The notes under the pieces: generated by a model
Databases searched by the model: none
Seen by the model: only the letters and a program-made list of their open reading frames with translations
What the model was told of the DNA's origin: nothing
Program-made: the position numbers and the translations under genes
IMG/VR virus record: IMGVR_UViG_3300047160_007939
Coordinates: 32,001-96,000 of that record
DNA length: 64,000 nt
Direction: 5' to 3' (one strand)
Source of the DNA: a virus
Shown: piece after piece, positions 1 to 64,000 of the stretch
How positions within the stretch are numbered: position 1 is the first letter of the stretch
Layout of the letters: each line of letters starts with the position of its first letter

Positions 1-119
1 GCAACAGCAGCCGCCGCCGGGTTGCCGGTGATCGACGGAGCGTAGGTGAGCTGCCGGATGATGGGCGTGCCGGATTGGGTCTGCTCGACGGTGATCGGAA
101 TGTCGGTGGTCCAGCTCAT
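1..119 (-). CDS. hypothetical protein, 5' part only (runs off window; MSWTTDIPITVEQTQSG...)
   Basis: ATG at 119 preceded by AAGGAG RBS, directly downstream of the giant fibre gene; frame open to the window edge. Confidence 0.7.
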   Translation of the reverse strand, partial: MSWTTDIPITVEQTQSGTPIIRQLTYAPSITGNPAAAAV

Positions 120-129
120 CGCTGCTCCT

Positions 130-3100
130 TTAGGCTGTCATCGAAGTGTAAAGGGGCGCATACATGATGGTGTTGTTCACGTTCACCTTCAGCCAGCCCT
201 GCACCGTACCGGGCGTGGCTTTCGTGGACGCAGCCCCGAGCGCCGGATGCGTACCCGCCGCCTGATTGAAGCGGAAGATCGCCGCGTCCGTGATCGTGAC
301 GTTGGTGAGCGGAGTTGGCGCTTCGAGGTCGATGTAGTTGTGCCGCGTTACCGTCTGGGCAGCCGCCGCACTGTATCCAGGCCGGAGTGTCAGCGCGCTC
401 GCGTAACCGTCTGCCGGCGAGGTCGTAATCGCCGCTGTCTCCTGGACGTGGAGCATCATTGCCGGAGTAGCGTTCCCTACCCCGACCCAGCCACCGTTGT
501 CGTTCAGGATGATAGAACCCTTCGCTCCCGCTGTGCCTGCTCCAGCTCCGGCAAGCCCGCCACGGATGAGGACGTTCGCCCCGTTGCCGTTGGTCGTTGA
601 ACCTGCTCCACCAGCCCCAGCGGTGATGTTGACGGCTCCGCCGATGGCTCCGGTAACCGCTGCGCCGCCGCCGCCTCCGGCTCCCGCTGTGAAGGTGAGC
701 GCGCCGCCCGCCGATCCGACGTTCGTGCCGCTGTTGACACCACCCGCTCCGCCGATGAAGCTGCCGGCTCCGCCCACGCTCCCGCCCACCGAGTTCCCGC
801 AGGTGATTGGAATTGCTCCGCCGGCTCGAACCACGCTGCCGTCACCCCCGGCTGCGCCGGCAGTGATGGTCACCGTGCCGCCAGCTCCACCGCTGGCGAC
901 CGAAGATCCGGCTCGCCCGAGGAGACTGGCTCCGCCGCCGGCTCCACCGGAACCGGTTCCACCGACGCCAGCCGGCCCGCCCTGAAGGGTAGCCAGCCCA
1001 CCGGTTCCGCCGCCGGTGACACCCCCCACACCCCCAGCACCAGCAGTGAGGGTGATCGCGCCGCCGTTGCCGGCTACCTGCTGCGCGCCGGTCCCGTTGC
1101 TCTGATCGCCGCCCGCTCCGGCAGTGATCAGAACCGCGCCACCACCCCCGGCGTTGTTGTTGCCCGAGGTAGCGCCGGAAGCCGCGCCGCCTTTACCGAT
1201 GGTGAGGGTCCAACCGCCGCTGCCGCCGCCGGTGTTGTTGCCGGTCCCGGCAGTGGATGCCGCACCACCAGCCCCACCGGTCCATACGAACGCGCCGCCA
1301 GCCCCACCCTGCGCGTTGCCGGTATTGTTGTTGGCTGCGCCTCCTACCCCGGTCGTGCCGCTGAAGGATCCACCAGCTCCCCCTGTGTTGTTGCCGGAAG
1401 TCGCTCCGGTCGCCGCGCCACCTGCTCCGCCTGCGGCGCTCCAGGCGCTGCCTACCCCACCGATATTGGCTCCAGTCCCGGCAACCGTCGCCACACCTCC
1501 AACGGCAGGCGTAAACACCCAGCCGCCGGCTGGACCGCCCGTGGAAGAGACATCCGCATTCGGAGCTGTACCCGCCTGGGACCCCCAGAAGGTGATAGGC
1601 GCACCCGAGTTGGCAACCACCGTGCCGGTTTCCGCTCGCGGCCCTGCGCCGCCACCGGTGATGTAAAGAGCTGCCGAGGCAACGTTGCCGACCCCGATCC
1701 CGCACTTGATCTGGATGCTGCCGCCGCCACGAGGCACGCTGCCATCGCCGCCTGCGTCTCCGCAGAAGAGGATCAATCCGCCGCCGGCTCCACCGCTGCC
1801 AGTCGTGGAACCTCCCGCAGCACGAGCGTCGATACCTCCTCCGGCGCTGCCCACCGTTCCCGCTGCGGGTGCGCCCCCGCGCAGGTAACACATCCCGCCG
1901 ATATTGGTTTGCCCGGTGCTGTTCCCTGTGCCCGCCGTGCCACCGGACATGGTGACATTGCCGCCGTTCCCTCCGACCAACACCCCGCTGCCGAGGCTGG
2001 CCGCGCCACCTATGCCGCCGTAGAGCATGATCTGCCCGCCAGCACCCCCGGTGTTTGTGCCGCTCGATGCGCCGGAAGCCGCTCCGCCCGTGCCCCCGTA
2101 AGCCTGCCAGTTACCACCCAGCCCACCGGTGTTGGTTCCCGTACCAGCAACCTGGGCCGCTCCGCCTGTTCCAGCAGTCCAGGAGAACGGCCCTCCCCCG
2201 CCGCCGGTCGATGCGGTCGTTGCATAGAGCGCCTGCCCGCCGGCAGCCTGGATGACGTAAACCTGCCCGCCAATGCCACCGATACCCGTGGTAGCGATGC
2301 TGGTATTTCCACCACGGCCCGTGAGCGCATTGTTCAGGCGAAGGTAATCCTGCTGGGTCGTAGCCGGTGTCGTCGCCACGTCCGCTGGATTGAGCGCCTC
2401 GATCCGCAGCGCCGGGGGAGTGCCGGCTCCCGAAGCCAAGTTGATTGCCACCCCGCCGCTGATCGGGTAGAGCACAAGCTGACCGTACTGGCTCACCGAG
2501 AGGTCGGCATACTGCGTTCCGGCTGCCTGGGAGAGCCGGAGCTGCGGGTTTACCGCATCCACCACTTCGAGCGCCCTGGCCGGCACGCCGGTCGTGTTGA
2601 TACCCACCATCCCACCGGACGGCAGGATCCGCAGCATCCCGGACGATCCGGTGTAGAGGTCCGTGTTATGGGTCGCATCGTAGGTGAGCCGTGCCTGGGG
2701 GTTGCCGGTGCTGTCGAGCACCTCCAGAGCGCGCGTGGGCACGGTCACCGGCGCGGAAGCCGGCGGCATGTTCACGCCCAGCTTGCCGCTGGTCGCGTTG
2801 ACGACCCCGTTCCCACTGCTATCAACCTGGAATGACAGGCGCTGCGCTGCGGTGGTATCGTAGTCCAGCACGAGCTGCGGGTTGCCGCCAACACCCTGCC
2901 CACCGACCTCCAGCACCCCCTGGTTGGGAGTGAGGTTGATCCCGAGCGCGCCGGGTGTGCTCCCTGTGCCGACCGAGTTGACCTGCGCCTTTCCGCTGTT
3001 GTTGGCGATGAAGTCGAGGTAGGAAACGTCGGTGGTGTTGTTAACCCTGAATGCCGGCGTGCCGGCTGTTCCGCCTCCCTGCGCCTGGAGCGCCGGGCCG

Positions 3101-6100
3101 CTGCTCATCGTGGCGAAGCCGGTCGGCAGACCACCACAGGCGACGTGCCCCATCATCCAGGTATTGCCCGGCCCTGCCGCCGCGCCGATGGACAGCATCG
3201 TGTTGGCGTCCAGCTTCAGCTCGGTGTAGTGGACACCGTTGGTGAGCCGGAGCTGGGGAGCCGCCGTATCCACGAACTCGCCTCGGGCCGGGGGCGAGCC
3301 GGAAAGCGGCGTGTTACCAACCAGCAGGTGACCGGAGAGCGCGAGGTCCGTGCCGGCAGTGAAACGCGGGTCGTTGCCCTGGCAGACGGTATCCGCCGTG
3401 TTGCCGTAGGGAACTTCCTCCCAGCCGGTATTGGCCGCATTCACCTTCAGGAAGCCATTGGCGATGTTACTCGGCAGCGGGTTCCCGCCCAGCTTCGCCA
3501 CGGTCGGGTTCGGGTAAATCCCGGAGAGGTCGCCGCCGGCAGCACCCGAGGGAGGCAGGCCCGCCGTGAAGCGGCTGTCGTCGCCGGCTGCCAGCGTGCC
3601 GGCTACCTGCCCCTTCAGGAGCGTGGCAATCTGGGACACGGTGAGGTCCACCACGGCAGCCGAGCCGCTCGTGTTGTTCCCCTTCATCGTGTTGGCCGGT
3701 GCGTTGACCAGCATCGCGTTGGTCACCACGCCTGCCGCGATGGATGGGTTCGGGTACGTGCCGGTGAGCATTCCGCCTGCCGGCCCGGTCGGGTTGCGGC
3801 TGTCCGACAACCGGCTATCGTTGCCGATACAGAGCGTCGAGCCGGTCGTACCCGAAAGCATCCCGGAAACCTGGGCCACAGTCAGGTCGGTAGGAGAAGC
3901 AATCCCACCGGTGAGGTTGCCCTTCAGGGTGCTCGCCGCCATCGTAGCCAGCTTCGCGTTCCCTACCGATCCGGCGCTGATAGTCGGGTTCGGGTAAGTC
4001 CCGGTGAGGTCCCCGCCGGCTGCGCCTGTCGGCGTGCGACTGTCCGAGAGCCGGCTGTCGTTCCCTACACAGAGGGTCGAGCCGGTAGTTCCCGCCAGCA
4101 TCGTTGTCGTCTGCGCCACGGTGAGGTCGAGCGGAGCACCCGCCGAGGCGCTGTTGTTGCCCTTCAGCGTCGTGGCCGGCGAGCTGGCGTGCATCGCGTT
4201 CGTGACGACACCTGCCGCGATGGTAGGGTTGGGATAGGTCCCGGTGAGCGAACCGCCTGCCGCTCCGGTGGGATTGCGGCTGTCCGAAAGACGACTGTCG
4301 TTGCCGACGCAAAGGGTGGTCGCCGTCGTTCCGGCCAGCATCCCAGCCACCGTCGCCGTCGAGAGGTCGGTGGGAGACGCTACCCCTGCCGTGGAGTTGC
4401 CTTTGATCGTGGTCGCCGGAGCCGTGGCGAGCTTCGCATTGGTGATCGCTCCCGCGTTCACGGTCGGGTTCGGGTACGTGCCTCCCAGGTCCCCACCCGC
4501 AGCACCCATCGGGATCCGGCTATCCGAGAGCCGGGCATCGTTCCCCACGCAGAGCGTTGTGCCTGTGTTCCCAGCCAGAAGCGCGCTCACCTGGGTCACG
4601 GTCAGATCCGCCGGCACGCCGGCCACGGCAGCGTTGTTCCCCTTCAGGGAGTAGCCGGCAGCGTTCGCCAGCTTCGCATTCGTGATGGCTCCCGCCGTGA
4701 CAGTCGGGTTCGGGTACGTCCCGGTGAGGTCACCACCCGCTACCCCGTTCGGCGGGCTGGGAGCGCCGAAGCGCGCGTCGTTGCCGAAGGCCAGCGTGTT
4801 CGCCGTCGTGCCGCCCAGGAGGTTCGCTACCTGGGAGATGGACAGGTCAACGGGAGCCACCGGAACACCGGTGTTGTTCCCCTTCAGCGAGTTGGCCGGT
4901 GAGTTCGCGTGCATCGCGTTCGTCACCACGCCAGCGGCAATCACCGGGTTCGGGTAGGTCCCGGAGAGCGAGCCTCCCGCGTTTCCGGTCGGGTTCCGGC
5001 TGTCGGAGAGCCGCGCATCATTGCCGACGCAGAGGCTGGTTCCGGTCGTGCCCTGGAGCATCGCCGACACCTGCGCCGAGGTCAGGTCCAGCGGTACGGC
5101 GGCTGCGCCGGTGTTGTTGCCTTTCAGCGAGTTGGCCGCTGCATTGGCAAGCTTCGCGTTCGTGATGGCTCCCGAGGCGACGGTAGGGTTGGGGTACGTC
5201 CCGGACAGGTCCCCACCTGCCGCACCCGAAGGAGCGCGGCTGTCGGAGAGCCGGCTGTCGTTACCCTGGCAAACGGTATTCGCCACCGAACCGTAAGCCG
5301 CTTCCTCCCAGCCGGTGTTGCCCGAGTTCCGCTTCAGGAAACCGTTGGCCGCGTTGACGGGCAGCGCGCTCCCACCCAGGCCGGCGACGGTCGGGCCGGG
5401 GTATGCGCCGGCCAGATCCCCACTGGCTGCGCCGCTCGGTGGCCCGCCGCCGCCGAAGCGCGGATCGTTGCCTGCCGCCAGCGTTCCGGCTGTTGTCCCA
5501 GCCAGAAGGTTCGCGGTCTGGGCCACGGTCATATCCACCGGGGCTGCCGCCGCTCCGGTGTTGTTGCCCTTTACCGAGAGTGCGGGGGAGTTGGCGTGCA
5601 TCGCGTTCGTCACGACCCCCGCCGCAATCACCGGGTTGGGATAGGTTCCCGAGAGCGAGCCGCCGGCAGCGCCCGTGGGCGCGCGACTATCCGAAAGCCG
5701 GCTGTCGTTGCCGATGCAAAGGGTTGTGCTCGTGGTCCCCGAGAGCATTGCCGCTGCCTGGGCCACAGTGAGGTCAAGCGCGTTCGCCAGCCCTGCGGTG
5801 TTGTTCCCCTTCAGCGTGCCGGCAGCCATCTGCGCGGCCTTCGCGTTGGTGACCGCATTGGATGCGATGACCGGGTTGGGATAGCTGCCCGAAAGGTCCC
5901 CGCCTGCGCTCCCGGTCGGCGTTCTGCTGTCGGAAAGCCGGCTGTCGTTCCCCTGCGCCACGGTGTTGGCTGCCGTGCCGTAGGTAACTTCCTCCCAGGC
6001 TGTGCCTGCCGCGTTGACCTTCAGAAAGCCGCCCGCGACAATGGCCGGCAGGTTGCTTCCCTGAAGACCGCGCACCGTTGGGTTCGGGTACGCGCCAGTC

Positions 6101-7929
6101 AGGTCGCCGCCGGCAGCTCCCGTTGGCGTTCGGCTGTCGGAGAGCCGGCTGTCATTGCCGATGCAGAGCGTTGTGCCTGTTGTCCCAGCGAGAAGGGCGG
6201 AAGCCTGGGCCACAGACAGATCAGCAGGAGCCGCCGCCGCGCCGGTGTTGTTCCCTTTGATCGTAAGAGCCGGCGCATTCGCCAGCTTCGCGTTCGTGAC
6301 TGCGCCTGCGGCCACCACCGGGTTGGGGTAGGTCCCACCCAGGTCGCCGCCCGCATTACCGGATGGCGCGCGGCTGTCCGAGAGCCTCGTATCGTTCCCC
6401 TGACAGACGGTGTTGCCGCCCACGCCGTAGGTGACTTCCTCCCAACCGGTGTTACCGGGGTTTCGCTTCAGGAAGCCGCTGCCCATATTCGCCGGCAAGC
6501 CGGATCCGCCCAGCCCACCCACGGTCGGGTTGGGGTACGTGCCGGCGAGGTCCCCGCCGGCAGCCCCGGTCGGTGGACCCCCGCTCCCGAAGCGCGGGTC
6601 GTTGCCCGCTGCCAGCGTGCCGGCAGTCGTGCCGGTGAGCATCGTCGCGGTCTGGGCGATGGTGAGGTCGGAAGGAGCGGCAGCTACCCCGGTGTTGTTG
6701 CCCTTCAGGGTGTTGGCCGGGCTGTTGGCGTGCTTCGCGTTGGTGATCGCTCCCACTGCCACGGTCGGGTTCGGGTAGGTTCCCGCGAGGTCGCCACCCG
6801 CAGCCCCGGTGGGAGGTCCCCCCGAACCAAACCGTGGATCGTTTCCCGCTGCCAGCGTGCCGGCTGTAGAGCCTGCCAGCATTCCGGCTACCTGGGAAAC
6901 GGTGAGGTCCTGGGGAGCTGCCGCCGAAGCCGTCGAGTTTCCTTTCAGCGTGGTGGCCGGAGAGTTGGCGTGCTTCGCGTTGGTGATCGCGCCGTTCGCC
7001 ACGGTGGGATTGGGGTACGTCCCGGTGAGGTCGCCGCCGGCAGCGCCGCTCGGTGGTCCACCCTGGCCGAAGCGCGCGTCGTTCCCTGCCGCGAGCGTCC
7101 CTGCCGTCGTCCCCGCGAGAAGAGCGGCAGCCTGGGCCACCGTAAGATCGGTGGGAGATGCCACGCCTGCCGTCGCGTTACCTTTGATCGTGCCTGCCGG
7201 AGCCGTCGCCAGCTTGCCGTTGGTCACCACCCCGCTGCCGAGGGTCGGGTTGGGGTACGTCCCGGTCAAGTCTCCGCCTGCGTTCCCAGATGGAGCGCGG
7301 CTGTCCGAGAGCCGGGCGTCGTTCCCCTGCGCGACGGTGTTGGCCGCGTTGCCGTATCCCACTTCCTCCCACCCGGTCCCACCGGCGTTCCGCTTCAGGA
7401 AGCCGTTGTTGACGCTCGCCGGCAGCACCCCGCCCTGCAAGCCGGTGACGGTGGGACCGGGAAAGTTGCCGCCGAGGTCACCGGAAGCCGGCCCGGTGGG
7501 AGGCACGGGAGGCAGGTTGGCGTAGTTCGTCGCGCTGATGGTCCCGAGGATGGTGACGTTGCCCTGGAAGGTGCTCGCGCCGCCGGAAGGCGCAATGATA
7601 GCGTTACCATTGGCATCGGCGGAGAACTCCGCGTAGTGGGTCCCGTCCCTGGTGAGGCGAAGCTGGGGATCCGCGCCGTCGATGACTTCGAGCGCCCTGG
7701 CGGGAGCCTGGGTCGCCGGTACGTTGATGCCGGTCTTGCCGCCGAGGGGGATGACGCGCAGGTTGCCTGCCGCGTCTACGTTCAGGTCGGAGTAGTGCGC
7801 GGCATCGTGCATCAGCCGCGCCTGGGGCAGCGCGCCATCCGTGATCTTCAGCCCGCCGGAGAAGACGTTCGTCCCATCCAGCTCCTGAAGCATCTGGCTG
7901 GTGCGCGATCGTACAGAGGGAACAGCCAT
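130..7929 (-). CDS. giant repeat-containing virion/tail-fibre-like protein (2599 aa)
   Basis: 18 copies of a GG(D/S)LxGxYPNP-anchored 70-80 aa repeat, PQLRL beta-repeats and a long poly-Gly C-terminal region; located downstream of the portal. Confidence 0.75.
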   Translation of the reverse strand: MAVPSVRSRTSQMLQELDGTNVFSGGLKITDGALPQARLMHDAAHYSDLNVDAAGNLRVIPLGGKTGINVPATQAPARALEVIDGADPQLRLTRDGTHYAEFSADANGNAIIAPSGGASTFQGNVTILGTISATNYANLPPVPPTGPASGDLGGNFPGPTVTGLQGGVLPASVNNGFLKRNAGGTGWEEVGYGNAANTVAQGNDARLSDSRAPSGNAGGDLTGTYPNPTLGSGVVTNGKLATAPAGTIKGNATAGVASPTDLTVAQAAALLAGTTAGTLAAGNDARFGQGGPPSGAAGGDLTGTYPNPTVANGAITNAKHANSPATTLKGNSTASAAAPQDLTVSQVAGMLAGSTAGTLAAGNDPRFGSGGPPTGAAGGDLAGTYPNPTVAVGAITNAKHANSPANTLKGNNTGVAAAPSDLTIAQTATMLTGTTAGTLAAGNDPRFGSGGPPTGAAGGDLAGTYPNPTVGGLGGSGLPANMGSGFLKRNPGNTGWEEVTYGVGGNTVCQGNDTRLSDSRAPSGNAGGDLGGTYPNPVVAAGAVTNAKLANAPALTIKGNNTGAAAAPADLSVAQASALLAGTTGTTLCIGNDSRLSDSRTPTGAAGGDLTGAYPNPTVRGLQGSNLPAIVAGGFLKVNAAGTAWEEVTYGTAANTVAQGNDSRLSDSRTPTGSAGGDLSGSYPNPVIASNAVTNAKAAQMAAGTLKGNNTAGLANALDLTVAQAAAMLSGTTSTTLCIGNDSRLSDSRAPTGAAGGSLSGTYPNPVIAAGVVTNAMHANSPALSVKGNNTGAAAAPVDMTVAQTANLLAGTTAGTLAAGNDPRFGGGGPPSGAASGDLAGAYPGPTVAGLGGSALPVNAANGFLKRNSGNTGWEEAAYGSVANTVCQGNDSRLSDSRAPSGAAGGDLSGTYPNPTVASGAITNAKLANAAANSLKGNNTGAAAVPLDLTSAQVSAMLQGTTGTSLCVGNDARLSDSRNPTGNAGGSLSGTYPNPVIAAGVVTNAMHANSPANSLKGNNTGVPVAPVDLSISQVANLLGGTTANTLAFGNDARFGAPSPPNGVAGGDLTGTYPNPTVTAGAITNAKLANAAGYSLKGNNAAVAGVPADLTVTQVSALLAGNTGTTLCVGNDARLSDSRIPMGAAGGDLGGTYPNPTVNAGAITNAKLATAPATTIKGNSTAGVASPTDLSTATVAGMLAGTTATTLCVGNDSRLSDSRNPTGAAGGSLTGTYPNPTIAAGVVTNAMHASSPATTLKGNNSASAGAPLDLTVAQTTTMLAGTTGSTLCVGNDSRLSDSRTPTGAAGGDLTGTYPNPTISAGSVGNAKLATMAASTLKGNLTGGIASPTDLTVAQVSGMLSGTTGSTLCIGNDSRLSDSRNPTGPAGGMLTGTYPNPSIAAGVVTNAMLVNAPANTMKGNNTSGSAAVVDLTVSQIATLLKGQVAGTLAAGDDSRFTAGLPPSGAAGGDLSGIYPNPTVAKLGGNPLPSNIANGFLKVNAANTGWEEVPYGNTADTVCQGNDPRFTAGTDLALSGHLLVGNTPLSGSPPARGEFVDTAAPQLRLTNGVHYTELKLDANTMLSIGAAAGPGNTWMMGHVACGGLPTGFATMSSGPALQAQGGGTAGTPAFRVNNTTDVSYLDFIANNSGKAQVNSVGTGSTPGALGINLTPNQGVLEVGGQGVGGNPQLVLDYDTTAAQRLSFQVDSSGNGVVNATSGKLGVNMPPASAPVTVPTRALEVLDSTGNPQARLTYDATHNTDLYTGSSGMLRILPSGGMVGINTTGVPARALEVVDAVNPQLRLSQAAGTQYADLSVSQYGQLVLYPISGGVAINLASGAGTPPALRIEALNPADVATTPATTQQDYLRLNNALTGRGGNTSIATTGIGGIGGQVYVIQAAGGQALYATTASTGGGGGPFSWTAGTGGAAQVAGTGTNTGGLGGNWQAYGGTGGAASGASSGTNTGGAGGQIMLYGGIGGAASLGSGVLVGGNGGNVTMSGGTAGTGNSTGQTNIGGMCYLRGGAPAAGTVGSAGGGIDARAAGGSTTGSGGAGGGLILFCGDAGGDGSVPRGGGSIQIKCGIGVGNVASAALYITGGGAGPRAETGTVVANSGAPITFWGSQAGTAPNADVSSTGGPAGGWVFTPAVGGVATVAGTGANIGGVGSAWSAAGGAGGAATGATSGNNTGGAGGSFSGTTGVGGAANNNTGNAQGGAGGAFVWTGGAGGAASTAGTGNNTGGGSGGWTLTIGKGGAASGATSGNNNAGGGGAVLITAGAGGDQSNGTGAQQVAGNGGAITLTAGAGGVGGVTGGGTGGLATLQGGPAGVGGTGSGGAGGGASLLGRAGSSVASGGAGGTVTITAGAAGGDGSVVRAGGAIPITCGNSVGGSVGGAGSFIGGAGGVNSGTNVGSAGGALTFTAGAGGGGGAAVTGAIGGAVNITAGAGGAGSTTNGNGANVLIRGGLAGAGAGTAGAKGSIILNDNGGWVGVGNATPAMMLHVQETAAITTSPADGYASALTLRPGYSAAAAQTVTRHNYIDLEAPTPLTNVTITDAAIFRFNQAAGTHPALGAASTKATPGTVQGWLKVNVNNTIMYAPLYTSMTA

Positions 7930-7935
7930 CGTTTA

Positions 7936-8289
7936 CTACTCCTGCCGGATAAACGGTCCCCTGAAGGTCGGCTGCGGATCGGGCCGGCCAGCCGGCTCCG
8001 CCTCCACCGGCTTCGACATCATCCCACCGGGAGCTGCCCTCGGCTGCCAGTTCGGGTCGGGCACGAAGGCCGGCCCTGCCGCTCGCGGCGCAGGAGCGCG
8101 TGGAACCCGGTACTCTCCGCCGAAGGAGCGCGCGTTGACTGCCTGGGGAGTGATCACCCCATCCTTCTCCTGCATCGTGTGGAGAAGCCCGCGCGACCGG
8201 CGCATCTTGTCGCGGTTCCAGCTCCTCTGGTCCACCTTCGATGCGCCGCCTCCGCCGAGCAGCGCCCTCAATCGTTCCTGCGGTGTCAT
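7936..8289 (-). CDS. hypothetical protein (117 aa)
   Basis: ATGA overlap with the portal stop; same operon orientation. Confidence 0.6.
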   Translation of the reverse strand: MTPQERLRALLGGGGASKVDQRSWNRDKMRRSRGLLHTMQEKDGVITPQAVNARSFGGEYRVPRAPAPRAAGPAFVPDPNWQPRAAPGGMMSKPVEAEPAGRPDPQPTFRGPFIRQE

Positions 8290-10334
8290 TCGTCCCTCGG
8301 AGAGATGCGAACCGTGCAGCGGTGCAGGTTGTATCCGGCTGCTACCCCAGCCTCAAAGGACTTTCCGAACGGCTTCTTCGGCTTGCCCGGCTTGCCCGGC
8401 TTGCCGGATCTTCCGGCTGGGCCGGCTGGCCGGCGGGCTTCCTCCTGCTTCTGGCGGAGCAGCGAGGCGTCCTCGGCCATCGGGATCCGCATCACGGAAG
8501 CTTCCCTGTCATCCGCCTGGGCATTCTGCCGCTGGAGCTGCATTTGCTGCTCGTTGTCGGCCATCTGCTGCATCTGCTGCTGCGCGCCCTGCTGGTTCGC
8601 CTGCTGCATCTGGTTGTCCGCGTCACTCTGGCTCTGGGCCATCTGGCCCATCTCACCCTGCGCCTGCTGCGCCGCACCCAGGTTGTGATCGCTCGCCCAT
8701 ATCTGAAGCATCCCCGGATTGCCTGCCGGCGCGTCCGCGTAGTCGCCCAGCTCGCCACCCATGTCGGAGTAGGTCTTCAGCACCGCCTCCTGGCGCGCTT
8801 CCTCGGTGGCAAACCACCGCTTCGTGTACTGCTTCCTGATGGCGTTCCAGAGCACGATGTCCTTCGGATCGTAGACCGGCGGCAGATCCCGCAGCGTCCT
8901 GATCTGGTTCATCGTGTAGCCGTTGGCGAGCCGCTCGGCGTCGAGCTGCTGCTCCAGCAGGTACGCCGGGTCGTAGTTGCTCTCCAGGCCCTGGACCACC
9001 AGCTCGAAGTCAGGATTGATCTTGGTGACGACGTTCTTGGAAAAGAACTGGCAGAGGAAGAGCACCTTCGGGATAAGCCCTTTGTGCTGGCTCTGCATAA
9101 AGGTGCTCTCCGGGTCGGGCATCTGTAGAGCCGAACTCGGCCCTCCGAACCCGGAGAACCCGAACTCCTCGGGAGCAATCTGGAAGACGGCTGCGGTGAG
9201 CGCCACGCAGAACTCGATGTAGGCCCTGAAGACCATATCCATCCGGGCGCGATCCATCATCTGGACCCACTGCGCGCCGGAGACACCCTGGCCGGGAGGC
9301 GTCCGCAGGACGGGGAACTTGTACTCCCCGCCGACCATAAATCCTACATCCTGGGTTAGCAGTTGCTGCAAACCATCGAGCTGGTCTTTCCCGTAGTGCC
9401 CGATGAGGTTCAGGATGCCGAACGGGATGTGGCTGTCGGTGAAGTAGTCCTTATTGTGGCGCACGGCGTAGATGACGCCCAGCACCGCATCGAGGCACTG
9501 CTGCACCTCGCTCTTGCCGTAGCCGAAGGAGGCGAAGTCGGTACGAGGATTGCGGATCCCCATGTCGCCTTCGTCCCACTTGTACTCGCGCACCACGCCC
9601 CAGTACGAGGTGGGATCGAGCATCGCGTAGACGATCTGGCCCGCGAGGTCGGGCCGCATCTTCGGCACGTACTCCTGGCTGTCCACCTTTCGCATCAGCG
9701 CGCCGTCTTCGGCAGCGAAGAACATCACCGGGTTGTCGCGCTTGCCGGCGATAGGGATGGAGCCTTCGATGCTGATGAAGATCCGGTCGATCACCAGCAT
9801 GTCCAGGATGACTTTGCGAAGGCAGGTGTCGAAACTGTCGGCTTTTCTCCGGTCGTGGCTGTCCCACACTGCCGGCTCGCCAGTGATCGGGTTCTCGCGC
9901 AGGATGCCGCCGTGCCGCAGGATCAGCTCGATGCGCTTCGCTTCGTTGGCCGCTGGCTCGGTCAGCTCTTTCTGCCGGTCGCGCTGAACCACCCGCATCC
10001 CGATGGCATTCTCGTGCGCGGGTTCGCGGAAGTGCGCTACAATCTGGTTTACCAGGGTGAAGAGAACCGCCTGGATGACGAGGTTCTTGTCAGCGAGGCG
10101 ACGGAGCAGGCTCGGCTCCAGGTGGGGCGTCTGGTCGTCCAGGATGCCGCTGTGGGTACGGGAGTAGCGGCGGATCTGGTCGTAGCGGCGGTCAGGGACC
10201 CAGCGAGGGCGAAGACCCCCGCCGGCTGCCTTCATCATCTGCTCGGCATAGGCAGCGAGCGCCTCGGTGGGCTGCCCGCCCGTGCCGACCATTCCCTGAT
10301 CGAACAGGCTTCCGCTGACGGCCAGCGGTGGCAT
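8286..10334 (-). CDS. phage portal protein
   Basis: Portal-type segment RNPRTD..GYGKSEV...NKDYF....PFGILNL, later IAPEEFGF and KGLIP motifs; Gln-rich C-terminal tail; 682 aa. Confidence 0.8.
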   Translation of the reverse strand: MPPLAVSGSLFDQGMVGTGGQPTEALAAYAEQMMKAAGGGLRPRWVPDRRYDQIRRYSRTHSGILDDQTPHLEPSLLRRLADKNLVIQAVLFTLVNQIVAHFREPAHENAIGMRVVQRDRQKELTEPAANEAKRIELILRHGGILRENPITGEPAVWDSHDRRKADSFDTCLRKVILDMLVIDRIFISIEGSIPIAGKRDNPVMFFAAEDGALMRKVDSQEYVPKMRPDLAGQIVYAMLDPTSYWGVVREYKWDEGDMGIRNPRTDFASFGYGKSEVQQCLDAVLGVIYAVRHNKDYFTDSHIPFGILNLIGHYGKDQLDGLQQLLTQDVGFMVGGEYKFPVLRTPPGQGVSGAQWVQMMDRARMDMVFRAYIEFCVALTAAVFQIAPEEFGFSGFGGPSSALQMPDPESTFMQSQHKGLIPKVLFLCQFFSKNVVTKINPDFELVVQGLESNYDPAYLLEQQLDAERLANGYTMNQIRTLRDLPPVYDPKDIVLWNAIRKQYTKRWFATEEARQEAVLKTYSDMGGELGDYADAPAGNPGMLQIWASDHNLGAAQQAQGEMGQMAQSQSDADNQMQQANQQGAQQQMQQMADNEQQMQLQRQNAQADDREASVMRIPMAEDASLLRQKQEEARRPAGPAGRSGKPGKPGKPKKPFGKSFEAGVAAGYNLHRCTVRISPRDE

Positions 10335-10365
10335 AGGAGAACCTAACTCCCGAACGATTGATTAA

Positions 10366-10791
10366 CTACTGAACCCGCTCGTAGCGGCCCACGATGTCCA
10401 TTGTCCCGGCAGCCATCGTCATCACGCGAAGCGCGTGCCGGTAACCGGGGTATGCCGCAGTTCGGACGACCTGCCTGCCCCCTACGGTGAGGGTCACGGT
10501 GTCGGCGAGCATCTCCACGGCAGCCCCTGCGGGCACGAGGTTCGTCTGCTGGCCGGCTGGCGGGATCAAGCCGGTGGTAGCGTCCACCATGATCTGGGAG
10601 AGGTCGTCGTTTCGGATGAGGCACAATTGTAGCGTGGCACTTGCGCCTCCGGCGAGGTTCAGCTCCCAGACACAGCTATCGTAGAGCGAGTTGGGCGGCA
10701 GGTAGCGCGCAGGCGAAAGAAGCGCCGGCAGCGCCGCGTCCGCGCCCATCCCCGTTCCCAATCCCCGCCTGGGTCCGACTAGCCTCGCCAT
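10366..10791 (-). CDS. hypothetical protein (141 aa)
   Basis: GGAGG-type RBS; lies between the zinc-ribbon gene and the portal. Confidence 0.6.
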   Translation of the reverse strand: MARLVGPRRGLGTGMGADAALPALLSPARYLPPNSLYDSCVWELNLAGGASATLQLCLIRNDDLSQIMVDATTGLIPPAGQQTNLVPAGAAVEMLADTVTLTVGGRQVVRTAAYPGYRHALRVMTMAAGTMDIVGRYERVQ

Positions 10792-10800
10792 CGCGCCCTC

Positions 10801-18952: not shown

Positions 18953-19145
18953 ACGGACGAGGATGGATATGGGAGCGCCAGCGAATAGTCCTGTTCCTGG
19001 CCTAGCATCTGCGCTCTCACGGCACGGGGCCGAGTTGCGTCCACCCTTCGTCAGTGGAGACGGCTCCTGGCTACCGGCGCGACCCACCTACACCCAGCAC
19101 AGGCGGAAGGTGAGAGATGTCCGGTACGGAAGTGCTGTCCGTATC

Positions 19146-19181
19146 CGCCGTTAGTATACCGCACCTAACGGCGAAGCGCAA
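19146..19181 (-). promoter_or_regulatory. promoter of the tRNA cluster, with inverted repeat enclosing the -10 box
   Basis: TTGCGC-N17-TATACT; CGCCGTTAG-N10-CTAACGGCG. Confidence 0.7.
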
Positions 19182-19185
19182 CCCC

Positions 19186-19521
19186 TCATCTTCCCGGCGA
19201 ACCGGCTACTCCGTGCAAGCGTGTGTAGCGGTGCGCGCTTGTGTCGGGGGGCATCTCGGGCGGCAGCTCCTCGAAGCGCAGCACGTAGGGCGAGAAGCGA
19301 TGGCTCACCTCTACCACCGCGTTCCACCGGTCGCTGGCAATCTCCAGGATGGCGTTCACGATCCGGTCGTGCGGCCAGGGGTCTAGCCGGATGTAGCAGG
19401 GAGCGCCGGGCCGGAAGTGCCGGCGCAGCTTGAGGTTGATCTGGTGGCAGACCTCTTCGAGCACCACGTCGTCGTCATCCGACAGGTGCTCCAGTTCGGC
19501 AGGGCCGAGGATTTCGGGCAT
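19186..19521 (-). CDS. hypothetical protein (111 aa)
   Basis: GAAAGGAG RBS. Confidence 0.6.
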   Translation of the reverse strand: MPEILGPAELEHLSDDDDVVLEEVCHQINLKLRRHFRPGAPCYIRLDPWPHDRIVNAILEIASDRWNAVVEVSHRFSPYVLRFEELPPEMPPDTSAHRYTRLHGVAGSPGR

Positions 19522-19572
19522 CGTTCGTTCTCCTTTCGGTGAAGAAGTATAGAACGATGTTTCACTGTTTTG

Positions 19573-19860
19573 TCAACTTCTTTGCCGGGCAACCTCGGCA
19601 GCCCTACGCAGCCCGTCTGCGGTCGCCACCTCGACTTTGGCCGTGTCCTCCACGGTGACGCGCAGGAGATTGTCGGTACGCTCCAGGGTCATCTTGTTGC
19701 CGGCTTCGATGGCGATGAAGCGCGGCAGCTTGTCCCCCGGCATCTCGGTGAGCATCTGCTTGATGGGCGCGAGCTGCTCGGGCGACAGGCCAATGGGGAT
19801 CATCTCCCCGGTGGTAAAGCAGAAGGTCACCCGCAGGCGAGGAGGAAGAGGGCCGTTCAC
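19573..19860 (-). CDS. hypothetical protein (95 aa)
   Basis: GTGA overlap with the upstream gene. Confidence 0.55.
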   Translation of the reverse strand: MNGPLPPRLRVTFCFTTGEMIPIGLSPEQLAPIKQMLTEMPGDKLPRFIAIEAGNKMTLERTDNLLRVTVEDTAKVEVATADGLRRAAEVARQRS

Positions 19861-20168
19861 TCTTTGCCCTCCGGGAACTTCATCTCGTACTGCTCCGGGC
19901 CAGTCTCGCTCTTCAGCACGCTCGCCTCGCCCACGGGCGGCAGGTTCGGGCTGGCCGGCTCGACCTCGATCAGTTCAGCGGCTCGCCGGATCCAGAGCAC
20001 GGCTGTCTCCATCTCGGTGACGGCAACCGACAGCGCCCGCCCGAGCTGGCCCGGTCCCCGGTTCGCCTTCGTGGTAGCCAGCCGGCACACCATATCGTTG
20101 AGCCGGCCAGCCTGCCATAACAGGTTGGTGCGGAGTTCCCTCGCCTCGGCGTTGGCCTTCTCGGTCAT
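19857..20168 (-). CDS. hypothetical protein
   Basis: ATGA overlap; helical region containing GRALSVAVTEMETAVLW. Confidence 0.55.
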   Translation of the reverse strand: MTEKANAEARELRTNLLWQAGRLNDMVCRLATTKANRGPGQLGRALSVAVTEMETAVLWIRRAAELIEVEPASPNLPPVGEASVLKSETGPEQYEMKFPEGKE

Positions 20169-21043
20169 ACCGGCATCCCCAGGTGCTTCGCGTCCGTCGT
20201 GTCGTCCATCGCAAGACCCGGCCACTGCGCCTGCCAGTTCACGATCTTGACGCCCCAGAACCAGTGTCGAAGCTGCGGGGCCACGGGCAGGACCAGGGCT
20301 GCGTGCAGGATGGGACCTTTCTCCAGCGTCTCGTACCAGACTTGAGAGCCTGGGCCGCTGCCGTCGCCCTCGGGCTTCCACGGCATCCGGTGCTCGGGCC
20401 ACCGTCGCATACACCCACGGCAGGTGCAGTCCATTAAGTTGAAGTCCACCTCGCCCGTCTTACACTCGGGGCAGTACCGGGTGACCGGCAGCTCGCGGAG
20501 CACGCACATGCACATCCGGTCGATCCGGTCGGGGTCCAGGTAAAACCCCAGGATGTCAGCGAGCGCCGTACCCGCACGGTCGGGCCGGCCAGCCGGCACG
20601 AGGCAGGGCATCCCGCAGGCGGGGCAGGTGAAGACCTCCACCATCTTACCGTGCTCGCCCTCTTCGGTGTGCTTCGCTTTCTCGGGCAGCTCGGCCCCGC
20701 AGAAGCGGCAGTGGTAGCCGAAGTAGTCGCGGATCTTGTCCTGCGTCTCCTGCTGGGTCACAAACTTATACCAGCCGCGCTCGATGATGTCCGCGCACCG
20801 GTTCGAGAGCACGCCGTCGTGGATCTTGGTCAGCGGTACGATCGCTCCCATCGCCCCCACCGGGGCCTTCTCGCGTTCGGCGTGCGTGCTCTGGGAAAAG
20901 GCGAGGTTCAACGCGCTGACAACACAGCCTCGTACCTGGGACGGCAGGGCTTCCTCGGTCACCACGCCTCTGGCCTGTGTACCGTCCGAGAGTGCCAGGA
21001 GCGCCGCGCCTGCCGCTGTCTTCATCAGTTGCCTGCGGTTCAT
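20165..21043 (-). CDS. Zn-ribbon protein with twin-arginine-like N-terminus
   Basis: MNRRQLMKTAAGAALLAL; four CxxC pairs. Confidence 0.6.
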   Translation of the reverse strand: MNRRQLMKTAAGAALLALSDGTQARGVVTEEALPSQVRGCVVSALNLAFSQSTHAEREKAPVGAMGAIVPLTKIHDGVLSNRCADIIERGWYKFVTQQETQDKIRDYFGYHCRFCGAELPEKAKHTEEGEHGKMVEVFTCPACGMPCLVPAGRPDRAGTALADILGFYLDPDRIDRMCMCVLRELPVTRYCPECKTGEVDFNLMDCTCRGCMRRWPEHRMPWKPEGDGSGPGSQVWYETLEKGPILHAALVLPVAPQLRHWFWGVKIVNWQAQWPGLAMDDTTDAKHLGMPV

Positions 21044-21239
21044 CTTCTTCTCTCACGATACGAAGCACCGGCTCTCGCCCAATTGGGACCTCGAAAGCGA
21101 ACGTCTTACAATGCGGGCAGCAGTGGCACACTCGCTTGCGGCTCTCTTCGCTGACACCGTTCCCCGCGCAGAAGTCGAGCCACTCCTGCCAGGGGTGTTC
21201 GCGGCCACACTTCGGACAAAACGCTTTCGTCGCCATTGT

Positions 21240-21908
21240 TCAGCTAGCCGGCGCAATGTCGGCAGCGTCCAGCAGGTAGTAGGTCCACGATGCCTGCCCG
21301 CTGGACTGCACCCGGCCCAGGAAGTCGGTCCACTCCGGGCCGTTCCAACCGTTTGCTGACCAAACAACCTGACAGCCGGCGCTCCACTCATCTACCGCGT
21401 CACCGGTCCCGGCGTGAATGTTGATCCCGAAGAAGCCGCTCTCGTGCTTCTCACTCGCATCTTCGGTATGGTCTTCGTCGTAGTCGCGCCAGATGTCCAC
21501 CGGCCCGCCCTGGACGAGCGCCGTATGGTCTTTGTGAAGACCGATGACGTAGGTGTAGGCCCCGTCTTCGAGATGCGCGCACCCGCTGGCGTTCAACGGG
21601 TCCTGGGTGTAGGGCTTTCCCGGATCCACCGTGCCCCGATAGGTGGCAAAGCTCGTGCCCAAAACGCCAATCGTGTCGTTCCAACCGTTCGGGTCGTTGT
21701 CCTTCAGCGTCAAGAGGTGAACACCCGGCGGGCTGTTCGTATACGGCACAGCGCCACGGATGCCGAAGATGGAGAGCACCCCCTCCGGCGCTGCCGGAAA
21801 GCCGCGTTTCGCTATCGCATCCCGAAGGATCTGGTTGTTGACCTCGAATGCCACGGTCGTTCTCCCACTCTTTAAGGTCAGGGGAATGATGATCTGGCTT
21901 GCCGACAT
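21240..21908 (-). CDS. probable endolysin/peptidoglycan enzyme (L,D-transpeptidase-like)
   Basis: GIRG...ND...TVDPG...GLHK..ALVQ...FGINIH...WSAGCQV; H-x-S-x-G-C catalytic pattern. Confidence 0.65.
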   Translation of the reverse strand: MSASQIIIPLTLKSGRTTVAFEVNNQILRDAIAKRGFPAAPEGVLSIFGIRGAVPYTNSPPGVHLLTLKDNDPNGWNDTIGVLGTSFATYRGTVDPGKPYTQDPLNASGCAHLEDGAYTYVIGLHKDHTALVQGGPVDIWRDYDEDHTEDASEKHESGFFGINIHAGTGDAVDEWSAGCQVVWSANGWNGPEWTDFLGRVQSSGQASWTYYLLDAADIAPAS

Positions 21909-21978
21909 CTCCACCCCTTCGGTATGGTGTATCAGATCGAAAGCCAGTCGGAAAGAACCGCCGGTGACCGCCTCCACC

Positions 21979-22269
21979 TCACCCCGTCGCATAGAGCAGT
22001 TCCCACCGGCCCAAGCCCTGCTCGTCTTCCGTGCCCGTCGTCGCGGTACGAGCGTAGAACACCTTCCCGATGCCGGTCTTCACGCGCAGCAGGTCGCCCA
22101 CCAGCTCGATGTGGCCGTAGCCTTCCTCGGGATCGTCCAGCCACGCCTCGGGATAGGTGAACGCTTCCTCGAACTCCGTGATCAGGAGATAGTCACTCGG
22201 GTAGCTGACGAGCGTGAAGCCGTGCGGATTAGGTGGGACCTCGGTCGTTCCCTCCATCACCACTTCCAT
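21979..22269 (-). CDS. hypothetical protein
   Basis: Open frame in operon orientation; start uncertain. Confidence 0.45.
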   Translation of the reverse strand: MEVVMEGTTEVPPNPHGFTLVSYPSDYLLITEFEEAFTYPEAWLDDPEEGYGHIELVGDLLRVKTGIGKVFYARTATTGTEDEQGLGRWELLYATG

Positions 22270-22350
22270 CCCTTCGGGCTGATGTAGTAGATTGAGAGCA
22301 CCGCAGCAAGCAGGGCCAGCAGGAGTATCAACCCCCACAGACCGTACTCT

Positions 22351-23370
22351 TTAGCGCCGGCCAGCAGATAGCGCCTCAATGCGCGCCAGCGCATCCTCCG
22401 CCACCTGCGCGTAACCCGCGATAGAGGCGAGGGCTGTACTGGCAACGGCCTGTTGACCTTCGATCCCGGCAATGGCTTCCTGCGCCTCGTCTATCAGGGC
22501 CTGCATCTCATCCGGCGGCTGCGGCTCCGGCGGCTCGCCCGGCGTCCACCCGTCGCCTGGGTTCTGCTCGATGTTGTTGCTTCCCTGCTCGATGGCGAGA
22601 TGGCTGCGAGCCGGCACGGTGTAGTCCCGAAACTCCACATTCTCGCAGTGGTAGCCGGGCTTCCCGTCCGCAAAGCAAACGCCCCAACGGTCGCCCGCCA
22701 CCCAATCCTGGAAGAACTTGGCGATGATGCTCTCCCTGACCGCCATCAGAGACAGCGGCGGAGTGTTCGAGCTGCCGCAGTGGTAGCAGGCAATCTCCTC
22801 GGCGTGGACGTTCCTGACAATCTCATTCATCCCCGCCCCATTGATCTGGAGCGCGCTGCCGGTCACGTAAAGCACCGTGATGGCTGCCACCACGCTGTCG
22901 CTGGCATCGCCCGAGAGATAGATGCCGTGGCGCTTGTCGGGCGGGTAGTCGAGGCGTACCCAGGACTGGCTGCTGGGCCTGCTCCGCGCCACACTGATGC
23001 GCTGGTACGTTGAGCTGGGGCAGTTGCCGGTGATAATCCCTTCCACCGCGCAGTGATGGATGTTGAGGTCGCAGAACTGGCTCTCGCGGGCCACGGTAAC
23101 CCGGATGCCGCGCCCCTGGCTCTCGCACACCTCCAGCGGTCCCAGGATGCGAAGGCCGTGCGCGCCGTCGTTGAAGCGCATCGAACACGGCGGCTCCCCG
23201 CCTCCCAGGTTGCGGCTGCCGCGAATGCGCGCACCCAGGCAGCCCTGGATCGTGACATCCGGCACGCCGGAGAACTCCTCGGGCTGGTGGTCCCCTGGAT
23301 CGAGGTTGATGAGCAGGCCGCGAACGAGCTGCGGCCACGGCTGGTCAGGAGCCTTCTGAACGGTCGGCAT
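22351..23370 (-). CDS. right-handed beta-helix (pectin-lyase-like) protein with C-terminal coiled coil
   Basis: Repeating GIRV/GII/HGIYLSG/GSALQING beta-helix rungs. Confidence 0.6.
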   Translation of the reverse strand: MPTVQKAPDQPWPQLVRGLLINLDPGDHQPEEFSGVPDVTIQGCLGARIRGSRNLGGGEPPCSMRFNDGAHGLRILGPLEVCESQGRGIRVTVARESQFCDLNIHHCAVEGIITGNCPSSTYQRISVARSRPSSQSWVRLDYPPDKRHGIYLSGDASDSVVAAITVLYVTGSALQINGAGMNEIVRNVHAEEIACYHCGSSNTPPLSLMAVRESIIAKFFQDWVAGDRWGVCFADGKPGYHCENVEFRDYTVPARSHLAIEQGSNNIEQNPGDGWTPGEPPEPQPPDEMQALIDEAQEAIAGIEGQQAVASTALASIAGYAQVAEDALARIEALSAGRR

Positions 23371-23711
23371 CCCACTGTTCTCCCAGGTTGATGAATATAG
23401 CCGGATCGCGGCAAACGTGCTTCATCTCGTCGCTTCGTACCGGCCAGCCGCAATGCGGGCAGTTGGTGATCGTCACGGTCGTCGGCCACCACGTCGGATG
23501 GACGGGAAGCGTAAATCCAGCCGGCGCATTGTCAGCTTGCCCACCCAGGTTCGTCTCCACGCCCGTCTTACCTGACGGCCCCGCATTGCTATCCACACCC
23601 GCACTATTCGTGGCTTCGCCGGCTGGCCGGCTTTCCAGCTCGGCCAGCTCGCGCAGGAGCCTCGGGATCTGCTCACACTGCTCGCACCAGTGTTCGGGGT
23701 CGCCGTGCTAA

Positions 23712-24056
23712 TTAACTTTCGCTTCCGGCATCCAGACACCTCTCGATCTGGCTGATCAGCCATACAGCCATCTCCGGCGTCAGCTCGGTCATACAGCGGC
23801 CAGGGCTGGGTTCGATCTTCATATTCTCCGGCCCGTCATACCAGAAGGTCTTCTTCGGCCAGAAGCTGAAGGCCAGCTTCACCTCGCCGGGCTTGTCGCT
23901 CGGCCACACCTCAAGCAGCATCCCATCATTGGTGATGAACTGAAGGCCCCGCCGGTCCAGCGGCTTATACCGGCGTGCCTCGGGGATCGTCCCCTCCTCC
24001 GGCGATCCGCCCACCTCCGCCATTGCCATTCTTCCCTTTCCACGCGCCAATGCCAA
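23712..24056 (-). CDS. hypothetical protein
   Basis: Operon context. Confidence 0.45.
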   Translation of the reverse strand: MALARGKGRMAMAEVGGSPEEGTIPEARRYKPLDRRGLQFITNDGMLLEVWPSDKPGEVKLAFSFWPKKTFWYDGPENMKIEPSPGRCMTELTPEMAVWLISQIERCLDAGSES

Positions 24057-24233
24057 GCGCGGCCAAGCCAGCCGGCACAGTCACGCTTGCCTGTCCTTCG
24101 AGGAACATCCGGGCGCGGTCACTCAAGCTCTTCCTCGTTGAACACCAGAAGAGCACGATGCCCACCACGATGATCACAATCCCAGGCAGATAGGCTTTCA
24201 CCGCGTTCCCCTCCCAGGAAGAACGTCGGCTTA

Positions 24234-24935
24234 TCAAGCGTCGAGCACCGCGTCTATCGCGGCCAGCAGGTCATCGTAGCGGCCCGCCGAAGCCAGTCGG
24301 CTGCCGTCCGCGAAGTCGTAGACAAAGGTATCCCGATTGGCTTCCCGCAGCGCGCCGCGCGCTGCCGTCAGGTGCTCGCGCAGAACGTCGTGGCTGGGCC
24401 AGCGGGTTGAGAGCGTCGGCCCGCTCCCCCACGGGATGCGCTCACCGGGCGGCACGAGGTCGAAGCTCTGGCTCTCCACCACACACTCGAAGCTGCCGTT
24501 ATGCCAGCCACGGGTCTGACGGTTCACCACGATCAGGTCTTCGGGCATCGCCGACGCCACCTCGCAGCCCGTCTCCGGCCCACGTAGAGATACCTGGAAC
24601 CCGGTTCGCGCGTGTAGGAACAGCTCGGGACTGAAGGCCACGATCCGCCACGGCTGCGGGTAGTTGGTCCAGTTGTGGGTCCAGTAAAGCGCGCCCGCTT
24701 CCATCCCATCCGGCAGCGGCCTACTGCCGAGATTGATCGGCTCTTCCCACGTCTTTCGCAGGGCAAGCCGGAACTCTTCGAGCTGCTCGGGTGTCCACGT
24801 TGCGCTTTTCAGCGTCAACACGCCCAGCGGCGGCACAGCCGGCCTGCCGGCCCGATGGATGCCGAGATAGGCCAGGGGCGCTGTCAGCACGCCCAGAATG
24901 GCTCCCAGCACACTTCTACGGTTGGTCTGTTCCAT
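24234..24935 (-). CDS. hypothetical protein with twin-arginine-like N-terminus
   Basis: MEQTNRRSVLGAILGVLTAPLAYLG; begins just after TIGR array 2. Confidence 0.55.
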   Translation of the reverse strand: MEQTNRRSVLGAILGVLTAPLAYLGIHRAGRPAVPPLGVLTLKSATWTPEQLEEFRLALRKTWEEPINLGSRPLPDGMEAGALYWTHNWTNYPQPWRIVAFSPELFLHARTGFQVSLRGPETGCEVASAMPEDLIVVNRQTRGWHNGSFECVVESQSFDLVPPGERIPWGSGPTLSTRWPSHDVLREHLTAARGALREANRDTFVYDFADGSRLASAGRYDDLLAAIDAVLDA

Positions 24936-24948
24936 CGCTCTATACTCT

Positions 24949-25357
24949 CGGTTCTCTCGCGCGAAACGGCTCACTCCTACTCGTCGGTTCTCTTGACGAT
25001 TGCGGCTCCGCTCCTACGGCTCGGTTCACTCCCAATGGACGGCTCGCTCCCAATGGACGGCTCGCTCCCAATGGACGGCTCTCTCCAGTACCTCGGCTCG
25101 CTCACGCGGCCCGGTTCTCTCTCTCCGCAGACGGCTCGCTCTCGATCTTCGGTTCTCTAGTACGGGTCGGCTCGCTGCGCTCATTCGGTTCTCACGCGCC
25201 ATTCGGCTCCGCTAGGCTCTCTCGGTTCTCTCACCCCCACTGGCTCGCGCATAAGGTGCGGTTCTCTCCACCGACACCGGCTTGCTCACGACGTTCGGTT
25301 CCCTCCACTTCAGCGGCTCGCTTCTTCCACGCGGTTCACTCTTTAGCAACGGCTCAC
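24949..25357 (-). repeat. TIGR-like dual-repeat array 2 (longest, ~23 repeats)
   Basis: Alternating AGAGAACCG/AGCGAGCCG (minus reading) with mostly 9-nt spacers; starts at the terminase stop codon. Confidence 0.9.
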
Positions 25358-28300
25358 AGGATGACACCCCCACGGCCACGGAGCTTGCCGATCTTACCGA
25401 GTGTATCACCCACTACACTATACTCCGGTCGCGGGTCGTTCTCGTGATCCTTCCCCGTCATCTCCCTGCCGGCGAGGAACATCTGGTGATCGGCACGGTC
25501 GGTCCCCAGGTAGCTGATGTCCCCCACGTTGGCGTAGTAGGTCGCCGAGAGCTGCCACGCGATCATCTCGGCATCGCAGAGGTCTTTGGCTCCCTTTCCC
25601 CCATAGGCTGATGTAGCAGGGTGGTCGATCTTCCGGTTGTTGATGAGCTGCACCTCGCGGAGCTGGTTCCTGGCCCGCTCGTGCTGGGGGTAGCCCGGCT
25701 TTGCGGGGAGCAGCCAGAGCAGGTTGTTGTTCAGCAGCGTCTTACCGTTCCGGTACATCCCGAGCTGCTCCGGATTGGACATGTCTTTGGCATCGCAGGG
25801 GATGCCCCACGATCGTACTTCCTGGATGATGCTCTCCGCCTGCCAGCGGTCGAACTTCATACCACCGACACTGGCCCCGCCTGCTTGAACGACATCCACG
25901 AGCTGGCGGAGCACATCTCGCACGTTGCCGAAGTCCACGGCCAACCGGTTCCGTTTGTCGGGCTTCCACTCCAGGAGTAGATCCTCAACAACGACCGCAC
26001 GTCGCTGCTCTTCAATGATGTCGTTGCCGAGGAGGTCTTTCGCGTAGACGGGCGTTCCGTCGTCTTCGAGGCGTAGAACCTTCGGGGCGGCGATCTTCTG
26101 GCCCGTCTCTTCAGCCAGCCCCCAGAACTGGTCCTCATTCGCATTCGGAACTCTCCCGCAGTGGTCACAGCGCCACATCGACGGCTCCCACGGCTTCTTC
26201 CTGAAGAGCGGCTGCTTCTTCGGGTCACTGCTTCGCGGGATCTTCCTGGGCCGGTAATGCTTCGCGTAGCGGCGCTGCCGGATCAGCCAGCACGCCGGGC
26301 AGCACTTCCCACCCTCTTCGCTGGGGACGATGTGCGAGATACAAAGGGCGAAGCTGTCCTGCTCCAGCCCCGCGTCCCCACCCACGAAGTAGATGATGCC
26401 CGGCCTGATACGCCAGTCCGAGAGAAGGAGCGCCACGTAGCGGTGCGTCTGCTGGTCCGAGGTGAGGTGCTCGGTAACCGTGTTCTCCACCTGCGCCATC
26501 GGCTCGATCATCGCCCGCCTGCCGGCTGTCGCCGCTTCCTCGATCTTCTCCGGCTGGGAGATGAACGCGCCCTCGGCTGCCGGCGGGTTCGTCTCGTAGA
26601 CTGCTTCGTAGAGGTCCGGGTCGTCGCGCTTCACCTGCGCCATCACCGGATCGGCTGCGTGCCACTCGCCGAGATAGTAGACCTTCTGCCAGTCGCGCCA
26701 GGGAATGACGATGCGCGTCGGAGCACGGTCGCCCCACCACTCGGGCGTGGCCCCGCCGAGGTTCTCACACTGCCGCAAGCCTCCCAGGATGAAGCCGTTC
26801 AGGGCGCGCGGCCAGGAAATGACGAAGCCCCACTGGAACGCGCCGAAGCGGTTACTGGTACGGAGCGTGTTGAAGCACGCCGTTGCCGCATCGTGGCCTT
26901 CGGCATCGCGGAGCGCATCCGCTTCATCCAGCACCCAGCCGAGGGTGTTCTTGCCTTCCGCGCTCTCGTTCTTCGAGTTCAGCGAGTGGACGCGCACGCA
27001 GGGAACCCGGTAGTCGTAGCCGGGCATCAGCTTCCAGAACTGCGTGACGTTGGCCTGGATGTCGCCTCGCGGCCCACGGTCGATCAAACCATCGAAGCAG
27101 GGCTTGCCGATGTGCCGAACGAAGCGGTCGTAGAAGTTGGACTTCGCGGCCCGAGCGTCCTGGGCCATGTTGATGAAGTCGAAGTAGTCGCCGTTGGCGT
27201 GCCGGAAGTGGACCCACGGATTGACCATCTGCTGGATCACCCACGCCGCATAAGCGTAGATCCAGGATACGAGGGTGTCTTTGCCCGAGTTGGCGTGTAA
27301 CGTGCCCCCGGCATCGAAGTAACAGTGTGTCCCACCCACGGTGAGGCTGTAGAAGTCCGCTACCCTGGTTGGCTCGATGGCGGTTATCTTGCTATACTTG
27401 GTGTATGCCAGTCCCACTAGACCACGAACTTCGCGCCCGTATCGTCGCCCTCTATGCCGAGGGGAAAAGCTCCCCCGAGATAGGCCGCATCGTAGGCAAG
27501 CACGCAGAGACGGTGCGCTATCACCTCCGAGGAGCCGGCGTGCGCGTCCGCACGAAGTCGGAAGCGAAGCTTCTGCTCGGACCCCGCCCACTGCCAACCC
27601 CCGTTGAAGTGATCGTCCAGGCTTACGAAGAGGGCTGGCCGCTAACCGCGCTATCCGCCGCGTTCGGCATCGCCGAAGAGACACTACGCCGACATCTCCA
27701 TCGAGCCGAACTAAAGATGCGAGCGCGGGGCCATGTTCCGGGCCGCTACGCGCCGCAGATCGAAGAGGCAGGCGACTACGTGTCTGTGACGCGCCGCGAT
27801 CACCCTCTTGCGGACGCAAATGGACAGGTGATGGCACATCGGCTGGTAATGGAAGCGCACCTGGGGCGCTTCCTGACGGCTGAAGAGGTCGTCCACCACG
27901 AGAACGGCATCCGAGACGACAACCGGATCGAGAACTTACGCCTCTTCCCCAGCGACCGAGAACACGCTCTTCATCACTGGCAAGAGTGGAAGACGCGACA
28001 ACTATCTCGTCCCCCACTTCCAGATCCACCAGCTTCTGCCAGCCAGCCGGCGAAAGAAAGCGATGCTCTCCCGTCACCTCGCTCTCCCGGCCATCCGCCA
28101 GCGTAACGCGATAGAGCTGGGCCGTGCCCTTCCGATAAACGGGTGACGCCTGCCGGTAAACGACGCGCTCCCCATCCCACGACCGCACCAGAAGCGGCGT
28201 GCCCAACTGCGCCCACTCCCCCATCGTGCGCGTAATTCCCGTGACCGCCGTGCTATAATCAGTCAGAAGACTTGTCTTTGATGTGCAACCTTTGCCCCAG

Positions 28301-28617
28301 CACAGCCACGCCACGTTGACGTGCCTCGGCCTGACGTACCAATCCGAGGCGTGCAGGCCGATGGACTGCTCTAGCGCCCACTCTTGCCGGGGGGTAAGCG
28401 GCGGATCGCCGAGGTACTGCGGGGAGGTGACGAACTCCGGCAAGCTGGGAATGTGCATCCCCACCGGCCACGGCCACTGCCGGAATGCCTTTCTCAGCAT
28501 CTGCCGGCCAGCCGGCAGCGATGCCTCGCGGATGACGCTTGAGAGCGCGCCGCGCCGGATCGCCTCTTCTTTCATCTGCCGGCGCAGGTCTTCGAGCTGC
28601 GCTTCCGAGACGGGCAT
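25354..28617 (-). CDS. terminase large subunit, intein-containing
   Basis: Split Walker A GKG|SGKDT, Walker B VLDEAD, RNase H-like GGDAG...DSFA, FDRWQ and KIDHP...KDLCDA motifs. Confidence 0.9.
27390..27404 (+). promoter_or_regulatory. extended -10 promoter for a leaderless antisense HNH mRNA
   Basis: TGcTATACT 6 nt upstream of ATG 27405. Confidence 0.55.
27405..28106 (+). CDS. HTH-HNH homing endonuclease encoded antisense within the intein
   Basis: Two HTH-like repeats, then HRLVME.HLGR.L...EVVHH.NG.RDDNR.ENL. Confidence 0.88.
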
Positions 28618-28673
28618 TCCTCACTCCGGGAGATTGGTTCCGGTAGCGTGTTCACTACCGGAACCGGCTTCTC

Positions 28674-28778
28674 CTACCTGCCAGCCGGCTGGCCGGCCTG
28701 CTGCATCGCCCAGACGAAGAGGGCAAGCCCCCACGCCCAGACTACGAAGCAGCCCAGCACGACGTAGAACGCCTTCAC
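28674..28778 (-). CDS. small membrane peptide (34 aa)
   Basis: GTGA overlap; hydrophobic VVLGCFVVWAWGLALFVW. Confidence 0.4.
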   Translation of the reverse strand: MKAFYVVLGCFVVWAWGLALFVWAMQQAGQPAGR

Positions 28779-30214
28779 GACGCTCCCACCGGCCCGTTGC
28801 GGTATCCCGCGCTGATGTCAGAGAGCATCGCCCTGATCGTCTCGGTGTCGTCCGCGAACCGCTGGCGCTGTCTTTCGGCTTCGGCTTCCAGCTCTCCGAT
28901 GCGCGCCTTCAGCCGGTCGTTCTCCGCCGCTATCTCTTTGGACGCCTCGTTGACCGCCTCAAGCGCGCCCCAGAGACGCACGCGCGGGTCCATCCCACCG
29001 ATGAGCAGCAGCTCTCCGTGGCCGTTCCCTTCGTCCAACACGACGACGGACGTGTTGGCTTCCTCATCGTCGTGCCACTCCTCGGCTCGCTCTTCCTCCG
29101 GCTCTGTCTCATCCCAACCTGTGTTGGCAGGCGCGAAGACATCGCTCACGTCTACCGCTGCCAGTTCTTCCTCGGTCGGCGGCTCGAACTGGCGCTCGCT
29201 GTCAACGGTTCTCTCGATAGTAGCGGCTTGCTCGTGGATGTCGGTTCTCTCATCGTGGTCGGCTCGCTCGTCGGGGTCGGTTCTCTCCGGTCGGACGGCT
29301 CGCTCTTGCGGCTCGGTTCTCTCCACTGCACCGGCTCGCTCATCTGATACGGTTCCCTCGTCTACGACGGCTCCCAGAGCCTGCTGTGCCAGTTGGGTGG
29401 ACAGGTCAGGGAGCGGGGCAAGCCCACACATCACCAGCGGATCGACGTTGAGTGCCGCCGACACCTGCTTCAACCGCTTCTGGCCGCAGCCGGTGTAGCG
29501 GCCATTCTCCCAACAGTCGAGGCTGGCTTTGTTGATGCCGCTGATGTCGGCCAACCCCCAACGGGTCAGGCCGGCTCGCTCTCGCAGCTCGCGGAGCACG
29601 TCGCCGTCAACGTGCTCCAGGTCCTTCGGGGGTCCACGGTGGGCTGCCGGCTTGCTGGCCGGCTCGGGCAACACGGCGGCTGCGCCGTTCGGCTGGGGAG
29701 GCGCGGCATCCACCTCCTGAAGATACTCCACGTTGGTCTTCAGCACGCTCGCCAGCTTCGCCCACCGGTCGGGCATCGGGGTATACAGCCCCTTCTCCCA
29801 ACAGCGGATGACTTCCGGCGAGACGCTCATCCGGCTCGCCACCTCACGCCGCTCCATCCCGGCATCCTTCCTCGCCTGGATGATCCGGTCAGGGTTCAGC
29901 GGCGGCACAGGCGAAGGGTCTTCCGTCGCACCCGTGCAGTAGTCCACGGACACGTCCAGGAGCTTGGCGACCTTCACCAGCATCCCGGTACGCATACTCC
30001 GCTCGTGCGTCTCCCATCGCTCAACCTGGGTCGCCATCCCGCTACTGTGGCCCAGCCTGCCGGCAAGCTGGGCGCGGGACCATCCCTTCTTCTGCCGGGC
30101 GTTGGTCATCCGCTCCGGCAGCGTTCGCAGTGTCGTCAGCAGCTCGGCGCGCGTGCCCGCCTGGGAAGGCGTGGGCGCGGGCCGGCCTGCGGCCTGGCCT
30201 GCGGCCTGGGTCAT
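28775..30214 (-). CDS. triple XRE-type HTH protein with array-derived linker and coiled-coil tail
   Basis: Three HTH_3 units (ARQKKGWSRAQLA, ARKDAGMERREVA, LRERAGLTRWGLA); AAAGGAG RBS. Confidence 0.85.
   Translation of the reverse strand: MTQAAGQAAGRPAPTPSQAGTRAELLTTLRTLPERMTNARQKKGWSRAQLAGRLGHSSGMATQVERWETHERSMRTGMLVKVAKLLDVSVDYCTGATEDPSPVPPLNPDRIIQARKDAGMERREVASRMSVSPEVIRCWEKGLYTPMPDRWAKLASVLKTNVEYLQEVDAAPPQPNGAAAVLPEPASKPAAHRGPPKDLEHVDGDVLRELRERAGLTRWGLADISGINKASLDCWENGRYTGCGQKRLKQVSAALNVDPLVMCGLAPLPDLSTQLAQQALGAVVDEGTVSDERAGAVERTEPQERAVRPERTDPDERADHDERTDIHEQAATIERTVDSERQFEPPTEEELAAVDVSDVFAPANTGWDETEPEEERAEEWHDDEEANTSVVVLDEGNGHGELLLIGGMDPRVRLWGALEAVNEASKEIAAENDRLKARIGELEAEAERQRQRFADDTETIRAMLSDISAGYRNGPVGAS
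29206..29374 (-). repeat. TIGR-like dual-repeat array 3 (in-frame inside the HTH gene)
   Basis: 10 alternating repeats, all with 9-nt spacers; translated as ER(A/T)xxx repeats. Confidence 0.88.
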
Positions 30215-30268
30215 CGGGAAAGTCTCCTTTCTGTTCCCGAGTGGCGGGGCGCTAGTGCCCCTGGCACA

Positions 30269-30309
30269 ATTATAACGTCAACGAGCCTGCGTTACAACGC
30301 TATCATTGT
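30269..30309 (-). promoter_or_regulatory. promoter of the HTH gene with overlapping 14-bp operator-like motif
   Basis: TTGTAA-N17-TATAAT; AACGCTATCATTGT at 30296-30309. Confidence 0.6.
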
Positions 30310-30532
30310 GCCTTTTGGCTCTCTGCCGCTCAACAGACGGCAGAAGAACACCGGACTTCCGGCAGCGCCGGAAGTAAGCCTCACGGCACGGATGCGAGCA
30401 GTACAGCCCACGCCCAACAGTAGAGAACTGCCTGCCACACTCCAGACAGATCCGGTTCTTCAGCCTTCTCCTGGCTGCCAGCTCGCGGCCCTGCTCGGGC
30501 GTGCGGACAATGTGCGGGTTCGACTTTCTCAT
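30278..30532 (-). CDS. small Zn-finger protein
   Basis: CLECGRQF...YCSHPC. Confidence 0.6.
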   Translation of the reverse strand: MRKSNPHIVRTPEQGRELAARRRLKNRICLECGRQFSTVGRGLYCSHPCREAYFRRCRKSGVLLPSVERQRAKRHNDSVVTQAR

Positions 30533-30567
30533 AACGCTATCATTGTCACTTGCGACACTGCCGGCTG

Positions 30568-31056
30568 TCAAGCAGCCTGCCGTCCACCACGCTTCTTCTC
30601 GAAGATCCGCGCCCACCGCTCGTCCTTCGCGCCCTCAATACAGGCTTGCCGGTCTTTGCAGTACTTCACGTTGTAGCTGGCACAGCCCACCGGCAAGCCC
30701 ATCGTGTGACTGATGTCGTGCGCGTGAACGCCGATCCGACTGTCGGGCCGCTCCTCTTTGCACACGTCGCACACCCAGGTTACGTTCGCCCACCAGTCTA
30801 CGTGCCCCGTCACCTCTGCCTCCGGCTTCTTCTCTCGTCTACCCTGGTAGCGCGTGTAGATGCACGGCTTCACGTAGGGCGGCAGCGCCGGCTTCGTCTT
30901 CTCCAGCTCGCCACGAAGCACCCGCCGCATCCGACTGCAAAAGGCACAGTCGCAATCCCACGCCGTTTCCCAATACCCCAGCCGCGCACATCGAAGCGTC
31001 TTGAGCGCCTCCTGGAAGTGAAACTCCAGCGTATCCGCTTCCGGCTCTCTTCTCAC
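30568..31056 (-). CDS. hypothetical Cys-rich protein
   Basis: WVCDVC...NVKYCKD..C. Confidence 0.5.
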   Translation of the reverse strand: MRREPEADTLEFHFQEALKTLRCARLGYWETAWDCDCAFCSRMRRVLRGELEKTKPALPPYVKPCIYTRYQGRREKKPEAEVTGHVDWWANVTWVCDVCKEERPDSRIGVHAHDISHTMGLPVGCASYNVKYCKDRQACIEGAKDERWARIFEKKRGGRQAA

Positions 31057-31676
31057 CAGTCATCGTCGCCTCTCCCCTTCGTCCGTTCCGTGGCGACTTC
31101 CTGAACCTTCTCATCCACGTTATCACTCGGCCTTTCGGCGTCTTCATCTTCTTCGCCGGCCTGCCGGCTTATCTCCATCGACTGCCGCTTCAGCACTTCC
31201 GCCAGAGCGATGCCTTCTTCGATCCGCAGGTCAATCTGCACGTCTGCGTCATCATCCGGCGGCATCCCCGCCGCCCAGCGTGCCCCTGCATCGATCCCCA
31301 CGAAGAGCACCGTGCTCCGCTCGTTCCCGCGACCGCTCTCGATGGCTTCCTTCGTGAGCACCTGCATCGCTCTCCGCAGTATCTCCACCTCTTCGGGCGT
31401 CCTGCTCGTGTCGAGCCTCGGTACGAGGACCTCTCCGGCGTCACACCCTGCTGCGTTCGCTGCCTGGGCCATCTGGACGGCCTGCTGCGCGTGCGCGTCT
31501 TCTTTGTCCTGCGGCGGCAGATGCAGCGCCCACTCCAGGGCACAGCGCATCGCTCTCACGATTGCCACCGCTTCCCGCTTCACACCGCTGCCGTCTTCGT
31601 TCCGGTGCTCCATCTGCCGAGCCAGCATCGACCCCAGACCCTCATACGCCTGGATTATCTCGACCTCATCCCTCAT
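31053..31676 (-). CDS. hypothetical protein (207 aa)
   Basis: AAAGGAG RBS. Confidence 0.6.
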   Translation of the reverse strand: MRDEVEIIQAYEGLGSMLARQMEHRNEDGSGVKREAVAIVRAMRCALEWALHLPPQDKEDAHAQQAVQMAQAANAAGCDAGEVLVPRLDTSRTPEEVEILRRAMQVLTKEAIESGRGNERSTVLFVGIDAGARWAAGMPPDDDADVQIDLRIEEGIALAEVLKRQSMEISRQAGEEDEDAERPSDNVDEKVQEVATERTKGRGDDDW

Positions 31677-32448
31677 CCCCGTCGTTCTCCTTTCCTTCGT
31701 CGTCCGTCTCCACTACGGCCTGCGCTTCGATGACCTCGGGTGGGCCATTCCTCGCGGCAAGCCGCTTCTCTTCCAGCTCGACTTCCCCGAGGAACTGCTT
31801 CAGGAAGCCGTCAATCGCCCTGTCCAGCAGCTCTTCCCCGATCACCTCTGCCGGCGCGGTGTCCGGGTTCAGCGTACCGATGCTTGGTCCCGCCGCCAGC
31901 CCTGCCACGGCTCCCGTCTGTACCAGCACCGTCTGCTGCATCGGCATCGCTGCCGGCTGGCCGGCTCCGACCTTCGGCGGGACCACCGGCCAGCCTACCA
32001 GCGGTGCGATGATCGTGGTGAACTCCTTCAACATCGCTATCCCACGCTCAAGATCCGAGAGCGTCAGCTTCGCGTTCTCGTCTCCCCACTCCCGCCGGAA
32101 CAATCCGAAGAGCCTCTCCTGCACGTCGCGGGCCATCACCACGCTGTCCGCGACCAGCAGCTCCCGCTCCACCGCAGCTTTTCTGCCCCGCTCTTCCGTC
32201 TCCTTCACGTCGGCATCGACGGCCTTCTGCTGCATCCAGGCATCGTAAGCCGCCGCTCTCGCCGACCAGTCGTTGTGGCTCTGCCACTCGTAGAGCGAGC
32301 TTTTCGCGTTCTTGCTCCACTTTTCCGCCACTTTTGCTATGCTTCGCCTCGGTCCTAACTCCAGGTAACGCCGGAAGGCTTCGTAGGCTCTCTGGCTCTC
32401 GTGGCTTTGTTTCTCCCACGCCGCTGGGATGTCGGATGCTTCGCTCAT
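31666..32448 (-). CDS. terminase small subunit-like protein
   Basis: WE.Q..ES.RAYEAF..Y..LG..RS..KVA...W....W..RA.AYD motif. Confidence 0.7.
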   Translation of the reverse strand: MSEASDIPAAWEKQSHESQRAYEAFRRYLELGPRRSIAKVAEKWSKNAKSSLYEWQSHNDWSARAAAYDAWMQQKAVDADVKETEERGRKAAVERELLVADSVVMARDVQERLFGLFRREWGDENAKLTLSDLERGIAMLKEFTTIIAPLVGWPVVPPKVGAGQPAAMPMQQTVLVQTGAVAGLAAGPSIGTLNPDTAPAEVIGEELLDRAIDGFLKQFLGEVELEEKRLAARNGPPEVIEAQAVVETDDEGKENDGDEG

Positions 32449-32660
32449 AGGGTTCGGTTCCCTCGTACTTCCCGGCTTCGCTCGTCCGCTACGGTTCTCT
32501 AGCCCGCTATCGGCTCACTGCTCTGGCCCGGTTCTCTCGCGCTTCACGGCTCGCTCTTATTCTTCGGTTCTCGCAGCAACTTCGGCTCGCTCCCACGTTT
32601 CGGTTCTCTCGCGGAAGGTGGCTCGCTCCCGCTGCCCGGTTCTCTCTTCAGCGCCGGCTT
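32438..32660 (-). repeat. TIGR-like dual-repeat array 4 (upstream of terS)
   Basis: ~12 alternating repeats with 9-10-nt spacers; the terS ATG lies in the last spacer. Confidence 0.88.
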
Positions 32661-32661
32661 C

Positions 32662-33006
32662 CTATCGCCTGTTAAGTAAGCCCGATACCAGCACCCGCGC
32701 TGTCCACTCCTCTCCCATCACGAAGGAAAGCGCCTTCTCGAAGAGCGCGAGGTGCTGGCCTTCATCCACGATGGCAAAGAGGTGCGCGCTCTCCTCGTCA
32801 GGAAAGCGCAGGTAGAGACGCTTGTCCTTTACCCGCTCGGGTTTCACGTCGTACTTCGTCAGGATGTTGACCGCCGCCTGCCCACCCAGCCGCCGCAGCA
32901 CTTCCAGCACGCGCCGGCCACTCGCCTGGATGCGCTGGATGTCTTCCGCGTCCCCCACCGGCTGATCCTCAACCGGCGTGAGAGTGATGCCGACCAGCCG
33001 GCTCAT
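32662..33006 (-). CDS. hypothetical protein, weakly resembling the DnaX (gamma/tau) C-terminal domain
   Basis: P......LYLRF......H..........FEKALSFVMG....V pattern. Confidence 0.4.
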   Translation of the reverse strand: MSRLVGITLTPVEDQPVGDAEDIQRIQASGRRVLEVLRRLGGQAAVNILTKYDVKPERVKDKRLYLRFPDEESAHLFAIVDEGQHLALFEKALSFVMGEEWTARVLVSGLLNRR

Positions 33007-33376
33007 CTGCCGCGCTACCCGCCGGCTCCGGCCTACCTGCCGTCTGTCTACTCGTATCAGTGCCGTGTTCTCCTTTCAGCCGCGCCACTTCTTCCCGCAG
33101 TGCGGCAATCTCGTCCCCGATGGCTGCCACCTTCACTGCCTCTTTGTGCGACCTTCGGAGCGGTCCCAGGATACGGCGCAGCGCGCCCGTGAACTGCTCC
33201 GAAGTCCAGGGCTTGCCCGCTTTGGCGTGCCGCTCCGCCATCGTAATCATCGGCCAGAGCATCGCGTCGGTCCACTCCAGGGCTTCCTGGAGCCGCTGCC
33301 GCTCGGCTTCGCTGGCTTCCAGGCCCGCTCGAAGCCCGCTGATCGTAAGCCGCGAGGCGTCGATCACCCGCGTCAC
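32969..33376 (-). CDS. hypothetical coiled-coil protein
   Basis: GTGA overlap with the methyltransferase stop. Confidence 0.5.
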   Translation of the reverse strand: MTRVIDASRLTISGLRAGLEASEAERQRLQEALEWTDAMLWPMITMAERHAKAGKPWTSEQFTGALRRILGPLRRSHKEAVKVAAIGDEIAALREEVARLKGEHGTDTSRQTAGRPEPAGSAADEPAGRHHSHAG

Positions 33377-34119
33377 CGGCGCAGTTCCCCCACCACGAGG
33401 TACGAGTGGTTCTTCCTCGCCGTCTTCTGGAAGTCGTAGCGCATCGCCGGAACCGTCTCTTGCACCAGCACCAGGATGTCCACAATCCTGAAGCCGAAGA
33501 GTTCCAGGAGCTGGATCACCTCGCAGTGGGTCAACCGCTGCCGGTTGCTCTCTATCTCGTCCTGACACTTGACCAGTACCTTTCCGCCAATCACCAGGAT
33601 GCGCGCCGCCGAAAGTAACCCCGCCCCGTAGAGGCGAATGATACTTTCGTGGCTCTCGTTCTCGTTCAGGTAGCATTTATTGATCGACTGCTTGACCGTC
33701 TGCCCGCCGTGCATATAAGGCGGATCGAAGAGCACGGCATCGAAGTAGCGGCTCTCGCAGCAGTCCAGCCAGCGAAAATCCGCTTCTACTACATCGTAAT
33801 CGTCTGCTTTAACAGGATGAAGGTCGAACTTCTCCAGCAGGTAGTCCCGCTCGTCCAGCTCCTTCCACCACACCCCGCGACCGTAGGTGATGTCCGCGAC
33901 CTTCGTACCCTTTGCGACATACAGCTCGAAGGCGTCCGCAATCAGTCTCGCGTTCCCACCCACCCTCGCGGTAAGTACCGGGCCGGCCTGCCTGCCATTC
34001 CTTCCGGCTGGCAGGTCAGGCTGGACCGGCTCTGCTTCCTCTCCCCGGTTCTCTACACCCCTAACGGCTTGCTCTGCCACAGCGGTTCTCTCGTCGCCAA
34101 CGGCTCGCTGCCGGCACAC
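33373..34119 (-). CDS. amino DNA methyltransferase (DPPY); start uncertain, within array 5
   Basis: VADITYGRG motif I, FDAVLFDPPY, KCQD, ARKNHSY. Confidence 0.8.
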   Translation of the reverse strand: MCRQRAVGDERTAVAEQAVRGVENRGEEAEPVQPDLPAGRNGRQAGPVLTARVGGNARLIADAFELYVAKGTKVADITYGRGVWWKELDERDYLLEKFDLHPVKADDYDVVEADFRWLDCCESRYFDAVLFDPPYMHGGQTVKQSINKCYLNENESHESIIRLYGAGLLSAARILVIGGKVLVKCQDEIESNRQRLTHCEVIQLLELFGFRIVDILVLVQETVPAMRYDFQKTARKNHSYLVVGELRR

Positions 34120-34181
34120 GGTTCTCTCTGATGGTTCGGCTCGCTCACGGACATCGGTTCTCTCGATCTACGCGGCTTGGT
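34027..34181 (-). repeat. TIGR-like dual-repeat array 5 (directly downstream of the Tas gene)
   Basis: 9 alternating repeats with 9-10-nt spacers; the Tas stop codon lies in the first spacer. Confidence 0.9.
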
Positions 34182-35334
34182 CACCCCGTCGCCGGTGCTC
34201 CCTCGCTTCCCGCAGGCCGGGGAAGAAGTGCTCGTTCGGCGGCGGGATGTAGTCGATGTGCCCCAGGATCCCGATCACGTAAGGAGCTGGCGTCGGCGTC
34301 TTGAACCTCTCCCAGAACATCACCTCATGAAGATGCGAGAGGAAGAGCTTCACCGCGTACCGGCGTGCCCGAAGATCGATCCGGCCATCCGGCAGCCGGC
34401 CCTCTTCGTAAACGCGCTTCGTCGCCGTGTCCCGGCTCCAGTCCTTCTCGGCCAGCGTGCGCTGGGCAGTCTCGGCAAAGCGGCCTGCCGCGTTCCTCTC
34501 CATCTCCAGCTCCTTCCGCTGCTCGTAGACTTTCCCGTAGAAGCAGTCGGGCCAGTTGTGGAACTTCACGAAGCAGTCGCCTGCCTTCCAGCAGAGGGTC
34601 TTGAAGCCGTCGTGGTAAGGCCGGCGGGCAAGAGCTGCCGCCACGTTCTCCCTGGAGAGCTTCCGCTGCTTCCCGTCCTTATCCGTCTCGGCAAAGCGCA
34701 GCACGGTCGCCGGGTTCAGGCCGGCGTGCGGGCACGCCCGGCGTACCACCTCTTTCCAGTAGGCATCGCCGTCTTGCCCCCGCTTCTTTCCGTGCCCCTC
34801 GCGCTCCATCTCGCCGATCACGCGCGCCAGCACCACCGCGCCGTCCTTCTTGCCCAGCCAACGCTGGGTCGGGTCCAGGCCGGCGTGCCGCCAGATGTCG
34901 CCCACCGTGCTCGCTCGCTCGATGTCGATGTAGGCCATCAGCCCCGCGCTGATCACCGGTCCCACTCCTCGTTGGCTCTTCAGCCACCGGCCCACCGGCT
35001 GCCCATCCGTCCAGATGTCGAGCATCGTCTTCACCTGATGCTCCTGGCGCATATCCTGGCCGGCCAGCCACTTGATGAGCGTGCAGGGTTCGCCCGATGC
35101 CTCCAGCGCACGTACCTGGTTGCAGGCTGTCGCGCGCAGGTGCTGCATCGCGTAGTAATAGTCCACGAGGTAGCGCACCTCGCGGGGCTGAAGCGCGATA
35201 CCCGCTTCCTTCAGGTCCCTCTTCAGCTTGTCGAGGGGAAGCAGCATAGCCACCCACTCGGGATCGAGGCTTGCCCGCACCGCCGGGTCATCCAGATCCG
35301 GCGGCTCCTCAAACGGTCTTCGCTCGTCACTCAC
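34168..35334 (-). CDS. Nop-domain RNA-binding protein, TasA-like (IS110 C-terminal homologue, no RuvC/HNH)
   Basis: YY.MQ..R....NQ coiled coil; WL.S.RGVGPV.SA.L...IDI......IWR.AGL; K.LCWK....FVK; Y...Y..RK..E; RARRYAVKLFL.H; P.PY....LGH...I.PP; flanked by arrays. Confidence 0.85.
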   Translation of the reverse strand: MSDERRPFEEPPDLDDPAVRASLDPEWVAMLLPLDKLKRDLKEAGIALQPREVRYLVDYYYAMQHLRATACNQVRALEASGEPCTLIKWLAGQDMRQEHQVKTMLDIWTDGQPVGRWLKSQRGVGPVISAGLMAYIDIERASTVGDIWRHAGLDPTQRWLGKKDGAVVLARVIGEMEREGHGKKRGQDGDAYWKEVVRRACPHAGLNPATVLRFAETDKDGKQRKLSRENVAAALARRPYHDGFKTLCWKAGDCFVKFHNWPDCFYGKVYEQRKELEMERNAAGRFAETAQRTLAEKDWSRDTATKRVYEEGRLPDGRIDLRARRYAVKLFLSHLHEVMFWERFKTPTPAPYVIGILGHIDYIPPPNEHFFPGLREAREHRRRGDQAA

Positions 35335-35385
35335 GGTCTATTCTCCTTTCATCACAGTCCGAACAATCTCGGCGCTCCAGTCATT

Positions 35386-35559
35386 CAGTTCTCTATTACA
35401 CCACGGCTCGCTACTCGTGGACGGTTCTCTCGTCGCCTGCGGCTCGCTCGAAGGCATCGGTTCTCTCGTAATCGTCGGCTCCGCTCCGATTAAGCGGTTC
35501 TCTCCATCCGGGCGGCTCGCTCGTAGCGTCTCGGTTCACTCCACAACAACGGCTTTCGC
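35386..35559 (-). repeat. TIGR-like dual-repeat array 6 (directly upstream of the Tas gene)
   Basis: 10 alternating repeats with 9-10-nt spacers. Confidence 0.9.
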
Positions 35560-36390
35560 GGCTTCCAGGTAGTCTTCGACAATCTCGAAGCCCACGAAGT
35601 CCAATCCCAGGCTGACGGCAGCAGCTCCGGCGTGCCCGATGCCGAGGAACGGGTCGAGTACGGTCTTCACCCGCTCCCTGCCGTGGAGCAGGATGCACTT
35701 CCTCGCCAGCTCGGTCGGGAAGGTGGCCGGGTGCGGACGCTGCCCGGCCCGGCTCTTGATCGTCTTGTAGGGTACGAACCAGACGTTCCCACGGCAGCGC
35801 CGGTCCACCCCACCGGGCTTTGCCCAGCGGGTCACGTTGCTCTTGTCCTGGTAGGGCACGCCCACGGCCAGCCGGTCCAGCGGCACGTCCCCCCGCTTCG
35901 TGAAGTGGAAGACGTACTCGTGGCAGTCGGAGAGGAAGCGCGGGCTGCTGATCGGCTTCAGGTGACCTATGGCTATATCACCTGTGATCCCAGGATAATC
36001 GCCCACGTCCTTCTTCTCGATGGCGATGCTCTTCACCCAATGGATGACATTCTGGAGTTCCAGGTGCTTCCCCACCACCATCGACACCAGGAACGGGACC
36101 CACGGATCGGTCGGCTTGCTTCCCAGCACCAGAAAGAGCGAACCATTCGGCGCAAGCACCTCATTCGTTGCCCTCGCCCACCGGTCCATCCACTCCAGGT
36201 ACTCGCCTCGCGGCCCACGGTCATCGTAGCCGCTGTACTCCACGCCGATGTTATAGGGCGGCGAGGTCACCACCACGTCCACGCTGCCGGGGTCCAGCCG
36301 GCGGCGCATCCCTTCCACGCAATCCTCGTGGAAGAGACGCACCCACGACCGGCCTACCCGCGCTTCATACGCGGGCCGCTCTAGGGTCAC
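35536..36390 (-). CDS. beta-class N4-cytosine/N6-adenine DNA methyltransferase; start uncertain, within array 7
   Basis: VVTSPPYN, HPATFP, VLDPFLGIG. Confidence 0.88.
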   Translation of the reverse strand: MTLERPAYEARVGRSWVRLFHEDCVEGMRRRLDPGSVDVVVTSPPYNIGVEYSGYDDRGPRGEYLEWMDRWARATNEVLAPNGSLFLVLGSKPTDPWVPFLVSMVVGKHLELQNVIHWVKSIAIEKKDVGDYPGITGDIAIGHLKPISSPRFLSDCHEYVFHFTKRGDVPLDRLAVGVPYQDKSNVTRWAKPGGVDRRCRGNVWFVPYKTIKSRAGQRPHPATFPTELARKCILLHGRERVKTVLDPFLGIGHAGAAAVSLGLDFVGFEIVEDYLEAAKAVVVE

Positions 36391-36652
36391 GGTTCTCTGC
36401 TGTATCACGGCTAGCTCGGTTGACACGGTTCTCTCTGATAACACGGCTCGCTTCTCTGTCTCGGTTCACTCGCTATGGCCGGCTTCGCTCGCGCGTGACG
36501 GTTCGCTTCGCTGACGTGGCTCGCTCCCACTTAACGGTTCCCTCTGGAACAACGGCTCGCTCGTACCGAACGGTTCTCTCGTGGTTTGCGGCTCGCTCAT
36601 GTACGGCGGTTCTCTATCTGATTGCGGCTCCGCTCCTACTGCACGGTTCTCT
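36372..36652 (-). repeat. TIGR-like dual-repeat array 7
   Basis: 16 alternating repeats with 9-nt spacers. Confidence 0.9.
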
Positions 36653-37042
36653 CTCTCTCTCGCCCTCCGGCTCCGGCAAGCCCAACCTGCGCCGGATCAC
36701 CTGCTTCTCAATCTCCATCCTGGCTTGGCAGGGTGGACACTGCCGGCAGTCTTCCGGTATCCACAGGTCGGGCCGCTCGATGAACTGGACCTTATGGCCG
36801 GGATTGCGACACGCCTTCGCGCTCTCCAGTGTCTCGGGAATGCCGCGCGACTTCAGGACCTCCACCGGCCCGCCGGCCAGCCCGCCGGGAAGGTTCTGCC
36901 AGCCAGCCGGCAAGCCGGCTTTCTCTGCCTCGGTCAAAGCCCTATGTAAGCAGAGGGTGATGTTCATTCGGAACAACCGCTCGCGCTCCAGGTCACCGAC
37001 ACCTGCGAGTGTTCGGGCCAGATGACGCTCGCCGCTCTCCAT
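36614..37042 (-). CDS. hypothetical protein; 3' end runs into array 7
   Basis: GGAGG RBS; C..HKVQF...C..C..C. Confidence 0.55.
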   Translation of the reverse strand: MESGERHLARTLAGVGDLERERLFRMNITLCLHRALTEAEKAGLPAGWQNLPGGLAGGPVEVLKSRGIPETLESAKACRNPGHKVQFIERPDLWIPEDCRQCPPCQARMEIEKQVIRRRLGLPEPEGEREREPCSRSGAAIR

Positions 37043-37260
37043 TGCCTCCGGGGTCCAGTCGCCCGTGGCAATCAGCTCCCCGTTCCCGTCCCGACGTGAT
37101 ATGCTTGCTAACCATACGGGGGACCCCCCGAAGGCGTCACTTCATATATTCACGCTGATGACGGTCCAGACGCCGGGGGCAACCTCCTTCGCCATCGGTC
37201 GGCACACCTCGGCGGCTCCCTCGCCCCAGATGTGCCGGTACGCATACTCCTGCTGCCCTG

Positions 37261-37593
37261 TCATCCCTCTCGCTCCTTTCTCTCCCTGGCCTTTTGGCCC
37301 AGCTCCGTCCCGATCTTGATGCAGTCTTCGGTACTCGGGCGTCCCACCTCGGCGATGGGTCCGAAGAACGGGTGCGCGCACCGGAACAGCCGCTCCACCC
37401 GCTCCCGCGTCTCGTCGCTGTAGTATCCGGCCTGATAACCCAGGTTGTGGCGCACCACGTCTTCGGCCTTCTTCCGCGTGAAGGCCGGCTCCTCGGCCAG
37501 CACCTCGGCCACCAGCACCTCGAAGACGCGATCCGCCTCTTCTTGCGTCTCGGCGCGCATCGCCGGCCCGTAGCGGTCATCGTCGGTCATCAT
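37261..37593 (-). CDS. hypothetical protein
   Basis: NLGYQAGYY...RERVERLF...HPFFG motif seen in phage hypotheticals. Confidence 0.6.
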   Translation of the reverse strand: MMTDDDRYGPAMRAETQEEADRVFEVLVAEVLAEEPAFTRKKAEDVVRHNLGYQAGYYSDETRERVERLFRCAHPFFGPIAEVGRPSTEDCIKIGTELGQKARERKEREG

Positions 37594-37734
37594 CGCCGCG
37601 CCCCTCTTCTTCCTCGCGCTCCATCAGCTCCCGCTCGCAGTCCCTGCACATCAGGAAGCCGGTGCGCGTCCATACCTCGTCCTTCGGGTTGGGGATCGGC
37701 TGGCCGCAGCTCTCGCAGTTGTGGGGGACGGCCT

Positions 37735-38046
37735 TCACTTATGAAACCTCTCCGAGTAGGTCATCCCCGTCGCCTTCGCAATCTTGTTTGTCAGTTTGAT
37801 GGCCGCTATTGCTCGCTTCGCATCCTCGGGCATCTCGGCCAGCTCCTCGGGCGTGGCCGGCCTGCGCCGCATCTCCTCGTCAAAGAAAGTCACGTCGCCA
37901 CACTCGACACAAACCGAGGCATCCCCCGGCTGGGGACCCCGCTCTCCCGTGGCGTTGCTCGCCAGATCGAAGTGGTGGCCGCAAACAACGCAGACGCCGT
38001 GCGGCACGACGTACTCGCCCTCTTTCAACGGCCTGGGGTGGCTCAC
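37735..38046 (-). CDS. hypothetical Zn-binding protein
   Basis: CVVCG...P.PGD.SVC.ECG. Confidence 0.6.
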   Translation of the reverse strand: MSHPRPLKEGEYVVPHGVCVVCGHHFDLASNATGERGPQPGDASVCVECGDVTFFDEEMRRRPATPEELAEMPEDAKRAIAAIKLTNKIAKATGMTYSERFHK

Positions 38047-38450
38047 AATCGCATCTCCTCACTACTCGGCTGCTCCCACTCCTCAATCATCCGGTCAATG
38101 GCAATCAAGAGGTCCGAGTTACAGGCGGCTCTCGCTCGCTGCCGACACACCTCGGGGTCGGTGTCGAAGAGCTTGAAAGTCGTCTTCCATTGAGGAGACA
38201 ACCATTCCCGCCGCCGCTTCTCGGTCACGTTGCAGGCATCCAGTATCACTTTCTCGTGACCGCTTCCAAAGAGCGCCCTGACCATCACCTGGGCAACATA
38301 CCAGACCATCGGCTCCGCTGGCGGATAGAACTCGCGCCCGTGAAGAGCAAGCCGGATCTGGTCGGGACAGACTACCGGACACCCCTGCTGGGATGCCCAG
38401 GTGCTTTTCCCGCTCCGAGGCAGACCGACCGTGAGCACCAGCACCTTCAC
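38043..38450 (-). CDS. P-loop kinase (AAA_33 / polynucleotide kinase-like)
   Basis: VGLPRSGKSTW, PDQIR, VILDACN. Confidence 0.8.
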   Translation of the reverse strand: MKVLVLTVGLPRSGKSTWASQQGCPVVCPDQIRLALHGREFYPPAEPMVWYVAQVMVRALFGSGHEKVILDACNVTEKRRREWLSPQWKTTFKLFDTDPEVCRQRARAACNSDLLIAIDRMIEEWEQPSSEEMRL

Positions 38451-38677
38451 TGCTTCACCCCATCGGCCACCCGAACGGCCACGATCTGCCCGTTGCAGGT
38501 CCCGCAGAGGATCCGCAGGACGCCGTTCTGGTAGGTAGCCACCACCTGACTGCTCATGTGGCAGCGCCCGTGAAGATACATCGGCCCGTCGTGGCCGGTG
38601 TGGTCGCAGCCGGGAATGGCGCATCCGGCAGCGAGCGCCGCGTCCAGCTCCTGGCGCGTGCTGATCTTACTCACCAT
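38447..38677 (-). CDS. small Zn-binding hypothetical protein
   Basis: C..PGC.H..H...LHGRCH...C..C. Confidence 0.5.
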   Translation of the reverse strand: MVSKISTRQELDAALAAGCAIPGCDHTGHDGPMYLHGRCHMSSQVVATYQNGVLRILCGTCNGQIVAVRVADGVKQ

Positions 38678-39098
38678 CCGGCCCGCTTTCTTGCTTCTCG
38701 AACGTAGCCGGCTGTGTGCCGAGAGCCAGCGTCTTCTGGGCTGCTTTCAAAGCCCCAAGCGCATCCGCAGGGCAGCCGTGCGAGAGCACTGCAATCAGGT
38801 CCGAAAGCGCGCCCTCGGCACGCATCATCCGCTCACGCACCCTCGCCAGCATCGTGAAGGTGTCGCCCGTGACGGCTCCGCCGCGCGCTCGAACAGCCTG
38901 CGCCCTGATGTTGTCGGAGAGCGCATCCGCCTGATCGGGATCCATCGCAAGCCACGCCACCGGATGCCCGAAGTCAATGATCACCTTCTTGCACGCCAGG
39001 CCAGCTCCCACCGCGAGGCGTATCTCACCCTCGTCATCCTTCGTGTACTGCCCCTGCGGAAACTGCCCTGTCTCCCCCAGGTTTCGCTCATCACTCAC
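38667..39098 (-). CDS. hypothetical protein
   Basis: AAAGGAG RBS; LG.TG.FP.G....DEG...V.IDFG.PV.W motif. Confidence 0.6.
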   Translation of the reverse strand: MSDERNLGETGQFPQGQYTKDDEGEIRLAVGAGLACKKVIIDFGHPVAWLAMDPDQADALSDNIRAQAVRARGGAVTGDTFTMLARVRERMMRAEGALSDLIAVLSHGCPADALGALKAAQKTLALGTQPATFEKQESGPDGE

Positions 39099-39962
39099 GG
39101 TCTGTTCTCCTTTCTGCCTGCCTTCACAGGCCGGTAACCCACCATTGATCGTAGTAAACCTCGGCTCTCCGCCGTACTGCCTCTTCACTCTCCCACCGGT
39201 CGGCGTAGACAAAGCCGCGCACCGGCTCCGACTTCCTCGCCTTACCGTTCGAGCGCACCCGTCCTTCGCTAAAGCGCGGCCAGTGCTCGAACGGCTGGTC
39301 GAACTCCGGGTCGTCAGGATGCTCGGCCTGCGCCGCGCTCCCGCTCACGGCCTGCGCGGTAGCCGAAACCCCGCTGCCCTCGTAGTCCCACTGCTCGACT
39401 TCCCGCAGCTCACAGTCAGAGCAGTGGTCCGCGTACCGGCTCACCACCGCGCCGCACGAGAGGCAGCCCCGCTCTCCCGTCCCCACGCTCCGCAGCTTCT
39501 CGAACCGAACCCGGTGGCCGTTCTCGTTCCGAAGCGATTGTCGGTGCTCCGCCTCAATCTCCAGCAAGTCAATATTCTGGCTTGCCGAAGGTGCGATCAC
39601 CGTGATCGAGCCTGCCGGCCAGCGGCCCATCTCACTCTTTCCCGAACTCCAGGGCATCCATATTGACCCTTACCCGCTGGATCGCGTCCGCAAAGGCCAC
39701 ACCATCATCGTAGAAGCCCTGGAAGAGCGCGATCACCCGCCGCATCGCTTTGAGCTGCCGCGCCTTATCCTCGGCTTTGAGCAGCTCTTCAATGTCTTTC
39801 GGATCCAGACGCACCGTCACCCACTTTCTCCTCTCTGCCTCAATCGCGTTGCGCTACCGCCAGTAGTGATACTCGGTTCGGCAGCCGTCCGAGCAATAGA
39901 CCTGCCGCTTCCCGCCTATCCTGGGAATGAATGGCCCACCGCAATAGCGACACGCCCGCGTT

Positions 39963-40295
39963 TCACTCACTCCGGTTGATGCTCCGCTCGCTCTCAAAGC
40001 CCTGCGGGTAACGCTTTGCCAGCTTGCCGGAGTTCGCCTGGGCCACTTCTTCCAGGGTGAAGGCCAGCTTATGGGCCAGCCACGCCGTATAGAAGAGCAG
40101 GTCGCCCAGCTCCAGCTTCAGCTCCTGGCGCTTCTCCTCGGTCAGCTCGTGGTCGTGGAAGATCCAGTGCTTCAGCGGCTCGGCAATCTCTCCGACCTCA
40201 CTTGCCAGCCCGAAGACGCAGTTACTCACCTCGGTCTTCAGGTCGGACATTCGCGCCGTCTTCAGCACCCCATTCTGGAACTCATCGAACGTCAC
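39963..40295 (-). CDS. MazG-like nucleotide pyrophosphohydrolase
   Basis: GL.SEVGE...KH..F....ELGDLLFY...N..KL.KRYP.GF. Confidence 0.85.
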   Translation of the reverse strand: MTFDEFQNGVLKTARMSDLKTEVSNCVFGLASEVGEIAEPLKHWIFHDHELTEEKRQELKLELGDLLFYTAWLAHKLAFTLEEVAQANSGKLAKRYPQGFESERSINRSE

Positions 40296-40675
40296 TGCCT
40301 AATCTCCTTTCTGACTGCCGGCTGGCCGGCTATCTTCGTCCACTCGGCCATCCGCTCCGCGCACTGCCGCGCATCGTCATCCTCGATGGCCGTGTAGAAC
40401 GCCTTCGCCCGGTCACCCCACTCGACACCCCAGCCGAGGGTCACCACGGCTGGCACGTCGGAGCAGCAAGAGAAGATGTTCGCCGCTTCGATCACCGCTT
40501 CGGCCTTCACCTGCCCACGCTCCAGCATCCCGCCCAGAAAGATGCCCACGGAGAGCAGGTACGGGGCCAGCGGGGGGATGTCGTTCCAGGGCGGCGGCGG
40601 GCCGTTCGCCCGCAGCCTGTCGAACAGCTCATCCGCCGTTTGTGCCGGAACGCGCCTCTTCGTCAACACCGTCAT
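40292..40675 (-). CDS. hypothetical protein
   Basis: GAAAGGAG RBS. Confidence 0.5.
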   Translation of the reverse strand: MTVLTKRRVPAQTADELFDRLRANGPPPPWNDIPPLAPYLLSVGIFLGGMLERGQVKAEAVIEAANIFSCCSDVPAVVTLGWGVEWGDRAKAFYTAIEDDDARQCAERMAEWTKIAGQPAVRKEIRQ

Positions 40676-41093
40676 CGTTCTCCTTTCGTGTCTCAATCGT
40701 GTGGTTCACGGTCGCCGTGTCACCCTCTTTCAACGACCGCTCTTCGCCCTGGAACATCAGGTGGATGGGAAAGCAAGGGATCAGGCAGATCCAGAGGTCC
40801 AGCTCGCGGTGACCCACCATCCGCTGGTCCATCGCATCTTCGTAATTCAGCCGAACGATGTCGCGCCAGTAGACGCCCATCCAGGCGTCGTGCGGCTCGA
40901 ACTCCACCTGACAAAGAGCCAGTTTCATAGTCGCTCCATCTTGAAGCCGGCCTGCCGGCGCATCCAGACAATGAGCGCCGAAAAGGGCTTGCCCACGAAG
41001 CAGCGGACGATGGGTGCGGCTTCGATCACCATTCCGGCTCTCACCTTTACCCTCACCGTCATCTTCTCCGTGGACATCCACCACTCTGTTTCA

Positions 41094-42323
41094 TCAGGCT
41101 GGGGCGTCACCTTCCAACCCCAGCCCGTCGAGCGCCGCTTTCGCCTCTTCCGGGTCCAGCTCCGGCTTGTACGTCCCGAGCTGCTGCGCCGCCAGCTCCC
41201 CCACCCGCGCCAGCTTGCCCTGGAAGTTGCCGCTCTTCCCTCTTGACGTTCTCACCACCCGATGGGCCGTGCGCTTCACCATCCGCAGCCGCCGGCCCTC
41301 ATCAATCAGGCACTGCGCCTGAAGGTAACGGACGAGGTTCTGGAACCCACCCTCTCCCGTCACCGGACTGCCCAGCAGCTCCCGCTCCGCTTCGTCCAGC
41401 TCAATCTCCACCCAGATGTTGCCGACCCTCGGTCCTATCGGCTCGGGGAAGTGGTAGAAGAACCGGTGGCCGTGCGGATCGATGCAGATGTGCCAGTCCC
41501 GGCTCGCCTGCTCTTCCTCTGCCGGCTGGCCGGCTGTTGCGTCAGCCTCGGTCGGCTGCGGCGCTATCTCCCTGCCTGAAGCCGCTGCGCTCGCTTCGTC
41601 TGCCGCCGCTATCTCGGCATCAAAGTTCTCGTCAATGGCTGCCATCGCATCGAGAGCATCCATCGGTTCGAGGTCTTCGTGGCCGTTCATCGCTGCCTTT
41701 GCCAGCCTCTCCAGGTGGTCGCGCAGGCGCGTGTAGGGCTTGCCCAGGACGCGCTCACAGTGCTCCAGCCCCAGCTCCCTGCCGTACTCCATCGCCTGCC
41801 GGATACACTCCAGGTCGCACCAGACGTTCTCGGGATGCACCGGCAAGCCCCGCTTCTTCGAGAAGCGGCCTTCCAGGTCTTCCCGCGTTGGGTGACCGGC
41901 CAGCAGGGTGTAGCTCACTTCCCCCAGGCGACGAACGTGATGCCTGCGCCCCTCCATCCACTGCGCCGGCATCCCGTTCATCGCCGCGTTCCTGAACCAG
42001 CGGATGAGCGCGTTCTGGCTGTCGCTGAACACGCGCCCGCTCCACCCGTCAGGAAGTCCCCAGAGCGCCCGAGCAATCGCATAGAACTCCACCACGTTGT
42101 TGGAGACGGCAGGCAAGCCAATGGCTTCGGGCGTGAGGATGCCGCTCCGCTCGTGGAAGCGTCTCCCCTCGGCATCCAGGTAGCAGAACGCCCAGGTCCC
42201 GCCGAGGGGAGACGGGTTCACGCCCATCACCCCACCGTCTGCTACCACAGCCACAGGGATCTGCGCTTCGAGCTTCATCCGCTCGGCCATCGCCGCATCT
42301 TCGACTTCGGTTCCGATGCTCAC
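41094..42323 (-). CDS. RNase HI-like protein with C-terminal extension
   Basis: ADGG..NPS..G.W, SNN..E, SDSQ, GH...N...D catalytic pattern. Confidence 0.75.
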   Translation of the reverse strand: MSIGTEVEDAAMAERMKLEAQIPVAVVADGGVMGVNPSPLGGTWAFCYLDAEGRRFHERSGILTPEAIGLPAVSNNVVEFYAIARALWGLPDGWSGRVFSDSQNALIRWFRNAAMNGMPAQWMEGRRHHVRRLGEVSYTLLAGHPTREDLEGRFSKKRGLPVHPENVWCDLECIRQAMEYGRELGLEHCERVLGKPYTRLRDHLERLAKAAMNGHEDLEPMDALDAMAAIDENFDAEIAAADEASAAASGREIAPQPTEADATAGQPAEEEQASRDWHICIDPHGHRFFYHFPEPIGPRVGNIWVEIELDEAERELLGSPVTGEGGFQNLVRYLQAQCLIDEGRRLRMVKRTAHRVVRTSRGKSGNFQGKLARVGELAAQQLGTYKPELDPEEAKAALDGLGLEGDAPA

Positions 42324-44419
42324 TCTTCGGACAGCTCCTTCCGCACCAACCGCCGCTCCCGCTTCGGAGCGTCTACCACCGTGTCCAGCTCCAGCCGCGC
42401 GCCCCGCTGCCGCTCCTGCCAAACCGAAGGCTTCGGCGGCGGGATCGGGTCGTTCGCCTTTGCGAAGGCGTAGGGTTCGAGCACCGCCTGGGCCGGCAGC
42501 CCGCACGCCTCGGCAAGATAGGCAATCGCGTCGTGGGTCCGCATCCCATCGAGCGCATCCGTGGGTGGGGTCCGCACCACGTTGTTACCCGCGTACCCCA
42601 CCCCCACCGTCGAGATGTCGGCGAGGCGCTGCGGCCTGGGCGCGCTCGGATCGGGCGCGTACCAGATGATACCGCGCCGCACGTCCACGAGCTTCACAGG
42701 CCGGTCGGTTATCTCCACCCCGTTCAAGAAGACCTTCACCTGATCGTGCCCCTGGAGCAGATAGGGCGCGGTGATCCGCTGCGCGTTGGCGAAGAGGTCG
42801 CAGGGATCCGGCAAGCCCGTCTCCCGGACCACCTCCACCCGGTCGGTGCTCTGGAGCGCCATCGTCGTCTGCCCGATGGTCAGGAATGCGCCAATCAAAC
42901 TCGTGTCGTCGGGGTCCATTACTGCTGCCCCCCTCGCGTAGTTGTTGGTCAGGTTGCTCGGCACGGTGTCCGAGACGCCAGGGAAGAAGTGCTGCCACGT
43001 CAACCGCTGCCGCCGGAGCGCCACCGTCTTATTGATGCGCGAGAGCAGCGCCTGCCGCCGGTCGCTCGACTTCAACGCGCCGAGGTAGCCCTGGAACTGG
43101 CGGAGCTGCCCCATCGTCCACCAGAAGCAGTTCTCGGTCGCCTCTTCAGGAGACAGCCCCCACCAGTCGTTGGTGAGCATGTGCCGCGCTTCGTCCACCA
43201 CCTGCTGGGCAGCCCGGTACTCCAGCCGCGCCAGCTCAAGCGCCTTCTGGTGGCCCGTCTCCTTCCCGAAGACCGCTCGCCGCATCTCCTCGTCGCTCGG
43301 GAGAGCCGGCAGCTTCCGCTCCGGCCAGAGCCGCTCGGCCATCCGGCGCTGCGCCTCGGTGTTGCCGGGGTTCACCGGCTTATCCCAGGCGAACGGCTGC
43401 CCACCGTGGCGCATATCACCATCGCTCGCGGTCACGGTAAGATAGCCGTCGCCCTCGGTCCAGGTCGAGGCATTCTGGATGCCCTCAGCCAGCATCCGGT
43501 ACGGACGGTGGCTGCTCCGCTGCACAATCTCGGAGAGCCGCTCCCTGGAGCGCACCTTCTGCATCAACGTCTTGATGGTGGTCGAGACTTGCTTCTCCTG
43601 GTTCTTGACCAGCTCCGTCTCTTTCTTCTGGCGCTCCCAGGCGATGGCGCGCTCACGCTTCTCGGCGCTGCTCATCGTGCCGCCCCTGACGTTGGTAACC
43701 GCATTCTGAAGTTGTGCTTCCCTGCTCCGCATCTCGGTTACCGCTACGTGCCACTTCGCCGTACCCGCAATCACCTCGTAGCCGGGGACCTGATCCAGCC
43801 CGCAGTCATTCGGAGCAAGCGCGTAGCCATCCCAACCAAAACTGACCTTCGAGGCTCCTTCCGGCTTGTGCCCATCGGGGCAGGTGATAATCTTGCCGGC
43901 CTGCTCGACATTCTTCAGCACGTACTGCTCGGTGGCCGCGAGCTGGGCAACGTCGGCGGGGGTTTCATTCCCCTGCGCCACCCGGTCCAGCAGCCGGTTC
44001 TCACTCGTGCCCACAGCCGCCGGGTTCGGGTAAGTCCCGGAGAGGTCGCCGCCGGCTCCACCCGTCAGCGTAACCATCCCGCCGCTGCCTCCCTGTCCCG
44101 CCAGTGTCTGCTTCAACGTCTCGGCCAGCCGCTTCTCAATACTCGCAAAGTCGATGCTCCCGAACACGCTCGGGGCTTTGAACGCCACCTTCTTCGGCTC
44201 ACTCTTCTTCTGCTCGTCCTTCAATTGCCGCAGTTGCTCTTCCAGCTCGTTCAGCTCCGCCTGCTCTTCGGCAAGCCCGATGAGCTGCATATCAATATCG
44301 ACACTGCCTTCCGCCGTCCCCGCCGCTTCCTGGGCGAGCTGGGCGTCCGCACGGTCCAGGCACGCCTGGAGCAGCGGGTTCATCACCAGCGGCTTCAACT
44401 TCTTCTTGCTCTGCGCCAT
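42320..44419 (-). CDS. hypothetical protein (699 aa)
   Basis: Long ORF, AAGGAG-like context, coiled coils; contains one fibre-type repeat. Confidence 0.65.
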   Translation of the reverse strand: MAQSKKKLKPLVMNPLLQACLDRADAQLAQEAAGTAEGSVDIDMQLIGLAEEQAELNELEEQLRQLKDEQKKSEPKKVAFKAPSVFGSIDFASIEKRLAETLKQTLAGQGGSGGMVTLTGGAGGDLSGTYPNPAAVGTSENRLLDRVAQGNETPADVAQLAATEQYVLKNVEQAGKIITCPDGHKPEGASKVSFGWDGYALAPNDCGLDQVPGYEVIAGTAKWHVAVTEMRSREAQLQNAVTNVRGGTMSSAEKRERAIAWERQKKETELVKNQEKQVSTTIKTLMQKVRSRERLSEIVQRSSHRPYRMLAEGIQNASTWTEGDGYLTVTASDGDMRHGGQPFAWDKPVNPGNTEAQRRMAERLWPERKLPALPSDEEMRRAVFGKETGHQKALELARLEYRAAQQVVDEARHMLTNDWWGLSPEEATENCFWWTMGQLRQFQGYLGALKSSDRRQALLSRINKTVALRRQRLTWQHFFPGVSDTVPSNLTNNYARGAAVMDPDDTSLIGAFLTIGQTTMALQSTDRVEVVRETGLPDPCDLFANAQRITAPYLLQGHDQVKVFLNGVEITDRPVKLVDVRRGIIWYAPDPSAPRPQRLADISTVGVGYAGNNVVRTPPTDALDGMRTHDAIAYLAEACGLPAQAVLEPYAFAKANDPIPPPKPSVWQERQRGARLELDTVVDAPKRERRLVRKELSEE

Positions 44420-44558
44420 CAGATGAAAGGAGCCGGCTGTGGGTTATGCGTATCCAACGAACCCACAACCGGCCAAAGAAGCAGAACGAAAACCGAAGCA
44501 CAGCACCACACCGACATCCTCGGGCATCCGCCGGTATGTTGCCTAACTTCCAGGCGAA

Positions 44559-45356
44559 TTATACCACGGCCATACGCCTCCTGGCAAGCTCTACATAGTC
44601 GAAGTTCAGGTCCCCGCCGAGGTAGCTCCTTCCCATCTCTCTTGCCACGTAGGGCACGGTCCCACTTCCCATCATCGGGTCCAGCACCACGTCTCCCGGC
44701 TCGCTGAACATCTCGATGAGCCTGCCGGCCAGCCGGTCGGGAAACGTAGCTGGGTGACGCATCTTCAGCGGGTTCGCCTCGGTATTGCTCGGCGGGATCT
44801 TCCAGACCGTGCCGCTGCACTTCAGCGCGTTGACACGCTTTCTCTTGATCGGCTTCATCGTCCCCGCCGTCGTCCGCACCGTGCCGCTGAAGTAGCGGCC
44901 AGCGTGCTTGCTCGGCGTGCTCTTGTCCTTCTTGAAGACCCTCGGCGGGCCGCTGTCATTGTTCACGAAGACCAGCACGTACTCGTGGTCGGGCCTGGGG
45001 CAGTCCCGATACCAGGGTCCATCCCGTCCATCACGCTGGTATATCAGCGTGGTGAACAGCCGCCAGCCCTTTGCCAGCCAGCCGGCAGCCAGCCGGAAGC
45101 TGTCGCCGGTCTGCGCGTGGTCGATGCGCTGGTCCTGGATGACGACGCAGGCGATACCGCTGTCCACCGTGGCGAAGCGGAGCAGCCCGCCAAGTTCCAC
45201 CAGCTCCTCCAGGCTGGCATTACAGCCGTCACGGATCGTGCCGTAGTTCGGGGAGAAGACCGTGAGGTGGACCGACCGCTCGGGCAGCCGGCCCACCAGC
45301 TCACGGCAGTCTTCGCAGGACAGCTCGCCGGTGAGAGTTACCACCGGTCCCACCAT
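44559..45356 (-). CDS. beta-class DNA methyltransferase with variant catalytic motif (FSPNY)
   Basis: HEYVLVF, HPATFP, GDVVLDPMMGSGT. Confidence 0.8.
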   Translation of the reverse strand: MVGPVVTLTGELSCEDCRELVGRLPERSVHLTVFSPNYGTIRDGCNASLEELVELGGLLRFATVDSGIACVVIQDQRIDHAQTGDSFRLAAGWLAKGWRLFTTLIYQRDGRDGPWYRDCPRPDHEYVLVFVNNDSGPPRVFKKDKSTPSKHAGRYFSGTVRTTAGTMKPIKRKRVNALKCSGTVWKIPPSNTEANPLKMRHPATFPDRLAGRLIEMFSEPGDVVLDPMMGSGTVPYVAREMGRSYLGGDLNFDYVELARRRMAVV

Positions 45357-46498
45357 CAGGCGACCTTCTTCGCGCTCGCTCCAAGCGCCTCACTGTCCCA
45401 CACGTAGGAACGGTTGCCGAACGGCGTGCCCAGGATCTGGATCGGGTCCTTCAACGTGCGGCCCTGAAGCCCGCGCTGAAGCAGTACCGGGGTTTCCCCC
45501 AGCGGCCCGCCGGCACGCCGGTACTCGCGGTAGTAGCGGTTGAACAGGCCGGCCAGCCGGTAGGCATCCTCAATGTTATCGGACGCCGTGATGCGCCGGA
45601 GCTTTCTCCCGTCGAGGATCAGCTTCGATGCCTTCCGGCGCACGTCATCCTGGCGCAGCGACATCTCGTCGGAACGCAGCACCTCGCCCCAGAAGGCGTG
45701 CGCCGCTTCCTGGCTTCCCTTCCCCGCCAGGGTCGCCAGCATCACTGCGAGGCTGGGTGGCCGCAGCACCGCTTCACGGTAGCTGGCAGGGCCGGCATCC
45801 ACGATCTTGTTCGCGGCCTGGATCGGCTCCTTCCAACGCTCCAGCCAGCGGATGCGCGTGTCGTGGTCGAAGTCGGCCAGCTTCGAGCCGGCTTTGAACT
45901 CCTTCGAGGTGTAGCGAAAGCCGCTGATGAGAAGCGCCGCCGCGCCGATGGCCCGCATCTCCTCGCGGTGGGGCACGCCCAGGTGCTGGTCCATCGCATA
46001 AAGCCGCAGGGTGTCCCCGAAGGTCGCCTCGCGGCCACGGTTGCTCATCGCGTAGACCCAGCGAGCCTGCTCCATCGTGGAGAACTCGCTGTACATCACG
46101 TCGAAGTGGTATGCGAAGCGTCCCGACACCAGCATCGCCATTCGATGCTGCCCGCCGGAAAGCCACGGCTCCGGGTCCCCGACCACCGTGTAGAGGTCGA
46201 TCACACTCTCGCGGAACAGACCCTTCCGCGCTTCCCCGATGTACCGCTGCACCATCGCATCGTTGATCATCCGGTTGCCGGGGATGCGCCGCTCCAGCAG
46301 CTTCTGGGCGCGGCGCGGTGTGAACAGCTCATCTCGCTCCAGCCACTTCCTGACCGGCTGGAAGCTGGGGCGCAACACTTCCGCCTCCTCGTCGGGAGCG
46401 ACCGTCATCTCCAGGTAGCGGTTATCCCGCTCGTATCGGGCCGGCGCTGTCAACGCCTCCGGCATCACCATACCGGCTGGCCCGTTCTCGTTCGCCAT
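45356..46498 (-). CDS. ParB/Srx-like N-terminal domain protein
   Basis: TP..A..LL....NR.....V.RY...G.F...GQHR...M..G..R motif; AAAGGAG RBS. Confidence 0.65.
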   Translation of the reverse strand: MANENGPAGMVMPEALTAPARYERDNRYLEMTVAPDEEAEVLRPSFQPVRKWLERDELFTPRRAQKLLERRIPGNRMINDAMVQRYIGEARKGLFRESVIDLYTVVGDPEPWLSGGQHRMAMLVSGRFAYHFDVMYSEFSTMEQARWVYAMSNRGREATFGDTLRLYAMDQHLGVPHREEMRAIGAAALLISGFRYTSKEFKAGSKLADFDHDTRIRWLERWKEPIQAANKIVDAGPASYREAVLRPPSLAVMLATLAGKGSQEAAHAFWGEVLRSDEMSLRQDDVRRKASKLILDGRKLRRITASDNIEDAYRLAGLFNRYYREYRRAGGPLGETPVLLQRGLQGRTLKDPIQILGTPFGNRSYVWDSEALGASAKKVA

Positions 46499-46564
46499 CC
46501 GTCTTGTTCTCCTTTCAGCCCGTGAATAAGCGGGAAAATCCGCGCTAACAGGACTGTCACCACC

Positions 46565-46593
46565 AGTATAGCCCCCGAACAAACGTTTGTCCA
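46565..46593 (-). promoter_or_regulatory. promoter with a Gram-positive-type LexA (SOS) box in the spacer
   Basis: TGGACA-N17-TATACT; CGAAC-AAAC-GTTTG at 46576-46589. Confidence 0.6.
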
Positions 46594-46625
46594 GTTAAGA
46601 GCGCAAAACGGCCCTTAACCGCATC

Positions 46626-47306
46626 CTACGCGGCTCTCTTCTTCGGCTTACTCACCATCCCGCTGATCATCCCGATGTCGCCGAACACCACCGCGAACTG
46701 CCGCAGGATGTCGGGATCATCCGATAGGCAGAAGACCGCCGAGGGGAACGGCGCGACCTCTTCCGCGTTCGAGAAGCGCAGCCGGCCCCGCACGTAGCAC
46801 CTGGGGTAGTCATCGAAGCGCGCAAACCACTGCGTATCCGTCCGCGCGCTCACCAGCACAATCGCCGCCCCTGTGTTCCCACACTCATACTCGCTCACGA
46901 CCTTCTCTGCCCACTTGCTTACTACACGACCATACGGTGGATTGAGGAAGACCGTCTTTGCTACCCACGGCTGCTTCAGCGCGTCCGTCTCCGGCGTCAG
47001 CCCGTCGAAGTGCCGGCTTGCCGGCACATTCCGCTCCGGGTGCTCGGGCGTCAGCCGGTCAGCAGCGGGATCCAGCTCGATGTGCCCCAGCACCTGGATG
47101 ACCTTCTCCAGAAAGTCCTTCGGCGTCATCCAGTGCTCGCTGTCGCTGGAATGATGAACCTTCATCCGCTCCCAGGCCACGCGAGCATTATGCACGCGCT
47201 CTTCCGCTTCACAGGTGAGAGGGTCCAGCTCGCCCTTCTCCACGCTCTCCAGAAGCAGGCCCAGAGCCTGCTTCACATTCAGCCTGTCTTTCTTCTTCGT
47301 CGCCAC
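46626..47306 (-). CDS. phage Dam-like DNA N6-adenine methyltransferase
   Basis: W.TP, LDPA, VFLNPPYG, ARTDT.WF, GRLRF, APFPS. Confidence 0.88.
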   Translation of the reverse strand: MATKKKDRLNVKQALGLLLESVEKGELDPLTCEAEERVHNARVAWERMKVHHSSDSEHWMTPKDFLEKVIQVLGHIELDPAADRLTPEHPERNVPASRHFDGLTPETDALKQPWVAKTVFLNPPYGRVVSKWAEKVVSEYECGNTGAAIVLVSARTDTQWFARFDDYPRCYVRGRLRFSNAEEVAPFPSAVFCLSDDPDILRQFAVVFGDIGMISGMVSKPKKRAA

Positions 47307-47323
47307 GGTCGGTTGTTCTCCTT

Positions 47324-49333
47324 TCAGTTCTGCCAGTTGTCCCGCCAGCCGGCGTTCTTCGGGTCGTTCTCCCATTCCTGCCCGGCCCACGTCTCCCCGA
47401 TCTGCACCTCGGCGTCCACCGGGACCGGCGCAATCATCGGCGTACCCGCTTCGATGAGCAGGCCGCGCATCCAGGCTCCCACCTCTTCAGCCCGGTCGGT
47501 GGGAGCGAGCGCCACAATCTCGTCGTGGACCATCATAATCGGCGCGTAGGGTATCTCCTCGCGCCGCAGGTAGGCTTCCCCGAAGGCTGCCTTCAGAATG
47601 TCCGCTGCGCCGCCCTGGATGGGCGTATTGGCCCTTCGGGTGTTGGCGCGCATCCGATCGTACTCGGTGTTCTCATCGATCCAGCGGCGGCGACCGTTGG
47701 GCGTGCGCGTCTGCCGGCTCCCGCTCCGGCACAGGTTGATGTGCCATCGCTTGACACCGAAGTAGCCGTCGTCTTTGTCGAAGTAGCGGCTCTTATAGTC
47801 TTCGCAGGTGTTGAGGTGGAGCGCGATGCCGTACTCCGCGAGCGTGTTCCGCTGCAAGCCCTCGGCACTCATCATATAGATCAAGCCGAAGTTCACCGGC
47901 TTGGCAGCCTGCCGAAGCATCTTCCACTCGGACGGCTCGCAGTCGGCCTGGGTCTTGCCGGAGATGAGCTGCGCCGTCAACGAGTGGATGTCCAGCCCCT
48001 TCTGGTAGGCCGCGCGCATCTTCTTATCGCCTGTGATGTAAGCGCAGACACGCAGCTCGATCTGGGAGAGGTCCACCTTCACGTACCGGTAGCCAGCCGG
48101 AGCCTCGAAACAGCACCGATAGCGTGGGTCCCTCGGGATGTTCTGAAGGTTCGGGTCCCCGCAGGCCATCCGCCCGGTGCTGACGAACTGCCGCCAGTCA
48201 GCGCGGATCCGCCCGTCGATCAGCCGGCTCACCCCTTTCTTGCCCTTCCAGTAGGTGTGGCCGTAGGTCGTCTCGCGCTTGCGGTGCTCGCGCCAGTGCC
48301 GCAGCTCCCCGGCGAACGGGTGCTCGCAGAAGGCAAGCGTCACGTCTTCCGTGTCGGCCAGCGAGACGCCCAGCTCGGCGAAGAGCTGCATCAGCTCCGT
48401 CTTGCCGTCTAGATCCCACATCCAGCTCGGGCGCTTGCCGCGCGTGCCGTCCCAATCGGTGGCGAAGACGGTCCCCGCATCCTCGCCCCCCGGCTCGAAC
48501 ATCCCCTGCTGCTCCGGCCCGATGCGCTTCCCCTTCCCATCCACGTACTTCCGGGGCAGCATCCCGGTCAATGCCTTCTCGATCCCCAGCCGCTTTTCTT
48601 TGGCCTGGGCTTCCAGGGCGAGCCAGCGTTCCTCGTTGAACGGCACGCCGGCCTGGGCCATCACCACCAAGCCGGGGATCATCTTGTTCTCGATGACTGC
48701 CGTCGCCCAGAGGTTGTCGCGCCGGAGCTTCTCCGCCTGCTTGACGTGCAACCAGTGAAGGATCATCGCATCCTGGGCCGCGTAACGCCAGTGCTCCTCC
48801 GTCAGCTCGGGCGTGGTGGCAAACGTGAGCCGGATGGCCGGGTCCTTCTTCAGCGTGTGCCCCAGATGCGTCAACACCACGTCATCCAGCCCCAGGTCCA
48901 GCGAGCACTGATGGCCCTTCGCGTGGTTCTGGCAGAAGCGGCCCGAGTTCAACACCTGCTGCATCGCAATGCTATCCTGGACCCGGCCGGGTAGGAAGCC
49001 ATAGTGCTTGTAGGCTACCCCCAGGTCGAACTCCAGGTAGTGACCGAGCAGCCGCTTCTCCCACAAGATGGGCCAGATCGGTTCGGGGTTGACTTTCCAG
49101 AGGTCGATGAGCAGCGTCTCATCGGGCGCGGACAGGGCCAGCAGCCGGGGAGCCGGCCACTGGTCCTGCGGCGTGATGAGCGCCGTCTCGAAGTCGAAGC
49201 CCAGGTTCGGAGCGCGCTCCAGGTATCCCATTGCCGTCAGCAGGTCGTCGTTATGCTCGACCCTGGTGATCCGGTGCTGGGTCTTCTGGGGCAGTGCCGT
49301 CGCCGTCATCGCCTTTCCCTCTCCACCAGCCAC
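47324..49333 (-). CDS. family A DNA polymerase with 3'-5' exonuclease
   Basis: FDFET exonuclease; TGRM...PNLQNIP, DLSQIELR, R..AK.VNFGLIY, NTPIQG, VHDE. Confidence 0.95.
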   Translation of the reverse strand: MAGGEGKAMTATALPQKTQHRITRVEHNDDLLTAMGYLERAPNLGFDFETALITPQDQWPAPRLLALSAPDETLLIDLWKVNPEPIWPILWEKRLLGHYLEFDLGVAYKHYGFLPGRVQDSIAMQQVLNSGRFCQNHAKGHQCSLDLGLDDVVLTHLGHTLKKDPAIRLTFATTPELTEEHWRYAAQDAMILHWLHVKQAEKLRRDNLWATAVIENKMIPGLVVMAQAGVPFNEERWLALEAQAKEKRLGIEKALTGMLPRKYVDGKGKRIGPEQQGMFEPGGEDAGTVFATDWDGTRGKRPSWMWDLDGKTELMQLFAELGVSLADTEDVTLAFCEHPFAGELRHWREHRKRETTYGHTYWKGKKGVSRLIDGRIRADWRQFVSTGRMACGDPNLQNIPRDPRYRCCFEAPAGYRYVKVDLSQIELRVCAYITGDKKMRAAYQKGLDIHSLTAQLISGKTQADCEPSEWKMLRQAAKPVNFGLIYMMSAEGLQRNTLAEYGIALHLNTCEDYKSRYFDKDDGYFGVKRWHINLCRSGSRQTRTPNGRRRWIDENTEYDRMRANTRRANTPIQGGAADILKAAFGEAYLRREEIPYAPIMMVHDEIVALAPTDRAEEVGAWMRGLLIEAGTPMIAPVPVDAEVQIGETWAGQEWENDPKNAGWRDNWQN

Positions 49334-49534
49334 TTCGCCGTCACTTCCACCCAGCGTTCAAACCAGATACACCAGCAAGCCCCCCACACCAGCCCCAGGA
49401 AGTTGAACCAGTGGCAGTAAATGCCGTAGGTCGTGAAAACACCCAGCATCAACCCCCAACCCGTCCAGAAGATGAACCTCACCGTCATCGCTCCTATCCG
49501 CATCTGGCGCTCCACACGCCAGAAAGACGCCTCG

Positions 49535-51577
49535 TCATCGCAGCACATGCCAGATACCCTCGCTCGGCACACGCAGGGGCTTATCCGCCGGCCCTTTGAT
49601 GTGGCCGTGCTGGTAGTAGACAACCGGCTCGCCGGTCTTCGTCCGCTTCGTGCGCTTGACCCAATGCCCGCGCACCGGCCAGCGGCACGTCCACTCTACT
49701 TTGCCCGGCTCGCCCCCGCCGGCCTGCCTGCCGGCTGGCGTCTCGGCACGGCGCATCTGGATCACCTGGACGCTGGGCGGATGCAATCCGCCTTTGATGG
49801 CCGTCTTTCGCCGCCCGCTCCCCAACCCGAGCCGGTCCTTCCGTTCATCCACCAGCGGCTCGCGCCGGAAGAGCTTGCAGGGTACGACCGTCTGCGCCCA
49901 CGCCGGTTGGATCGGCTCGCCCACGCTGTAGTACGTGCATCCCCTGATCCGCAGGATCTTGTCGTAGCAGAGCACGTCGCGCTCATCTTCCAGTTCCAGC
50001 GCACGGCCTGCTTTGTAAGAGCGAGCGCATAGATCCGCGAACTTCGGGTTGACGGGCGAGTAGATGACTGCAAAGTGCATCAGGTAGTTGCTGTAGAGCG
50101 GATCGTCTATCGTCTCCAGGGCTGCCCGCGCCTCATCCGTCAGCTCCATCCCCCAGAGCACACACCCCAGCAGCTCACAGGACGTGTCGAGCAGGTTGCC
50201 CTCGCGGTTGTGCTCCTGCGCCTCGGGCCGCATACTGTGCGTGGAGAGAAGCGGCTGGACCCAGAACTCGGGAGCCTCGTCCCAGGCTTCCTGGGGAACC
50301 GGCTCGCCCAGGAAGCTCTCGAAGCCGGCCAGCGCATTGTGCTGCACTTCCTGGTCCCAGAGACACACCCGGCTGTTGGCTATCGCCTCGAAGATGCGCC
50401 AGTAGATGACCTCGGACATCGGGTCACCGTGATTGCGCCCGCCGAGGAGAACGGCCTTCTCAATCGTCTCCGGGTAGTTCGTAACCATCCCACGGAGAAC
50501 GAGGTCCCTGATCTGCGCCGCGTACCGGGGAGAGAGCATCGGGTTCCCGATGATGCCGGCAACGTGCGTCTGCCTGACCGTGCCCACCACCCGCTCCCGC
50601 CACTTGAGCTGGTAGAGCGTCCGGTCCACGAGGTTTCGCACCCACTCCGGGTTCGCGCGACCCAGGTCTGCGCTGTTGGGGTCCAGGATCGGCATCTCCA
50701 CCGCGCCCTTCGGAAACGGCTCGTGCCGGCGGGTCGAGACAGCCAGCGGCTGCCCGTGGACCTTAACTATCGTGTCACTCACGCCGTTGTTCTCCTTTCC
50801 GTTATCAGCTCCGAACTTCTCGGGATGCCGCTTCTGCCACTCAAGAACCTGATCCATCACCTTCTCACCCATCACGCGCCACTCGTCATCCGTGGAGCCG
50901 AGCGTTTTGTCGCAGGCGGAGCATAGCAGGTAGGCAATCACCGTGCCGCTTCTCGGGAAGTAGATGCCGCAGCGTCCCCACGGCCCAAAGCTCACCTTCA
51001 TACACGAAGCACACGTCGCGCCGCCGGCCATCTTCTCAACAATCTCACGCCGGATCTGCGTATGCTCCACTGCCGAGAGCTTCCGCAACCGCTCGGCAGT
51101 CTCGTGCTGGCTCTCCGCCGTGACAGTCAGCGGATGTTCGAGGCTGCCGAAAACCGAAACCGCGAGCCGCATCTCCGGCGGCTCCGCTCGCTCCACAGCC
51201 TGCCGTGCATCCCGGTAGTCGAAGATATGCTTTCCTGCACGGTTCCGCAGCTCACGGTCGCCCGCTTCCGAGCGCCCGAGCTGCTTCGAGCAAGAGAAAC
51301 AAAGCAGGTAAGCGAGAACCATCCCCTCTGTCGGGAAGTAAATGTCACACTTGCCCCATCCCTCGAACTGCGGCTCCAGACAGGCAGGACAGACCGCCCC
51401 AGGACCTACCTTCTCGGCAACCCCCGCCATGATCTGCTGGTGTCTCTCCGGCGAGGCGCTGCGAAACGCATCCCACAGAGCATCCCGCGTATCCGGCGTC
51501 GTCTCCAAGAATACCTCACCGTCACCGAAAGCTGCTACGGCTAGGTTCATATCCGCCGTCACCACTCGCTCGCTCAC
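49535..51577 (-). CDS. hypothetical protein with duplicated Cys-rich N-terminal domain; possible internal start at 50782
   Basis: Two copies of C..C....WG.C.IYFP..G.V.AYLLC..C; C-terminal W.VRGHW motif. Confidence 0.6.
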   Translation of the reverse strand: MSERVVTADMNLAVAAFGDGEVFLETTPDTRDALWDAFRSASPERHQQIMAGVAEKVGPGAVCPACLEPQFEGWGKCDIYFPTEGMVLAYLLCFSCSKQLGRSEAGDRELRNRAGKHIFDYRDARQAVERAEPPEMRLAVSVFGSLEHPLTVTAESQHETAERLRKLSAVEHTQIRREIVEKMAGGATCASCMKVSFGPWGRCGIYFPRSGTVIAYLLCSACDKTLGSTDDEWRVMGEKVMDQVLEWQKRHPEKFGADNGKENNGVSDTIVKVHGQPLAVSTRRHEPFPKGAVEMPILDPNSADLGRANPEWVRNLVDRTLYQLKWRERVVGTVRQTHVAGIIGNPMLSPRYAAQIRDLVLRGMVTNYPETIEKAVLLGGRNHGDPMSEVIYWRIFEAIANSRVCLWDQEVQHNALAGFESFLGEPVPQEAWDEAPEFWVQPLLSTHSMRPEAQEHNREGNLLDTSCELLGCVLWGMELTDEARAALETIDDPLYSNYLMHFAVIYSPVNPKFADLCARSYKAGRALELEDERDVLCYDKILRIRGCTYYSVGEPIQPAWAQTVVPCKLFRREPLVDERKDRLGLGSGRRKTAIKGGLHPPSVQVIQMRRAETPAGRQAGGGEPGKVEWTCRWPVRGHWVKRTKRTKTGEPVVYYQHGHIKGPADKPLRVPSEGIWHVLR

Positions 51578-52095
51578 TTCTTTTCTCCTTTCTTCCCAGG
51601 CTGAACGGGATGCCGCCGGATCACCGCGATGGTCCATTCGTTACGCGCCCAGCTCTGGCCGGTCAGCATCCGCACGAACTCCGTCTCCACGTACTCACGG
51701 CTATCGTCATCCGTCACCCCATCCCCGTCATTCCACTTCCGCCGGAACAGCCCATCCTCAACCGGCTTGATGCCGGCTTCCACGTTCCGCTGGTCCATCA
51801 CCCGTCCGCGCAGCACCCACCACTGAACCAGCACCCGCTCATCCGTCTGGAAGCGGTCCAGCCGCCAGTAGTAGATTGCCAGCGTCTGACCGGCCTTCAT
51901 CTCGCGCCCGAGCGCCTGGAAGTGGCCGGGCCGGGCGTTCTGGCAGGTACGCGCCGGATCCCACGGCACGGCAATCCGCGCCAGCTCATCCTCTGCCGGC
52001 GGCGGGACCTTCGCCATCTCGCGGTGCAGGTCGGCGTAGCTGGGCAGCTTCGGCGGCTTTGGCAGCTTGAGCGGCTTGATCCGGCTAGTCGTCAT
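51574..52095 (-). CDS. hypothetical protein (173 aa)
   Basis: Overlapping start/stop coupling at both ends. Confidence 0.55.
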   Translation of the reverse strand: MTTSRIKPLKLPKPPKLPSYADLHREMAKVPPPAEDELARIAVPWDPARTCQNARPGHFQALGREMKAGQTLAIYYWRLDRFQTDERVLVQWWVLRGRVMDQRNVEAGIKPVEDGLFRRKWNDGDGVTDDDSREYVETEFVRMLTGQSWARNEWTIAVIRRHPVQPGKKGEKK

Positions 52096-53479
52096 CGAAC
52101 ACTTCGCTCCCCTGGCGCTCGTAGAAGCTCGCCAGCCGGCGTCGGAACACCACGTCGATGGCTCCAGTCGGGCCGTGCCGATGCTTCTCCAGGAAGAACT
52201 GCGCCTCTTCTCCGTGAGCCGGGTTGTCTTTGGAAGCCGCCATCGACTGCTTCAACTTGTCGTGGTCGTAGTAGGTCGGACAGTACGGGAAGATCACCGC
52301 ATCCGCCGCTGCCTCGATCATGCCGCTTTCCCGTAAGTCGGAGAGCATCGGACGCTTGTCTTCTCTCTTCTCGACCATCCGCGAGAGCTGGGAGAGAACG
52401 ACGCCGGCCACGTCCAGCTCCCGGAACAGCTCCACGAGGTTCCCGGTCAGCGCCGCCACTTCCTGATCGCGGGTATCACGCTGCACCGACAGCACCAGTT
52501 GCAGATAGTCTACGACCAGCACATCCAGACCCTCATCCACCTTCAACCGGCGTGCCCGACTTCGGAGCTGCCCGAAGGTAAGGCGAGGCTGGTCGTCAAT
52601 GAAGATCGGCAGCTCGCTGATGTCGGTGAGCGCCTGAACAATGGTCGCCCACTCGTCACCTTCTTCCCCCAGCTTGCCGGTTCGCATCCGATTGCTGTCA
52701 ATCTCCGTCTCGGCGGAAAGCAGCCGAAGGCCGGCCACGCCTTCCTTCATCTCCAGGCTGACCACCCCCACAACATGACCAGCCTTCGCCGCCGTGCGCG
52801 CGATGTCCAGCCCGAGCGCGCTCTTACCCATCCCTGGCCTGCCGGCAATAACCGTCATCTGGCTCTTCTGAAGCCCACCCAGCATCTCATCCAGCGTCGG
52901 AAACCCGGTCGGGATGCCAGTGATGCCGGTCCCCAGCGTGTGGGCGCGCTCGATGTTCTCGAACGCCTTCGCCACGGCCACGCTGATCGGTCGGAACCCA
53001 CCCTCGTCCTGGCGACGGCGGATCTTGAAGACCTCACGCTCCGCCTCTTCGAGCTGCTCATCCAGCGTCTTCTCGTGCCGCAGCGCCGCGCCCGCTATCC
53101 GCTGGCCCAGCTTCATCAGCCGCCGCTCGTCGTAGGTGTCGCGCACCCGCTTCACGTACTCGTCCACGTTCGCCGGCACACTGGTCGCCGACGCCAGCTC
53201 TTCGAGGAAGGGTCGTCCCTGCGCCTGTGCTATCAGGTTCAACCGCTCCAGCTCGCTGTGAAGCGTCACCACGTCAACCGGCTTCTTCTGCCGAACCAGC
53301 TCCTGGATCCCGATGAACACGCTGCGGTGCTTGGGTGTATAGAACTCGTCGCCCGTCAGCTTCTCCGCCAGCGTTTCGGCAGCCTCACCATCCTTCAGTG
53401 CCGCTGACAGCGCAGCAATCTCCGCCGGTACATCCTGGGGGATAATCTCCTCCAGGGTCGGTCCATTCTGCTCACTCAC
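52085..53479 (-). CDS. dnaB: replicative DNA helicase
   Basis: GRPGMGKS, SLEM, VVDYLQL, LSQLSR, DLRESG.IE..AD, KHRHGPTG. Confidence 0.95.
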   Translation of the reverse strand: MSEQNGPTLEEIIPQDVPAEIAALSAALKDGEAAETLAEKLTGDEFYTPKHRSVFIGIQELVRQKKPVDVVTLHSELERLNLIAQAQGRPFLEELASATSVPANVDEYVKRVRDTYDERRLMKLGQRIAGAALRHEKTLDEQLEEAEREVFKIRRRQDEGGFRPISVAVAKAFENIERAHTLGTGITGIPTGFPTLDEMLGGLQKSQMTVIAGRPGMGKSALGLDIARTAAKAGHVVGVVSLEMKEGVAGLRLLSAETEIDSNRMRTGKLGEEGDEWATIVQALTDISELPIFIDDQPRLTFGQLRSRARRLKVDEGLDVLVVDYLQLVLSVQRDTRDQEVAALTGNLVELFRELDVAGVVLSQLSRMVEKREDKRPMLSDLRESGMIEAAADAVIFPYCPTYYDHDKLKQSMAASKDNPAHGEEAQFFLEKHRHGPTGAIDVVFRRRLASFYERQGSEVFDDD

Positions 53480-54546
53480 CGTCTGCTCTCCTTTCTCGGG
53501 AAGTCTTCCCGACTGACACGGCCTGCTTTGACCGCCTGCCGCGCTTCATCCATCGTCATCGCACCACCCTGCTCAACCACCATCTCCAGGGTCTTGCCCC
53601 GCTTCCGAGCGTGCCGCGCTTCGGCGTCATCCAGCCAGTAGCGGTACACCCGCTCCGGCTCGCCCCGCTTCACTCCGACAGCCCTCACCCTCGCCATCGC
53701 GTCTTCCAGGTCCTGCTCGAACATCAGCAGCGTTTCAGGGTCGTGCCCTCGCTCGCGCGCCTTCGCGCTCGCGCGTTCCACTGTCTGCACCAGCAGCGTC
53801 AGCGTCAGCCCCTCGCCGGCCAGCCGGCAGAGCATTGCCCTCTCTCGGGCCAGCACCCGGCTCGCCGTGCCGAGGGTCCCTTTCAACGCCCGTACCTCGT
53901 CACCCCACCCATCCGGCAAACCATCCGCTAGGTCGCCAGTGCCGCGACCGAGCGGTGAGTACGTGTGTACCGGGCTTGTACCTTCTTCCGAGGGTGCGCC
54001 CGCTTGCCAAACCTCCCTATCGGGGTTTTCAGGTCGATTGGAACTCTTGCACCCAGCCCCATCCGAAAGGCCGGCGGGCTGGCGTACCTGCCGGCCTTGT
54101 ACTCTAGTGGTACTCTTGTGGGCATGTAAGGGTTGGCACGTTTCGTCCCTCAAGTTGGCACGTTTCGTGCCAACTACAGTAGGCACGTTTCGTGCCAACT
54201 TGGAAGAAAGCACTAGCCTATCAAGCGCGTCTTCGTTTACGCGGAAGAAGAGACGGCACGGTTTGCCCGCTTCCTTCTCCTCCCAGAAGCCGGTAGCCCG
54301 CAGCCTCGCCCTCGCGTTCTCCTGCTGCTTCCGGTCGAGGCGGGTTTCCTCATACCACTCCTCGCGTGTCTTCCAGAACCATCCATCGGGAAGGGTACTG
54401 TGCTCGGTCCAGTAGAGCGCCTGGGACAGCATCAGCGCGGCATTGATCGAGCCGGTGATGTCTACGAGCGCCGGATGGAAGGTGACGGACCTTCCCAGAA
54501 GCTTCAGGACTGACAATTGCTTGCTTCTCGAACTGCTTAACGCCAT
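53476..54546 (-). CDS. phage replication initiator (O-like, N-terminal wHTH)
   Basis: ITGSINAALMLSQ.LYW....GWFWKT.EEW.EE motif; adjacent to dnaB; internal repeats. Confidence 0.75.
   Translation of the reverse strand: MALSSSRSKQLSVLKLLGRSVTFHPALVDITGSINAALMLSQALYWTEHSTLPDGWFWKTREEWYEETRLDRKQQENARARLRATGFWEEKEAGKPCRLFFRVNEDALDRLVLSSKLARNVPTVVGTKRANLRDETCQPLHAHKSTTRVQGRQVRQPAGLSDGAGCKSSNRPENPDREVWQAGAPSEEGTSPVHTYSPLGRGTGDLADGLPDGWGDEVRALKGTLGTASRVLARERAMLCRLAGEGLTLTLLVQTVERASAKARERGHDPETLLMFEQDLEDAMARVRAVGVKRGEPERVYRYWLDDAEARHARKRGKTLEMVVEQGGAMTMDEARQAVKAGRVSREDFPRKESRR
54132..54200. repeat. three iteron-like palindromic repeats (candidate origin)
   Basis: GGCACGTTTCGT(G/C)CC x3; central AGTTGGCACG-TTT-CGTGCCAACT palindrome. 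Confidence 0.7.
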
Positions 54547-54568
54547 CGACCTAACTCCCGAGCAACAG

Positions 54569-54604
54569 AAAGCCCTAACCCGCTGGCGTTCGGGTTAGGG
54601 CTTT
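54569..54604. terminator. 14-bp hairpin, terminator/attenuator-like
   Basis: AAAGCCCTAACCCG-N8-CGGGTTAGGGCTTT upstream of the initiator gene. Confidence 0.5.
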
Positions 54605-54719
54605 GGGCCTGCCGCCCCCGGCAAACCTTCGGGCGACCGAAAGCCGGGGGACGCTTTGACGACCGCACGAGCAACGCCAGATGCTCTAACGGTCTAAATT
54701 GTCGGTGCTACACCACGGC

Positions 54720-54968
54720 CTACTCCACGATCCGCACCTCGCTCACGGGTGGGCGCGCGTTCAGCTTCAACGTGCCGTCGTCGCTCTCCTCTGCCCCGAT
54801 CTTTCGGAGCCAGCTCCGAAGGGTGGCCGGCATCACGCCGAGGTGTCGCGCAACTTCTGCCGTGCCTCGATACTTCTGGTATAACAGGACGAGGGCTTCG
54901 GGCAGGTCACAACCCATCCGTTCTTCAATCTGGCGGATGGTCGGCGTCTTCAAAAGCAGGGCGGTCAT
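54720..54968 (-). CDS. small HTH DNA-binding protein (Cro-like position)
   Basis: TAEVARHLGVMPATLRSWL; first gene of the leftward arm. Confidence 0.7.
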   Translation of the reverse strand: MTALLLKTPTIRQIEERMGCDLPEALVLLYQKYRGTAEVARHLGVMPATLRSWLRKIGAEESDDGTLKLNARPPVSEVRIVE

Positions 54969-54974
54969 CAGGTA

Positions 54975-55050
54975 TGATATACCCGCTCCGGCAGGCCCGT
55001 GTCAAGCGTAAAATCTGGTTCTTGACAATCATTGTGAAACCTGCTATACT
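54975..55050. promoter_or_regulatory. back-to-back divergent promoters
   Basis: + strand TTGACA(55022)-N17-TATACT; - strand TTGACA at 55005-55000; gene orientation switches here. Confidence 0.7.
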
Positions 55051-55116
55051 ATGGTCAGCCTCGGGCTGGGGTTCCAGACCGAACGTATCACACTCGAAAG
55101 GAGAGCAAGCAGACAG

Positions 55117-55821
55117 ATGTCACACATGACGACCATCAACACCAACCTGCGAAGCGAGCCGTTCATCCGAAAGGCTCTGGAGAAGCTGGGCTTCCAGGTG
55201 GAAGAGGATCAGAAGGTCCCCTACTACTACGGCCAGCCGAAGCAGAGCAGCCTCGTCTTCGGCGCGGGGACGGCCACCGACCACGAGAGCGGCATCGCTT
55301 ACCGGTGCGGCCTGAACTACGAAGACACCGGGCGGGAAGCCGACAACGGCTACACCTTTATGACGGACTATTGGGGGATGGACTGCTCGAAGGAAGGGCA
55401 GGAAGTCCTGGACCGGCTCGGCTGCGAGCGCGTCAACCCGAGCGACCCCAACAGCGCCCACTGGAAGTGGGAGCGCGGCGGGCACGTCGGCGTCAGCGGG
55501 CCGAAGAAGCTCCAGCAGGTCTACGTGGGCGAGGTCGTGCAGTACGCGAGCCAGTACCAGGGCCGACGCTTGACGACCATCGAGATGCCGAACGGCGACG
55601 TGCGGCACGAGCAGCGCGGGGGCGACCTGGGCAATCAGGTCGTGGTGGTGACCGCGCTCAAAGACGGCTCGGTGAAGATCCACGTTGAGGGCGGGGACGG
55701 GGAGAGCTGCCTCGTCGCCACCAAGTTCCTCGAAGACATTCTCGGCACGTTCGCCTCGCGGGAGATGCTTCCCGAGAGCCAGCGGGCCGGCGTGCAGGCA
55801 GCGGCGCGAGCCTCGGCCTGA
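55117..55821 (+). CDS. DUF1257-DUF2997 fusion-like protein
   Basis: MSH.TTI.T.L.....L..AL..LG N-terminus; DG.V...V.G..G..C...T..LE..LG C-terminus. Confidence 0.7.
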   Translation: MSHMTTINTNLRSEPFIRKALEKLGFQVEEDQKVPYYYGQPKQSSLVFGAGTATDHESGIAYRCGLNYEDTGREADNGYTFMTDYWGMDCSKEGQEVLDRLGCERVNPSDPNSAHWKWERGGHVGVSGPKKLQQVYVGEVVQYASQYQGRRLTTIEMPNGDVRHEQRGGDLGNQVVVVTALKDGSVKIHVEGGDGESCLVATKFLEDILGTFASREMLPESQRAGVQAAARASA

Positions 55822-55850
55822 CACAACAGGTAGAAAGGAGAACACGAGAG

Positions 55851-57770
55851 ATGGAAGAAGAGGTAACCCAGAGCAACTGGCGCGAGCGGCTCGCGCCCTA
55901 CCCCAAGTGGGTGTCGCAGTTCTACGGCCTGACCAACAGCCAGAGCGCCCACATGTTCCTCTTGCACGGCGAGGGGGTGGACGACTACGTGATCGGGACA
56001 ACGGCCCTGCGGCCCTTCCTGGAGAGCTTCCTGCGGCCCAGCGCAAAGGAGCGGGTCGCCCCTGGCGAGAAGAACCATCTACTGGTCTTCTATAACAGGG
56101 CGAGAGGCATCGTCTTCGGCGCGGATCCGAAGAACGCCGATCCGAGGGACACGCAGCGCGAAGCCGCGAGGAAGCTGTTCGAGAAGGTCATTGGCCGGCT
56201 CGAAGCGGCCCAGCAGCTCCAGAGCCTGCTGCCGGGTGGGGCAAGCCGGCAGGCCAGCCAGGAGAACGACCTTCCGGCACTGGAGAGCCAGCCGGCAGCG
56301 GTGATGCCGCTGTTCGACAAGCTCCTCGCGCAGAAGGAAGTCGAGGTGACCCTGGTCATCGAGGCTGCCGAGACGCTCTGCCCGAACGCGGAGTTCGCCG
56401 CGATGACCCCGGAAGACCGCAACATGCTGGTGCTCTTTCGCAGTTGGGGGCAGGACATCGGCATCGGCAACCGTGGGCACAGCATTCTCGTGACCACGGG
56501 CGACGTGTCCAACCTGCATCCGAGCCTGCGCGAAGCCACCAGCGGGGCGCGAAGCCTGGAAGCGCCGCTTCCCGACTTCGACCGGCGGCTGAAGTTCATC
56601 GGCGACCTCGCCGACGCTTACGCGCAGGACGGGGAAGAGGTGCTGGCCGTGGAGCCGGTGGAGTTCGCCGGCATCAGCGCGGGGCTGCCGTACCGGGGCA
56701 TCGAAGACATCGTGCTCCAGGCAGTCTACGAGGAGATGCCGGTGGACCGGGCGATGATCCTGGACCGGAAGCGAGACATGATCGCGCAGTCCTACGGCGA
56801 GGTGATCGAGGTGATGGACCCGGAGAGCGGGTTCGAGGATGTCGGCGGGCTGGACCGGGTGAAGGACTGGTTTCAGCGAAACGTCATCCAGCCGCTTCGC
56901 ACCGGCAACCGGAAGCGCGCGAAGAAGGGCGCAATCCTGGCGGGACCTCCGGGGACCGGCAAGACCAAGCTCTCGATGGCTGTGGCGCGAGAGAGCGGCG
57001 TGACCTGCTGCGTACTCAACCCGGCGCTCATCCTGGGGCACTACGTTGGGGACAGCGAGAGGGCGATGCGCCGCGCGCTGAACCTCATCTGGAGCCTGGG
57101 CCACACCGTGGTCTTCGTGGATGAGTTCGACCAGCTCGGGTTCAACCGGAACTCGGAAGGCGACAGCGGCGTGGGGTCGCGGCTGATGAAGCAGCTCATG
57201 GAAGCGATGGGCAGCGAGAAGGGGCGAGGCAGGGTATTCTGGCTGGCAGCGACCAACCGGCCTGACCTGCTCGACGCTGCGATGATCAGGGATGGCCGCT
57301 TCGATGCGAAGATCCCGATCCTTCCGCCTGTGTTGGAAGAGCGAGAGAGCATCCTGAAGGTAATGGGGGTGCGCTTCTTCGGCGAGCTGCCGGAAGCGGT
57401 GATTAAGAAAGTCGCCGAGCAGACCGAGAGCTGGACCGGCGCGGAGATGGAAGCCTTCTGCCTGAAGGCGTGGGAGCTGCTCGAAGACGAGCGAGCCTCG
57501 GACGTGATGGGCGCGTTCGAGCTGGCCCGCCAGCTCTATCGCCCGACGACCAGGGAGATTGAGCAACAGAGCCGGTACGCGCTTGCCATCTGCAACGACT
57601 ACGACCTGCTTCCCGAAGCGGTGCGGCAGAAGGCCGAGGCAGCGAAGGAGCAGGCCGGCCAGCCGGCTGGCGATGACGAAGACGACGAAGACGATGACTG
57701 GAGCGGCTTTGCCCGGCATAAGGGCAAAGGGCGCAAGTCCATCAAGCCCGAGAAAGGAGAAGAGCAGTGA
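55851..57770 (+). CDS. AAA+ ATPase (Ycf46/CDC48-like)
   Basis: DVGGL, GPPGTGKT, VFVDE, ATNRPD.LD.A..R.GRFD. Confidence 0.9.
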   Translation: MEEEVTQSNWRERLAPYPKWVSQFYGLTNSQSAHMFLLHGEGVDDYVIGTTALRPFLESFLRPSAKERVAPGEKNHLLVFYNRARGIVFGADPKNADPRDTQREAARKLFEKVIGRLEAAQQLQSLLPGGASRQASQENDLPALESQPAAVMPLFDKLLAQKEVEVTLVIEAAETLCPNAEFAAMTPEDRNMLVLFRSWGQDIGIGNRGHSILVTTGDVSNLHPSLREATSGARSLEAPLPDFDRRLKFIGDLADAYAQDGEEVLAVEPVEFAGISAGLPYRGIEDIVLQAVYEEMPVDRAMILDRKRDMIAQSYGEVIEVMDPESGFEDVGGLDRVKDWFQRNVIQPLRTGNRKRAKKGAILAGPPGTGKTKLSMAVARESGVTCCVLNPALILGHYVGDSERAMRRALNLIWSLGHTVVFVDEFDQLGFNRNSEGDSGVGSRLMKQLMEAMGSEKGRGRVFWLAATNRPDLLDAAMIRDGRFDAKIPILPPVLEERESILKVMGVRFFGELPEAVIKKVAEQTESWTGAEMEAFCLKAWELLEDERASDVMGAFELARQLYRPTTREIEQQSRYALAICNDYDLLPEAVRQKAEAAKEQAGQPAGDDEDDEDDDWSGFARHKGKGRKSIKPEKGEEQ

Positions 57771-58228
57771 GCAGCCGCGACGAGCGAGAGAAGTTCGAGC
57801 GCCTGATGCGCGAGAGCGGCGTCAACATCCCTGACGACTGGCAGGGGAAGGCCAGGGAGCAGCATGAAGGTGAGGGCCATACGGTGGCCCTCACCGACCG
57901 GCCCGACGACCCGGAAGTGGATGCCGTCTTCGACAACGTGCTCGGCATCGTGCGGGAAGCGGGACTGAAGGATAGGCAGGTGGTGGAGCTGTTTGCCACC
58001 ATCCTGGGTCGCAGCGTGGTGAACCGCGCCGTGAAGCGCGGGGCGATGGAAGGCAGCGAGGCGATGGTCGAGGTGATTGGCGCTGCCGCGATGCCGGGCT
58101 GCTTTGCCGGCTTCGTGATGCTGAACCTCACTCGTGGGAAGGCGTTCAGTCTGACCGCGAGCATCCATCATCTGCTCACCGACATGGTGGGCTTCGGCAA
58201 GCGTGGTGACGACCGAAAGGAGAGCTGA
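57767..58228 (+). CDS. hypothetical protein (153 aa)
   Basis: GTGA overlap; AAAGGAG RBS. Confidence 0.6.
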   Translation: MSSRDEREKFERLMRESGVNIPDDWQGKAREQHEGEGHTVALTDRPDDPEVDAVFDNVLGIVREAGLKDRQVVELFATILGRSVVNRAVKRGAMEGSEAMVEVIGAAAMPGCFAGFVMLNLTRGKAFSLTASIHHLLTDMVGFGKRGDDRKES

Positions 58229-58232
58229 ACTG

Positions 58233-59699
58233 ATGACCGATGGAATGAAGGAGATGCTGGACAGTGACGGGATCGCGCGGCGCGTCTTCAAGCCGAACCT
58301 GAAGAAGCTCGCGGACGAGAGCGTGCGGGTTTCCGTACACATCCGCTATTGGGTGTCCGACCGGGCGCTCGGGCTTCACGACCTGGGGCTTGATGCCGGC
58401 GGCGAAGACCTCCAGGCGTATGCCGACGAGTTCTTGAAGCTGGGTCGCCAGGGGCTGATGCCGCGCCGCTACACGAAGCGCCTGATGGCGATCTGCGAGC
58501 AGGGCCGGAACCTCAACCGCATCTACGGATACAAGTGGCCGGAGAGCGGCTACTTCGTGGCGAAGCGCGACTTCTTGAACTGGTATACCAGCCAGAAGCG
58601 CGTGCTGAAGGAGTTCCAGGCGTGGGTGGAGTGGGCCGTGAACACCTACGACGAGTGGGTGGCCGAGGTGAAGGAAGCCTACATCGGGCGTGCCCGGATG
58701 GTGATCGCCATCAAGCGCGGACGCTCCGTGAAAGAGGCGGCTCGCTGGATCAACAATCCCGAGGTAGAGGTCGGCCCGGAAGCCCTCTCGATGATCGACC
58801 GGCTGATGTCGGAGATACCCTCGAAGGGCGAGCTGGCCGGCAAGTACTCCTACGACTGGATGGTTGAGGTCGTGGAGATGCCGGAGGTGCTGGGGAGCGG
58901 GCTGAACGTCACCGAGCTGGAAGCCAGGGCGAAGATGGCGGCGGATGCCGTCGCCTCGCTCGACATCCAGATCGAGCAGAAGGCGAAGACGCTCTACGAC
59001 GATGAAGCCCGCCAGCAGATGCTGATCCGGCTCCAGACCGAGCGCGCGAACGCGGCAGCGGAGCAGGTGGCGGCACAGGCGAAGCTGGACGCCGAGGTAG
59101 CGATCCAGAAGGAGCTGCTGGAGCACACCGCTGCGACCCGGAAGGAGCAGATCGAAGACCGGTTGTCGCAGGCCGGCGCGCAGGTGATGCACCTCGTTTG
59201 GCAGGTGGCCGAGGGGATCAAAGAGAGCGACCGGGACAGCTCCTGGAAGCTGCACGGCAGACAGATGAGCAAGCTGGTCAATCTCGTCTCGCGGCTGCGG
59301 TCCTTCTCCGACATCTGCGATGCGCCGGGGATTGACACGCTCGCCGCCGAGGTAGCGAAGATGGTGGACGATGCGAAGGAAGCGAAGAGCGCGAAGGATG
59401 TCCACGAGGCGCTCGCCGACCTCTCGCTCGTGGCCCAGGACGAGCTGATAGTGCTGCGACAGACCAGCCGCAGCCCGCTGGAAGTCGAGAACCTGCCCTC
59501 GGGCAAGATCGACCAGGGCGCGCTGCGGAAGGCCCGCGAGCGGTTCGCCCTGCCGGTGGATGCGCCGAAGATGGAGAAGCGCGCTCGCCGGAGCCGGGTG
59601 CGGCTGCCTCTCGACGCTGGCGATGACGGCAACGGGAGAACGGACGCCGAGAAGGTGGCCGCGATCCACAGCGCCGTCGCCGCCGAGGTAGAAGCGTGA
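58233..59699 (+). CDS. hypothetical coiled-coil protein (DUF3150-like position)
   Basis: GAAAGGAG RBS; long helical ORF in the DUF1257/AAA operon. Confidence 0.65.
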   Translation: MTDGMKEMLDSDGIARRVFKPNLKKLADESVRVSVHIRYWVSDRALGLHDLGLDAGGEDLQAYADEFLKLGRQGLMPRRYTKRLMAICEQGRNLNRIYGYKWPESGYFVAKRDFLNWYTSQKRVLKEFQAWVEWAVNTYDEWVAEVKEAYIGRARMVIAIKRGRSVKEAARWINNPEVEVGPEALSMIDRLMSEIPSKGELAGKYSYDWMVEVVEMPEVLGSGLNVTELEARAKMAADAVASLDIQIEQKAKTLYDDEARQQMLIRLQTERANAAAEQVAAQAKLDAEVAIQKELLEHTAATRKEQIEDRLSQAGAQVMHLVWQVAEGIKESDRDSSWKLHGRQMSKLVNLVSRLRSFSDICDAPGIDTLAAEVAKMVDDAKEAKSAKDVHEALADLSLVAQDELIVLRQTSRSPLEVENLPSGKIDQGALRKARERFALPVDAPKMEKRARRSRVRLPLDAGDDGNGRTDAEKVAAIHSAVAAEVEA

Positions 59700-60145
59700 G
59701 CGGCAAGATCGAGGTGGGGGGCACGCCGGCCCCCCACCTGCTCACCAGCGGCCAAGTGGCCCAACGGTACGGCATCCCTCGTGGGCGTGTGAACGCGGAC
59801 ATCTCCGCCGGCAGGCTGAAGGCCACTCGCTTCGTACCGAAGGGCGCGGCCATCTCGGCCAACGTCTCGCCCTACTACATCAGGGCGGAAGACGCCGAGG
59901 CGTGGTGGACCGAGCTGTACCGTGGGGACGGCCTGCTCACGGTCGAAGCGGCGTGCCGCCGCGCGCAGTGTGATAGGAACACGATCACGCGCGCCGTGAG
60001 GGAAGGCCGGCTGGCCGTGGCTGCCACGGTCTTCGGCTACCCCCGCTTCGAGAAGGCCGACATCGACCTCTGGGCCAGGGAGCATCTGGAACCAGGACCT
60101 CGCCGGCAGGGAAGGCCACGCCGGAAGGACCTCGCCGCCGCCTGA
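59696..60145 (+). CDS. tandem MerR/excisionase-type HTH protein
   Basis: Two LLT...A.......V...I..GRL.A repeats. Confidence 0.75.
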   Translation: MSGKIEVGGTPAPHLLTSGQVAQRYGIPRGRVNADISAGRLKATRFVPKGAAISANVSPYYIRAEDAEAWWTELYRGDGLLTVEAACRRAQCDRNTITRAVREGRLAVAATVFGYPRFEKADIDLWAREHLEPGPRRQGRPRRKDLAAA

Positions 60146-60220
60146 CCCCAGGCGGCGGGGCCTACCCCTTTGTTACGGAATTGTGACAAAACAATCCACA
60201 CAAAGACAAAAGCAGGTATA

Positions 60221-60249
60221 TTGACATTGGTCGATGGATTTGGTATAAT
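60221..60249 (+). promoter_or_regulatory. consensus sigma70 promoter with A-rich UP element
   Basis: TTGACA-N17-TATAAT, TG extension. Confidence 0.85.
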
Positions 60250-60254
60250 GTAGT

Positions 60255-60745
60255 AGGCTCGAAATTGAGCCTCGGACGGACTTGACAATCGGGCAGCGCG
60301 GCTAGAGAGCCGCATCGGAGACGAGCCGCTGGCGTCGTGATGGCGTGCAGCGTTGGACCCCGGAGACACAGGGAGCCGTGAGGTGACCGGACCCTGGTGA
60401 GCGGCAGGCGCGGCGCGGAACGCCCGATTGACGGGATTGACAACTGAAGAGCCGAAAGGCAACTGGTTCCCGGCCAGCGGGGGAGTGTGACCCCCGTCTC
60501 TTGTGGCCGGTGAGGGTGGGCGCGAGGTGTGCCCACCAACCGGGAGCACAGGGCGGAGCGCGTGGGCTTTCGATGGGTGCAATGCCCGCCACCGCGCAGG
60601 CGTGGTGCAGCTAGCAGGCTGGACCCGCGCGCTCCGCTCTGTGCTCCTCGCTCCCCGTGGTAGCCGACCTCTGCGCGGTGGGGAGTAGGCCACGCTATCA
60701 GAGCGTGGGCCAGTGGCTACCGAACTGTGGTGACAGAACGAGAGA
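60255..60745 (+). ncRNA. candidate ~490-nt structured leader/ncRNA
   Basis: No credible ORF; many long stems; boxA-like TTGACAACTGAA. Confidence 0.5.
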
Positions 60746-60751
60746 ACCGAT

Positions 60752-60931
60752 ATGTCTCAAGCACAAGCACAAGCCTACATCCAGAACGGCTACTCGTTCC
60801 CCGCGAGCGAGAGCGACTACGACCAGGACCTCATCGCCCTCATCGCCAGCGAGCGTGGGGGACAGGCGTGGGAAGATGCCCAGGCCAACGATGAGGTCTA
60901 CGACCGGATGACCGGCATCGGATGGAGCTGA
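60752..60931 (+). CDS. hypothetical protein (59 aa)
   Basis: MSQAQAQAYIQ...; TGATG coupling to the next gene. Confidence 0.55.
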   Translation: MSQAQAQAYIQNGYSFPASESDYDQDLIALIASERGGQAWEDAQANDEVYDRMTGIGWS

Positions 60932-61299
60932 TGAACAAGACAAGCAACGAGACACTGGTAGACAAGTTCGAGGCAGGCACGCACCTGCCCGAAGCGAAGG
61001 CCACGAAGCCGGCGACGATCATCGCCAGCAACCTCTTCGGCCTGGATGAGACGACCATCGTCCGTACCCGCAAGCATCCCCAGGAAGGCTTTTCCATCTT
61101 CCTTCAGGTCGCCTCGCGGGAAGGGGGCGTGGTCCAGCTTGTCCTGGGCCGGCAGGTCTGCGATGCCATCTACCGGCAGCGTGACCGCCTGATGGACCGT
61201 TCGACGCCGGCCAGCCGGCAGCGAGCGAGAGCGAGCCGGGAGCGCGCCAGGGTGCGCGCAGCGAAGGCTGCGAAGAAAGCGGCGAAGGCCGCGAGCTGA
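60931..61299 (+). CDS. hypothetical protein with basic C-terminal tail
   Basis: Coupled start; AAKAAKKAAKAAS tail. Confidence 0.6.
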   Translation: MNKTSNETLVDKFEAGTHLPEAKATKPATIIASNLFGLDETTIVRTRKHPQEGFSIFLQVASREGGVVQLVLGRQVCDAIYRQRDRLMDRSTPASRQRARASRERARVRAAKAAKKAAKAAS

Positions 61300-61362
61300 C
61301 ACACAGGCCGGTGGGTGGAGAGCTGCCGCCCACCGACCTGACTTCCCAGAAAGGAGAACTGG

Positions 61363-61551
61363 ATGTCAGTCGAAGAGCTGGAGCGGATGCGAGAGCGCAT
61401 CCTGCCGGTGCTGGAGAGCGCGCAGCGCCTCTGGCGTGACCTGCCGGCGAATGCGCCGGTGGCGTTGGAGATGGAGCTGATTGAGGCAGGCAACAGCCTG
61501 CACCGAGCGATGGACGAGGCAAAGCTCGCCATCAAGAAAGGAGACAGGTGA
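61363..61551 (+). CDS. hypothetical protein (62 aa)
   Basis: GAAAGGAG RBS. Confidence 0.6.
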   Translation: MSVEELERMRERILPVLESAQRLWRDLPANAPVALEMELIEAGNSLHRAMDEAKLAIKKGDR

Positions 61552-62333
61552 CGACTATGGCTGGAATGATTGACGGGATGAGAGCTGACCTTCTGGCGCA
61601 AGACCAGGAGCGGTGTCTCGGGAGTGGCCGACCCTCGCCCGACTGGATCACGAGCGACGAGAGCCGGCCCCGGTACGGTGGAGCGGAGAAGCAGGTGCTG
61701 ACCTCCGACCGTGGCAAGAGCGTGGAGACGAACCTCACCGACGACGAGGCGTTCGAGATACTGGTTGGGATCCGCAGGCCGAGCAACTTCGCCCAGGACC
61801 TGATCGTGGCTTACCGCAAGAAGGGCTGGAGCCACAACCAGCGGGTATGGGGGCACATCATCGCCCTCGGCGAGTTGAACCCCGAGCCGAAGCCTGCCGG
61901 CGAGCAGGTGACGAACGACATCGGCGGGCTGCTGGGTGTCTTCAAGCGTGCCCAGAGCCGCCTCAAGTTCCCGAAGGTGCGGCTTGCCGCAAGTGACGGA
62001 ACGCCGGTGCGCTTTGGCATCGCCGGCCCGAGGAGCAAGCACGTCGGGACCATCGGCATCACGGACGACGGCGAGTACGGGTTCGACCAGAAGTGGTTCG
62101 GTCGCATCCATCTCGACGGCAAGTTCGAGAAGGGCCGGAACCTCACGCCGGCTGTAGAGCAGGTCATCCGCGACTTCGCCAGCGACCCGGCCGGGACAGC
62201 GGCAGCCTACGGCAAGAAGAGCGGCCACTGCTGCTTCTGCAATGCCGAGCTGACCGACGAGCGAAGCCGCTTCGTTGGATACGGCAAGATATGCGCCGGC
62301 AACTGGAAGCTGCCGTGGGGAGAGAAGGAGTGA
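61548..62333 (+). CDS. DUF6011-like protein
   Basis: C-terminal CCFCNAELTDERS..VGYGKICA. Confidence 0.7.
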   Translation: MTTMAGMIDGMRADLLAQDQERCLGSGRPSPDWITSDESRPRYGGAEKQVLTSDRGKSVETNLTDDEAFEILVGIRRPSNFAQDLIVAYRKKGWSHNQRVWGHIIALGELNPEPKPAGEQVTNDIGGLLGVFKRAQSRLKFPKVRLAASDGTPVRFGIAGPRSKHVGTIGITDDGEYGFDQKWFGRIHLDGKFEKGRNLTPAVEQVIRDFASDPAGTAAAYGKKSGHCCFCNAELTDERSRFVGYGKICAGNWKLPWGEKE

Positions 62334-62526
62334 GCCGGCTGGCCGGCCCAAGCCGGCTGCCCTTCGTTTCGTGGCGAGCCGCCGTTCACCGGCGGCAGCC
62401 ACGGAACGGAAAGAAGACCCTCTGCGGCCTGACCATCCCCTCGCCGGTGAAGGTCGGGCCGGTGGGCTACTTCGAGCGGGTTACCCCGTTCCACCACTGC
62501 ATCCACTGCCGGAGAAAGGAGAACCG

Positions 62527-62811
62527 ATGATGGACAAGCTGGACTGGCTGGTGCTGGCCCGAAACATCCACCGCTACCTCTGCGTCTCGCCCACCACGGG
62601 CGAGGTGCTGTGCCGGCACAGAAGCGGCTGGGCGTGCGTCGGTCACCGGCCCGGCGCGAAGGTGGAAGCCGAGCTGACGAACGGAGCGCGCGTGCCGATC
62701 CGCTTCGAGCGGTTGCACGCGAGCAATGGGGAGAGGGCGCTTCTGCCCTACCCCGCGAGCGATGAGGCGATGGCCGTGGTGTGGGCTGCCGACCGAAAGG
62801 AGAGCAAGTGA
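62527..62811 (+). CDS. hypothetical protein
   Basis: AAAGGAG RBS. Confidence 0.5.
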   Translation: MMDKLDWLVLARNIHRYLCVSPTTGEVLCRHRSGWACVGHRPGAKVEAELTNGARVPIRFERLHASNGERALLPYPASDEAMAVVWAADRKESK

Positions 62812-63068
62812 TGGCCTATCGCTACCGCAAGACCCCCAAGCAGCGGGGCATCGACGGAGTGGACGAGGTGCTCCGCTTCTGGCTCAACCGCGAGCCGAAC
62901 AACAAGCGCGAGATTGACATGCTCCGCAACGCTCTCGCGCTACCGAAGATGGACGTGGCCCAGCTTCAAGCGACGAGGATACTCCTCTGCCGGCTGATGG
63001 TGGCGAAGAACCACGCTGCCGGCGAGTTCGCCGAATGGCTGGAGACAGGGGGCGACGATGCTTCGTGA
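62811..63068 (+). CDS. hypothetical protein
   Basis: GAAAGGAG RBS, TGATG coupling. Confidence 0.55.
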   Translation: MAYRYRKTPKQRGIDGVDEVLRFWLNREPNNKREIDMLRNALALPKMDVAQLQATRILLCRLMVAKNHAAGEFAEWLETGGDDAS

Positions 63069-63306
63069 CCGTAACGGTATCCCGCTCTGGCGGGTGTTCA
63101 TCCACTTCGTCACCGCAGACGGCAACAACGCGCTGCGGTGGCAGACGTGGAGCGGCGAGACGGCCCAGGATGCCCTGGACAAAGCCGCCGCCTATCTCAC
63201 TGACTGGATGCGCGAGCATCTGGTAGAGGTCGGCGTTGAGCCTGCACCGGCCCCGGCGGGGTTCGTGGGCTACGAACCTCACTGGTATGCCCAGGCAGGA
63301 AGGTGA
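63058..63306 (+). CDS. hypothetical protein
   Basis: Overlapping operon context. Confidence 0.5.
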   Translation: MLRDRNGIPLWRVFIHFVTADGNNALRWQTWSGETAQDALDKAAAYLTDWMREHLVEVGVEPAPAPAGFVGYEPHWYAQAGR

Positions 63307-63608
63307 CGACGATGAGCGTGATGCAGAGCAGCCACCAGGAGCGATGGGAAGAGATGCGCCGGGAGTGGGATGTCTACTGCCGCAACCTGGAGCGGCTGAA
63401 GCAGCAGAAGCGTGACGAGCAAGAGCGGCAGCCGGTGGCGGGCCGCATCTACTACGGCCCGAAGTATGCCAGCGACTGCGATGGCTGCGGCTACGAGGGC
63501 GAGGGCTTCCGCCGCTACGACGAAGACCCGGCGCAGGTTCCCGTGGGGGAGCAGTGCTGCGAGCTGCTCGAATGTCCGAAGTGTGGCTACGGCCACTTCA
63601 TCCGCTGA
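63303..63608 (+). CDS. small Zn-ribbon protein
   Basis: CDGCG...CC...CPKCG. Confidence 0.55.
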   Translation: MTTMSVMQSSHQERWEEMRREWDVYCRNLERLKQQKRDEQERQPVAGRIYYGPKYASDCDGCGYEGEGFRRYDEDPAQVPVGEQCCELLECPKCGYGHFIR

Positions 63609-63621
63609 AGGGAGAACAACG

Positions 63622-63981
63622 ATGGCACGATGGCGACGACGGGAGTTCGTGAAGCCGAAGACGAACGCGCCGATCCGTGACGGCGAGCTGGACATCACGG
63701 TGCGGCTGTCCGACAACGGCCAACAGGCTGTGATCGAAGGTCCATCGGACAGGGTGCTCTCGCTCTTGGGCTTCGCATCCGACCGGCACGCAAAGGTGGC
63801 CGAGGAGGTGCGGAAGCGCCACAACGAGAGCAACAGTGAGGAGAGCGCGAACAAGCTGGTGAGCTGGAGTGGCCGGTTCGGAAAGCTCTACCACCGGGCG
63901 AGCACGAGAGCCGGCAACCTGAAGTTCGGACGAGACAGAAAGGAGAAGGTAGCGAGATGGCCGTTCCCCGTGAGCAGGTAG
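63622..63981 (+). CDS. hypothetical protein
   Basis: GGGAG RBS. Confidence 0.55.
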   Translation: MARWRRREFVKPKTNAPIRDGELDITVRLSDNGQQAVIEGPSDRVLSLLGFASDRHAKVAEEVRKRHNESNSEESANKLVSWSGRFGKLYHRASTRAGNLKFGRDRKEKVARWPFPVSR

Positions 63982-64000
63982 ATGGCGACAACGGATTGAT

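Follow-up and report, generated by a model that had tools for sequence, protein, structure and literature searches.

What is the 14-base near-palindrome GCCGGCTGGCCGGC, scattered through one phage genome, and does it act as a signal? The first-pass annotation of the window (the whole 64,000-nt stretch of DNA that was analysed) had listed 15 exact copies in both orientations. We confirmed all of them, starts included, with seven on the plus strand and eight on the minus strand. The near-matches it had placed at 44724 and 45548 were also real, each being ACCGGCTGGCCGGC with one mismatch. In the whole genome of this uncultured soil phage (119,514 bp) we found 26 exact copies (12 plus and 14 minus), a density of ~217 per Mb or about one copy per 4.6 kb. 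The copies discussed for the window are located as follows.

7983..7996, minus strand: exact copy in gene 7936-8289, PAGR frame, 47 nt from the 3' end of the gene
8421..8434, plus strand: exact copy, antisense in portal gene 8286-10334, RPAG frame, in the C-terminal tail past the portal-profile match
11358..11371, minus strand: exact copy, intergenic, 2 nt past the stop of gene 11374-11721
15077..15090, plus strand: exact copy, antisense in gene 14866-15522, AGQPA frame
15085-15098: one-mismatch copy overlapping the exact copy 15077..15090
20584..20597, minus strand: exact copy in gene 20165-21043, PAGR frame
23618..23631, plus strand: exact intergenic copy, 21 nt upstream of where gene 23345-23596 starts
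28503..28516, minus strand: exact copy, PAGR frame, close to the 5' end of terminase ORF 25354-28617 (long, with an intein)
28684..28697, plus strand: exact copy in the intergenic spacer that separates the three-HTH gene (28775-30214) from the start of the terminase ORF (28617)
31952..31965, plus strand: exact copy, antisense in small-terminase-like gene 31666-32448, AGQPA frame, outside profile-matched residues 9-109
40317..40330, plus strand: exact copy, antisense in gene 40292-40675, AGQPA frame, 25 nt from the 3' end of the gene
41521..41534, plus strand: exact copy, antisense in gene 41094-42323, AGQPA frame
44724..44737, minus strand: one-mismatch copy ACCGGCTGGCCGGC
45548..45561, minus strand: one-mismatch copy ACCGGCTGGCCGGC, within the ParB/Srx-fold gene
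53815..53828, minus strand: exact copy in replication-initiator (O-like) gene 53476-54546, RLAG frame, outside profile-matched residues 12-145
57654..57667, minus strand: exact copy, antisense in AAA ATPase gene 55851-57770, AGQPA frame, C-terminal tail
61206..61219, minus strand: exact copy, antisense in gene 60931-61299, PASR frame
62334..62347, plus strand: exact copy directly past the stop of gene 61557-62333, within the first codons of 62330-62530, RLAG frame

The abundance of GCCGGCTGGCCGGC was beyond every null model tested. Dinucleotide shuffles of the window (n=100) gave a mean of 0.04 copies and a largest count of 2, with 0 of 100 reaching 15; the rough estimate of the first-pass annotation for a random sequence had been far fewer than one copy. 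For the whole genome, Markov models of order 3, 5 and 7 predicted 0.095, 0.68 and 3.7 copies, respectively. Shuffling of synonymous codons (n=200) produced a mean of 7.25 and a maximum of 10 copies compared to the 26 observed; this mean includes ~6 copies outside the original gene calls, which were left unshuffled, while the genic copies alone numbered ~20 compared to ~1.3 expected. Shuffling of the codon order (n=200) gave a mean of 6.03 copies. In the window, 14 one-mismatch copies were present, where the expectation for zero and one mismatch together was 0.24. The ratio of observed to expected numbers was 3.6 overall for exact copies, 2.2 for one mismatch, 1.8 for two and 1.55 for three. 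Shorter pieces of the motif were enriched too: GCCGGCTG occurred 114 times (45 expected), and GCTGGCCG, a piece containing GCTGG, was among the commonest 8-mers of the genome with 103 copies.

We observed that the fixed feature is the sequence, including the central TG/CA, and not a hairpin structure. Both GCCGGC arms were invariant in 26 of 26 exact copies, while GCCGGC-NN-GCCGGC with any other centre was found only nine times, and never with a CG or TA centre. The commonest variant, GCCGGCTGGCTGGC, had 6 copies, and other G(CYGG)3C combinations had at most 6 copies each. Pairs of GCCGGC were found 35 times at the 8-bp register; no other spacing, up to 60, had more than 4 such pairs. The base at -1 was A/T in 20 of the 26 copies and the base at +1 in 16, in a genome of 64.5% GC. 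Moreover, GCCGGC was the sole strongly enriched GC-rich 6-bp palindrome (367 compared to 210 expected), whereas others were nearly purged, CGGCCG to 3 from 130 expected and CCCGGG to 1 from 77; CAGCTG and CTGCAG each occurred once (68 and 50 expected). A target or array element of a TIGR-Tas system was considered and rejected: the array repeats, GAGAGAACCG and GAGCGAGCCG, do not match the motif, and in the 8-nt spacers listed neither the motif nor a half of it was seen, apart from GCCGG in one of them.

With respect to strand, the motif was balanced in a genome of which ~84% is transcribed from one strand. By our own gene calls, 11 of the 26 copies have the same orientation as transcription and 15 the opposite one; the sub-k-mers of the motif were all strand-balanced as well (for GCCGGCTG, 60/54), and the order of orientations along the genome could not be told from a random one (runs test, P = 0.076). 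The spacing of the copies was roughly random, compatible with uniform placement. The closest two were 181 bp apart, and there were no close inverted pairs.

The copies were also independent of reading frame: the 21 of 26 that lie inside genes occupy five of the six frames (AGQPA nine times, PAGR five, RLAG four, PASR two and RPAG one). The first-pass annotation had named AGQPA and PAGR correctly; its third frame, AGWPA, was not found. Five copies were not fully inside a gene, compared to ~7% of non-coding DNA (P about 0.07), which gives slight backing to the remark that copies often lie near gene ends; four copies lie within 0-8 nt of a stop codon. The 7.8-kb fibre gene was empty of copies, as had been pointed out, but this emptiness was not significant (P = 0.18). 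In all six motif-bearing proteins that had a profile match, the copy was outside the matched region; the rough product of the uncovered fractions for these six proteins is ~0.03.

Among the genomes searched, the motif is specific to this phage and rare in bacteria and in other phages. The highest density among 635 GC-rich bacterial genomes was 7.9 per Mb, compared to 217 in the phage; the set (301 Actinomycetota, 121 Acidobacteriota, 151 Pseudomonadota, 61 Myxococcota and one Planctomycetota) amounts to ~0.3% of ~200,000 species genomes, and the host of the phage may fall outside it. Motif matches in genome contigs, among those listed (80 of 120 sampled), were single matches in different genomes. 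We found no copies in 80 polA-related viral loci (distantly related phage contigs), and four other viral records had no more than 3. The DNA polymerase of the best relative was 36% identical, and that of cultured phages at most 25%. Soil strains of the phage itself differ at only ~60 sites in 20 kb, so that a comparison of site conservation among them has no power. The suggestion of a genome-wide signal at the level of DNA, and not a protein or codon effect, is supported: it survived the two refutations that the first-pass annotation had named, by Markov models or a codon-preserving shuffle and by comparison with unrelated GC-rich genomes.

The motif is a discrete exact site, independent of frame and strand and far above every null model. 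We consider it quite possible, if short of probable, that the 14-mer is a selected recognition site in duplex DNA for a putative sequence-specific protein acting genome-wide; that a protein reads the motif, and what its binding would bring about, is what we infer from the following observations. The few variant centres, combinations and registers argue for a discrete motif, and the excess of exact genic copies (~20 to ~1.3) next to mismatch neighbours enriched only 2.2 and 1.8 times argues for sharp specificity. The strand balance under largely one-strand transcription points to recognition of the duplex. The A/T preference in the flanks, the conservation of the sequence where any other stem occurs at most once, the enrichment of GCCGGC among purged palindromes, the position of copies in tolerant protein regions outside profile matches and the restriction of the motif to this phage among the genomes searched are consistent with the same reading, for which the dispersed repeats of phage Corndog give a precedent and the ParB/Noc/KorB-type fold encoded in the window a possible agent. 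The reader would most simply be a dimer or a tandem-domain protein contacting each GCCGGC half-site, with the central TG/CA step either read or required for the DNA shape. Such a site would operate on the scale of the whole chromosome, at its spacing of several kilobases, and not at individual promoters; copies would have accumulated where the coding sequence tolerates them, in Ala/Gly/Pro/Gln-rich tails, linkers, gene junctions and spacers. Against a recognition site, the enrichment of short pieces is equally expected from mutational drive or from decay of old sites, and regulatory operators are mostly located in promoters, whereas most copies here are inside genes.

Two proteins encoded in the window are candidates for the reader.

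45356..46498, minus strand: candidate reader, protein with a ParB/Srx-fold N-domain
28775..30214, minus strand: candidate reader, ORF with three XRE-type HTH domains

The gene of the first is immediately upstream of an N6/N4 DNA methyltransferase gene (44559-45356). The protein had no match in Pfam, PHROG, NCBIfam or PDB sequences. Its AlphaFold model has an N-domain of the ParB/Noc/KorB/sulfiredoxin type: the top 23 rows of structure matches were all of the ParB/Srx superfamily, the alignment of the N-domain to Noc 7ng0 reached a VIA Z of up to 8.2 (rmsd 2.8 A, 94 residues), and the best Foldseek E was 4.2e-3. The earlier label of this gene as ParB-like thus holds at the level of fold, because of this predicted N-domain and a conserved GQHR motif, and does not extend to a sequence-family match. 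Loading of this protein at the 14-mer, by analogy with KorB at its operators in plasmid RK2 or Noc at its sites in the Bacillus chromosome, is the sub-model we prefer, although in our estimate it is unlikely; if it did take place, the phage genome would be marked or organised by it. What counts against such loading is that the model contains no recognisable ParB HTH domain, residues 175-325 having no clear match (Spo0J with a Z of only 3.2). Profile scans of the phage showed no ParA partner. ParB/Srx domains located beside methyltransferases are frequently nuclease or modification modules. As for the second candidate, two motif copies lie directly downstream of its ORF.

Other explanations of the copies have to be weighed against a recognition site. 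A motif hyper-abundant in the host, be it uptake-sequence-like, HIP1-like or repair-related, could be mirrored by a phage that shares the host's drive or imitates the look of host DNA; this we regard as unlikely. Uptake sequences (DUS of Neisseriaceae, USS of Pasteurellaceae) are strand-symmetric, fall in several frames at tolerant coding positions and show a gradient of partial, degenerate copies. The same traits are found here and, according to Xu, Lawrence & Durand 2018 (PMC5861425), in HIP1. With 635 of ~200,000 species genomes surveyed, a family-restricted motif would easily be missed. Still, no sampled genome came near the density of the phage, the listed contig matches were single per genome, and the close inverted pairs typical of uptake-sequence terminators were absent.

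Neutral molecular drive is in our view distinctly unlikely. Here biased repair or gene conversion, tied to a phage DNA methyltransferase or to a host system of the very-short-patch type, would make the motif from near-cognate sequence and leave functionless sites. In favour of it, the window has genes for four DNA methyltransferases and partial motifs show a graded enrichment; the duplex contains a single A:T pair, at its centre, and many cytosines in CCGG/GGCC that are possible methylation targets. Against this, enrichment jumps steeply between one-mismatch and exact copies, the motif shows no shortage of C-to-T variants (GCCGGCTGGCTGGC is the commonest variant), and scans with Pfam and PHROG showed no Vsr-like gene. 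A comparable model for HIP1 was rejected in favour of selection (PMC5861425).

The copies might also be sites at which a phage endonuclease or nickase cleaves the DNA or leaves localized interruptions in one strand, as is known from T5, phiKMV-like phages and Pseudomonas phage tf; this seems quite improbable. The genome size and the nearest cultured DNA polymerases (24-25% identity) hint at a remote tie to T5-like phages of 110-120 kb, HNH and endonuclease VII-like proteins are encoded by the phage, and an asymmetric centre present in both orientations would nick both strands, but to our knowledge none of the known nick motifs resembles GCCGGCTGGCCGGC.

A structure-only hairpin in RNA or single-stranded DNA, with a GCCGG stem and a CTGG/CCAG loop serving as a stability element, terminator part or priming signal, is disfavoured and very improbable. 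The 14-mer is predicted to fold on either strand into a 5-bp stem with a 4-nt loop (DNA -4.6, RNA -7.9 kcal/mol), and four copies adjoin stop codons. However, the z-scores of the folds reach only about -2, the copies are not followed by a T-run, orientation shows no preference relative to transcription, and there is no covariation: the GCCGG stem with these loops occurs 26 times, any other stem with the same loops at most once.

A Chi-like recombination motif had been among the annotation's suggestions. A polar signal of this kind, or one for a translocase such as KOPS, would be recognised by a helicase-nuclease of host or phage on one strand only. In its favour, GCTGG, which is shared with the E. 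coli Chi sequence, recurs in the commonest 8-mers of the genome, and Chi enrichment is documented in phages, but the complete strand symmetry makes this signal disfavoured and highly unlikely, as do the lack of positional polarity for the 14-mer or any sub-k-mer, an order of orientations that resembles a random one and a length of 14 nt, far beyond known Chi sites.

Compared with known systems, a recognition site of this kind has partial counterparts. KorB operators (RK2), Noc-binding sites and parS are palindromes or near-palindromes of 13-16 bp, found across a replicon at roughly a dozen to tens of sites, many of them in genes. Here, too, a near-palindrome is dispersed over the genome, and the phage encodes a candidate protein with a predicted ParB/Srx-fold N-domain; in contrast to these ParB-family networks, the candidate has no recognised ParB-type HTH and no ParA partner was seen. 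We know of no sequence likeness between GCCGGCTGGCCGGC and parS, OB or NBS. The stoperators of Cluster A mycobacteriophages (L5 gp71) are 13-bp repressor sites with some 20-30 copies genome-wide, including transcribed regions. They are asymmetric and oriented with transcription, and the orientation counts given above (11 same, 15 opposite) disfavour a stoperator reading. Uptake sequences are a property of host chromosomes at about 1 per kb; our survey of 635 genomes turned up no such host, and the phage showed no inverted terminator pairs.

The HIP1 sequence of cyanobacteria, GCGATCGC, is 15- to 300-fold over-represented, and selection on it was demonstrated through conservation between genomes (PMC5861425). 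As described there, HIP1 is short, GC-rich, present in both ORFs and spacers and without a peptide or RNA role, and GCCGGCTGGCCGGC shares with it a many-fold excess over composition- and codon-aware expectation. HIP1, however, is a perfect 8-bp palindrome of host chromosomes distributed phylum-wide, whereas the present motif is a 14-bp near-palindrome of one phage genome, its central TG/CA not being self-complementary.

Cluster O mycobacteriophages carry a 17-bp dyad-symmetric repeat, 5'-TGTTCGGNNNCCGAACA, which according to Cresawn et al. 2015 (PMC4351075) is common to five related phages; the phage described here has no known relatives. The sequences are unrelated, and the Cluster O centre (NNN) is variable, while the TG/CA centre is fixed. 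In Corndog, as given in that source, the repeat has 34 copies genome-wide and its function is unknown; 14 of the 34 lie between ORFs and 10 near ORF ends, compared to the 21 of 26 inside genes in five frames here. Both genomes nevertheless have in common a short motif with invariant inverted arms in tens of scattered copies, between ORFs as well as inside them.

All 15 exact copies of the 14-base near-palindrome (two GCCGGC palindromes separated by TG or CA) that the first-pass annotation had located in the window were found at their coordinates, and the two near-matches it had claimed proved to be genuine one-mismatch copies; the window holds 14 copies of that kind. Dinucleotide shuffles of the window produced a mean of 0.04 exact copies and 2 at most, compared to the 15 observed. 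Over the whole record the exact copies number 26, split 12 to 14 between the strands, which makes the motif by far the commonest 14-mer of the phage genome; the commonest 8-mer is GCCGGCTG, with 114 copies. In the dispersed 14-mer test the motif ranked first in 9 of 10 20-kb tiles of the phage, with 4-6 copies each. For models that take coding into account, genes were predicted by a simple self-trained codon-score script rather than by a standard gene finder (146 genes, 92.8% coding).

Copies of the motif in the whole genome under five models (26 observed)
Markov order 3: 0.095 expected
Markov order 5: 0.68 expected
Markov order 7: 3.7 expected
Synonymous-codon shuffle, 200 runs: mean 7.25, maximum 10
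Codon-order shuffle, 200 runs: 6.03 expected

About 6 of the copies in each codon-shuffle mean lie outside genes and were left unshuffled throughout. Therefore, the genic expectation was about 1.3 for the synonymous shuffle and about 0.03 for the codon-order shuffle, compared to about 20 observed. The counts remain unexplained by the Markov and codon-shuffled models in which the first-pass annotation had seen a possible refutation. As a feature of this genome the motif is real, and its statistical support is very strong.

The placement of the copies was determined with our own gene calls, the long terminase ORF being restored. We found that 21 of the 26 copies are genic and use five of the six frames (encoding AGQPA nine times, PAGR five, RLAG four, PASR twice and RPAG once), and that five are intergenic or at a stop codon. 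With respect to transcription, 11 copies have the same orientation and 15 the opposite one. Regular spacing was rejected, with the copies fitting uniform random placement (CV 0.77, P = 0.12), and alternating orientation was not significant (18 runs compared to 13.95 expected, P = 0.076). The lack of copies in the fibre gene is unremarkable (P = 0.18). Six motif-bearing proteins have a profile match (the portal, the small terminase, an O-like initiator, an AAA ATPase, a 2,270-aa helicase protein and a 684-aa protein), and in none of them does the copy fall within the matched part, an outcome with a roughly estimated probability of about 0.03.

The sequence itself is narrowly defined. GCCGGC-NN-GCCGGC occurs 35 times, 26 times with the TG or CA center and never with CG or TA, while no other spacing between GCCGGC pairs, up to 60 bp, was seen more than 4 times. 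The flanking base is A or T before the motif in 20 of 26 cases and after it in 16. Neighbors with one and two mismatches are enriched 2.2 and 1.8 times over expectation, respectively, and the exact copies far more. A microsatellite-like (CYGG)n class was ruled out, as other (CYGG)3 combinations have at most 6 copies; one member of the class, GCCGGCCGGCCGGC, has none in the genome.

We also observed that several other palindromes are depleted.

Palindromes in the whole genome, window included (expectations from synonymous shuffles)
CAGCTG: 1 observed, 68 expected
CCCGGG: 1 observed, 77 expected
CGGCCG: 3 observed, 130 expected
TCCGGA: 1 observed, 42 expected
CTGCAG: 1 observed, 50 expected
CGATCG: 10 observed, 59 expected
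ACGCGT: 3 observed, 24 expected
CATG: 70 observed, 330 expected
GCCGGC: 367 observed, 210 expected

GCCGGC was the only strongly enriched 6-bp palindrome. The near-absence of several GC-rich palindromes looks like heavy restriction avoidance, a signature that might help to narrow down the host. A 14-mer made of two palindromes has been retained against this genome-wide loss, and since GC-rich palindromes have otherwise been removed from the genome, the retention looks deliberate. Avoidance does not create the motif as a by-product, because Markov models of order 5-7, with hexamer and octamer biases included, still expect only 0.68-3.7 copies.

The window spans bases 32001-96000 of a phage record that has 119,514 bp and 64.5% G+C. 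The 97 initial bases of the record are repeated at its end, pointing to either a circular assembly or a terminal repeat. Among the genes in the window are those for a portal, a 2,599-aa tail fibre, the small terminase, an intein-bearing large terminase, a primase, a DnaB helicase and a family-A DNA polymerase, along with five tRNAs and four DNA methyltransferases.

25354-28617, minus strand: 1,087-aa terminase ORF, weak terminase-large-subunit match
17852-18953, minus strand: five-tRNA cluster (Lys-TTT, Asp-GTC, Ile-GAT, one with an odd anticodon loop, Trp-CCA)

The terminase ORF is also matched by an intein splicing domain, at a Pfam E-value (1.5e-5) that falls short of the curated cut-off. 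Beyond the window, two giant ORFs of 2,270 and 1,843 aa (loci L113/L114) occupy positions 13770-26110 of the record, the former being of the "large polyvalent protein" type with an LPD1 domain and a SNF2/DEAD helicase region, and a sigma-70 region-2 protein is encoded at 106647-107468.

Megablast of 8 kb of the phage against cultured phages gave no match, and tblastn of its DNA polymerase against them gave identities of 25% or less; the closest polymerase in a collection of 5.8 billion proteins was 36% identical. A scan of viral contigs with a single protein found no relatives, and an alignment-based scan yielded 80 loci; the top one was 42% identical and lay on a 5-kb contig. For a 10-kb stretch of the phage, 0.77-0.99 of the sampled words were present in 24 soil-metagenome runs among the matches listed (23 coded studies, mostly from 2019 and possibly one campaign). 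With no close cultured phage and with a presence in many soil runs, the source is an uncultured soil phage, recurrent across soils, and because of this recurrence the virus that carries the signal is ecologically common. No RNA datasets were among the matches listed for the phage DNA, and the endolysin-like protein, which fell only into viral hypothetical clusters of a protein atlas, gives no clue to the host. Soil contigs from 4 runs, compared over 8698-28697, had about 60 differences; none of the 40 listed fell inside the six motif copies, where about 0.25 would be expected, so that this comparison has no power.

In the other sequences searched the motif was rare.

Motif in bacterial genomes
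Five GC-rich genomes (one each of Actinomycetota, Pseudomonadota, Acidobacteriota, Planctomycetota and Myxococcota): matched in 5 of 5, 1.3-4 per Mb
Actinomycetota: matched in 125 of 301, highest 33 in 4.4 Mb
Acidobacteriota: matched in 58 of 121, highest 17 in 5.2 Mb
Pseudomonadota: matched in 43 of 151, highest 9 in 7.1 Mb
Myxococcota: matched in 24 of 61, highest 53 in 6.7 Mb (7.9 per Mb)

Four of the initial five genomes recur in the phylum samples, which gives 635 distinct genomes in total; seven of these, flagged as unpublished, had 0-4 copies each, and no conclusion rests on them. The density was 217 per Mb in the phage compared to a maximum of 7.9 per Mb among the 635 genomes. Equal frequency in unrelated GC-rich genomes, which the first-pass annotation had named as evidence against a special role, is thus not what we found; the motif is far rarer in those searched. 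The Myxococcota genome with 53 copies (G636) was an outlier, compared to 14 copies for the reversed control, and is 27-fold sparser than the phage.

None of the 80 polymerase-related viral loci, 15 of them with at least 58% G+C, carried the motif. In the 65 loci that were 10 kb or longer, the most frequent dispersed 14-mer had two copies in 60 loci, one in 2, three in 1 and four in 2. A control viral contig (L133; 16.8 kb, 46% G+C) has a dispersed 14-mer of its own, TGCAAGCGATTGCA, with 4 copies at least 100 bp apart, 5-bp arms and a 4-nt center, possibly another genome-wide hairpin or dyad motif. Motif scans of viral contigs and of cellular genome contigs gave scattered single copies among the matches listed; the sole viral contig with three copies among them has all three on the same strand in a stretch of 420 bp, suggestive of a local repeat.

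The exact and discrete sequence, strand symmetry, independence of frame and transcription, tolerant placement, flank preference and rarity in the other sequences searched suggest that the motif is quite possibly a duplex-DNA recognition site, shaped chromosome-wide by selection or drive and bound by a putative reader protein. A less likely alternative is origin from a host in which the motif is hyper-abundant, given that the survey represents only about 0.3% of species.

The window also contains genes for DNA modification and for an RNA-guided nuclease.

33373-34116, minus strand: DNA methyltransferase
35536-36306, minus strand: DNA methyltransferase
44559-45353, minus strand: DNA methyltransferase
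46626-47303, minus strand: DNA methyltransferase
34168-35331, minus strand: tasR-like gene, 387 aa (NCBIfam NF052498.1 "TIGR-Tas system RNA-guided endonuclease", E 3.5e-46, 157.9 bits, cut-off 100)
about 12729-12810, read on the minus strand: TIGR mini-array
about 24950-25341, likewise
about 29206-29359, likewise
about 32455-32646, likewise
about 34046-34164, likewise
about 35404-35541, likewise
about 36390-36471, likewise
about 36517-36653, likewise

One methyltransferase had a PHROG match only, two are of the beta-class N6/N4 type and one is a Dam-like phage N6A enzyme. Methylation-linked neutral drive would be an unlikely origin of the motif, and a role as a nick or cleavage site is a shade less likely again. 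Two of the four methyltransferase genes flank the tasR gene, whose product also has a weak IS110 RuvC match. Its transposase-like label was replaced on the basis of the NCBIfam match; judged by sequence, the product is TasR-like and the phage carries a TIGR-Tas system, of the kind described in the available text of PMC12045711. The host search found no relatives of this gene in cellular genome contigs. In the mini-arrays, of which there are at least eight, the 10-nt repeats GAGAGAACCG and GAGCGAGCCG alternate with 8-nt spacers at a period of 36. No repeat or spacer matches the motif, and a link between the two was rejected. The array at 12729-12810 lies inside a primase-like gene (12042-13097) and that at 29206-29359 inside the C-terminal part of a three-HTH ORF (28775-30214); either arrays are embedded in coding sequence or the two ORFs are over-extended in GC-rich DNA.

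For a recognition site, two candidate readers are encoded nearby. The gene at 45356-46495, called ParB-like in the first-pass annotation, found no counterpart in Pfam, PHROG, NCBIfam or the PDB sequences, and the resemblance holds at the level of a ParB/Noc-type fold in the model. Its product has 202 remote homologs with a GQHR motif in common. In the AlphaFold model (51 sequences, mean pLDDT 82.3), residues 48-156 resemble Noc, ParB, KorB, PadC and sulfiredoxin, with a best Foldseek E-value of 4.2e-3, an rmsd of about 3 Å over about 95 residues and a VIA Z of 6-8.2, where values near 8 are borderline by the tool's note but every one of the top 23 rows is from a single superfamily. For the rest of the model, which is helical, there was no clear match. 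The gene is directly upstream of an N6/N4 methyltransferase gene. The other candidate, the ORF at 28775-30214, has three XRE-type HTH domains, and two motif copies are positioned just downstream of it. The small terminase-like protein (31666-32445) and an HTH_17 protein (59696-60142) may also be considered as readers.

ParB/KorB/Noc-style loading at the motif is the most attractive sub-model, though unproven. It is improbable, yet conceivable, that the phage encodes a chromosome-marking system, in which the ParB/Srx-fold protein, possibly with the adjacent methyltransferase, would load at about 26 near-palindromic sites and spread or bridge to organize, silence or label the genome as "self" in the course of infection. 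This would amount to a KorB/Noc-like network on a virulent-type soil phage, one that uses a TIGR-TasR RNA-guided nuclease against other DNA and has rid itself of almost every other GC-rich palindrome.

Two further explanations were contradicted directly. The motif can form a hairpin with a stem of 5 bp and a loop of 4 nt (-4.6 kcal/mol as DNA, -7.9 as RNA); however, other stems with those loops occur at most once each, so the sequence is kept rather than the structure, and a hairpin function is very unlikely. A polar Chi-like signal is just as hard to credit, since the 14-mer and all its sub-words are balanced between strands in a genome with about 84% transcribed from one strand.

Few features of phage genomes are as poorly understood as short DNA signals that recur genome-wide; for years neither the Cluster O repeat nor HIP1 has been assigned a function. 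The present case is unusually clean, with one exact 14-mer in 26 copies, no confounding relatives and few candidate readers encoded nearby. If a protein that reads the motif were found, it would provide a testable model of chromosome organization or marking in large phages. A text search of a literature collection found the exact 14-mer or its complement only in three unrelated papers, and a word search for dispersed over-represented phage palindromes returned HIP1 and no phage case.

The motif is a genome-wide dispersed phage motif, a kind already known, here in a new form. In the closest described case, according to the available text of PMC4351075, Cluster O mycobacteriophages carry a 17-bp dyad repeat, which has 34 copies in Corndog, between and within ORFs, with its function given as unknown. 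The closest chromosomal analogue is HIP1 of cyanobacteria (available text of PMC5861425). Compared to both, as far as those texts describe them, the phage motif has another sequence and a fixed asymmetric center, is mostly intragenic and is confined to one orphan phage.

Follow-up and report, generated by a model that had tools for sequence, protein, structure and literature searches.

Why does the gene of a phage regulator with three HTH domains contain ten evenly spaced repeats in frame, and why does the primase gene of the same phage contain the same repeat in a different frame? We analyzed the two genes within a window of 64,000 nucleotides (positions 32,001 to 96,000 of IMG/VR record IMGVR_UViG_3300047160_007939) from an uncultured 119.5-kb phage. 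The genes and the arrays inside them are the following:

28775..30214, minus strand: triple-HTH ORF of 479 aa, with three HTH_3 (XRE-type) domains at aa ~30-260
29188..29377, minus strand: in-frame dual-repeat TIGR array in the triple-HTH gene, encoding aa 280-340 and read as ER(A/T)xxx
12042..13097, minus strand: DNA primase gene with a Toprim domain and a phrog_47 match over aa 20-314, host of the other in-gene array
12711..12828, minus strand: in-frame TIGR array in the primase gene, encoding aa 88-123 and read as (R/S)EPxxx; six repeats and, at the 3' end, half an edge repeat

On the plus strand, the array in the HTH gene consists of ten units starting at 29206, 29224 and so on to 29368, with all steps exactly 18 nt and with CGGTTCTCTC and CGGCTCGCTC in strict alternation. 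The initial annotation had described ten in-frame repeats within a triple-HTH regulator, and this description is accurate: they lie at 29206-29377 in the 479-aa ORF. Its division into 9-nt repeats and 9-nt spacers differs from the 10-nt cores and 8-nt spacers of our sequence logo only in the choice of boundary. Of the ten cores, seven match exactly, two carry a single mismatch and one (29368) carries three, making this the best preserved of the seven arrays in the window (36 of 82 cores are exact overall). Read on the sense (minus) strand, five loop repeats GAGAGAACCG (at 29350, 29314, 29278, 29242 and 29206) alternate with edge repeats GAGCGAGCCG (at 29332, 29296, 29260 and 29224) across 8-nt spacers, and truncated edge repeats close the array, the 3' half being kept at 29368-29377 and the 5' half at 29188-29197. 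The array is thereby predicted to contain five 36-nt tigRNA units. No stop codon occurs across it within the minus-strand ORF 28775-30214, and the codons GAG-AGA-ACC and GAG-CGA-GCC give ERT or ERA followed by three variable residues.

In the primase gene, the codons AGA-GAA-CCG and AGC-GAG-CCG of the array give REP and SEP; the cores are identical to those in the HTH gene and the frame lies one base later, as expected from the two-frame reading proposed at the outset. Here three tigRNA units are predicted, truncated edge repeats are again found at the ends (3' half at 12819-12828, 5' half at 12711-12720), and three of the six cores are exact. The array follows the zinc-finger region and precedes the catalytic domain. 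Primases in the PDB align with the phage protein only from aa 145 on, which places the array before the catalytic domain and does not by itself prove an insertion; relatives of the primase were matched neither in IMG/VR nor, using tblastn, in 50,697 phage records.

The repeats are far from random. The motif CGGYTCKCTC occurs 44 times in the window, 40 times on the plus strand, against an expectation of 2.04 ± 1.48 (100 shuffles, none of which reached 44). Across 23 sequence sources sharing the motif, T-type cores were followed at 18 nt by C-type cores 172 times and the reverse was seen 170 times, same-type neighbors being found twice, and the 8 nt between cores had random composition. This anatomy is that of the TIGR-Tas system, known since 2025 (Faure et al. 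2025, PMC12045711). Published dual-repeat arrays alternate repeats of 8-12 nt with spacers of ~9 nt (8 nt in SpTIGR) in 36-nt units; the repeats start with a common box D and end with a common box C (UG...CCA), these boxes covary between edge and loop repeats, and truncated edge repeats stand at the start and the end (PMC12045711). Edge repeats have an extra base pair between the boxes and loop repeats an A-rich middle (PMC12045711; TIGRFinder). In our arrays, both repeats have the sense-strand form AG-NNNN-CCG, with a middle of either AGAA, which is A-rich and loop-like, or CGAG, whose end bases can pair as in an edge repeat. We thus found alternation, a period of 18/36 nt, variable 8-nt spacers, common boxes, edge and loop middles and truncated ends. 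Box C is CCG and not the published CCA, the changed base (G for A) being identical in both repeats, and box D is AG, as in the array of a Salicola phage, and not UG. A rho-independent terminator usually ends dual-repeat arrays, a feature that is typical and not defining (PMC12045711); the seven terminator-like sites between 24000 and 38000 are no more numerous than in shuffled sequence (8.3 ± 3.0) and none lies at the 3' end of an array.

Judged by these features, the array in the HTH gene is a TIGR guide-RNA array belonging to the nearby tasA gene, and the guide-RNA idea implicit in the initial annotation is supported. The system itself is already known; what is unusual is a TIGR array in frame within protein-coding genes other than tas. 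Altogether, the window contains seven TIGR arrays with 82 repeats across 24 kb, two of them in frame in non-tas genes. The effector gene and the other five arrays are the following:

34168..35334, minus strand: tasA-like gene of 388 codons for a Nop-domain TIGR-associated protein with neither HNH nor RuvC domain
34046..34202, minus strand: TIGR array with nine repeats, immediately downstream of tasA; the degenerate units at its start overlap the last tasA codons
35386..35559, minus strand: TIGR array with nine repeats, immediately upstream of tasA and lying between it and the gene of a DNA methyltransferase
36372..36655, minus strand: TIGR array of at least 14 repeats upstream of the methyltransferase gene (35536-36444), overlapping the ends of both adjoining ORFs
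32437..32664, minus strand: intergenic TIGR array with 13 repeats, located upstream of the gene for the small terminase
24949..25359, minus strand: intergenic TIGR array with 21 scored repeats, located between the stop of the large-terminase gene and the gene after it; it includes a triple 18-nt duplication as well as steps of 19, 20 and 37 nt

A signal of duplication and divergence was not clear in the spacers: those of neighboring units were within two mismatches in 2.5-3.0% of cases, versus 1.6% for random pairs. Rfam recognized four tRNAs only, none of them on an array. The array motif had no match in representative genomes of 185,579 species, and a query with a 26-nt flank for strain variants in metagenome contigs returned none.

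The tasA gene lies 4.8 kb upstream of the array in the HTH gene and 21.3 kb from the one in the primase gene. In an all-against-all comparison of seven motif-carrying phage genomes, its family was the only protein family common to at least three, and its cluster also took in the HTH ORF and two short ORFs that span arrays; in all seven genomes, the tas gene adjoins or is flanked by arrays in a constant relative orientation. A profile of 25 TasA sequences matched TasR (9mty, E 2.6e-21), TasH (1.7e-8) and IS621 (4.7e-5). The AF2 model (pLDDT 88.8) is all-helical, with coiled-coil helices from about residue 24, and its ten best PDB matches are all TasH or TasR, with probability 1.00 each; the TM-scores are modest (0.40-0.45, normalized to the query), partly because of a ~75-residue insertion. 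The sole Pfam match is a weak one to Transposase_20; no nuclease domain was detected, and the N-terminal HNH part of SpTasH has no counterpart in the alignment. Residues Tyr351 and His358 align with Y289 and H296 of SpTasH, the pair reported to process pre-tigRNA (PMC13421893). Both are invariant in a nine-sequence alignment that includes SpTasH, and in the 25-sequence TasA alignment H358 is invariant while Y351 is replaced by Phe in three. A tblastn search of the phage collection with TasA gave no match at E 1e-5. On alignment and predicted fold, then, the effector is of the nuclease-less TasA type. We rejected an IS110-family transposase for this gene: such enzymes combine an N-terminal DEDD RuvC-like domain with a Tnp domain carrying a catalytic Ser, and no DEDD_Tnp_IS110 match was found. 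As IS110 features are absent, and IS621 and ISCro4 match over the shared RNA-binding region only, with fold-search matches (E 0.25-0.33) much weaker than those to the Tas structures, the PHROG label "transposase" is misleading.

The explanation that we favor, with modest confidence, is that the seven dual-repeat arrays provide guides for the nuclease-less TasA and that two of them are also translated. Their expression, processing and targets we infer as follows. The arrays lie on the strand of tasA and of all genes of the region, and they would therefore be transcribed as part of the phage's own mRNAs. Dimers of TasA may bind edge and loop repeats at their ends, box D (AG) and box C (CCG), and the loop with Tyr351 and His358 would cut inside the edge repeats, releasing 36-nt tigRNAs. 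Each tigRNA would have a pair of 8-nt spacers, complementary to opposite strands of its DNA target; as TasA has no nuclease, the complex would leave that target uncut and block its transcription or replication. As the exact 18-nt (six-codon) period is kept, the array DNA would also be translated in both genes, giving putative linkers between domains: an acidic ER(A/T)xxx stretch of 61 residues in the HTH protein and a (R/S)EPxxx stretch of 36 residues in the primase. Producing guides from the two in-gene arrays would cut the HTH and primase mRNAs.

Codon usage within the in-gene arrays points to the nucleotide sequence, and not the peptide, as the object of constraint, since the same cores are read in two frames and use rare Arg codons. 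Twelve of the 13 Arg codons in the two arrays are AGA or CGA, which make up 14.6% of the 1,202 Arg codons elsewhere in the genes of the window, and GC3 falls to 0.64 in the HTH array, versus 0.84 and 0.79 in its flanks. The nucleotide-level constraint suggested by the initial annotation is thus supported. It had further noted that off-period variants are missing from the in-gene arrays and took this as consistent with selection for keeping the frame. The absence holds: none of 14 steps differs from 18 nt, whereas 11 of 64 do so in the five arrays between genes. Such selection fits these data, but the contrast is not significant on its own (binomial P = 0.07, Fisher P = 0.20).

A different origin for the in-gene arrays, which we regard as possible and give a smaller chance, is that they are ectopic copies of the tasA-proximal arrays, tolerated in flexible linkers where the frame was kept, yielding no useful guides and having a neutral or slightly harmful effect on the host genes. 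The rarity of embedding is consistent with this. Among 122 arrays of period 18/36 in 65 of 80 TasA-homologue loci, none lies in an ORF of the sense strand that has flanks of 70 aa or more on either side of the array. Nine array-by-frame combinations have flanks of that length, all on the strand opposite to tas; we inspected five of the nine, and four had no coding signature while the fifth was a Gly-rich coding repeat and not a TIGR array. In the 23 same-motif sources, ORFs with coding-type flanks span only two arrays, both of the present phage, and the literature, in the portions available, describes intragenic TIGR units only in tas genes. That only half of the cores in the short primase array are exact also agrees with tolerated copies, as does the outcome of the target searches, in which targets were found for no unit. 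In the phage's own genome, the 26 units had no exact or one-mismatch matches, and their 11 two-mismatch matches compare with about 10 expected by our own estimate. When 294 units were compared with seven phage genomes, its own and six others, the 18 matches were at chance level (15-33 in ten shuffled controls); targets of 16 nt are not meaningfully searchable in large collections. Against useless copies speak the array in the HTH gene, with the highest share of exact cores and complete truncated-edge ends, and the rare AGA and CGA codons, which have not drifted to preferred synonyms. This indicates either that a motif in the RNA or DNA is under ongoing selection or that the origin is very recent.

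Rather unlikely, in our judgment, is the extension that TasA has two kinds of target, a foreign one and the messages of the phage itself. The in-frame units of the primase and HTH genes and the intercistronic units of the packaging operon would then have their transcripts cut at defined sites as TasA accumulates, an RNA-level timing switch that would turn off replication priming and an early regulator and couple this to guide production. If this were true, a single DNA segment would serve as protein linker, guide RNA and cis-acting cleavage site.

We give a similarly low chance to the 479-aa ORF not being one protein, with the HTH gene ending functionally before or in the array, the C-terminal coiled-coil part made separately and the open frame meaningless for protein. 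With about two free codons per 18-nt unit in this frame, arrays open by chance should be fairly frequent by our own estimate, and the 23 sources contain 39 open array-by-frame combinations. A 68-aa protein in the protein collection is identical to aa 412-479, but as it comes from a 1,367-bp contig it is probably a fragment, and other assemblies have called proteins of 444, 475 and 479 aa that all run through the array. The array-encoded acidic linker (aa 280-340) is followed by an acidic stretch (aa 341-405) and a long C-terminal helix (aa 410-473), and the coding signature runs on in one frame either side of the array: for codon positions 1/2/3, the GC values are 0.69/0.53/0.84 on the upstream side and 0.73/0.44/0.79 on the downstream side, and the acidic stretch itself is of coding type (0.77/0.37/0.75). 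From residue 297 to M408, GTG356, GTG392 and TTG393 are the only in-frame start candidates; the one inspected, GTG356, has no purine-rich Shine–Dalgarno-like stretch in the 20 nt upstream. Homology searches are less informative about the suggestion that the array had joined an HTH gene and a coiled-coil ORF downstream of it. When very large protein collections were searched, the whole HTH protein matched only itself and one 811-aa protein (27% identity) and its N-terminal 275 aa only themselves; the C-terminal 140 aa had a single match among 1.84 billion representatives, the identical 68-aa fragment. A pattern search of IMG/VR gave 11 stretches fitting the pattern and no relatives. Each half finds only copies of its own protein and therefore no split or array-free homologue is available for comparison, and in the protein-collection searches no homologue joins the two halves. 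The AF2 model of the HTH protein, made without an alignment, is poor (pLDDT 47.4) and usable for the C-terminal helix only, not for disorder of the array-encoded stretch.

Finally, the repeats might be double-stranded DNA sites, iterons or operators for a phage protein such as the triple-HTH protein, giving autoregulation or an origin within its own gene. An origin inside its own gene is known from the lambda O gene, and regular phasing, the presence of repeats in several intergenic regions and a set inside a multi-HTH gene would fit. We nevertheless consider this very improbable. Of 23 other records with the identical motif, 22 match only that part of the HTH protein which the array encodes (query ~264-367) and one has no match, so that none has a homologue of the HTH domains, whereas a tas gene stands beside the arrays in each of the seven genomes compared. 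The repeat anatomy agrees base for base with a validated guide array, and symmetric operators fit less well than RNA with the placement of 40 of the 44 exact cores on a single strand and with the orientation shared with tas. Once the link to Tas was known, we dropped the ideas of iterons or centromere sites, promoter arrays, Chi-like sites, Rho-utilization sites and a protein-sponge RNA.

If the arrays are guides also translated in place, as we favor, the phage is a compact natural test case, with a TasA retaining the processing pair and seven mRNA-strand arrays, two of them dual-coding in genes of known function. Should TasA cut the in-gene arrays, it would cut the primase and regulator mRNAs too. 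The natural role of TIGR-Tas is an open question, and the source papers, in their available portions, name among the open points the targets of spacers, the origin of arrays and the cotranscription of tas and array. That arrays can settle 21 kb from tas and inside genes bears on their origin, and surveys of tas flanks as well as gene callers will miss or misannotate such distant or in-gene arrays.

Among known systems, CRISPR shares the general plan of repeat–spacer arrays that are transcribed and then processed to guides by an associated protein. TIGR differs in that short repeats of two kinds alternate and each guide carries a pair of short spacers, which base-pair to opposite strands of the DNA, and it has neither a Cas1/Cas2 adaptation module nor a PAM, according to the portions available of the original report (PMC12045711). 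The closest likeness is to TIGR-TasH of Salicola phage CGphi29 (SpTIGR; PMC12045711; PDB 9W03/9W04), which is also phage-borne and dual-repeat, with conserved 10-nt repeats of the form AG-NNNN-CCA, 8-nt spacers, an array on the tas strand and a Nop-domain protein. Its experimentally processed array has loop AAGACAACCA and edge AAGCGAGCCA, nearly the same layout as GAGAGAACCG and GAGCGAGCCG here, and the 7-residue spacing of the Tyr/His processing pair is identical, although protein identity is low (26% in the alignment). SpTasH, however, has an N-terminal HNH nuclease and cuts DNA, unlike the TasA of our phage. In the stretch examined around tasH there is one array, just downstream and ending in a terminator-like hairpin and T-run, whereas we found seven arrays over 24 kb, all lacking a terminator and two of them embedded in other genes. 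The effector resembles FpTasA, a solo Nop domain with coiled coil that binds 36-nt tigRNAs (Faure et al. 2025, PMC12045711), and MbTasA, of the same build, for which binding of target DNA and, in reporter assays, repression of transcription are described (Xu et al. 2026, bioRxiv 10.64898/2026.09.09.750476); both are likened by family only. For the in-gene arrays, the nearest parallel is the intragenic tigRNAs of BlTasA and other tas genes, which also lie within coding sequence, with the frame intact, between secondary-structure elements (Xu et al. 2026). Those cases are mostly stem-loop arrays, with dual-repeat ones less common; the survey covered up to 10 kb each side of tas, and its available text places units relative to tas only. 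The host gene there is tas itself; here the arrays are hosted by two genes at a distance from tasA, that of the primase (21.3 kb) and that of the HTH regulator (4.8 kb).

The array embedded in the triple-HTH ORF contains, at 29206-29377, ten repeats with a period of exactly 18 nt; read on the plus strand, these are CGGTTCTCTC and CGGCTCGCTC in strict alternation. The degenerate core CGGYTCKCTC occurred 44 times in the window, in comparison with 2.04 ± 1.48 times in shuffled sequences (44 was reached in 0 of 100), and 40 of the 44 cores were on the plus strand. With a mismatch-tolerant scan of the window, we identified 82 repeats, 36 of them with exact cores, falling into seven arrays:

12729-12828 as scanned, 12711-12828 including a half repeat: array 1, in the primase gene
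24949-25359: array 2
29206-29377 as scanned, 29188-29377 including a half repeat: array 3, in the HTH ORF
32437-32664: array 4
34046-34202: array 5
35386-35559: array 6
36372-36616, running on to ~36655: array 7

Outside the arrays, the 119.5-kb genome contained only single scattered cores. The array in the HTH ORF is the best preserved of the seven, with exact cores in 7 of 10 repeats. At 25022-25093, the plus-strand spacer CCAATGGA appears three times consecutively, with no T-type core intervening between the repeated C-type cores; this resembles a recent duplication of 18 nt by slippage within an intergenic array. Across all sources, neighboring units were only slightly more similar than random pairs. 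At their degenerate outer units, intergenic arrays overlap the first or last codons of adjacent ORFs (34168-34202, 36372-36444, 36607-36655, and 24949-24974), including the last ~11 codons of the tasA-like gene, and the adjacent coding sequences seem to absorb the array edges.

The genome is a single virus record of 119,514 bp with 64.5% GC (the window being its bases 32001-96000), and from ~8 kb to 54.6 kb of the window every gene of the block is on the minus strand. Sequence and structure comparison shows the arrays to be co-oriented with the predicted mRNAs. The main features are as follows:

8286-10334, minus strand: portal
12042-13097, minus strand: primase
17852-18406, minus strand: four consecutive tRNA genes (Rfam), among late genes
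25354-28617, minus strand: large terminase with an intein (weak Intein_splicing match)
27369-28106, plus strand: HNH_3 and HTH gene, opposite to and within the large-terminase ORF
28775-30214, minus strand: triple-HTH ORF, 479 aa
31666-32448, minus strand: small terminase
34168-35334, minus strand: tasA-like gene, putative effector
~8-54.6 kb, within the minus-strand block: two DNA methyltransferases
~8-54.6 kb, within the minus-strand block: DNA polymerase A, DnaB-type helicase, and O-like initiator

The gap of 350 nt preceding the HTH gene contains a promoter-like site, TTGTAA-17-TATAAT (10/12), at 30297-30269 on the minus strand, so that the gene, together with the array embedded in it, may begin its own transcription unit; the four promoter-like sites of the region are not a clear excess over the 1.5 ± 1.4 in shuffled sequences.

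In the HTH ORF, the array is read as GAG-AGA-ACC and GAG-CGA-GCC, giving ERT or ERA followed by three variable residues, and in the primase the reading is shifted one base later, AGA-GAA-CCG and AGC-GAG-CCG giving REP and SEP. Across both in-gene arrays, 12 of 13 arginine codons are AGA or CGA, which make up 5.4% and 9.2%, respectively, of the 1,202 arginine codons in the window's other genes, and GC3 falls to 0.64 within the HTH array from 0.84 upstream and 0.79 downstream. The constraint on the in-gene arrays thus acts on nucleotides. The initial annotation had reported the in-frame array, its different frame from that of the primase, and a nucleotide-level constraint: the finding is real and the nucleotide-level reasoning sound. 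It had also taken regular spacing as consistent with selection to keep frame; the in-gene arrays indeed have no steps other than 18 nt (0 of 14, in comparison with 11 of 64 in intergenic arrays), but this difference alone is not significant (P = 0.07, binomial; P = 0.20, Fisher). Sequence and structure comparison shows the arrays in these two non-tas genes to be in frame, dual-coding, and constrained at the nucleotide level.

In sense orientation, the HTH array opens on an edge repeat truncated at its 5' side (29368-29377), continues with five loop repeats that take turns with four edge repeats, and closes at its 3' end with half an edge repeat (29188-29197). This gives five predicted guide units; three are predicted for the primase array (12711-12828), which likewise has truncated ends. 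Truncated terminal edge repeats are the norm described for TIGR arrays (PMC12045711). The primase array encodes aa 88-123 of that protein, between the zinc-finger part (CHRCH motif at aa 50-54, primase PHROG match from aa 20) and the catalytic domain, where the alignment to DnaG-type primase structures begins at aa 145. The HTH array encodes aa 280-340 of the HTH protein, preceded by the third HTH domain and followed by an acidic stretch, beyond which a long helix is confidently predicted (aa 410-473).

A possible fusion of two genes through the array had been suggested. We found no homologues of the N- or C-terminal half of the HTH protein besides copies of the protein itself, namely gene calls of 444, 475, and 479 aa in other assemblies of the same phage and a 68-aa piece on a 1.4-kb contig; one variant carries a single change, V297A, at a spacer-encoded position. 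Upstream and downstream of the array, the coding signature keeps to a single frame, and the only in-frame start candidates from residue 297 to M408 are GTG356, GTG392, and TTG393; GTG356, the one inspected, has no purine-rich stretch in the 20 nt upstream. The same-frame signature and the few internal start candidates speak for one continuous protein, and translation of the ORF through the array is likely.

The A-8N-B-8N-A pattern was found in 33 stretches of IMG/VR contigs from diverse phages (58-69% GC, complete genomes of 43-61 kb). In 23 sources sharing this motif, cores at 18 nt alternated 342 times and were followed by the same type twice, and the 8 nt between cores had no composition bias. 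None of these records contained a homologue of the HTH protein, as 22 of 23 matched via the array-encoded stretch only and 1 had no match. When 50 aa or more of coding-type sequence was required on each side, an ORF spanned the array only for this phage's two; a third candidate locus, L011, was dropped as it had no coding signature. In 80 further IMG/VR loci with TasA relatives, each taken with flanks of 10 kb or less, TRF detected 122 period-18/36 arrays, spread over 65 loci. None of them was embedded in a sense-strand ORF that extended 70 aa or more beyond the array at both ends. Of nine antisense combinations that satisfied this length filter, five were inspected, four having no coding signature and one not being a TIGR repeat.

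Comparing the proteins of seven genomes all against all gave one family common to at least three, that of the 34168-35334 gene, in a cluster that also took in the HTH ORF together with two short ORFs spanning arrays. In all seven, the tasA-like gene abuts or is flanked by arrays in constant relative orientation. The module of tasA and arrays is the sole protein family common to these otherwise unrelated phages (58-69% GC, 33-119 kb), which suggests that it moves horizontally as a unit. In a large protein collection, relatives of this protein number at least 1,541, nearly all unnamed; the PHROGs label "transposase" (phrog_4285) looks like a misannotation. A 25-sequence profile matched the TIGR-TasR structure 9mty (E = 2.6e-21) and TasH (1.7e-8), and also the IS621 and ISCro4 recombinases. 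The AlphaFold model is all-helical (pLDDT 88.8), and its ten best PDB matches are TasH or TasR chains, each with probability 1.00. Y351 and H358 align with SpTasH Y289 and H296, reported to cut pre-tigRNA (PMC13421893). Domain search, model, and SpTasH alignment revealed no HNH or RuvC domain, and the effector is therefore of the TasA type. These comparisons show the array architecture and a predicted cognate TasA with the processing pair, and the arrays are very probably the TIGR arrays of this TasA.

TasA proteins bind 36-nt tigRNAs (PMC12045711), and one represses transcription through RNA-guided DNA binding (10.64898/2026.09.09.750476). By analogy with the published biochemistry of the Tas family, the arrays would be transcribed and cut at edge repeats in a TasA-dependent manner, their units acting as guides that repress targets. 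Whether the in-gene units are processed into working guides we consider evenly balanced; if they are, the HTH and primase mRNAs would be cut. We lean only slightly toward the explanation as a whole, with these steps included. No targets above chance were found in the phage's own genome or in six other phage genomes, and no representative genome among those of 185,579 prokaryote species contained the motif.

Published TIGR arrays have two alternating repeats of 8-12 nt and spacers of ~9 nt, both repeats starting with box D and ending with box C, the loop repeat being A-rich in its middle and the edge repeat having an extra base pair (PMC12045711; 10.64898/2026.09.09.750476). The sense-strand repeats here, (G)AG-AGAA-CCG and (G)AG-CGAG-CCG, fit this description. 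Salicola phage CGphi29 (NC_020844) carries, downstream of tasH, an array of almost identical design, with AAGACAACCA and AAGCGAGCCA and 8-nt spacers. There, an annotated hypothetical CDS (15290-15490) overlaps the start of the validated array, illustrating how gene callers make spurious proteins from TIGR arrays. Dispersed multi-array loci are not unique to this phage, as another phage contig with a TasA gene, IMGVR_UViG_3300027821_000007, has eight separate period-18/36 arrays that lie downstream of tas and extend over ~4 kb (locus positions 10.9-14.7 kb). The system was published in 2025 and the class is thus not new. Among the matches listed, in-frame intragenic TIGR units are described only in the preprint of Xu et al. 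(2026, 10.64898/2026.09.09.750476), whose supplementary annotations might add cases. The units it describes lie within disordered regions of tas genes, whereas those here are in non-tas primase and HTH genes. What appears to be novel is the placement: in a phage whose seven arrays are dispersed, dual-repeat guide arrays are kept in frame inside a primase and a regulator gene that lie far from tas.

Follow-up and report, generated by a model that had tools for sequence, protein, structure and literature searches.

The window analysed here, a stretch of 64,000 nucleotides (positions 32,001 to 96,000 of IMG/VR record IMGVR_UViG_3300047160_007939), belongs to a large tailed soil phage whose genome measures 119,514 bp with direct terminal repeats (CheckV completeness of the record, ~77%). 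It carries a gene for a Tas-type protein (tasA) and seven small repeat arrays, which hold ~40 guides and are scattered across 24 kb (12715 to 36673). All seven arrays lie on the minus (coding) strand, either at gene junctions or inside genes. The main features are as follows, with the putative TIGR arrays numbered by position; the spans of arrays 5 to 7 take in the truncated repeats at their ends.

12715..12827, minus strand: array 1, 3 loop repeats, in frame in the primase gene 12042-13097 and read as REP/SEP
24935..25358, minus strand: array 2, 10 loop repeats and one hybrid, with an 18-nt triplication
29193..29376, minus strand: array 3, 5 loop repeats, in frame in the 479-aa multi-HTH regulator ORF 28775-30214 and read as ERT/ERA
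32437..32663, minus strand: array 4, 6 loop repeats; the small terminase gene takes its first codons from the 3'-truncated edge repeat
33373..34119, minus strand: second DNA methyltransferase gene (phrog_24333, E 2e-32, aligned from residue 44), downstream of array 5
34027..34181, minus strand: array 5, 4 loop repeats, directly downstream of tasA
34168..35334, minus strand: tasA, 388 aa, GTG start, predicted to encode a coiled coil and a Nop domain after a short disordered N-terminus
35368..35558, minus strand: array 6, 5 loop repeats, directly upstream of tasA
35536..36444, minus strand: N6/N4 DNA methyltransferase gene, 302 aa (PF01555, E 8e-38), between arrays 6 and 7
36376..36673, minus strand: array 7, 7 loop repeats and one loop/edge hybrid; the first spacer is irregular (15 nt)

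Most known TIGR-Tas loci lie on short metagenomic contigs. As the present system belongs to a phage record of 119.5 kb, the genes around its ~40 guides can be surveyed in full. Array 1 occupies the primase linker, with a zinc finger on one side and a TOPRIM domain on the other, and array 2 comes after the stop of a 1087-aa ORF with a weak match to the large terminase. The gene that begins in array 4, terS, matched phrog_6299 (E 7e-19). The 5'-truncated edge repeat of array 5 overlaps the tasA stop codon, and the stop codon of the 302-aa methyltransferase falls within the first loop repeat of array 6. The listed start of ORF 33373..34119 lies within array 5, and its true start is probably located after the array. 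Around tasA the order is array, methyltransferase, array, tasA, array, methyltransferase; both methyltransferases (35536-36444 and 33373-34119) are treated as neighbours of the TIGR system and not assigned as parts of it. An earlier note had described 34027-36652 as a Nop protein bracketed by arrays. Those elements are present, but this stretch also holds the 302-aa methyltransferase gene, and arrays occur elsewhere than beside tasA as well.

Architecture of the repeat arrays

Each array consists of two alternating 9-nt repeats, the edge repeat AGCGAGCCG and the loop repeat AGAGAACCG, with unique spacers of ~9 nt between them, giving a period of 36 nt. Both repeats open with (G)AG (box D) and close with CCG (box C); one more C-G pair is possible in the edge repeat, and the centre of the loop repeat is rich in A. 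At the 5' end, a regular truncated AGCGAGCCG was found in six of the seven arrays, and the remaining one is also truncated there and continues with a 15-nt spacer. At the 3' end, six of the seven finish with a truncated AGCGAGCCG and one with a full variant. According to the description in Faure 2025 (PMC12045711), truncated edge repeats at both ends are a trait of dual-repeat TIGR arrays. More than two-thirds of the loop repeats (29/40) were exact, 36 of the 41 parsed units had 9+9-nt spacers, and all 79 parsed spacers were distinct. A few spacers measured 10-11 nt, and one 10-nt edge variant was seen. Since spacer position 9 was mostly G (29/36 for spacer A and 28/36 for spacer B), the freely variable part should be ~8 nt per spacer.

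The repeats are far more frequent than expected by chance. With one mismatch or fewer allowed, CGGTTCTCT had 67 matches in the window (shuffle mean 17.4, maximum 27), a number reached by none of 100 shuffles; CGGCTCGCT had 129 matches (shuffle mean 48.8, maximum 63), again reached by 0/100. In the whole genome (119,514 bp), 71 of the 173 plus-strand repeat matches had a partner at 17-20 or 35-38 nt and all 71 fell in seven clusters, whereas on the opposite strand none of 100 matches was partnered. Of the seven arrays, six were picked up by Tandem Repeats Finder with a period of 36. The architecture and statistical reality of the arrays are established by these counts, and the sequence features support their assignment to the dual-repeat type as defined in the literature. 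We counted 9 terminator-like sites in 24000-40000, compared with 9.2 expected from shuffles, and none stood directly after any array; a Rho-independent terminator is typical of published TIGR arrays, not obligatory.

Most of what the earlier note had said about the arrays agrees with these data. Its claim that dual-repeat 36-nt arrays flank gene 34168-35334 was confirmed by both the shuffle comparisons and Tandem Repeats Finder, its example string of repeats and spacers was located at 36579-36535, and its CCG...GAG boxes fit the conservation seen here as well as covariation across relatives. The unique ~9-nt spacers it described are mostly of that length, except for those of 10-11 nt and the smaller variable part.

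Fold of the TasA protein

The tasA frame is intact, contains all family-invariant residues, and has AAGGAG 8 nt upstream of its GTG start. Its product matched phrog_4285 (E 1.4e-31). The best sequence relative among solved structures was TaTasR (9mty), with E 2.6e-10 for the single sequence and E 2.3e-22 in a family-profile search, where TasH came next (E 3.8e-9). The AF2 model had a pLDDT of 90, and in Foldseek the best 10 matches were all TasH or TasR chains, as were 8/8 matches at E <= 0.001. VIA-align gave Z scores of 20.0, 19.7, 19.2, 18.9 and 18.5 to TasH/TasR chains, with the next family at 13.8. The alignment with TasH (Z 20.0) had 227 aligned residues, rmsd 3.4 and 20% identity, and that with TaTasR (Z 18.5) had 193 aligned residues, rmsd 2.3 and 25% identity. 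IS110-type recombinases scored 13.4-13.8, and Nop5 (1nt2_B) scored 7.9, from Nop5 residue 84 on.

The TasH/TasR matches cover residues 46-370 of the model. They begin at model residue 46-49, which corresponds to TasH residue 64 and TasR residue 111, past the nucleases of those proteins. Neither Pfam, whose sole match to the 388-aa protein was a borderline PF02371, nor the structural alignments revealed an HNH or RuvC domain. Sequence profiles and the predicted model therefore support a Tas fold, composed of a coiled coil and a Nop domain, for protein 34168-35334, and a Tas-fold protein with no nuclease domain is a TasA. The motifs GVGPV, W..AGL, RARRYAVKLFL and PY...LGH cited in the earlier note are all present in the translation; its Nop/Tas fold is upheld by the profile and structure (VIA Z 18-20) checks, and the missing RuvC and HNH domains by Pfam and the structural alignments. 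Two further features of the protein are listed below.

34615..34866, minus strand: helical insert of ~80 aa in the Nop domain (codons 157-240), between the GVGPV/AGLDP segment and the RPY/RPWN helix
34258..34281, minus strand: candidate Tyr/His dyad for pre-tigRNA processing (codons Y352 to H359), in a flexible C-terminal loop

The Nop-domain insertion of ~70 aa noted earlier is real, but it measures about 80 aa against short homologues. Among 20 hand-picked sequences, including the window protein, the insert was missing in 10 short homologues and found in nine long ones and the window protein, and it is common to a subfamily. Its helices had pLDDT values mostly above 90 within the whole-protein model; folded alone, the insert gave a pLDDT of 74 and a best Z of 5.2, and the fold was uninformative. 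The spacing between Y352 and H359 (7 residues) equals that of Y289/H296 as described for SpTasH. H359 was invariant in 20/20 aligned sequences, while position 352 was Y in 15/20 and F in 5/20, so that Tyr352 may be dispensable. TaTasR has W at the place aligned with Y352. Residues 355-360 of the model had a pLDDT below 50.

Comparison with known systems

TIGR-Tas systems of this kind are already known (Faure 2025), and beyond its gene context the present locus adds one case to a large family, for which 20,096 tas loci have been catalogued. FpTasA of Flavonifractor plautii binds 36-nt RNAs, and the FpTIGR locus, as far as it is described in Faure et al. 2025 (PMC12045711), is likewise phage-borne, with a solo coiled-coil and Nop protein without nuclease, two alternating short repeats, ~9-nt spacers, a 36-nt unit, truncated edge ends and arrays on both sides of tas (FpTasA was compared by description). 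In contrast with FpTIGR as described there, the soil phage, unusually, distributes its guides among seven small arrays along 24 kb, of which two are situated within other genes, and no terminator follows the arrays.

The best structural match of the phage TasA was SpTasH (Salicola phage CGphi29; PDB 9w03, 9w04, 21kl and others), which by its description also has a dual-repeat array and, in a flexible loop near the C-terminus, a Tyr-His spacing of 7 residues like that of the candidate dyad. In SpTasH, which cuts DNA, the N-terminus is an HNH nuclease, whereas the phage TasA has ~45 disordered-looking residues there, ahead of the coiled coil; the repeat sequences also differ. TaTasR (Thermoproteota archaeon, PDB 9mty), the best sequence match among solved structures, resembles the phage system in its repeats, which run from box D to box C; the loop repeat is rich in A, and the edge repeat has an additional pair. 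Its boxes are UG and CCA instead of GAG and CCG, and it has an active RuvC domain, which the phage TasA lacks.

A stem-loop TasA, MbTasA, has been shown to bind its target DNA and, in a guide-dependent and reversible manner, to repress both reporters and a gene on the chromosome (Xu et al. 2026 preprint, September; 10.64898/2026.09.09.750476). With this report of RNA-guided DNA binding and repression, the earlier statement that TasA proteins have no established function is dated. MbTasA is nuclease-free like the phage TasA and serves as the working model for function here. Its guides are hairpin-framed, whereas the phage locus is dual-repeat, and stem-loop Tas proteins have no Tyr/His loop, whereas the phage TasA keeps a candidate one. 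The repression data concern a TasA of the stem-loop type, not of the dual-repeat type.

IS110-family bridge-RNA recombinases (IS621, PDB 8wt6; ISCro4, PDB 9t56) share an RNA-binding Nop-like domain with the phage TasA. They differ in their DEDD/RuvC-like catalytic domain, single bridge RNA and transposon ends, and in the phage the guides are arrayed. An IS110 transposase was rejected, as Pfam found no DEDD (RuvC-like) domain and IS621/ISCro4 aligned only from their own residue 127 on. Nop5 of the box C/D snoRNP is more distant (Z 7.9 only), and its N-terminal fibrillarin-binding domain is absent in the phage TasA.

Proposed mechanism and alternative explanations

We consider it likely that the locus is a dual-repeat TIGR-TasA guide-RNA system of a ~119.5-kb tailed soil phage, which would block DNA without cutting it. 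Array transcription, processing, dimerisation, DNA binding and repression are here projected from published relatives. Minus-strand transcripts would include the seven arrays along with the genes around or beside them, and a TasA dimer would recognise the ends, box D (GAG) and box C (CCG), that edge and loop repeats have in common. The precursor would be cut in the middle of the edge repeat, probably by TasA's own Tyr352/His359 loop, yielding ~40 distinct tigRNAs of 36 nt, in each of which spacer A, the loop repeat and spacer B are framed by two half edges. TasA, having no nuclease domain, would then block transcription or replication at the target site. Targets are expected in DNA other than that of the phage itself, namely that of the host or of competing mobile elements. 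In the phage genome, matches to spacer pairs (gaps of 0, 1 and 2 bp) were no better than those of re-paired controls, and no depletion of single spacer words was observed.

Arrays co-occur with Tas relatives across phyla. Same-sense 36-nt arrays accompanied tas in 25 of 46 related loci as counted with a crude detector, which gave no array in 21/46, and 15 of those 25 had more than one block. In 22 consensus rows from related loci, both repeats ended alike (G/G or A/A) and were never mixed. The arrays of relatives mostly lie outside open frames, and two related phages (L003 and L004) have identical spacer pairs at differing array positions.

The arrays might also be mainly RNA-processing sites, with TasA acting as a repeat-specific RNase on long phage transcripts and the spacers being unconstrained filler; cuts in the arrays would then set the levels of primase, HTH regulator, terminase subunits, methyltransferases and tasA. 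This would suit the position of all seven arrays at junctions or within genes on the coding strand, two of them in frame in the primase and regulator genes, the lack of terminators or promoters of their own that stand out, the candidate Tyr/His RNA-cutting loop retained in TasA, and the empty DNA target search in the phage genome. However, spacers guide DNA binding in characterised relatives, the identical spacer pairs of L003 and L004 suggest that spacers are kept and not drifting, and most arrays of relatives lie outside open frames; moreover, guide-making and mRNA cutting are compatible with each other. We therefore regard this explanation as improbable. Even smaller is the chance of an inactive relic or of repeats of another kind (a protein-level repeat or operator-like protein-binding sites), as might be suspected from degenerate units (hybrid repeats, 10-11-nt spacers and the 18-nt triplication) and from the TasA homodimer, which was not confirmed computationally. 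Two genes read the same repeats in differing frames (REP/SEP and ERT/ERA), and these repeats also occupy non-coding stretches with frame-breaking indels; thus selection acts on the nucleic acid. The intact tasA frame, the exact loop repeats and the arrays that accompany Tas relatives across phyla also argue against a relic.

We give hardly any credence to RNA-guided DNA methylation, in which TasA would bring one of the two adjacent methyltransferases to guide-specified sites, as Nop5 and fibrillarin do in box C/D RNPs. The alternating order of arrays, methyltransferases and tasA invites it, and the Nop5-fibrillarin analogy is raised in the text of Faure 2025 (PMC12045711). On the other hand, a relative of the first methyltransferase (35536-36444) was present in only one of the 46 related loci, 7 kb from tas, and a relative of the second (33373-34119) in none; TasA has no N-terminal domain of the kind by which Nop5 holds fibrillarin. 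A third methyltransferase stands 10 kb away without link to any array, and several methyltransferases per phage are common.

The natural roles and targets of TIGR-Tas systems in general are open questions in the field. Guides that alternate with essential phage genes, or even sit inside them, lead to a testable idea, namely that guide maturation is coupled to phage gene expression. Two arrays are embedded in the linkers of the primase and the multi-HTH regulator, and others span a start or a stop codon, namely in tasA, in terS and in two of the methyltransferase genes. It is conceivable, if rather unlikely, that the guide arrays are built into phage messages in such a way that guide-making cuts by TasA would also sever those mRNAs. 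If so, guide production would be a timer or feedback switch, shutting off replication-initiation and regulator genes and uncoupling neighbouring cistrons, a regulatory use undescribed in the TIGR literature examined. For the engineering of compact programmable DNA binders, a dual-repeat TasA that has an additional helical subdomain may be of interest as well. Finally, the locus sequence was identical in contigs from four soil metagenome runs (four studies), and DNA of this phage recurs in many soil metagenomes.

Dual-repeat arrays in the phage genome

On the minus strand, the repeats AGAGAACCG and AGCGAGCCG were found to alternate and to be separated by unique spacers, mostly of 9 nt, giving a unit of 36 nt. 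One repeat had 67 matches compared with a shuffle mean of 17.4, and the other had 129 compared with 48.8; none of 100 shuffles reached either count. A scan of the whole phage genome revealed that 71 of 173 repeat matches on one strand, but 0 of 100 on the other, had a correctly spaced partner, and that such matches formed exactly seven clusters, all in the window and all in gene sense.

TIGR arrays of the window (coordinates include end repeats)
Array 1: 12715-12827, minus strand, three units
Array 2: 24935-25358, minus strand
Array 3: 29193-29376, minus strand, five units
Array 4: 32437-32663, minus strand
Array 5: 34027-34181, minus strand
Array 6: 35368-35558, minus strand
Array 7: 36376-36673, minus strand

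Arrays 5, 6 and 7 lie around tasA and bear out the earlier note, which had described flanking dual-repeat arrays with ~9-nt repeats and spacers and a 36-nt period. Together the seven arrays contain 40 loop repeats and two loop/edge hybrids. Both spacers could be parsed in 41 units, most of which (36 of 41) had the 9 + 9 nt arrangement, and all 79 script-parsed spacers differed from one another. Position 9 of the spacer was G in 29 of 36 units for spacer A and in 28 of 36 for spacer B; thus, the CCG and GAG box motifs that had been proposed are present as a shared motif, GAG...CCG, with a free part of ~8 nt.

The ends of the arrays distinguished the two repeats. Six of the seven arrays open with a AGCGAGCCG copy lacking its 5' letters, 9 nt ahead of the first AGAGAACCG, and the remaining one opens with a 5'-shortened copy followed by a 15-nt spacer. 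At the other end, six arrays close with AGCG followed by unrelated letters and one with a full 10-nt variant. These truncated copies mark AGCGAGCCG as the edge repeat and AGAGAACCG as the loop repeat, and both fit the published TaTasR-type repeats, in which the loop repeat is A-rich and the edge repeat has one extra base pair. No terminator-like or promoter-like signals beyond chance were observed at the arrays, which probably belong to long messages. Between 130 and ~54,500, nearly every gene is carried by the minus strand.

Two local irregularities were also observed. In array 2, three tandem copies of an 18-nt unit, made up of an edge repeat and a spacer, occupy 25040-25102; this is the only repeated spacer, and the triplication may reflect the way in which arrays grow. 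In addition, arrays 2 (24998-25017) and 7 (36620-36639) have an exact 20-nt stretch in common, which covers a 10-nt edge-repeat variant together with 5 nt of spacer on either side and suggests duplication or exchange between these distant arrays.

The TasA protein and its Nop-domain insert

The tasA gene is an intact 388-codon open reading frame (34168-35334, minus strand), with a Shine-Dalgarno-like AAGGAG 8 nt upstream of its GTG start. Pfam gave a borderline IS110 C-terminal match alone (PF02371, 21.8 bits; cut-off 21.3), and PHROGs assigned the protein to a 'transposase' family (E 1.4e-31). Among solved structures, sequence search placed TaTasR (9mty) first (E 2.6e-10, or 2.3e-22 with a 20-sequence profile), followed by TasH and then by IS621 and ISCro4. 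The AlphaFold2 model based on the 20-sequence alignment had a pLDDT of 90.0 and a pTM of 0.84. In a Foldseek search with this model, TasH or TasR chains accounted for all eight matches at E <= 0.001 and also for the ten best matches.

VIA-align comparison of the TasA model with solved structures
TasH 9w04_B: Z 20.0, 227 aligned residues, rmsd 3.4
TaTasR 9mty_B: Z 18.5, 193 aligned residues, rmsd 2.3
ISCro4/IS621: Z 13.4-13.8, 176-177 aligned residues, rmsd 3.2
Archaeal Nop5: Z 7.9, 144 aligned residues, rmsd 3.4

The alignments covered model residues 46-370 and began past the nuclease domains of TasH (HNH) and TasR (RuvC); the protein is therefore a nuclease-free TasA. Both the Nop/Tas fold, for which HMM searches and structure prediction against Nop5, IS110 and Tas proteins had been suggested, and the lack of RuvC and HNH domains are thus as the earlier note had described them. 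A prediction of the TasA homodimer scored 0.28 against a mark of 0.42, which speaks neither for nor against a dimer. The low-confidence C-terminal loop of the model contains Tyr352 and His359, a candidate processing pair seven residues apart. The same spacing separates the catalytic Y289 and H296 of SpTasH (from Salicola phage CGphi29), which process pre-tigRNA according to the NAR 2026 paper, and dual-repeat Tas systems are described as keeping this Tyr/His loop. In the 20-sequence alignment His359 was invariant, and position 352 was Tyr in 15 sequences and Phe in five.

Four structural and architectural features of the TIGR-Tas family were found, and the typical terminator feature was absent. 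The system is a member of the TIGR-Tas family, of the dual-repeat type and the TasA subtype, in agreement with the overall reading of the earlier note.

An insertion of ~70 aa in the Nop domain had also been claimed. It is present and somewhat longer, with ~80 extra residues (about 157-240) relative to homologues of ~275-290 aa, and separates the GVGPV/AGLDP segment from the RPY/RPWN helix. In a hand-picked set of 20 sequences, nine other long homologues had a shorter version. The insert forms four helices of high confidence in the full model. Its insertion point corresponds by alignment to SpTasH residues ~181-198, adjoining K180 and H182, which the NAR 2026 paper lists among the residues around the tigRNA ends; it is no more than a guess that the insert helps to hold the precursor or the sequence flanking it. 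Xu et al. (2026, 10.64898/2026.09.09.750476) describe dual-repeat Tas proteins as retaining a compact Nop core, which makes the insert-bearing subfamily somewhat atypical.

Folded alone, the insert reached a pLDDT of 74 and a best Z of 5.2, below the meaningful level for a small helical bundle, and its best matches (retroviral capsid C-terminal domains, Arc and acyl carrier proteins) were rejected. An Atlas search with the insert returned, apart from weak rows, only a viral 'transposase family' cluster, which seems to represent this same subfamily.

Guides, targets and genes that contain arrays

The mature guide would comprise the second half of an edge repeat, spacer A, the loop repeat, spacer B and the first half of the next edge repeat, 36 nt in all. 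By homology, the most likely function would be RNA-guided DNA binding without cleavage, in which spacers A and B would pair with opposite strands of a 16-18-bp site. We compared the 18-mers of each guide, in both registers, with the phage genome, the one genome sure to be relevant, after masking the arrays. At gap 0, no self-targets with two or fewer mismatches were present in the phage genome, and the 11 matches at three mismatches were equalled by re-paired controls (~10-11), so self-targeting was rejected. The same picture was obtained with gaps of 1 and 2 bp, where re-paired controls again did as well as the guides. The idea that the phage genome avoids spacer words was likewise rejected, as there was no depletion: the 74 9-nt spacers occur 136 times, compared with 85 for mononucleotide shuffles and 125 for reversed strings, and the excess over shuffles is compositional. 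By simple arithmetic, chance alone would place an 18-mer in sequence collections as large as those of hosts or other phages.

Two arrays lie in frame within genes, and the others adjoin gene ends or overlap them. Array 1 is part of a primase gene (12042-13097, minus strand; phrog_47, E 8e-29), where it falls in the linker that joins the zinc finger to the TOPRIM domain and is translated as REP/SEP repeats; the nearest primase homologue (60% identity by BLASTP, 325 versus 351 aa) is missing ~21 of the residues encoded by array 1. Array 3 lies within the 479-aa ORF of a putative multi-HTH regulator (28775-30214, minus strand), beyond the HTH domains, and its frame, which differs from that of array 1, gives ERT/ERA; 306 open codons precede it and 143 follow it, the latter acidic and then coiled-coil-like. 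Furthermore, the stop codon of tasA falls within the truncated first edge of array 5, that of a methyltransferase gene (35536-36444) within the first loop repeat of array 6, and the start codon of terS within the truncated last edge of array 4.

Arrays inside tas genes have been reported (Xu et al., 2026). The main texts consulted made no mention of arrays inside non-tas genes, and we found no paper linking tigRNA with primase or with dispersed arrays. Table S1 of Faure et al. (2025; PMC12045711) or TIGRSafari may already list this locus together with its embedded arrays. Variations worth noting are the dispersal of the guides over seven mini-arrays, the two in-frame arrays in the primase and regulator genes, and the Nop-domain insert.

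Related loci and distribution of the phage

The TasA family is large (1,529 proteins at E <= 0.001 among 8,000 candidates scored), and relatives were found in MAGs of many phyla. We fetched 46 related loci, four viral and 42 from prokaryotic assemblies, mostly soil MAGs of Acidobacteriota, Gemmatimonadota, Proteobacteria and others. With a crude detector that looked for 7-mers repeated exactly at intervals of 35-37 nt, 25 of the 46 loci had arrays, without exception oriented like tas. Several of these loci had multiple array blocks (L003 and L005, six each; L004, L007 and L017, five each), and the splitting of guides over several arrays is therefore common in this clade. In 22 consensus rows, including that of the window, the paired repeats were in every case read as ending alike, with either CCG + CCG or CCA + CCA, which is the covariation expected for a symmetric dimer. 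Two related phage loci (L003:11116-11440 and L004:3636-3990) have several identical spacer pairs that differ in order and array position, and whole guide units appear to have been shuffled between their arrays.

Three DNA methyltransferase genes are present on the minus strand (33373-34119, 35536-36444 and 44559-45356), and the first two flank tasA and its arrays. A partnership with TasA was rejected because the adjacency is not conserved: relatives of the gene at 35536-36444 occurred in one of the 46 loci, and of that at 33373-34119 in none.

The source record is 119,514 bp long with direct terminal repeats, the window being bases 32001-96000. PHROG matches to a portal protein, a small terminase and, weakly, a large terminase identified a tailed phage, with its own DNA polymerase, DnaB-type helicase, replication initiator and primase. 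In soil metagenomes, the phage was listed for 24 runs belonging to 23 studies; no RNA run is among them, which bears in neither direction on expression. Contigs crossing arrays 2, 4, 6 and 7 in four soil runs matched the window exactly, and spacer turnover is thus not visible at this depth, in a comparison of short contigs with 32 of 136 pieces listed. One low-depth contig (run X20, depth 2.1) joins 29287 in array 3 to 36534 in array 7 through 25 other letters, which resemble spacer, edge, spacer; it may be a variant array or genome without 7.2 kb, or an assembly chimera through repeats.

Rfam gave four tRNA matches in the window and nothing else. Five tRNA genes are clustered at 17852-18953 (minus strand), specific for Lys, Asp, Ile and Trp plus one left unnamed by ARAGORN, with an odd anticodon loop. 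For the ORF at 25354-28617 (minus strand, 1087 aa), the sole match was weak and partial, to a large terminase (phrog_17415, E 5e-6, residues 658-763). Finally, the 2599-aa ORF at 130-7929 (minus strand) contains long tandem repeats at 3672-4578 and 6519-7063, with periods of 480 and 240 nt and 73-76% matches, and presumably encodes a tail or fibre protein built from repeated domains.
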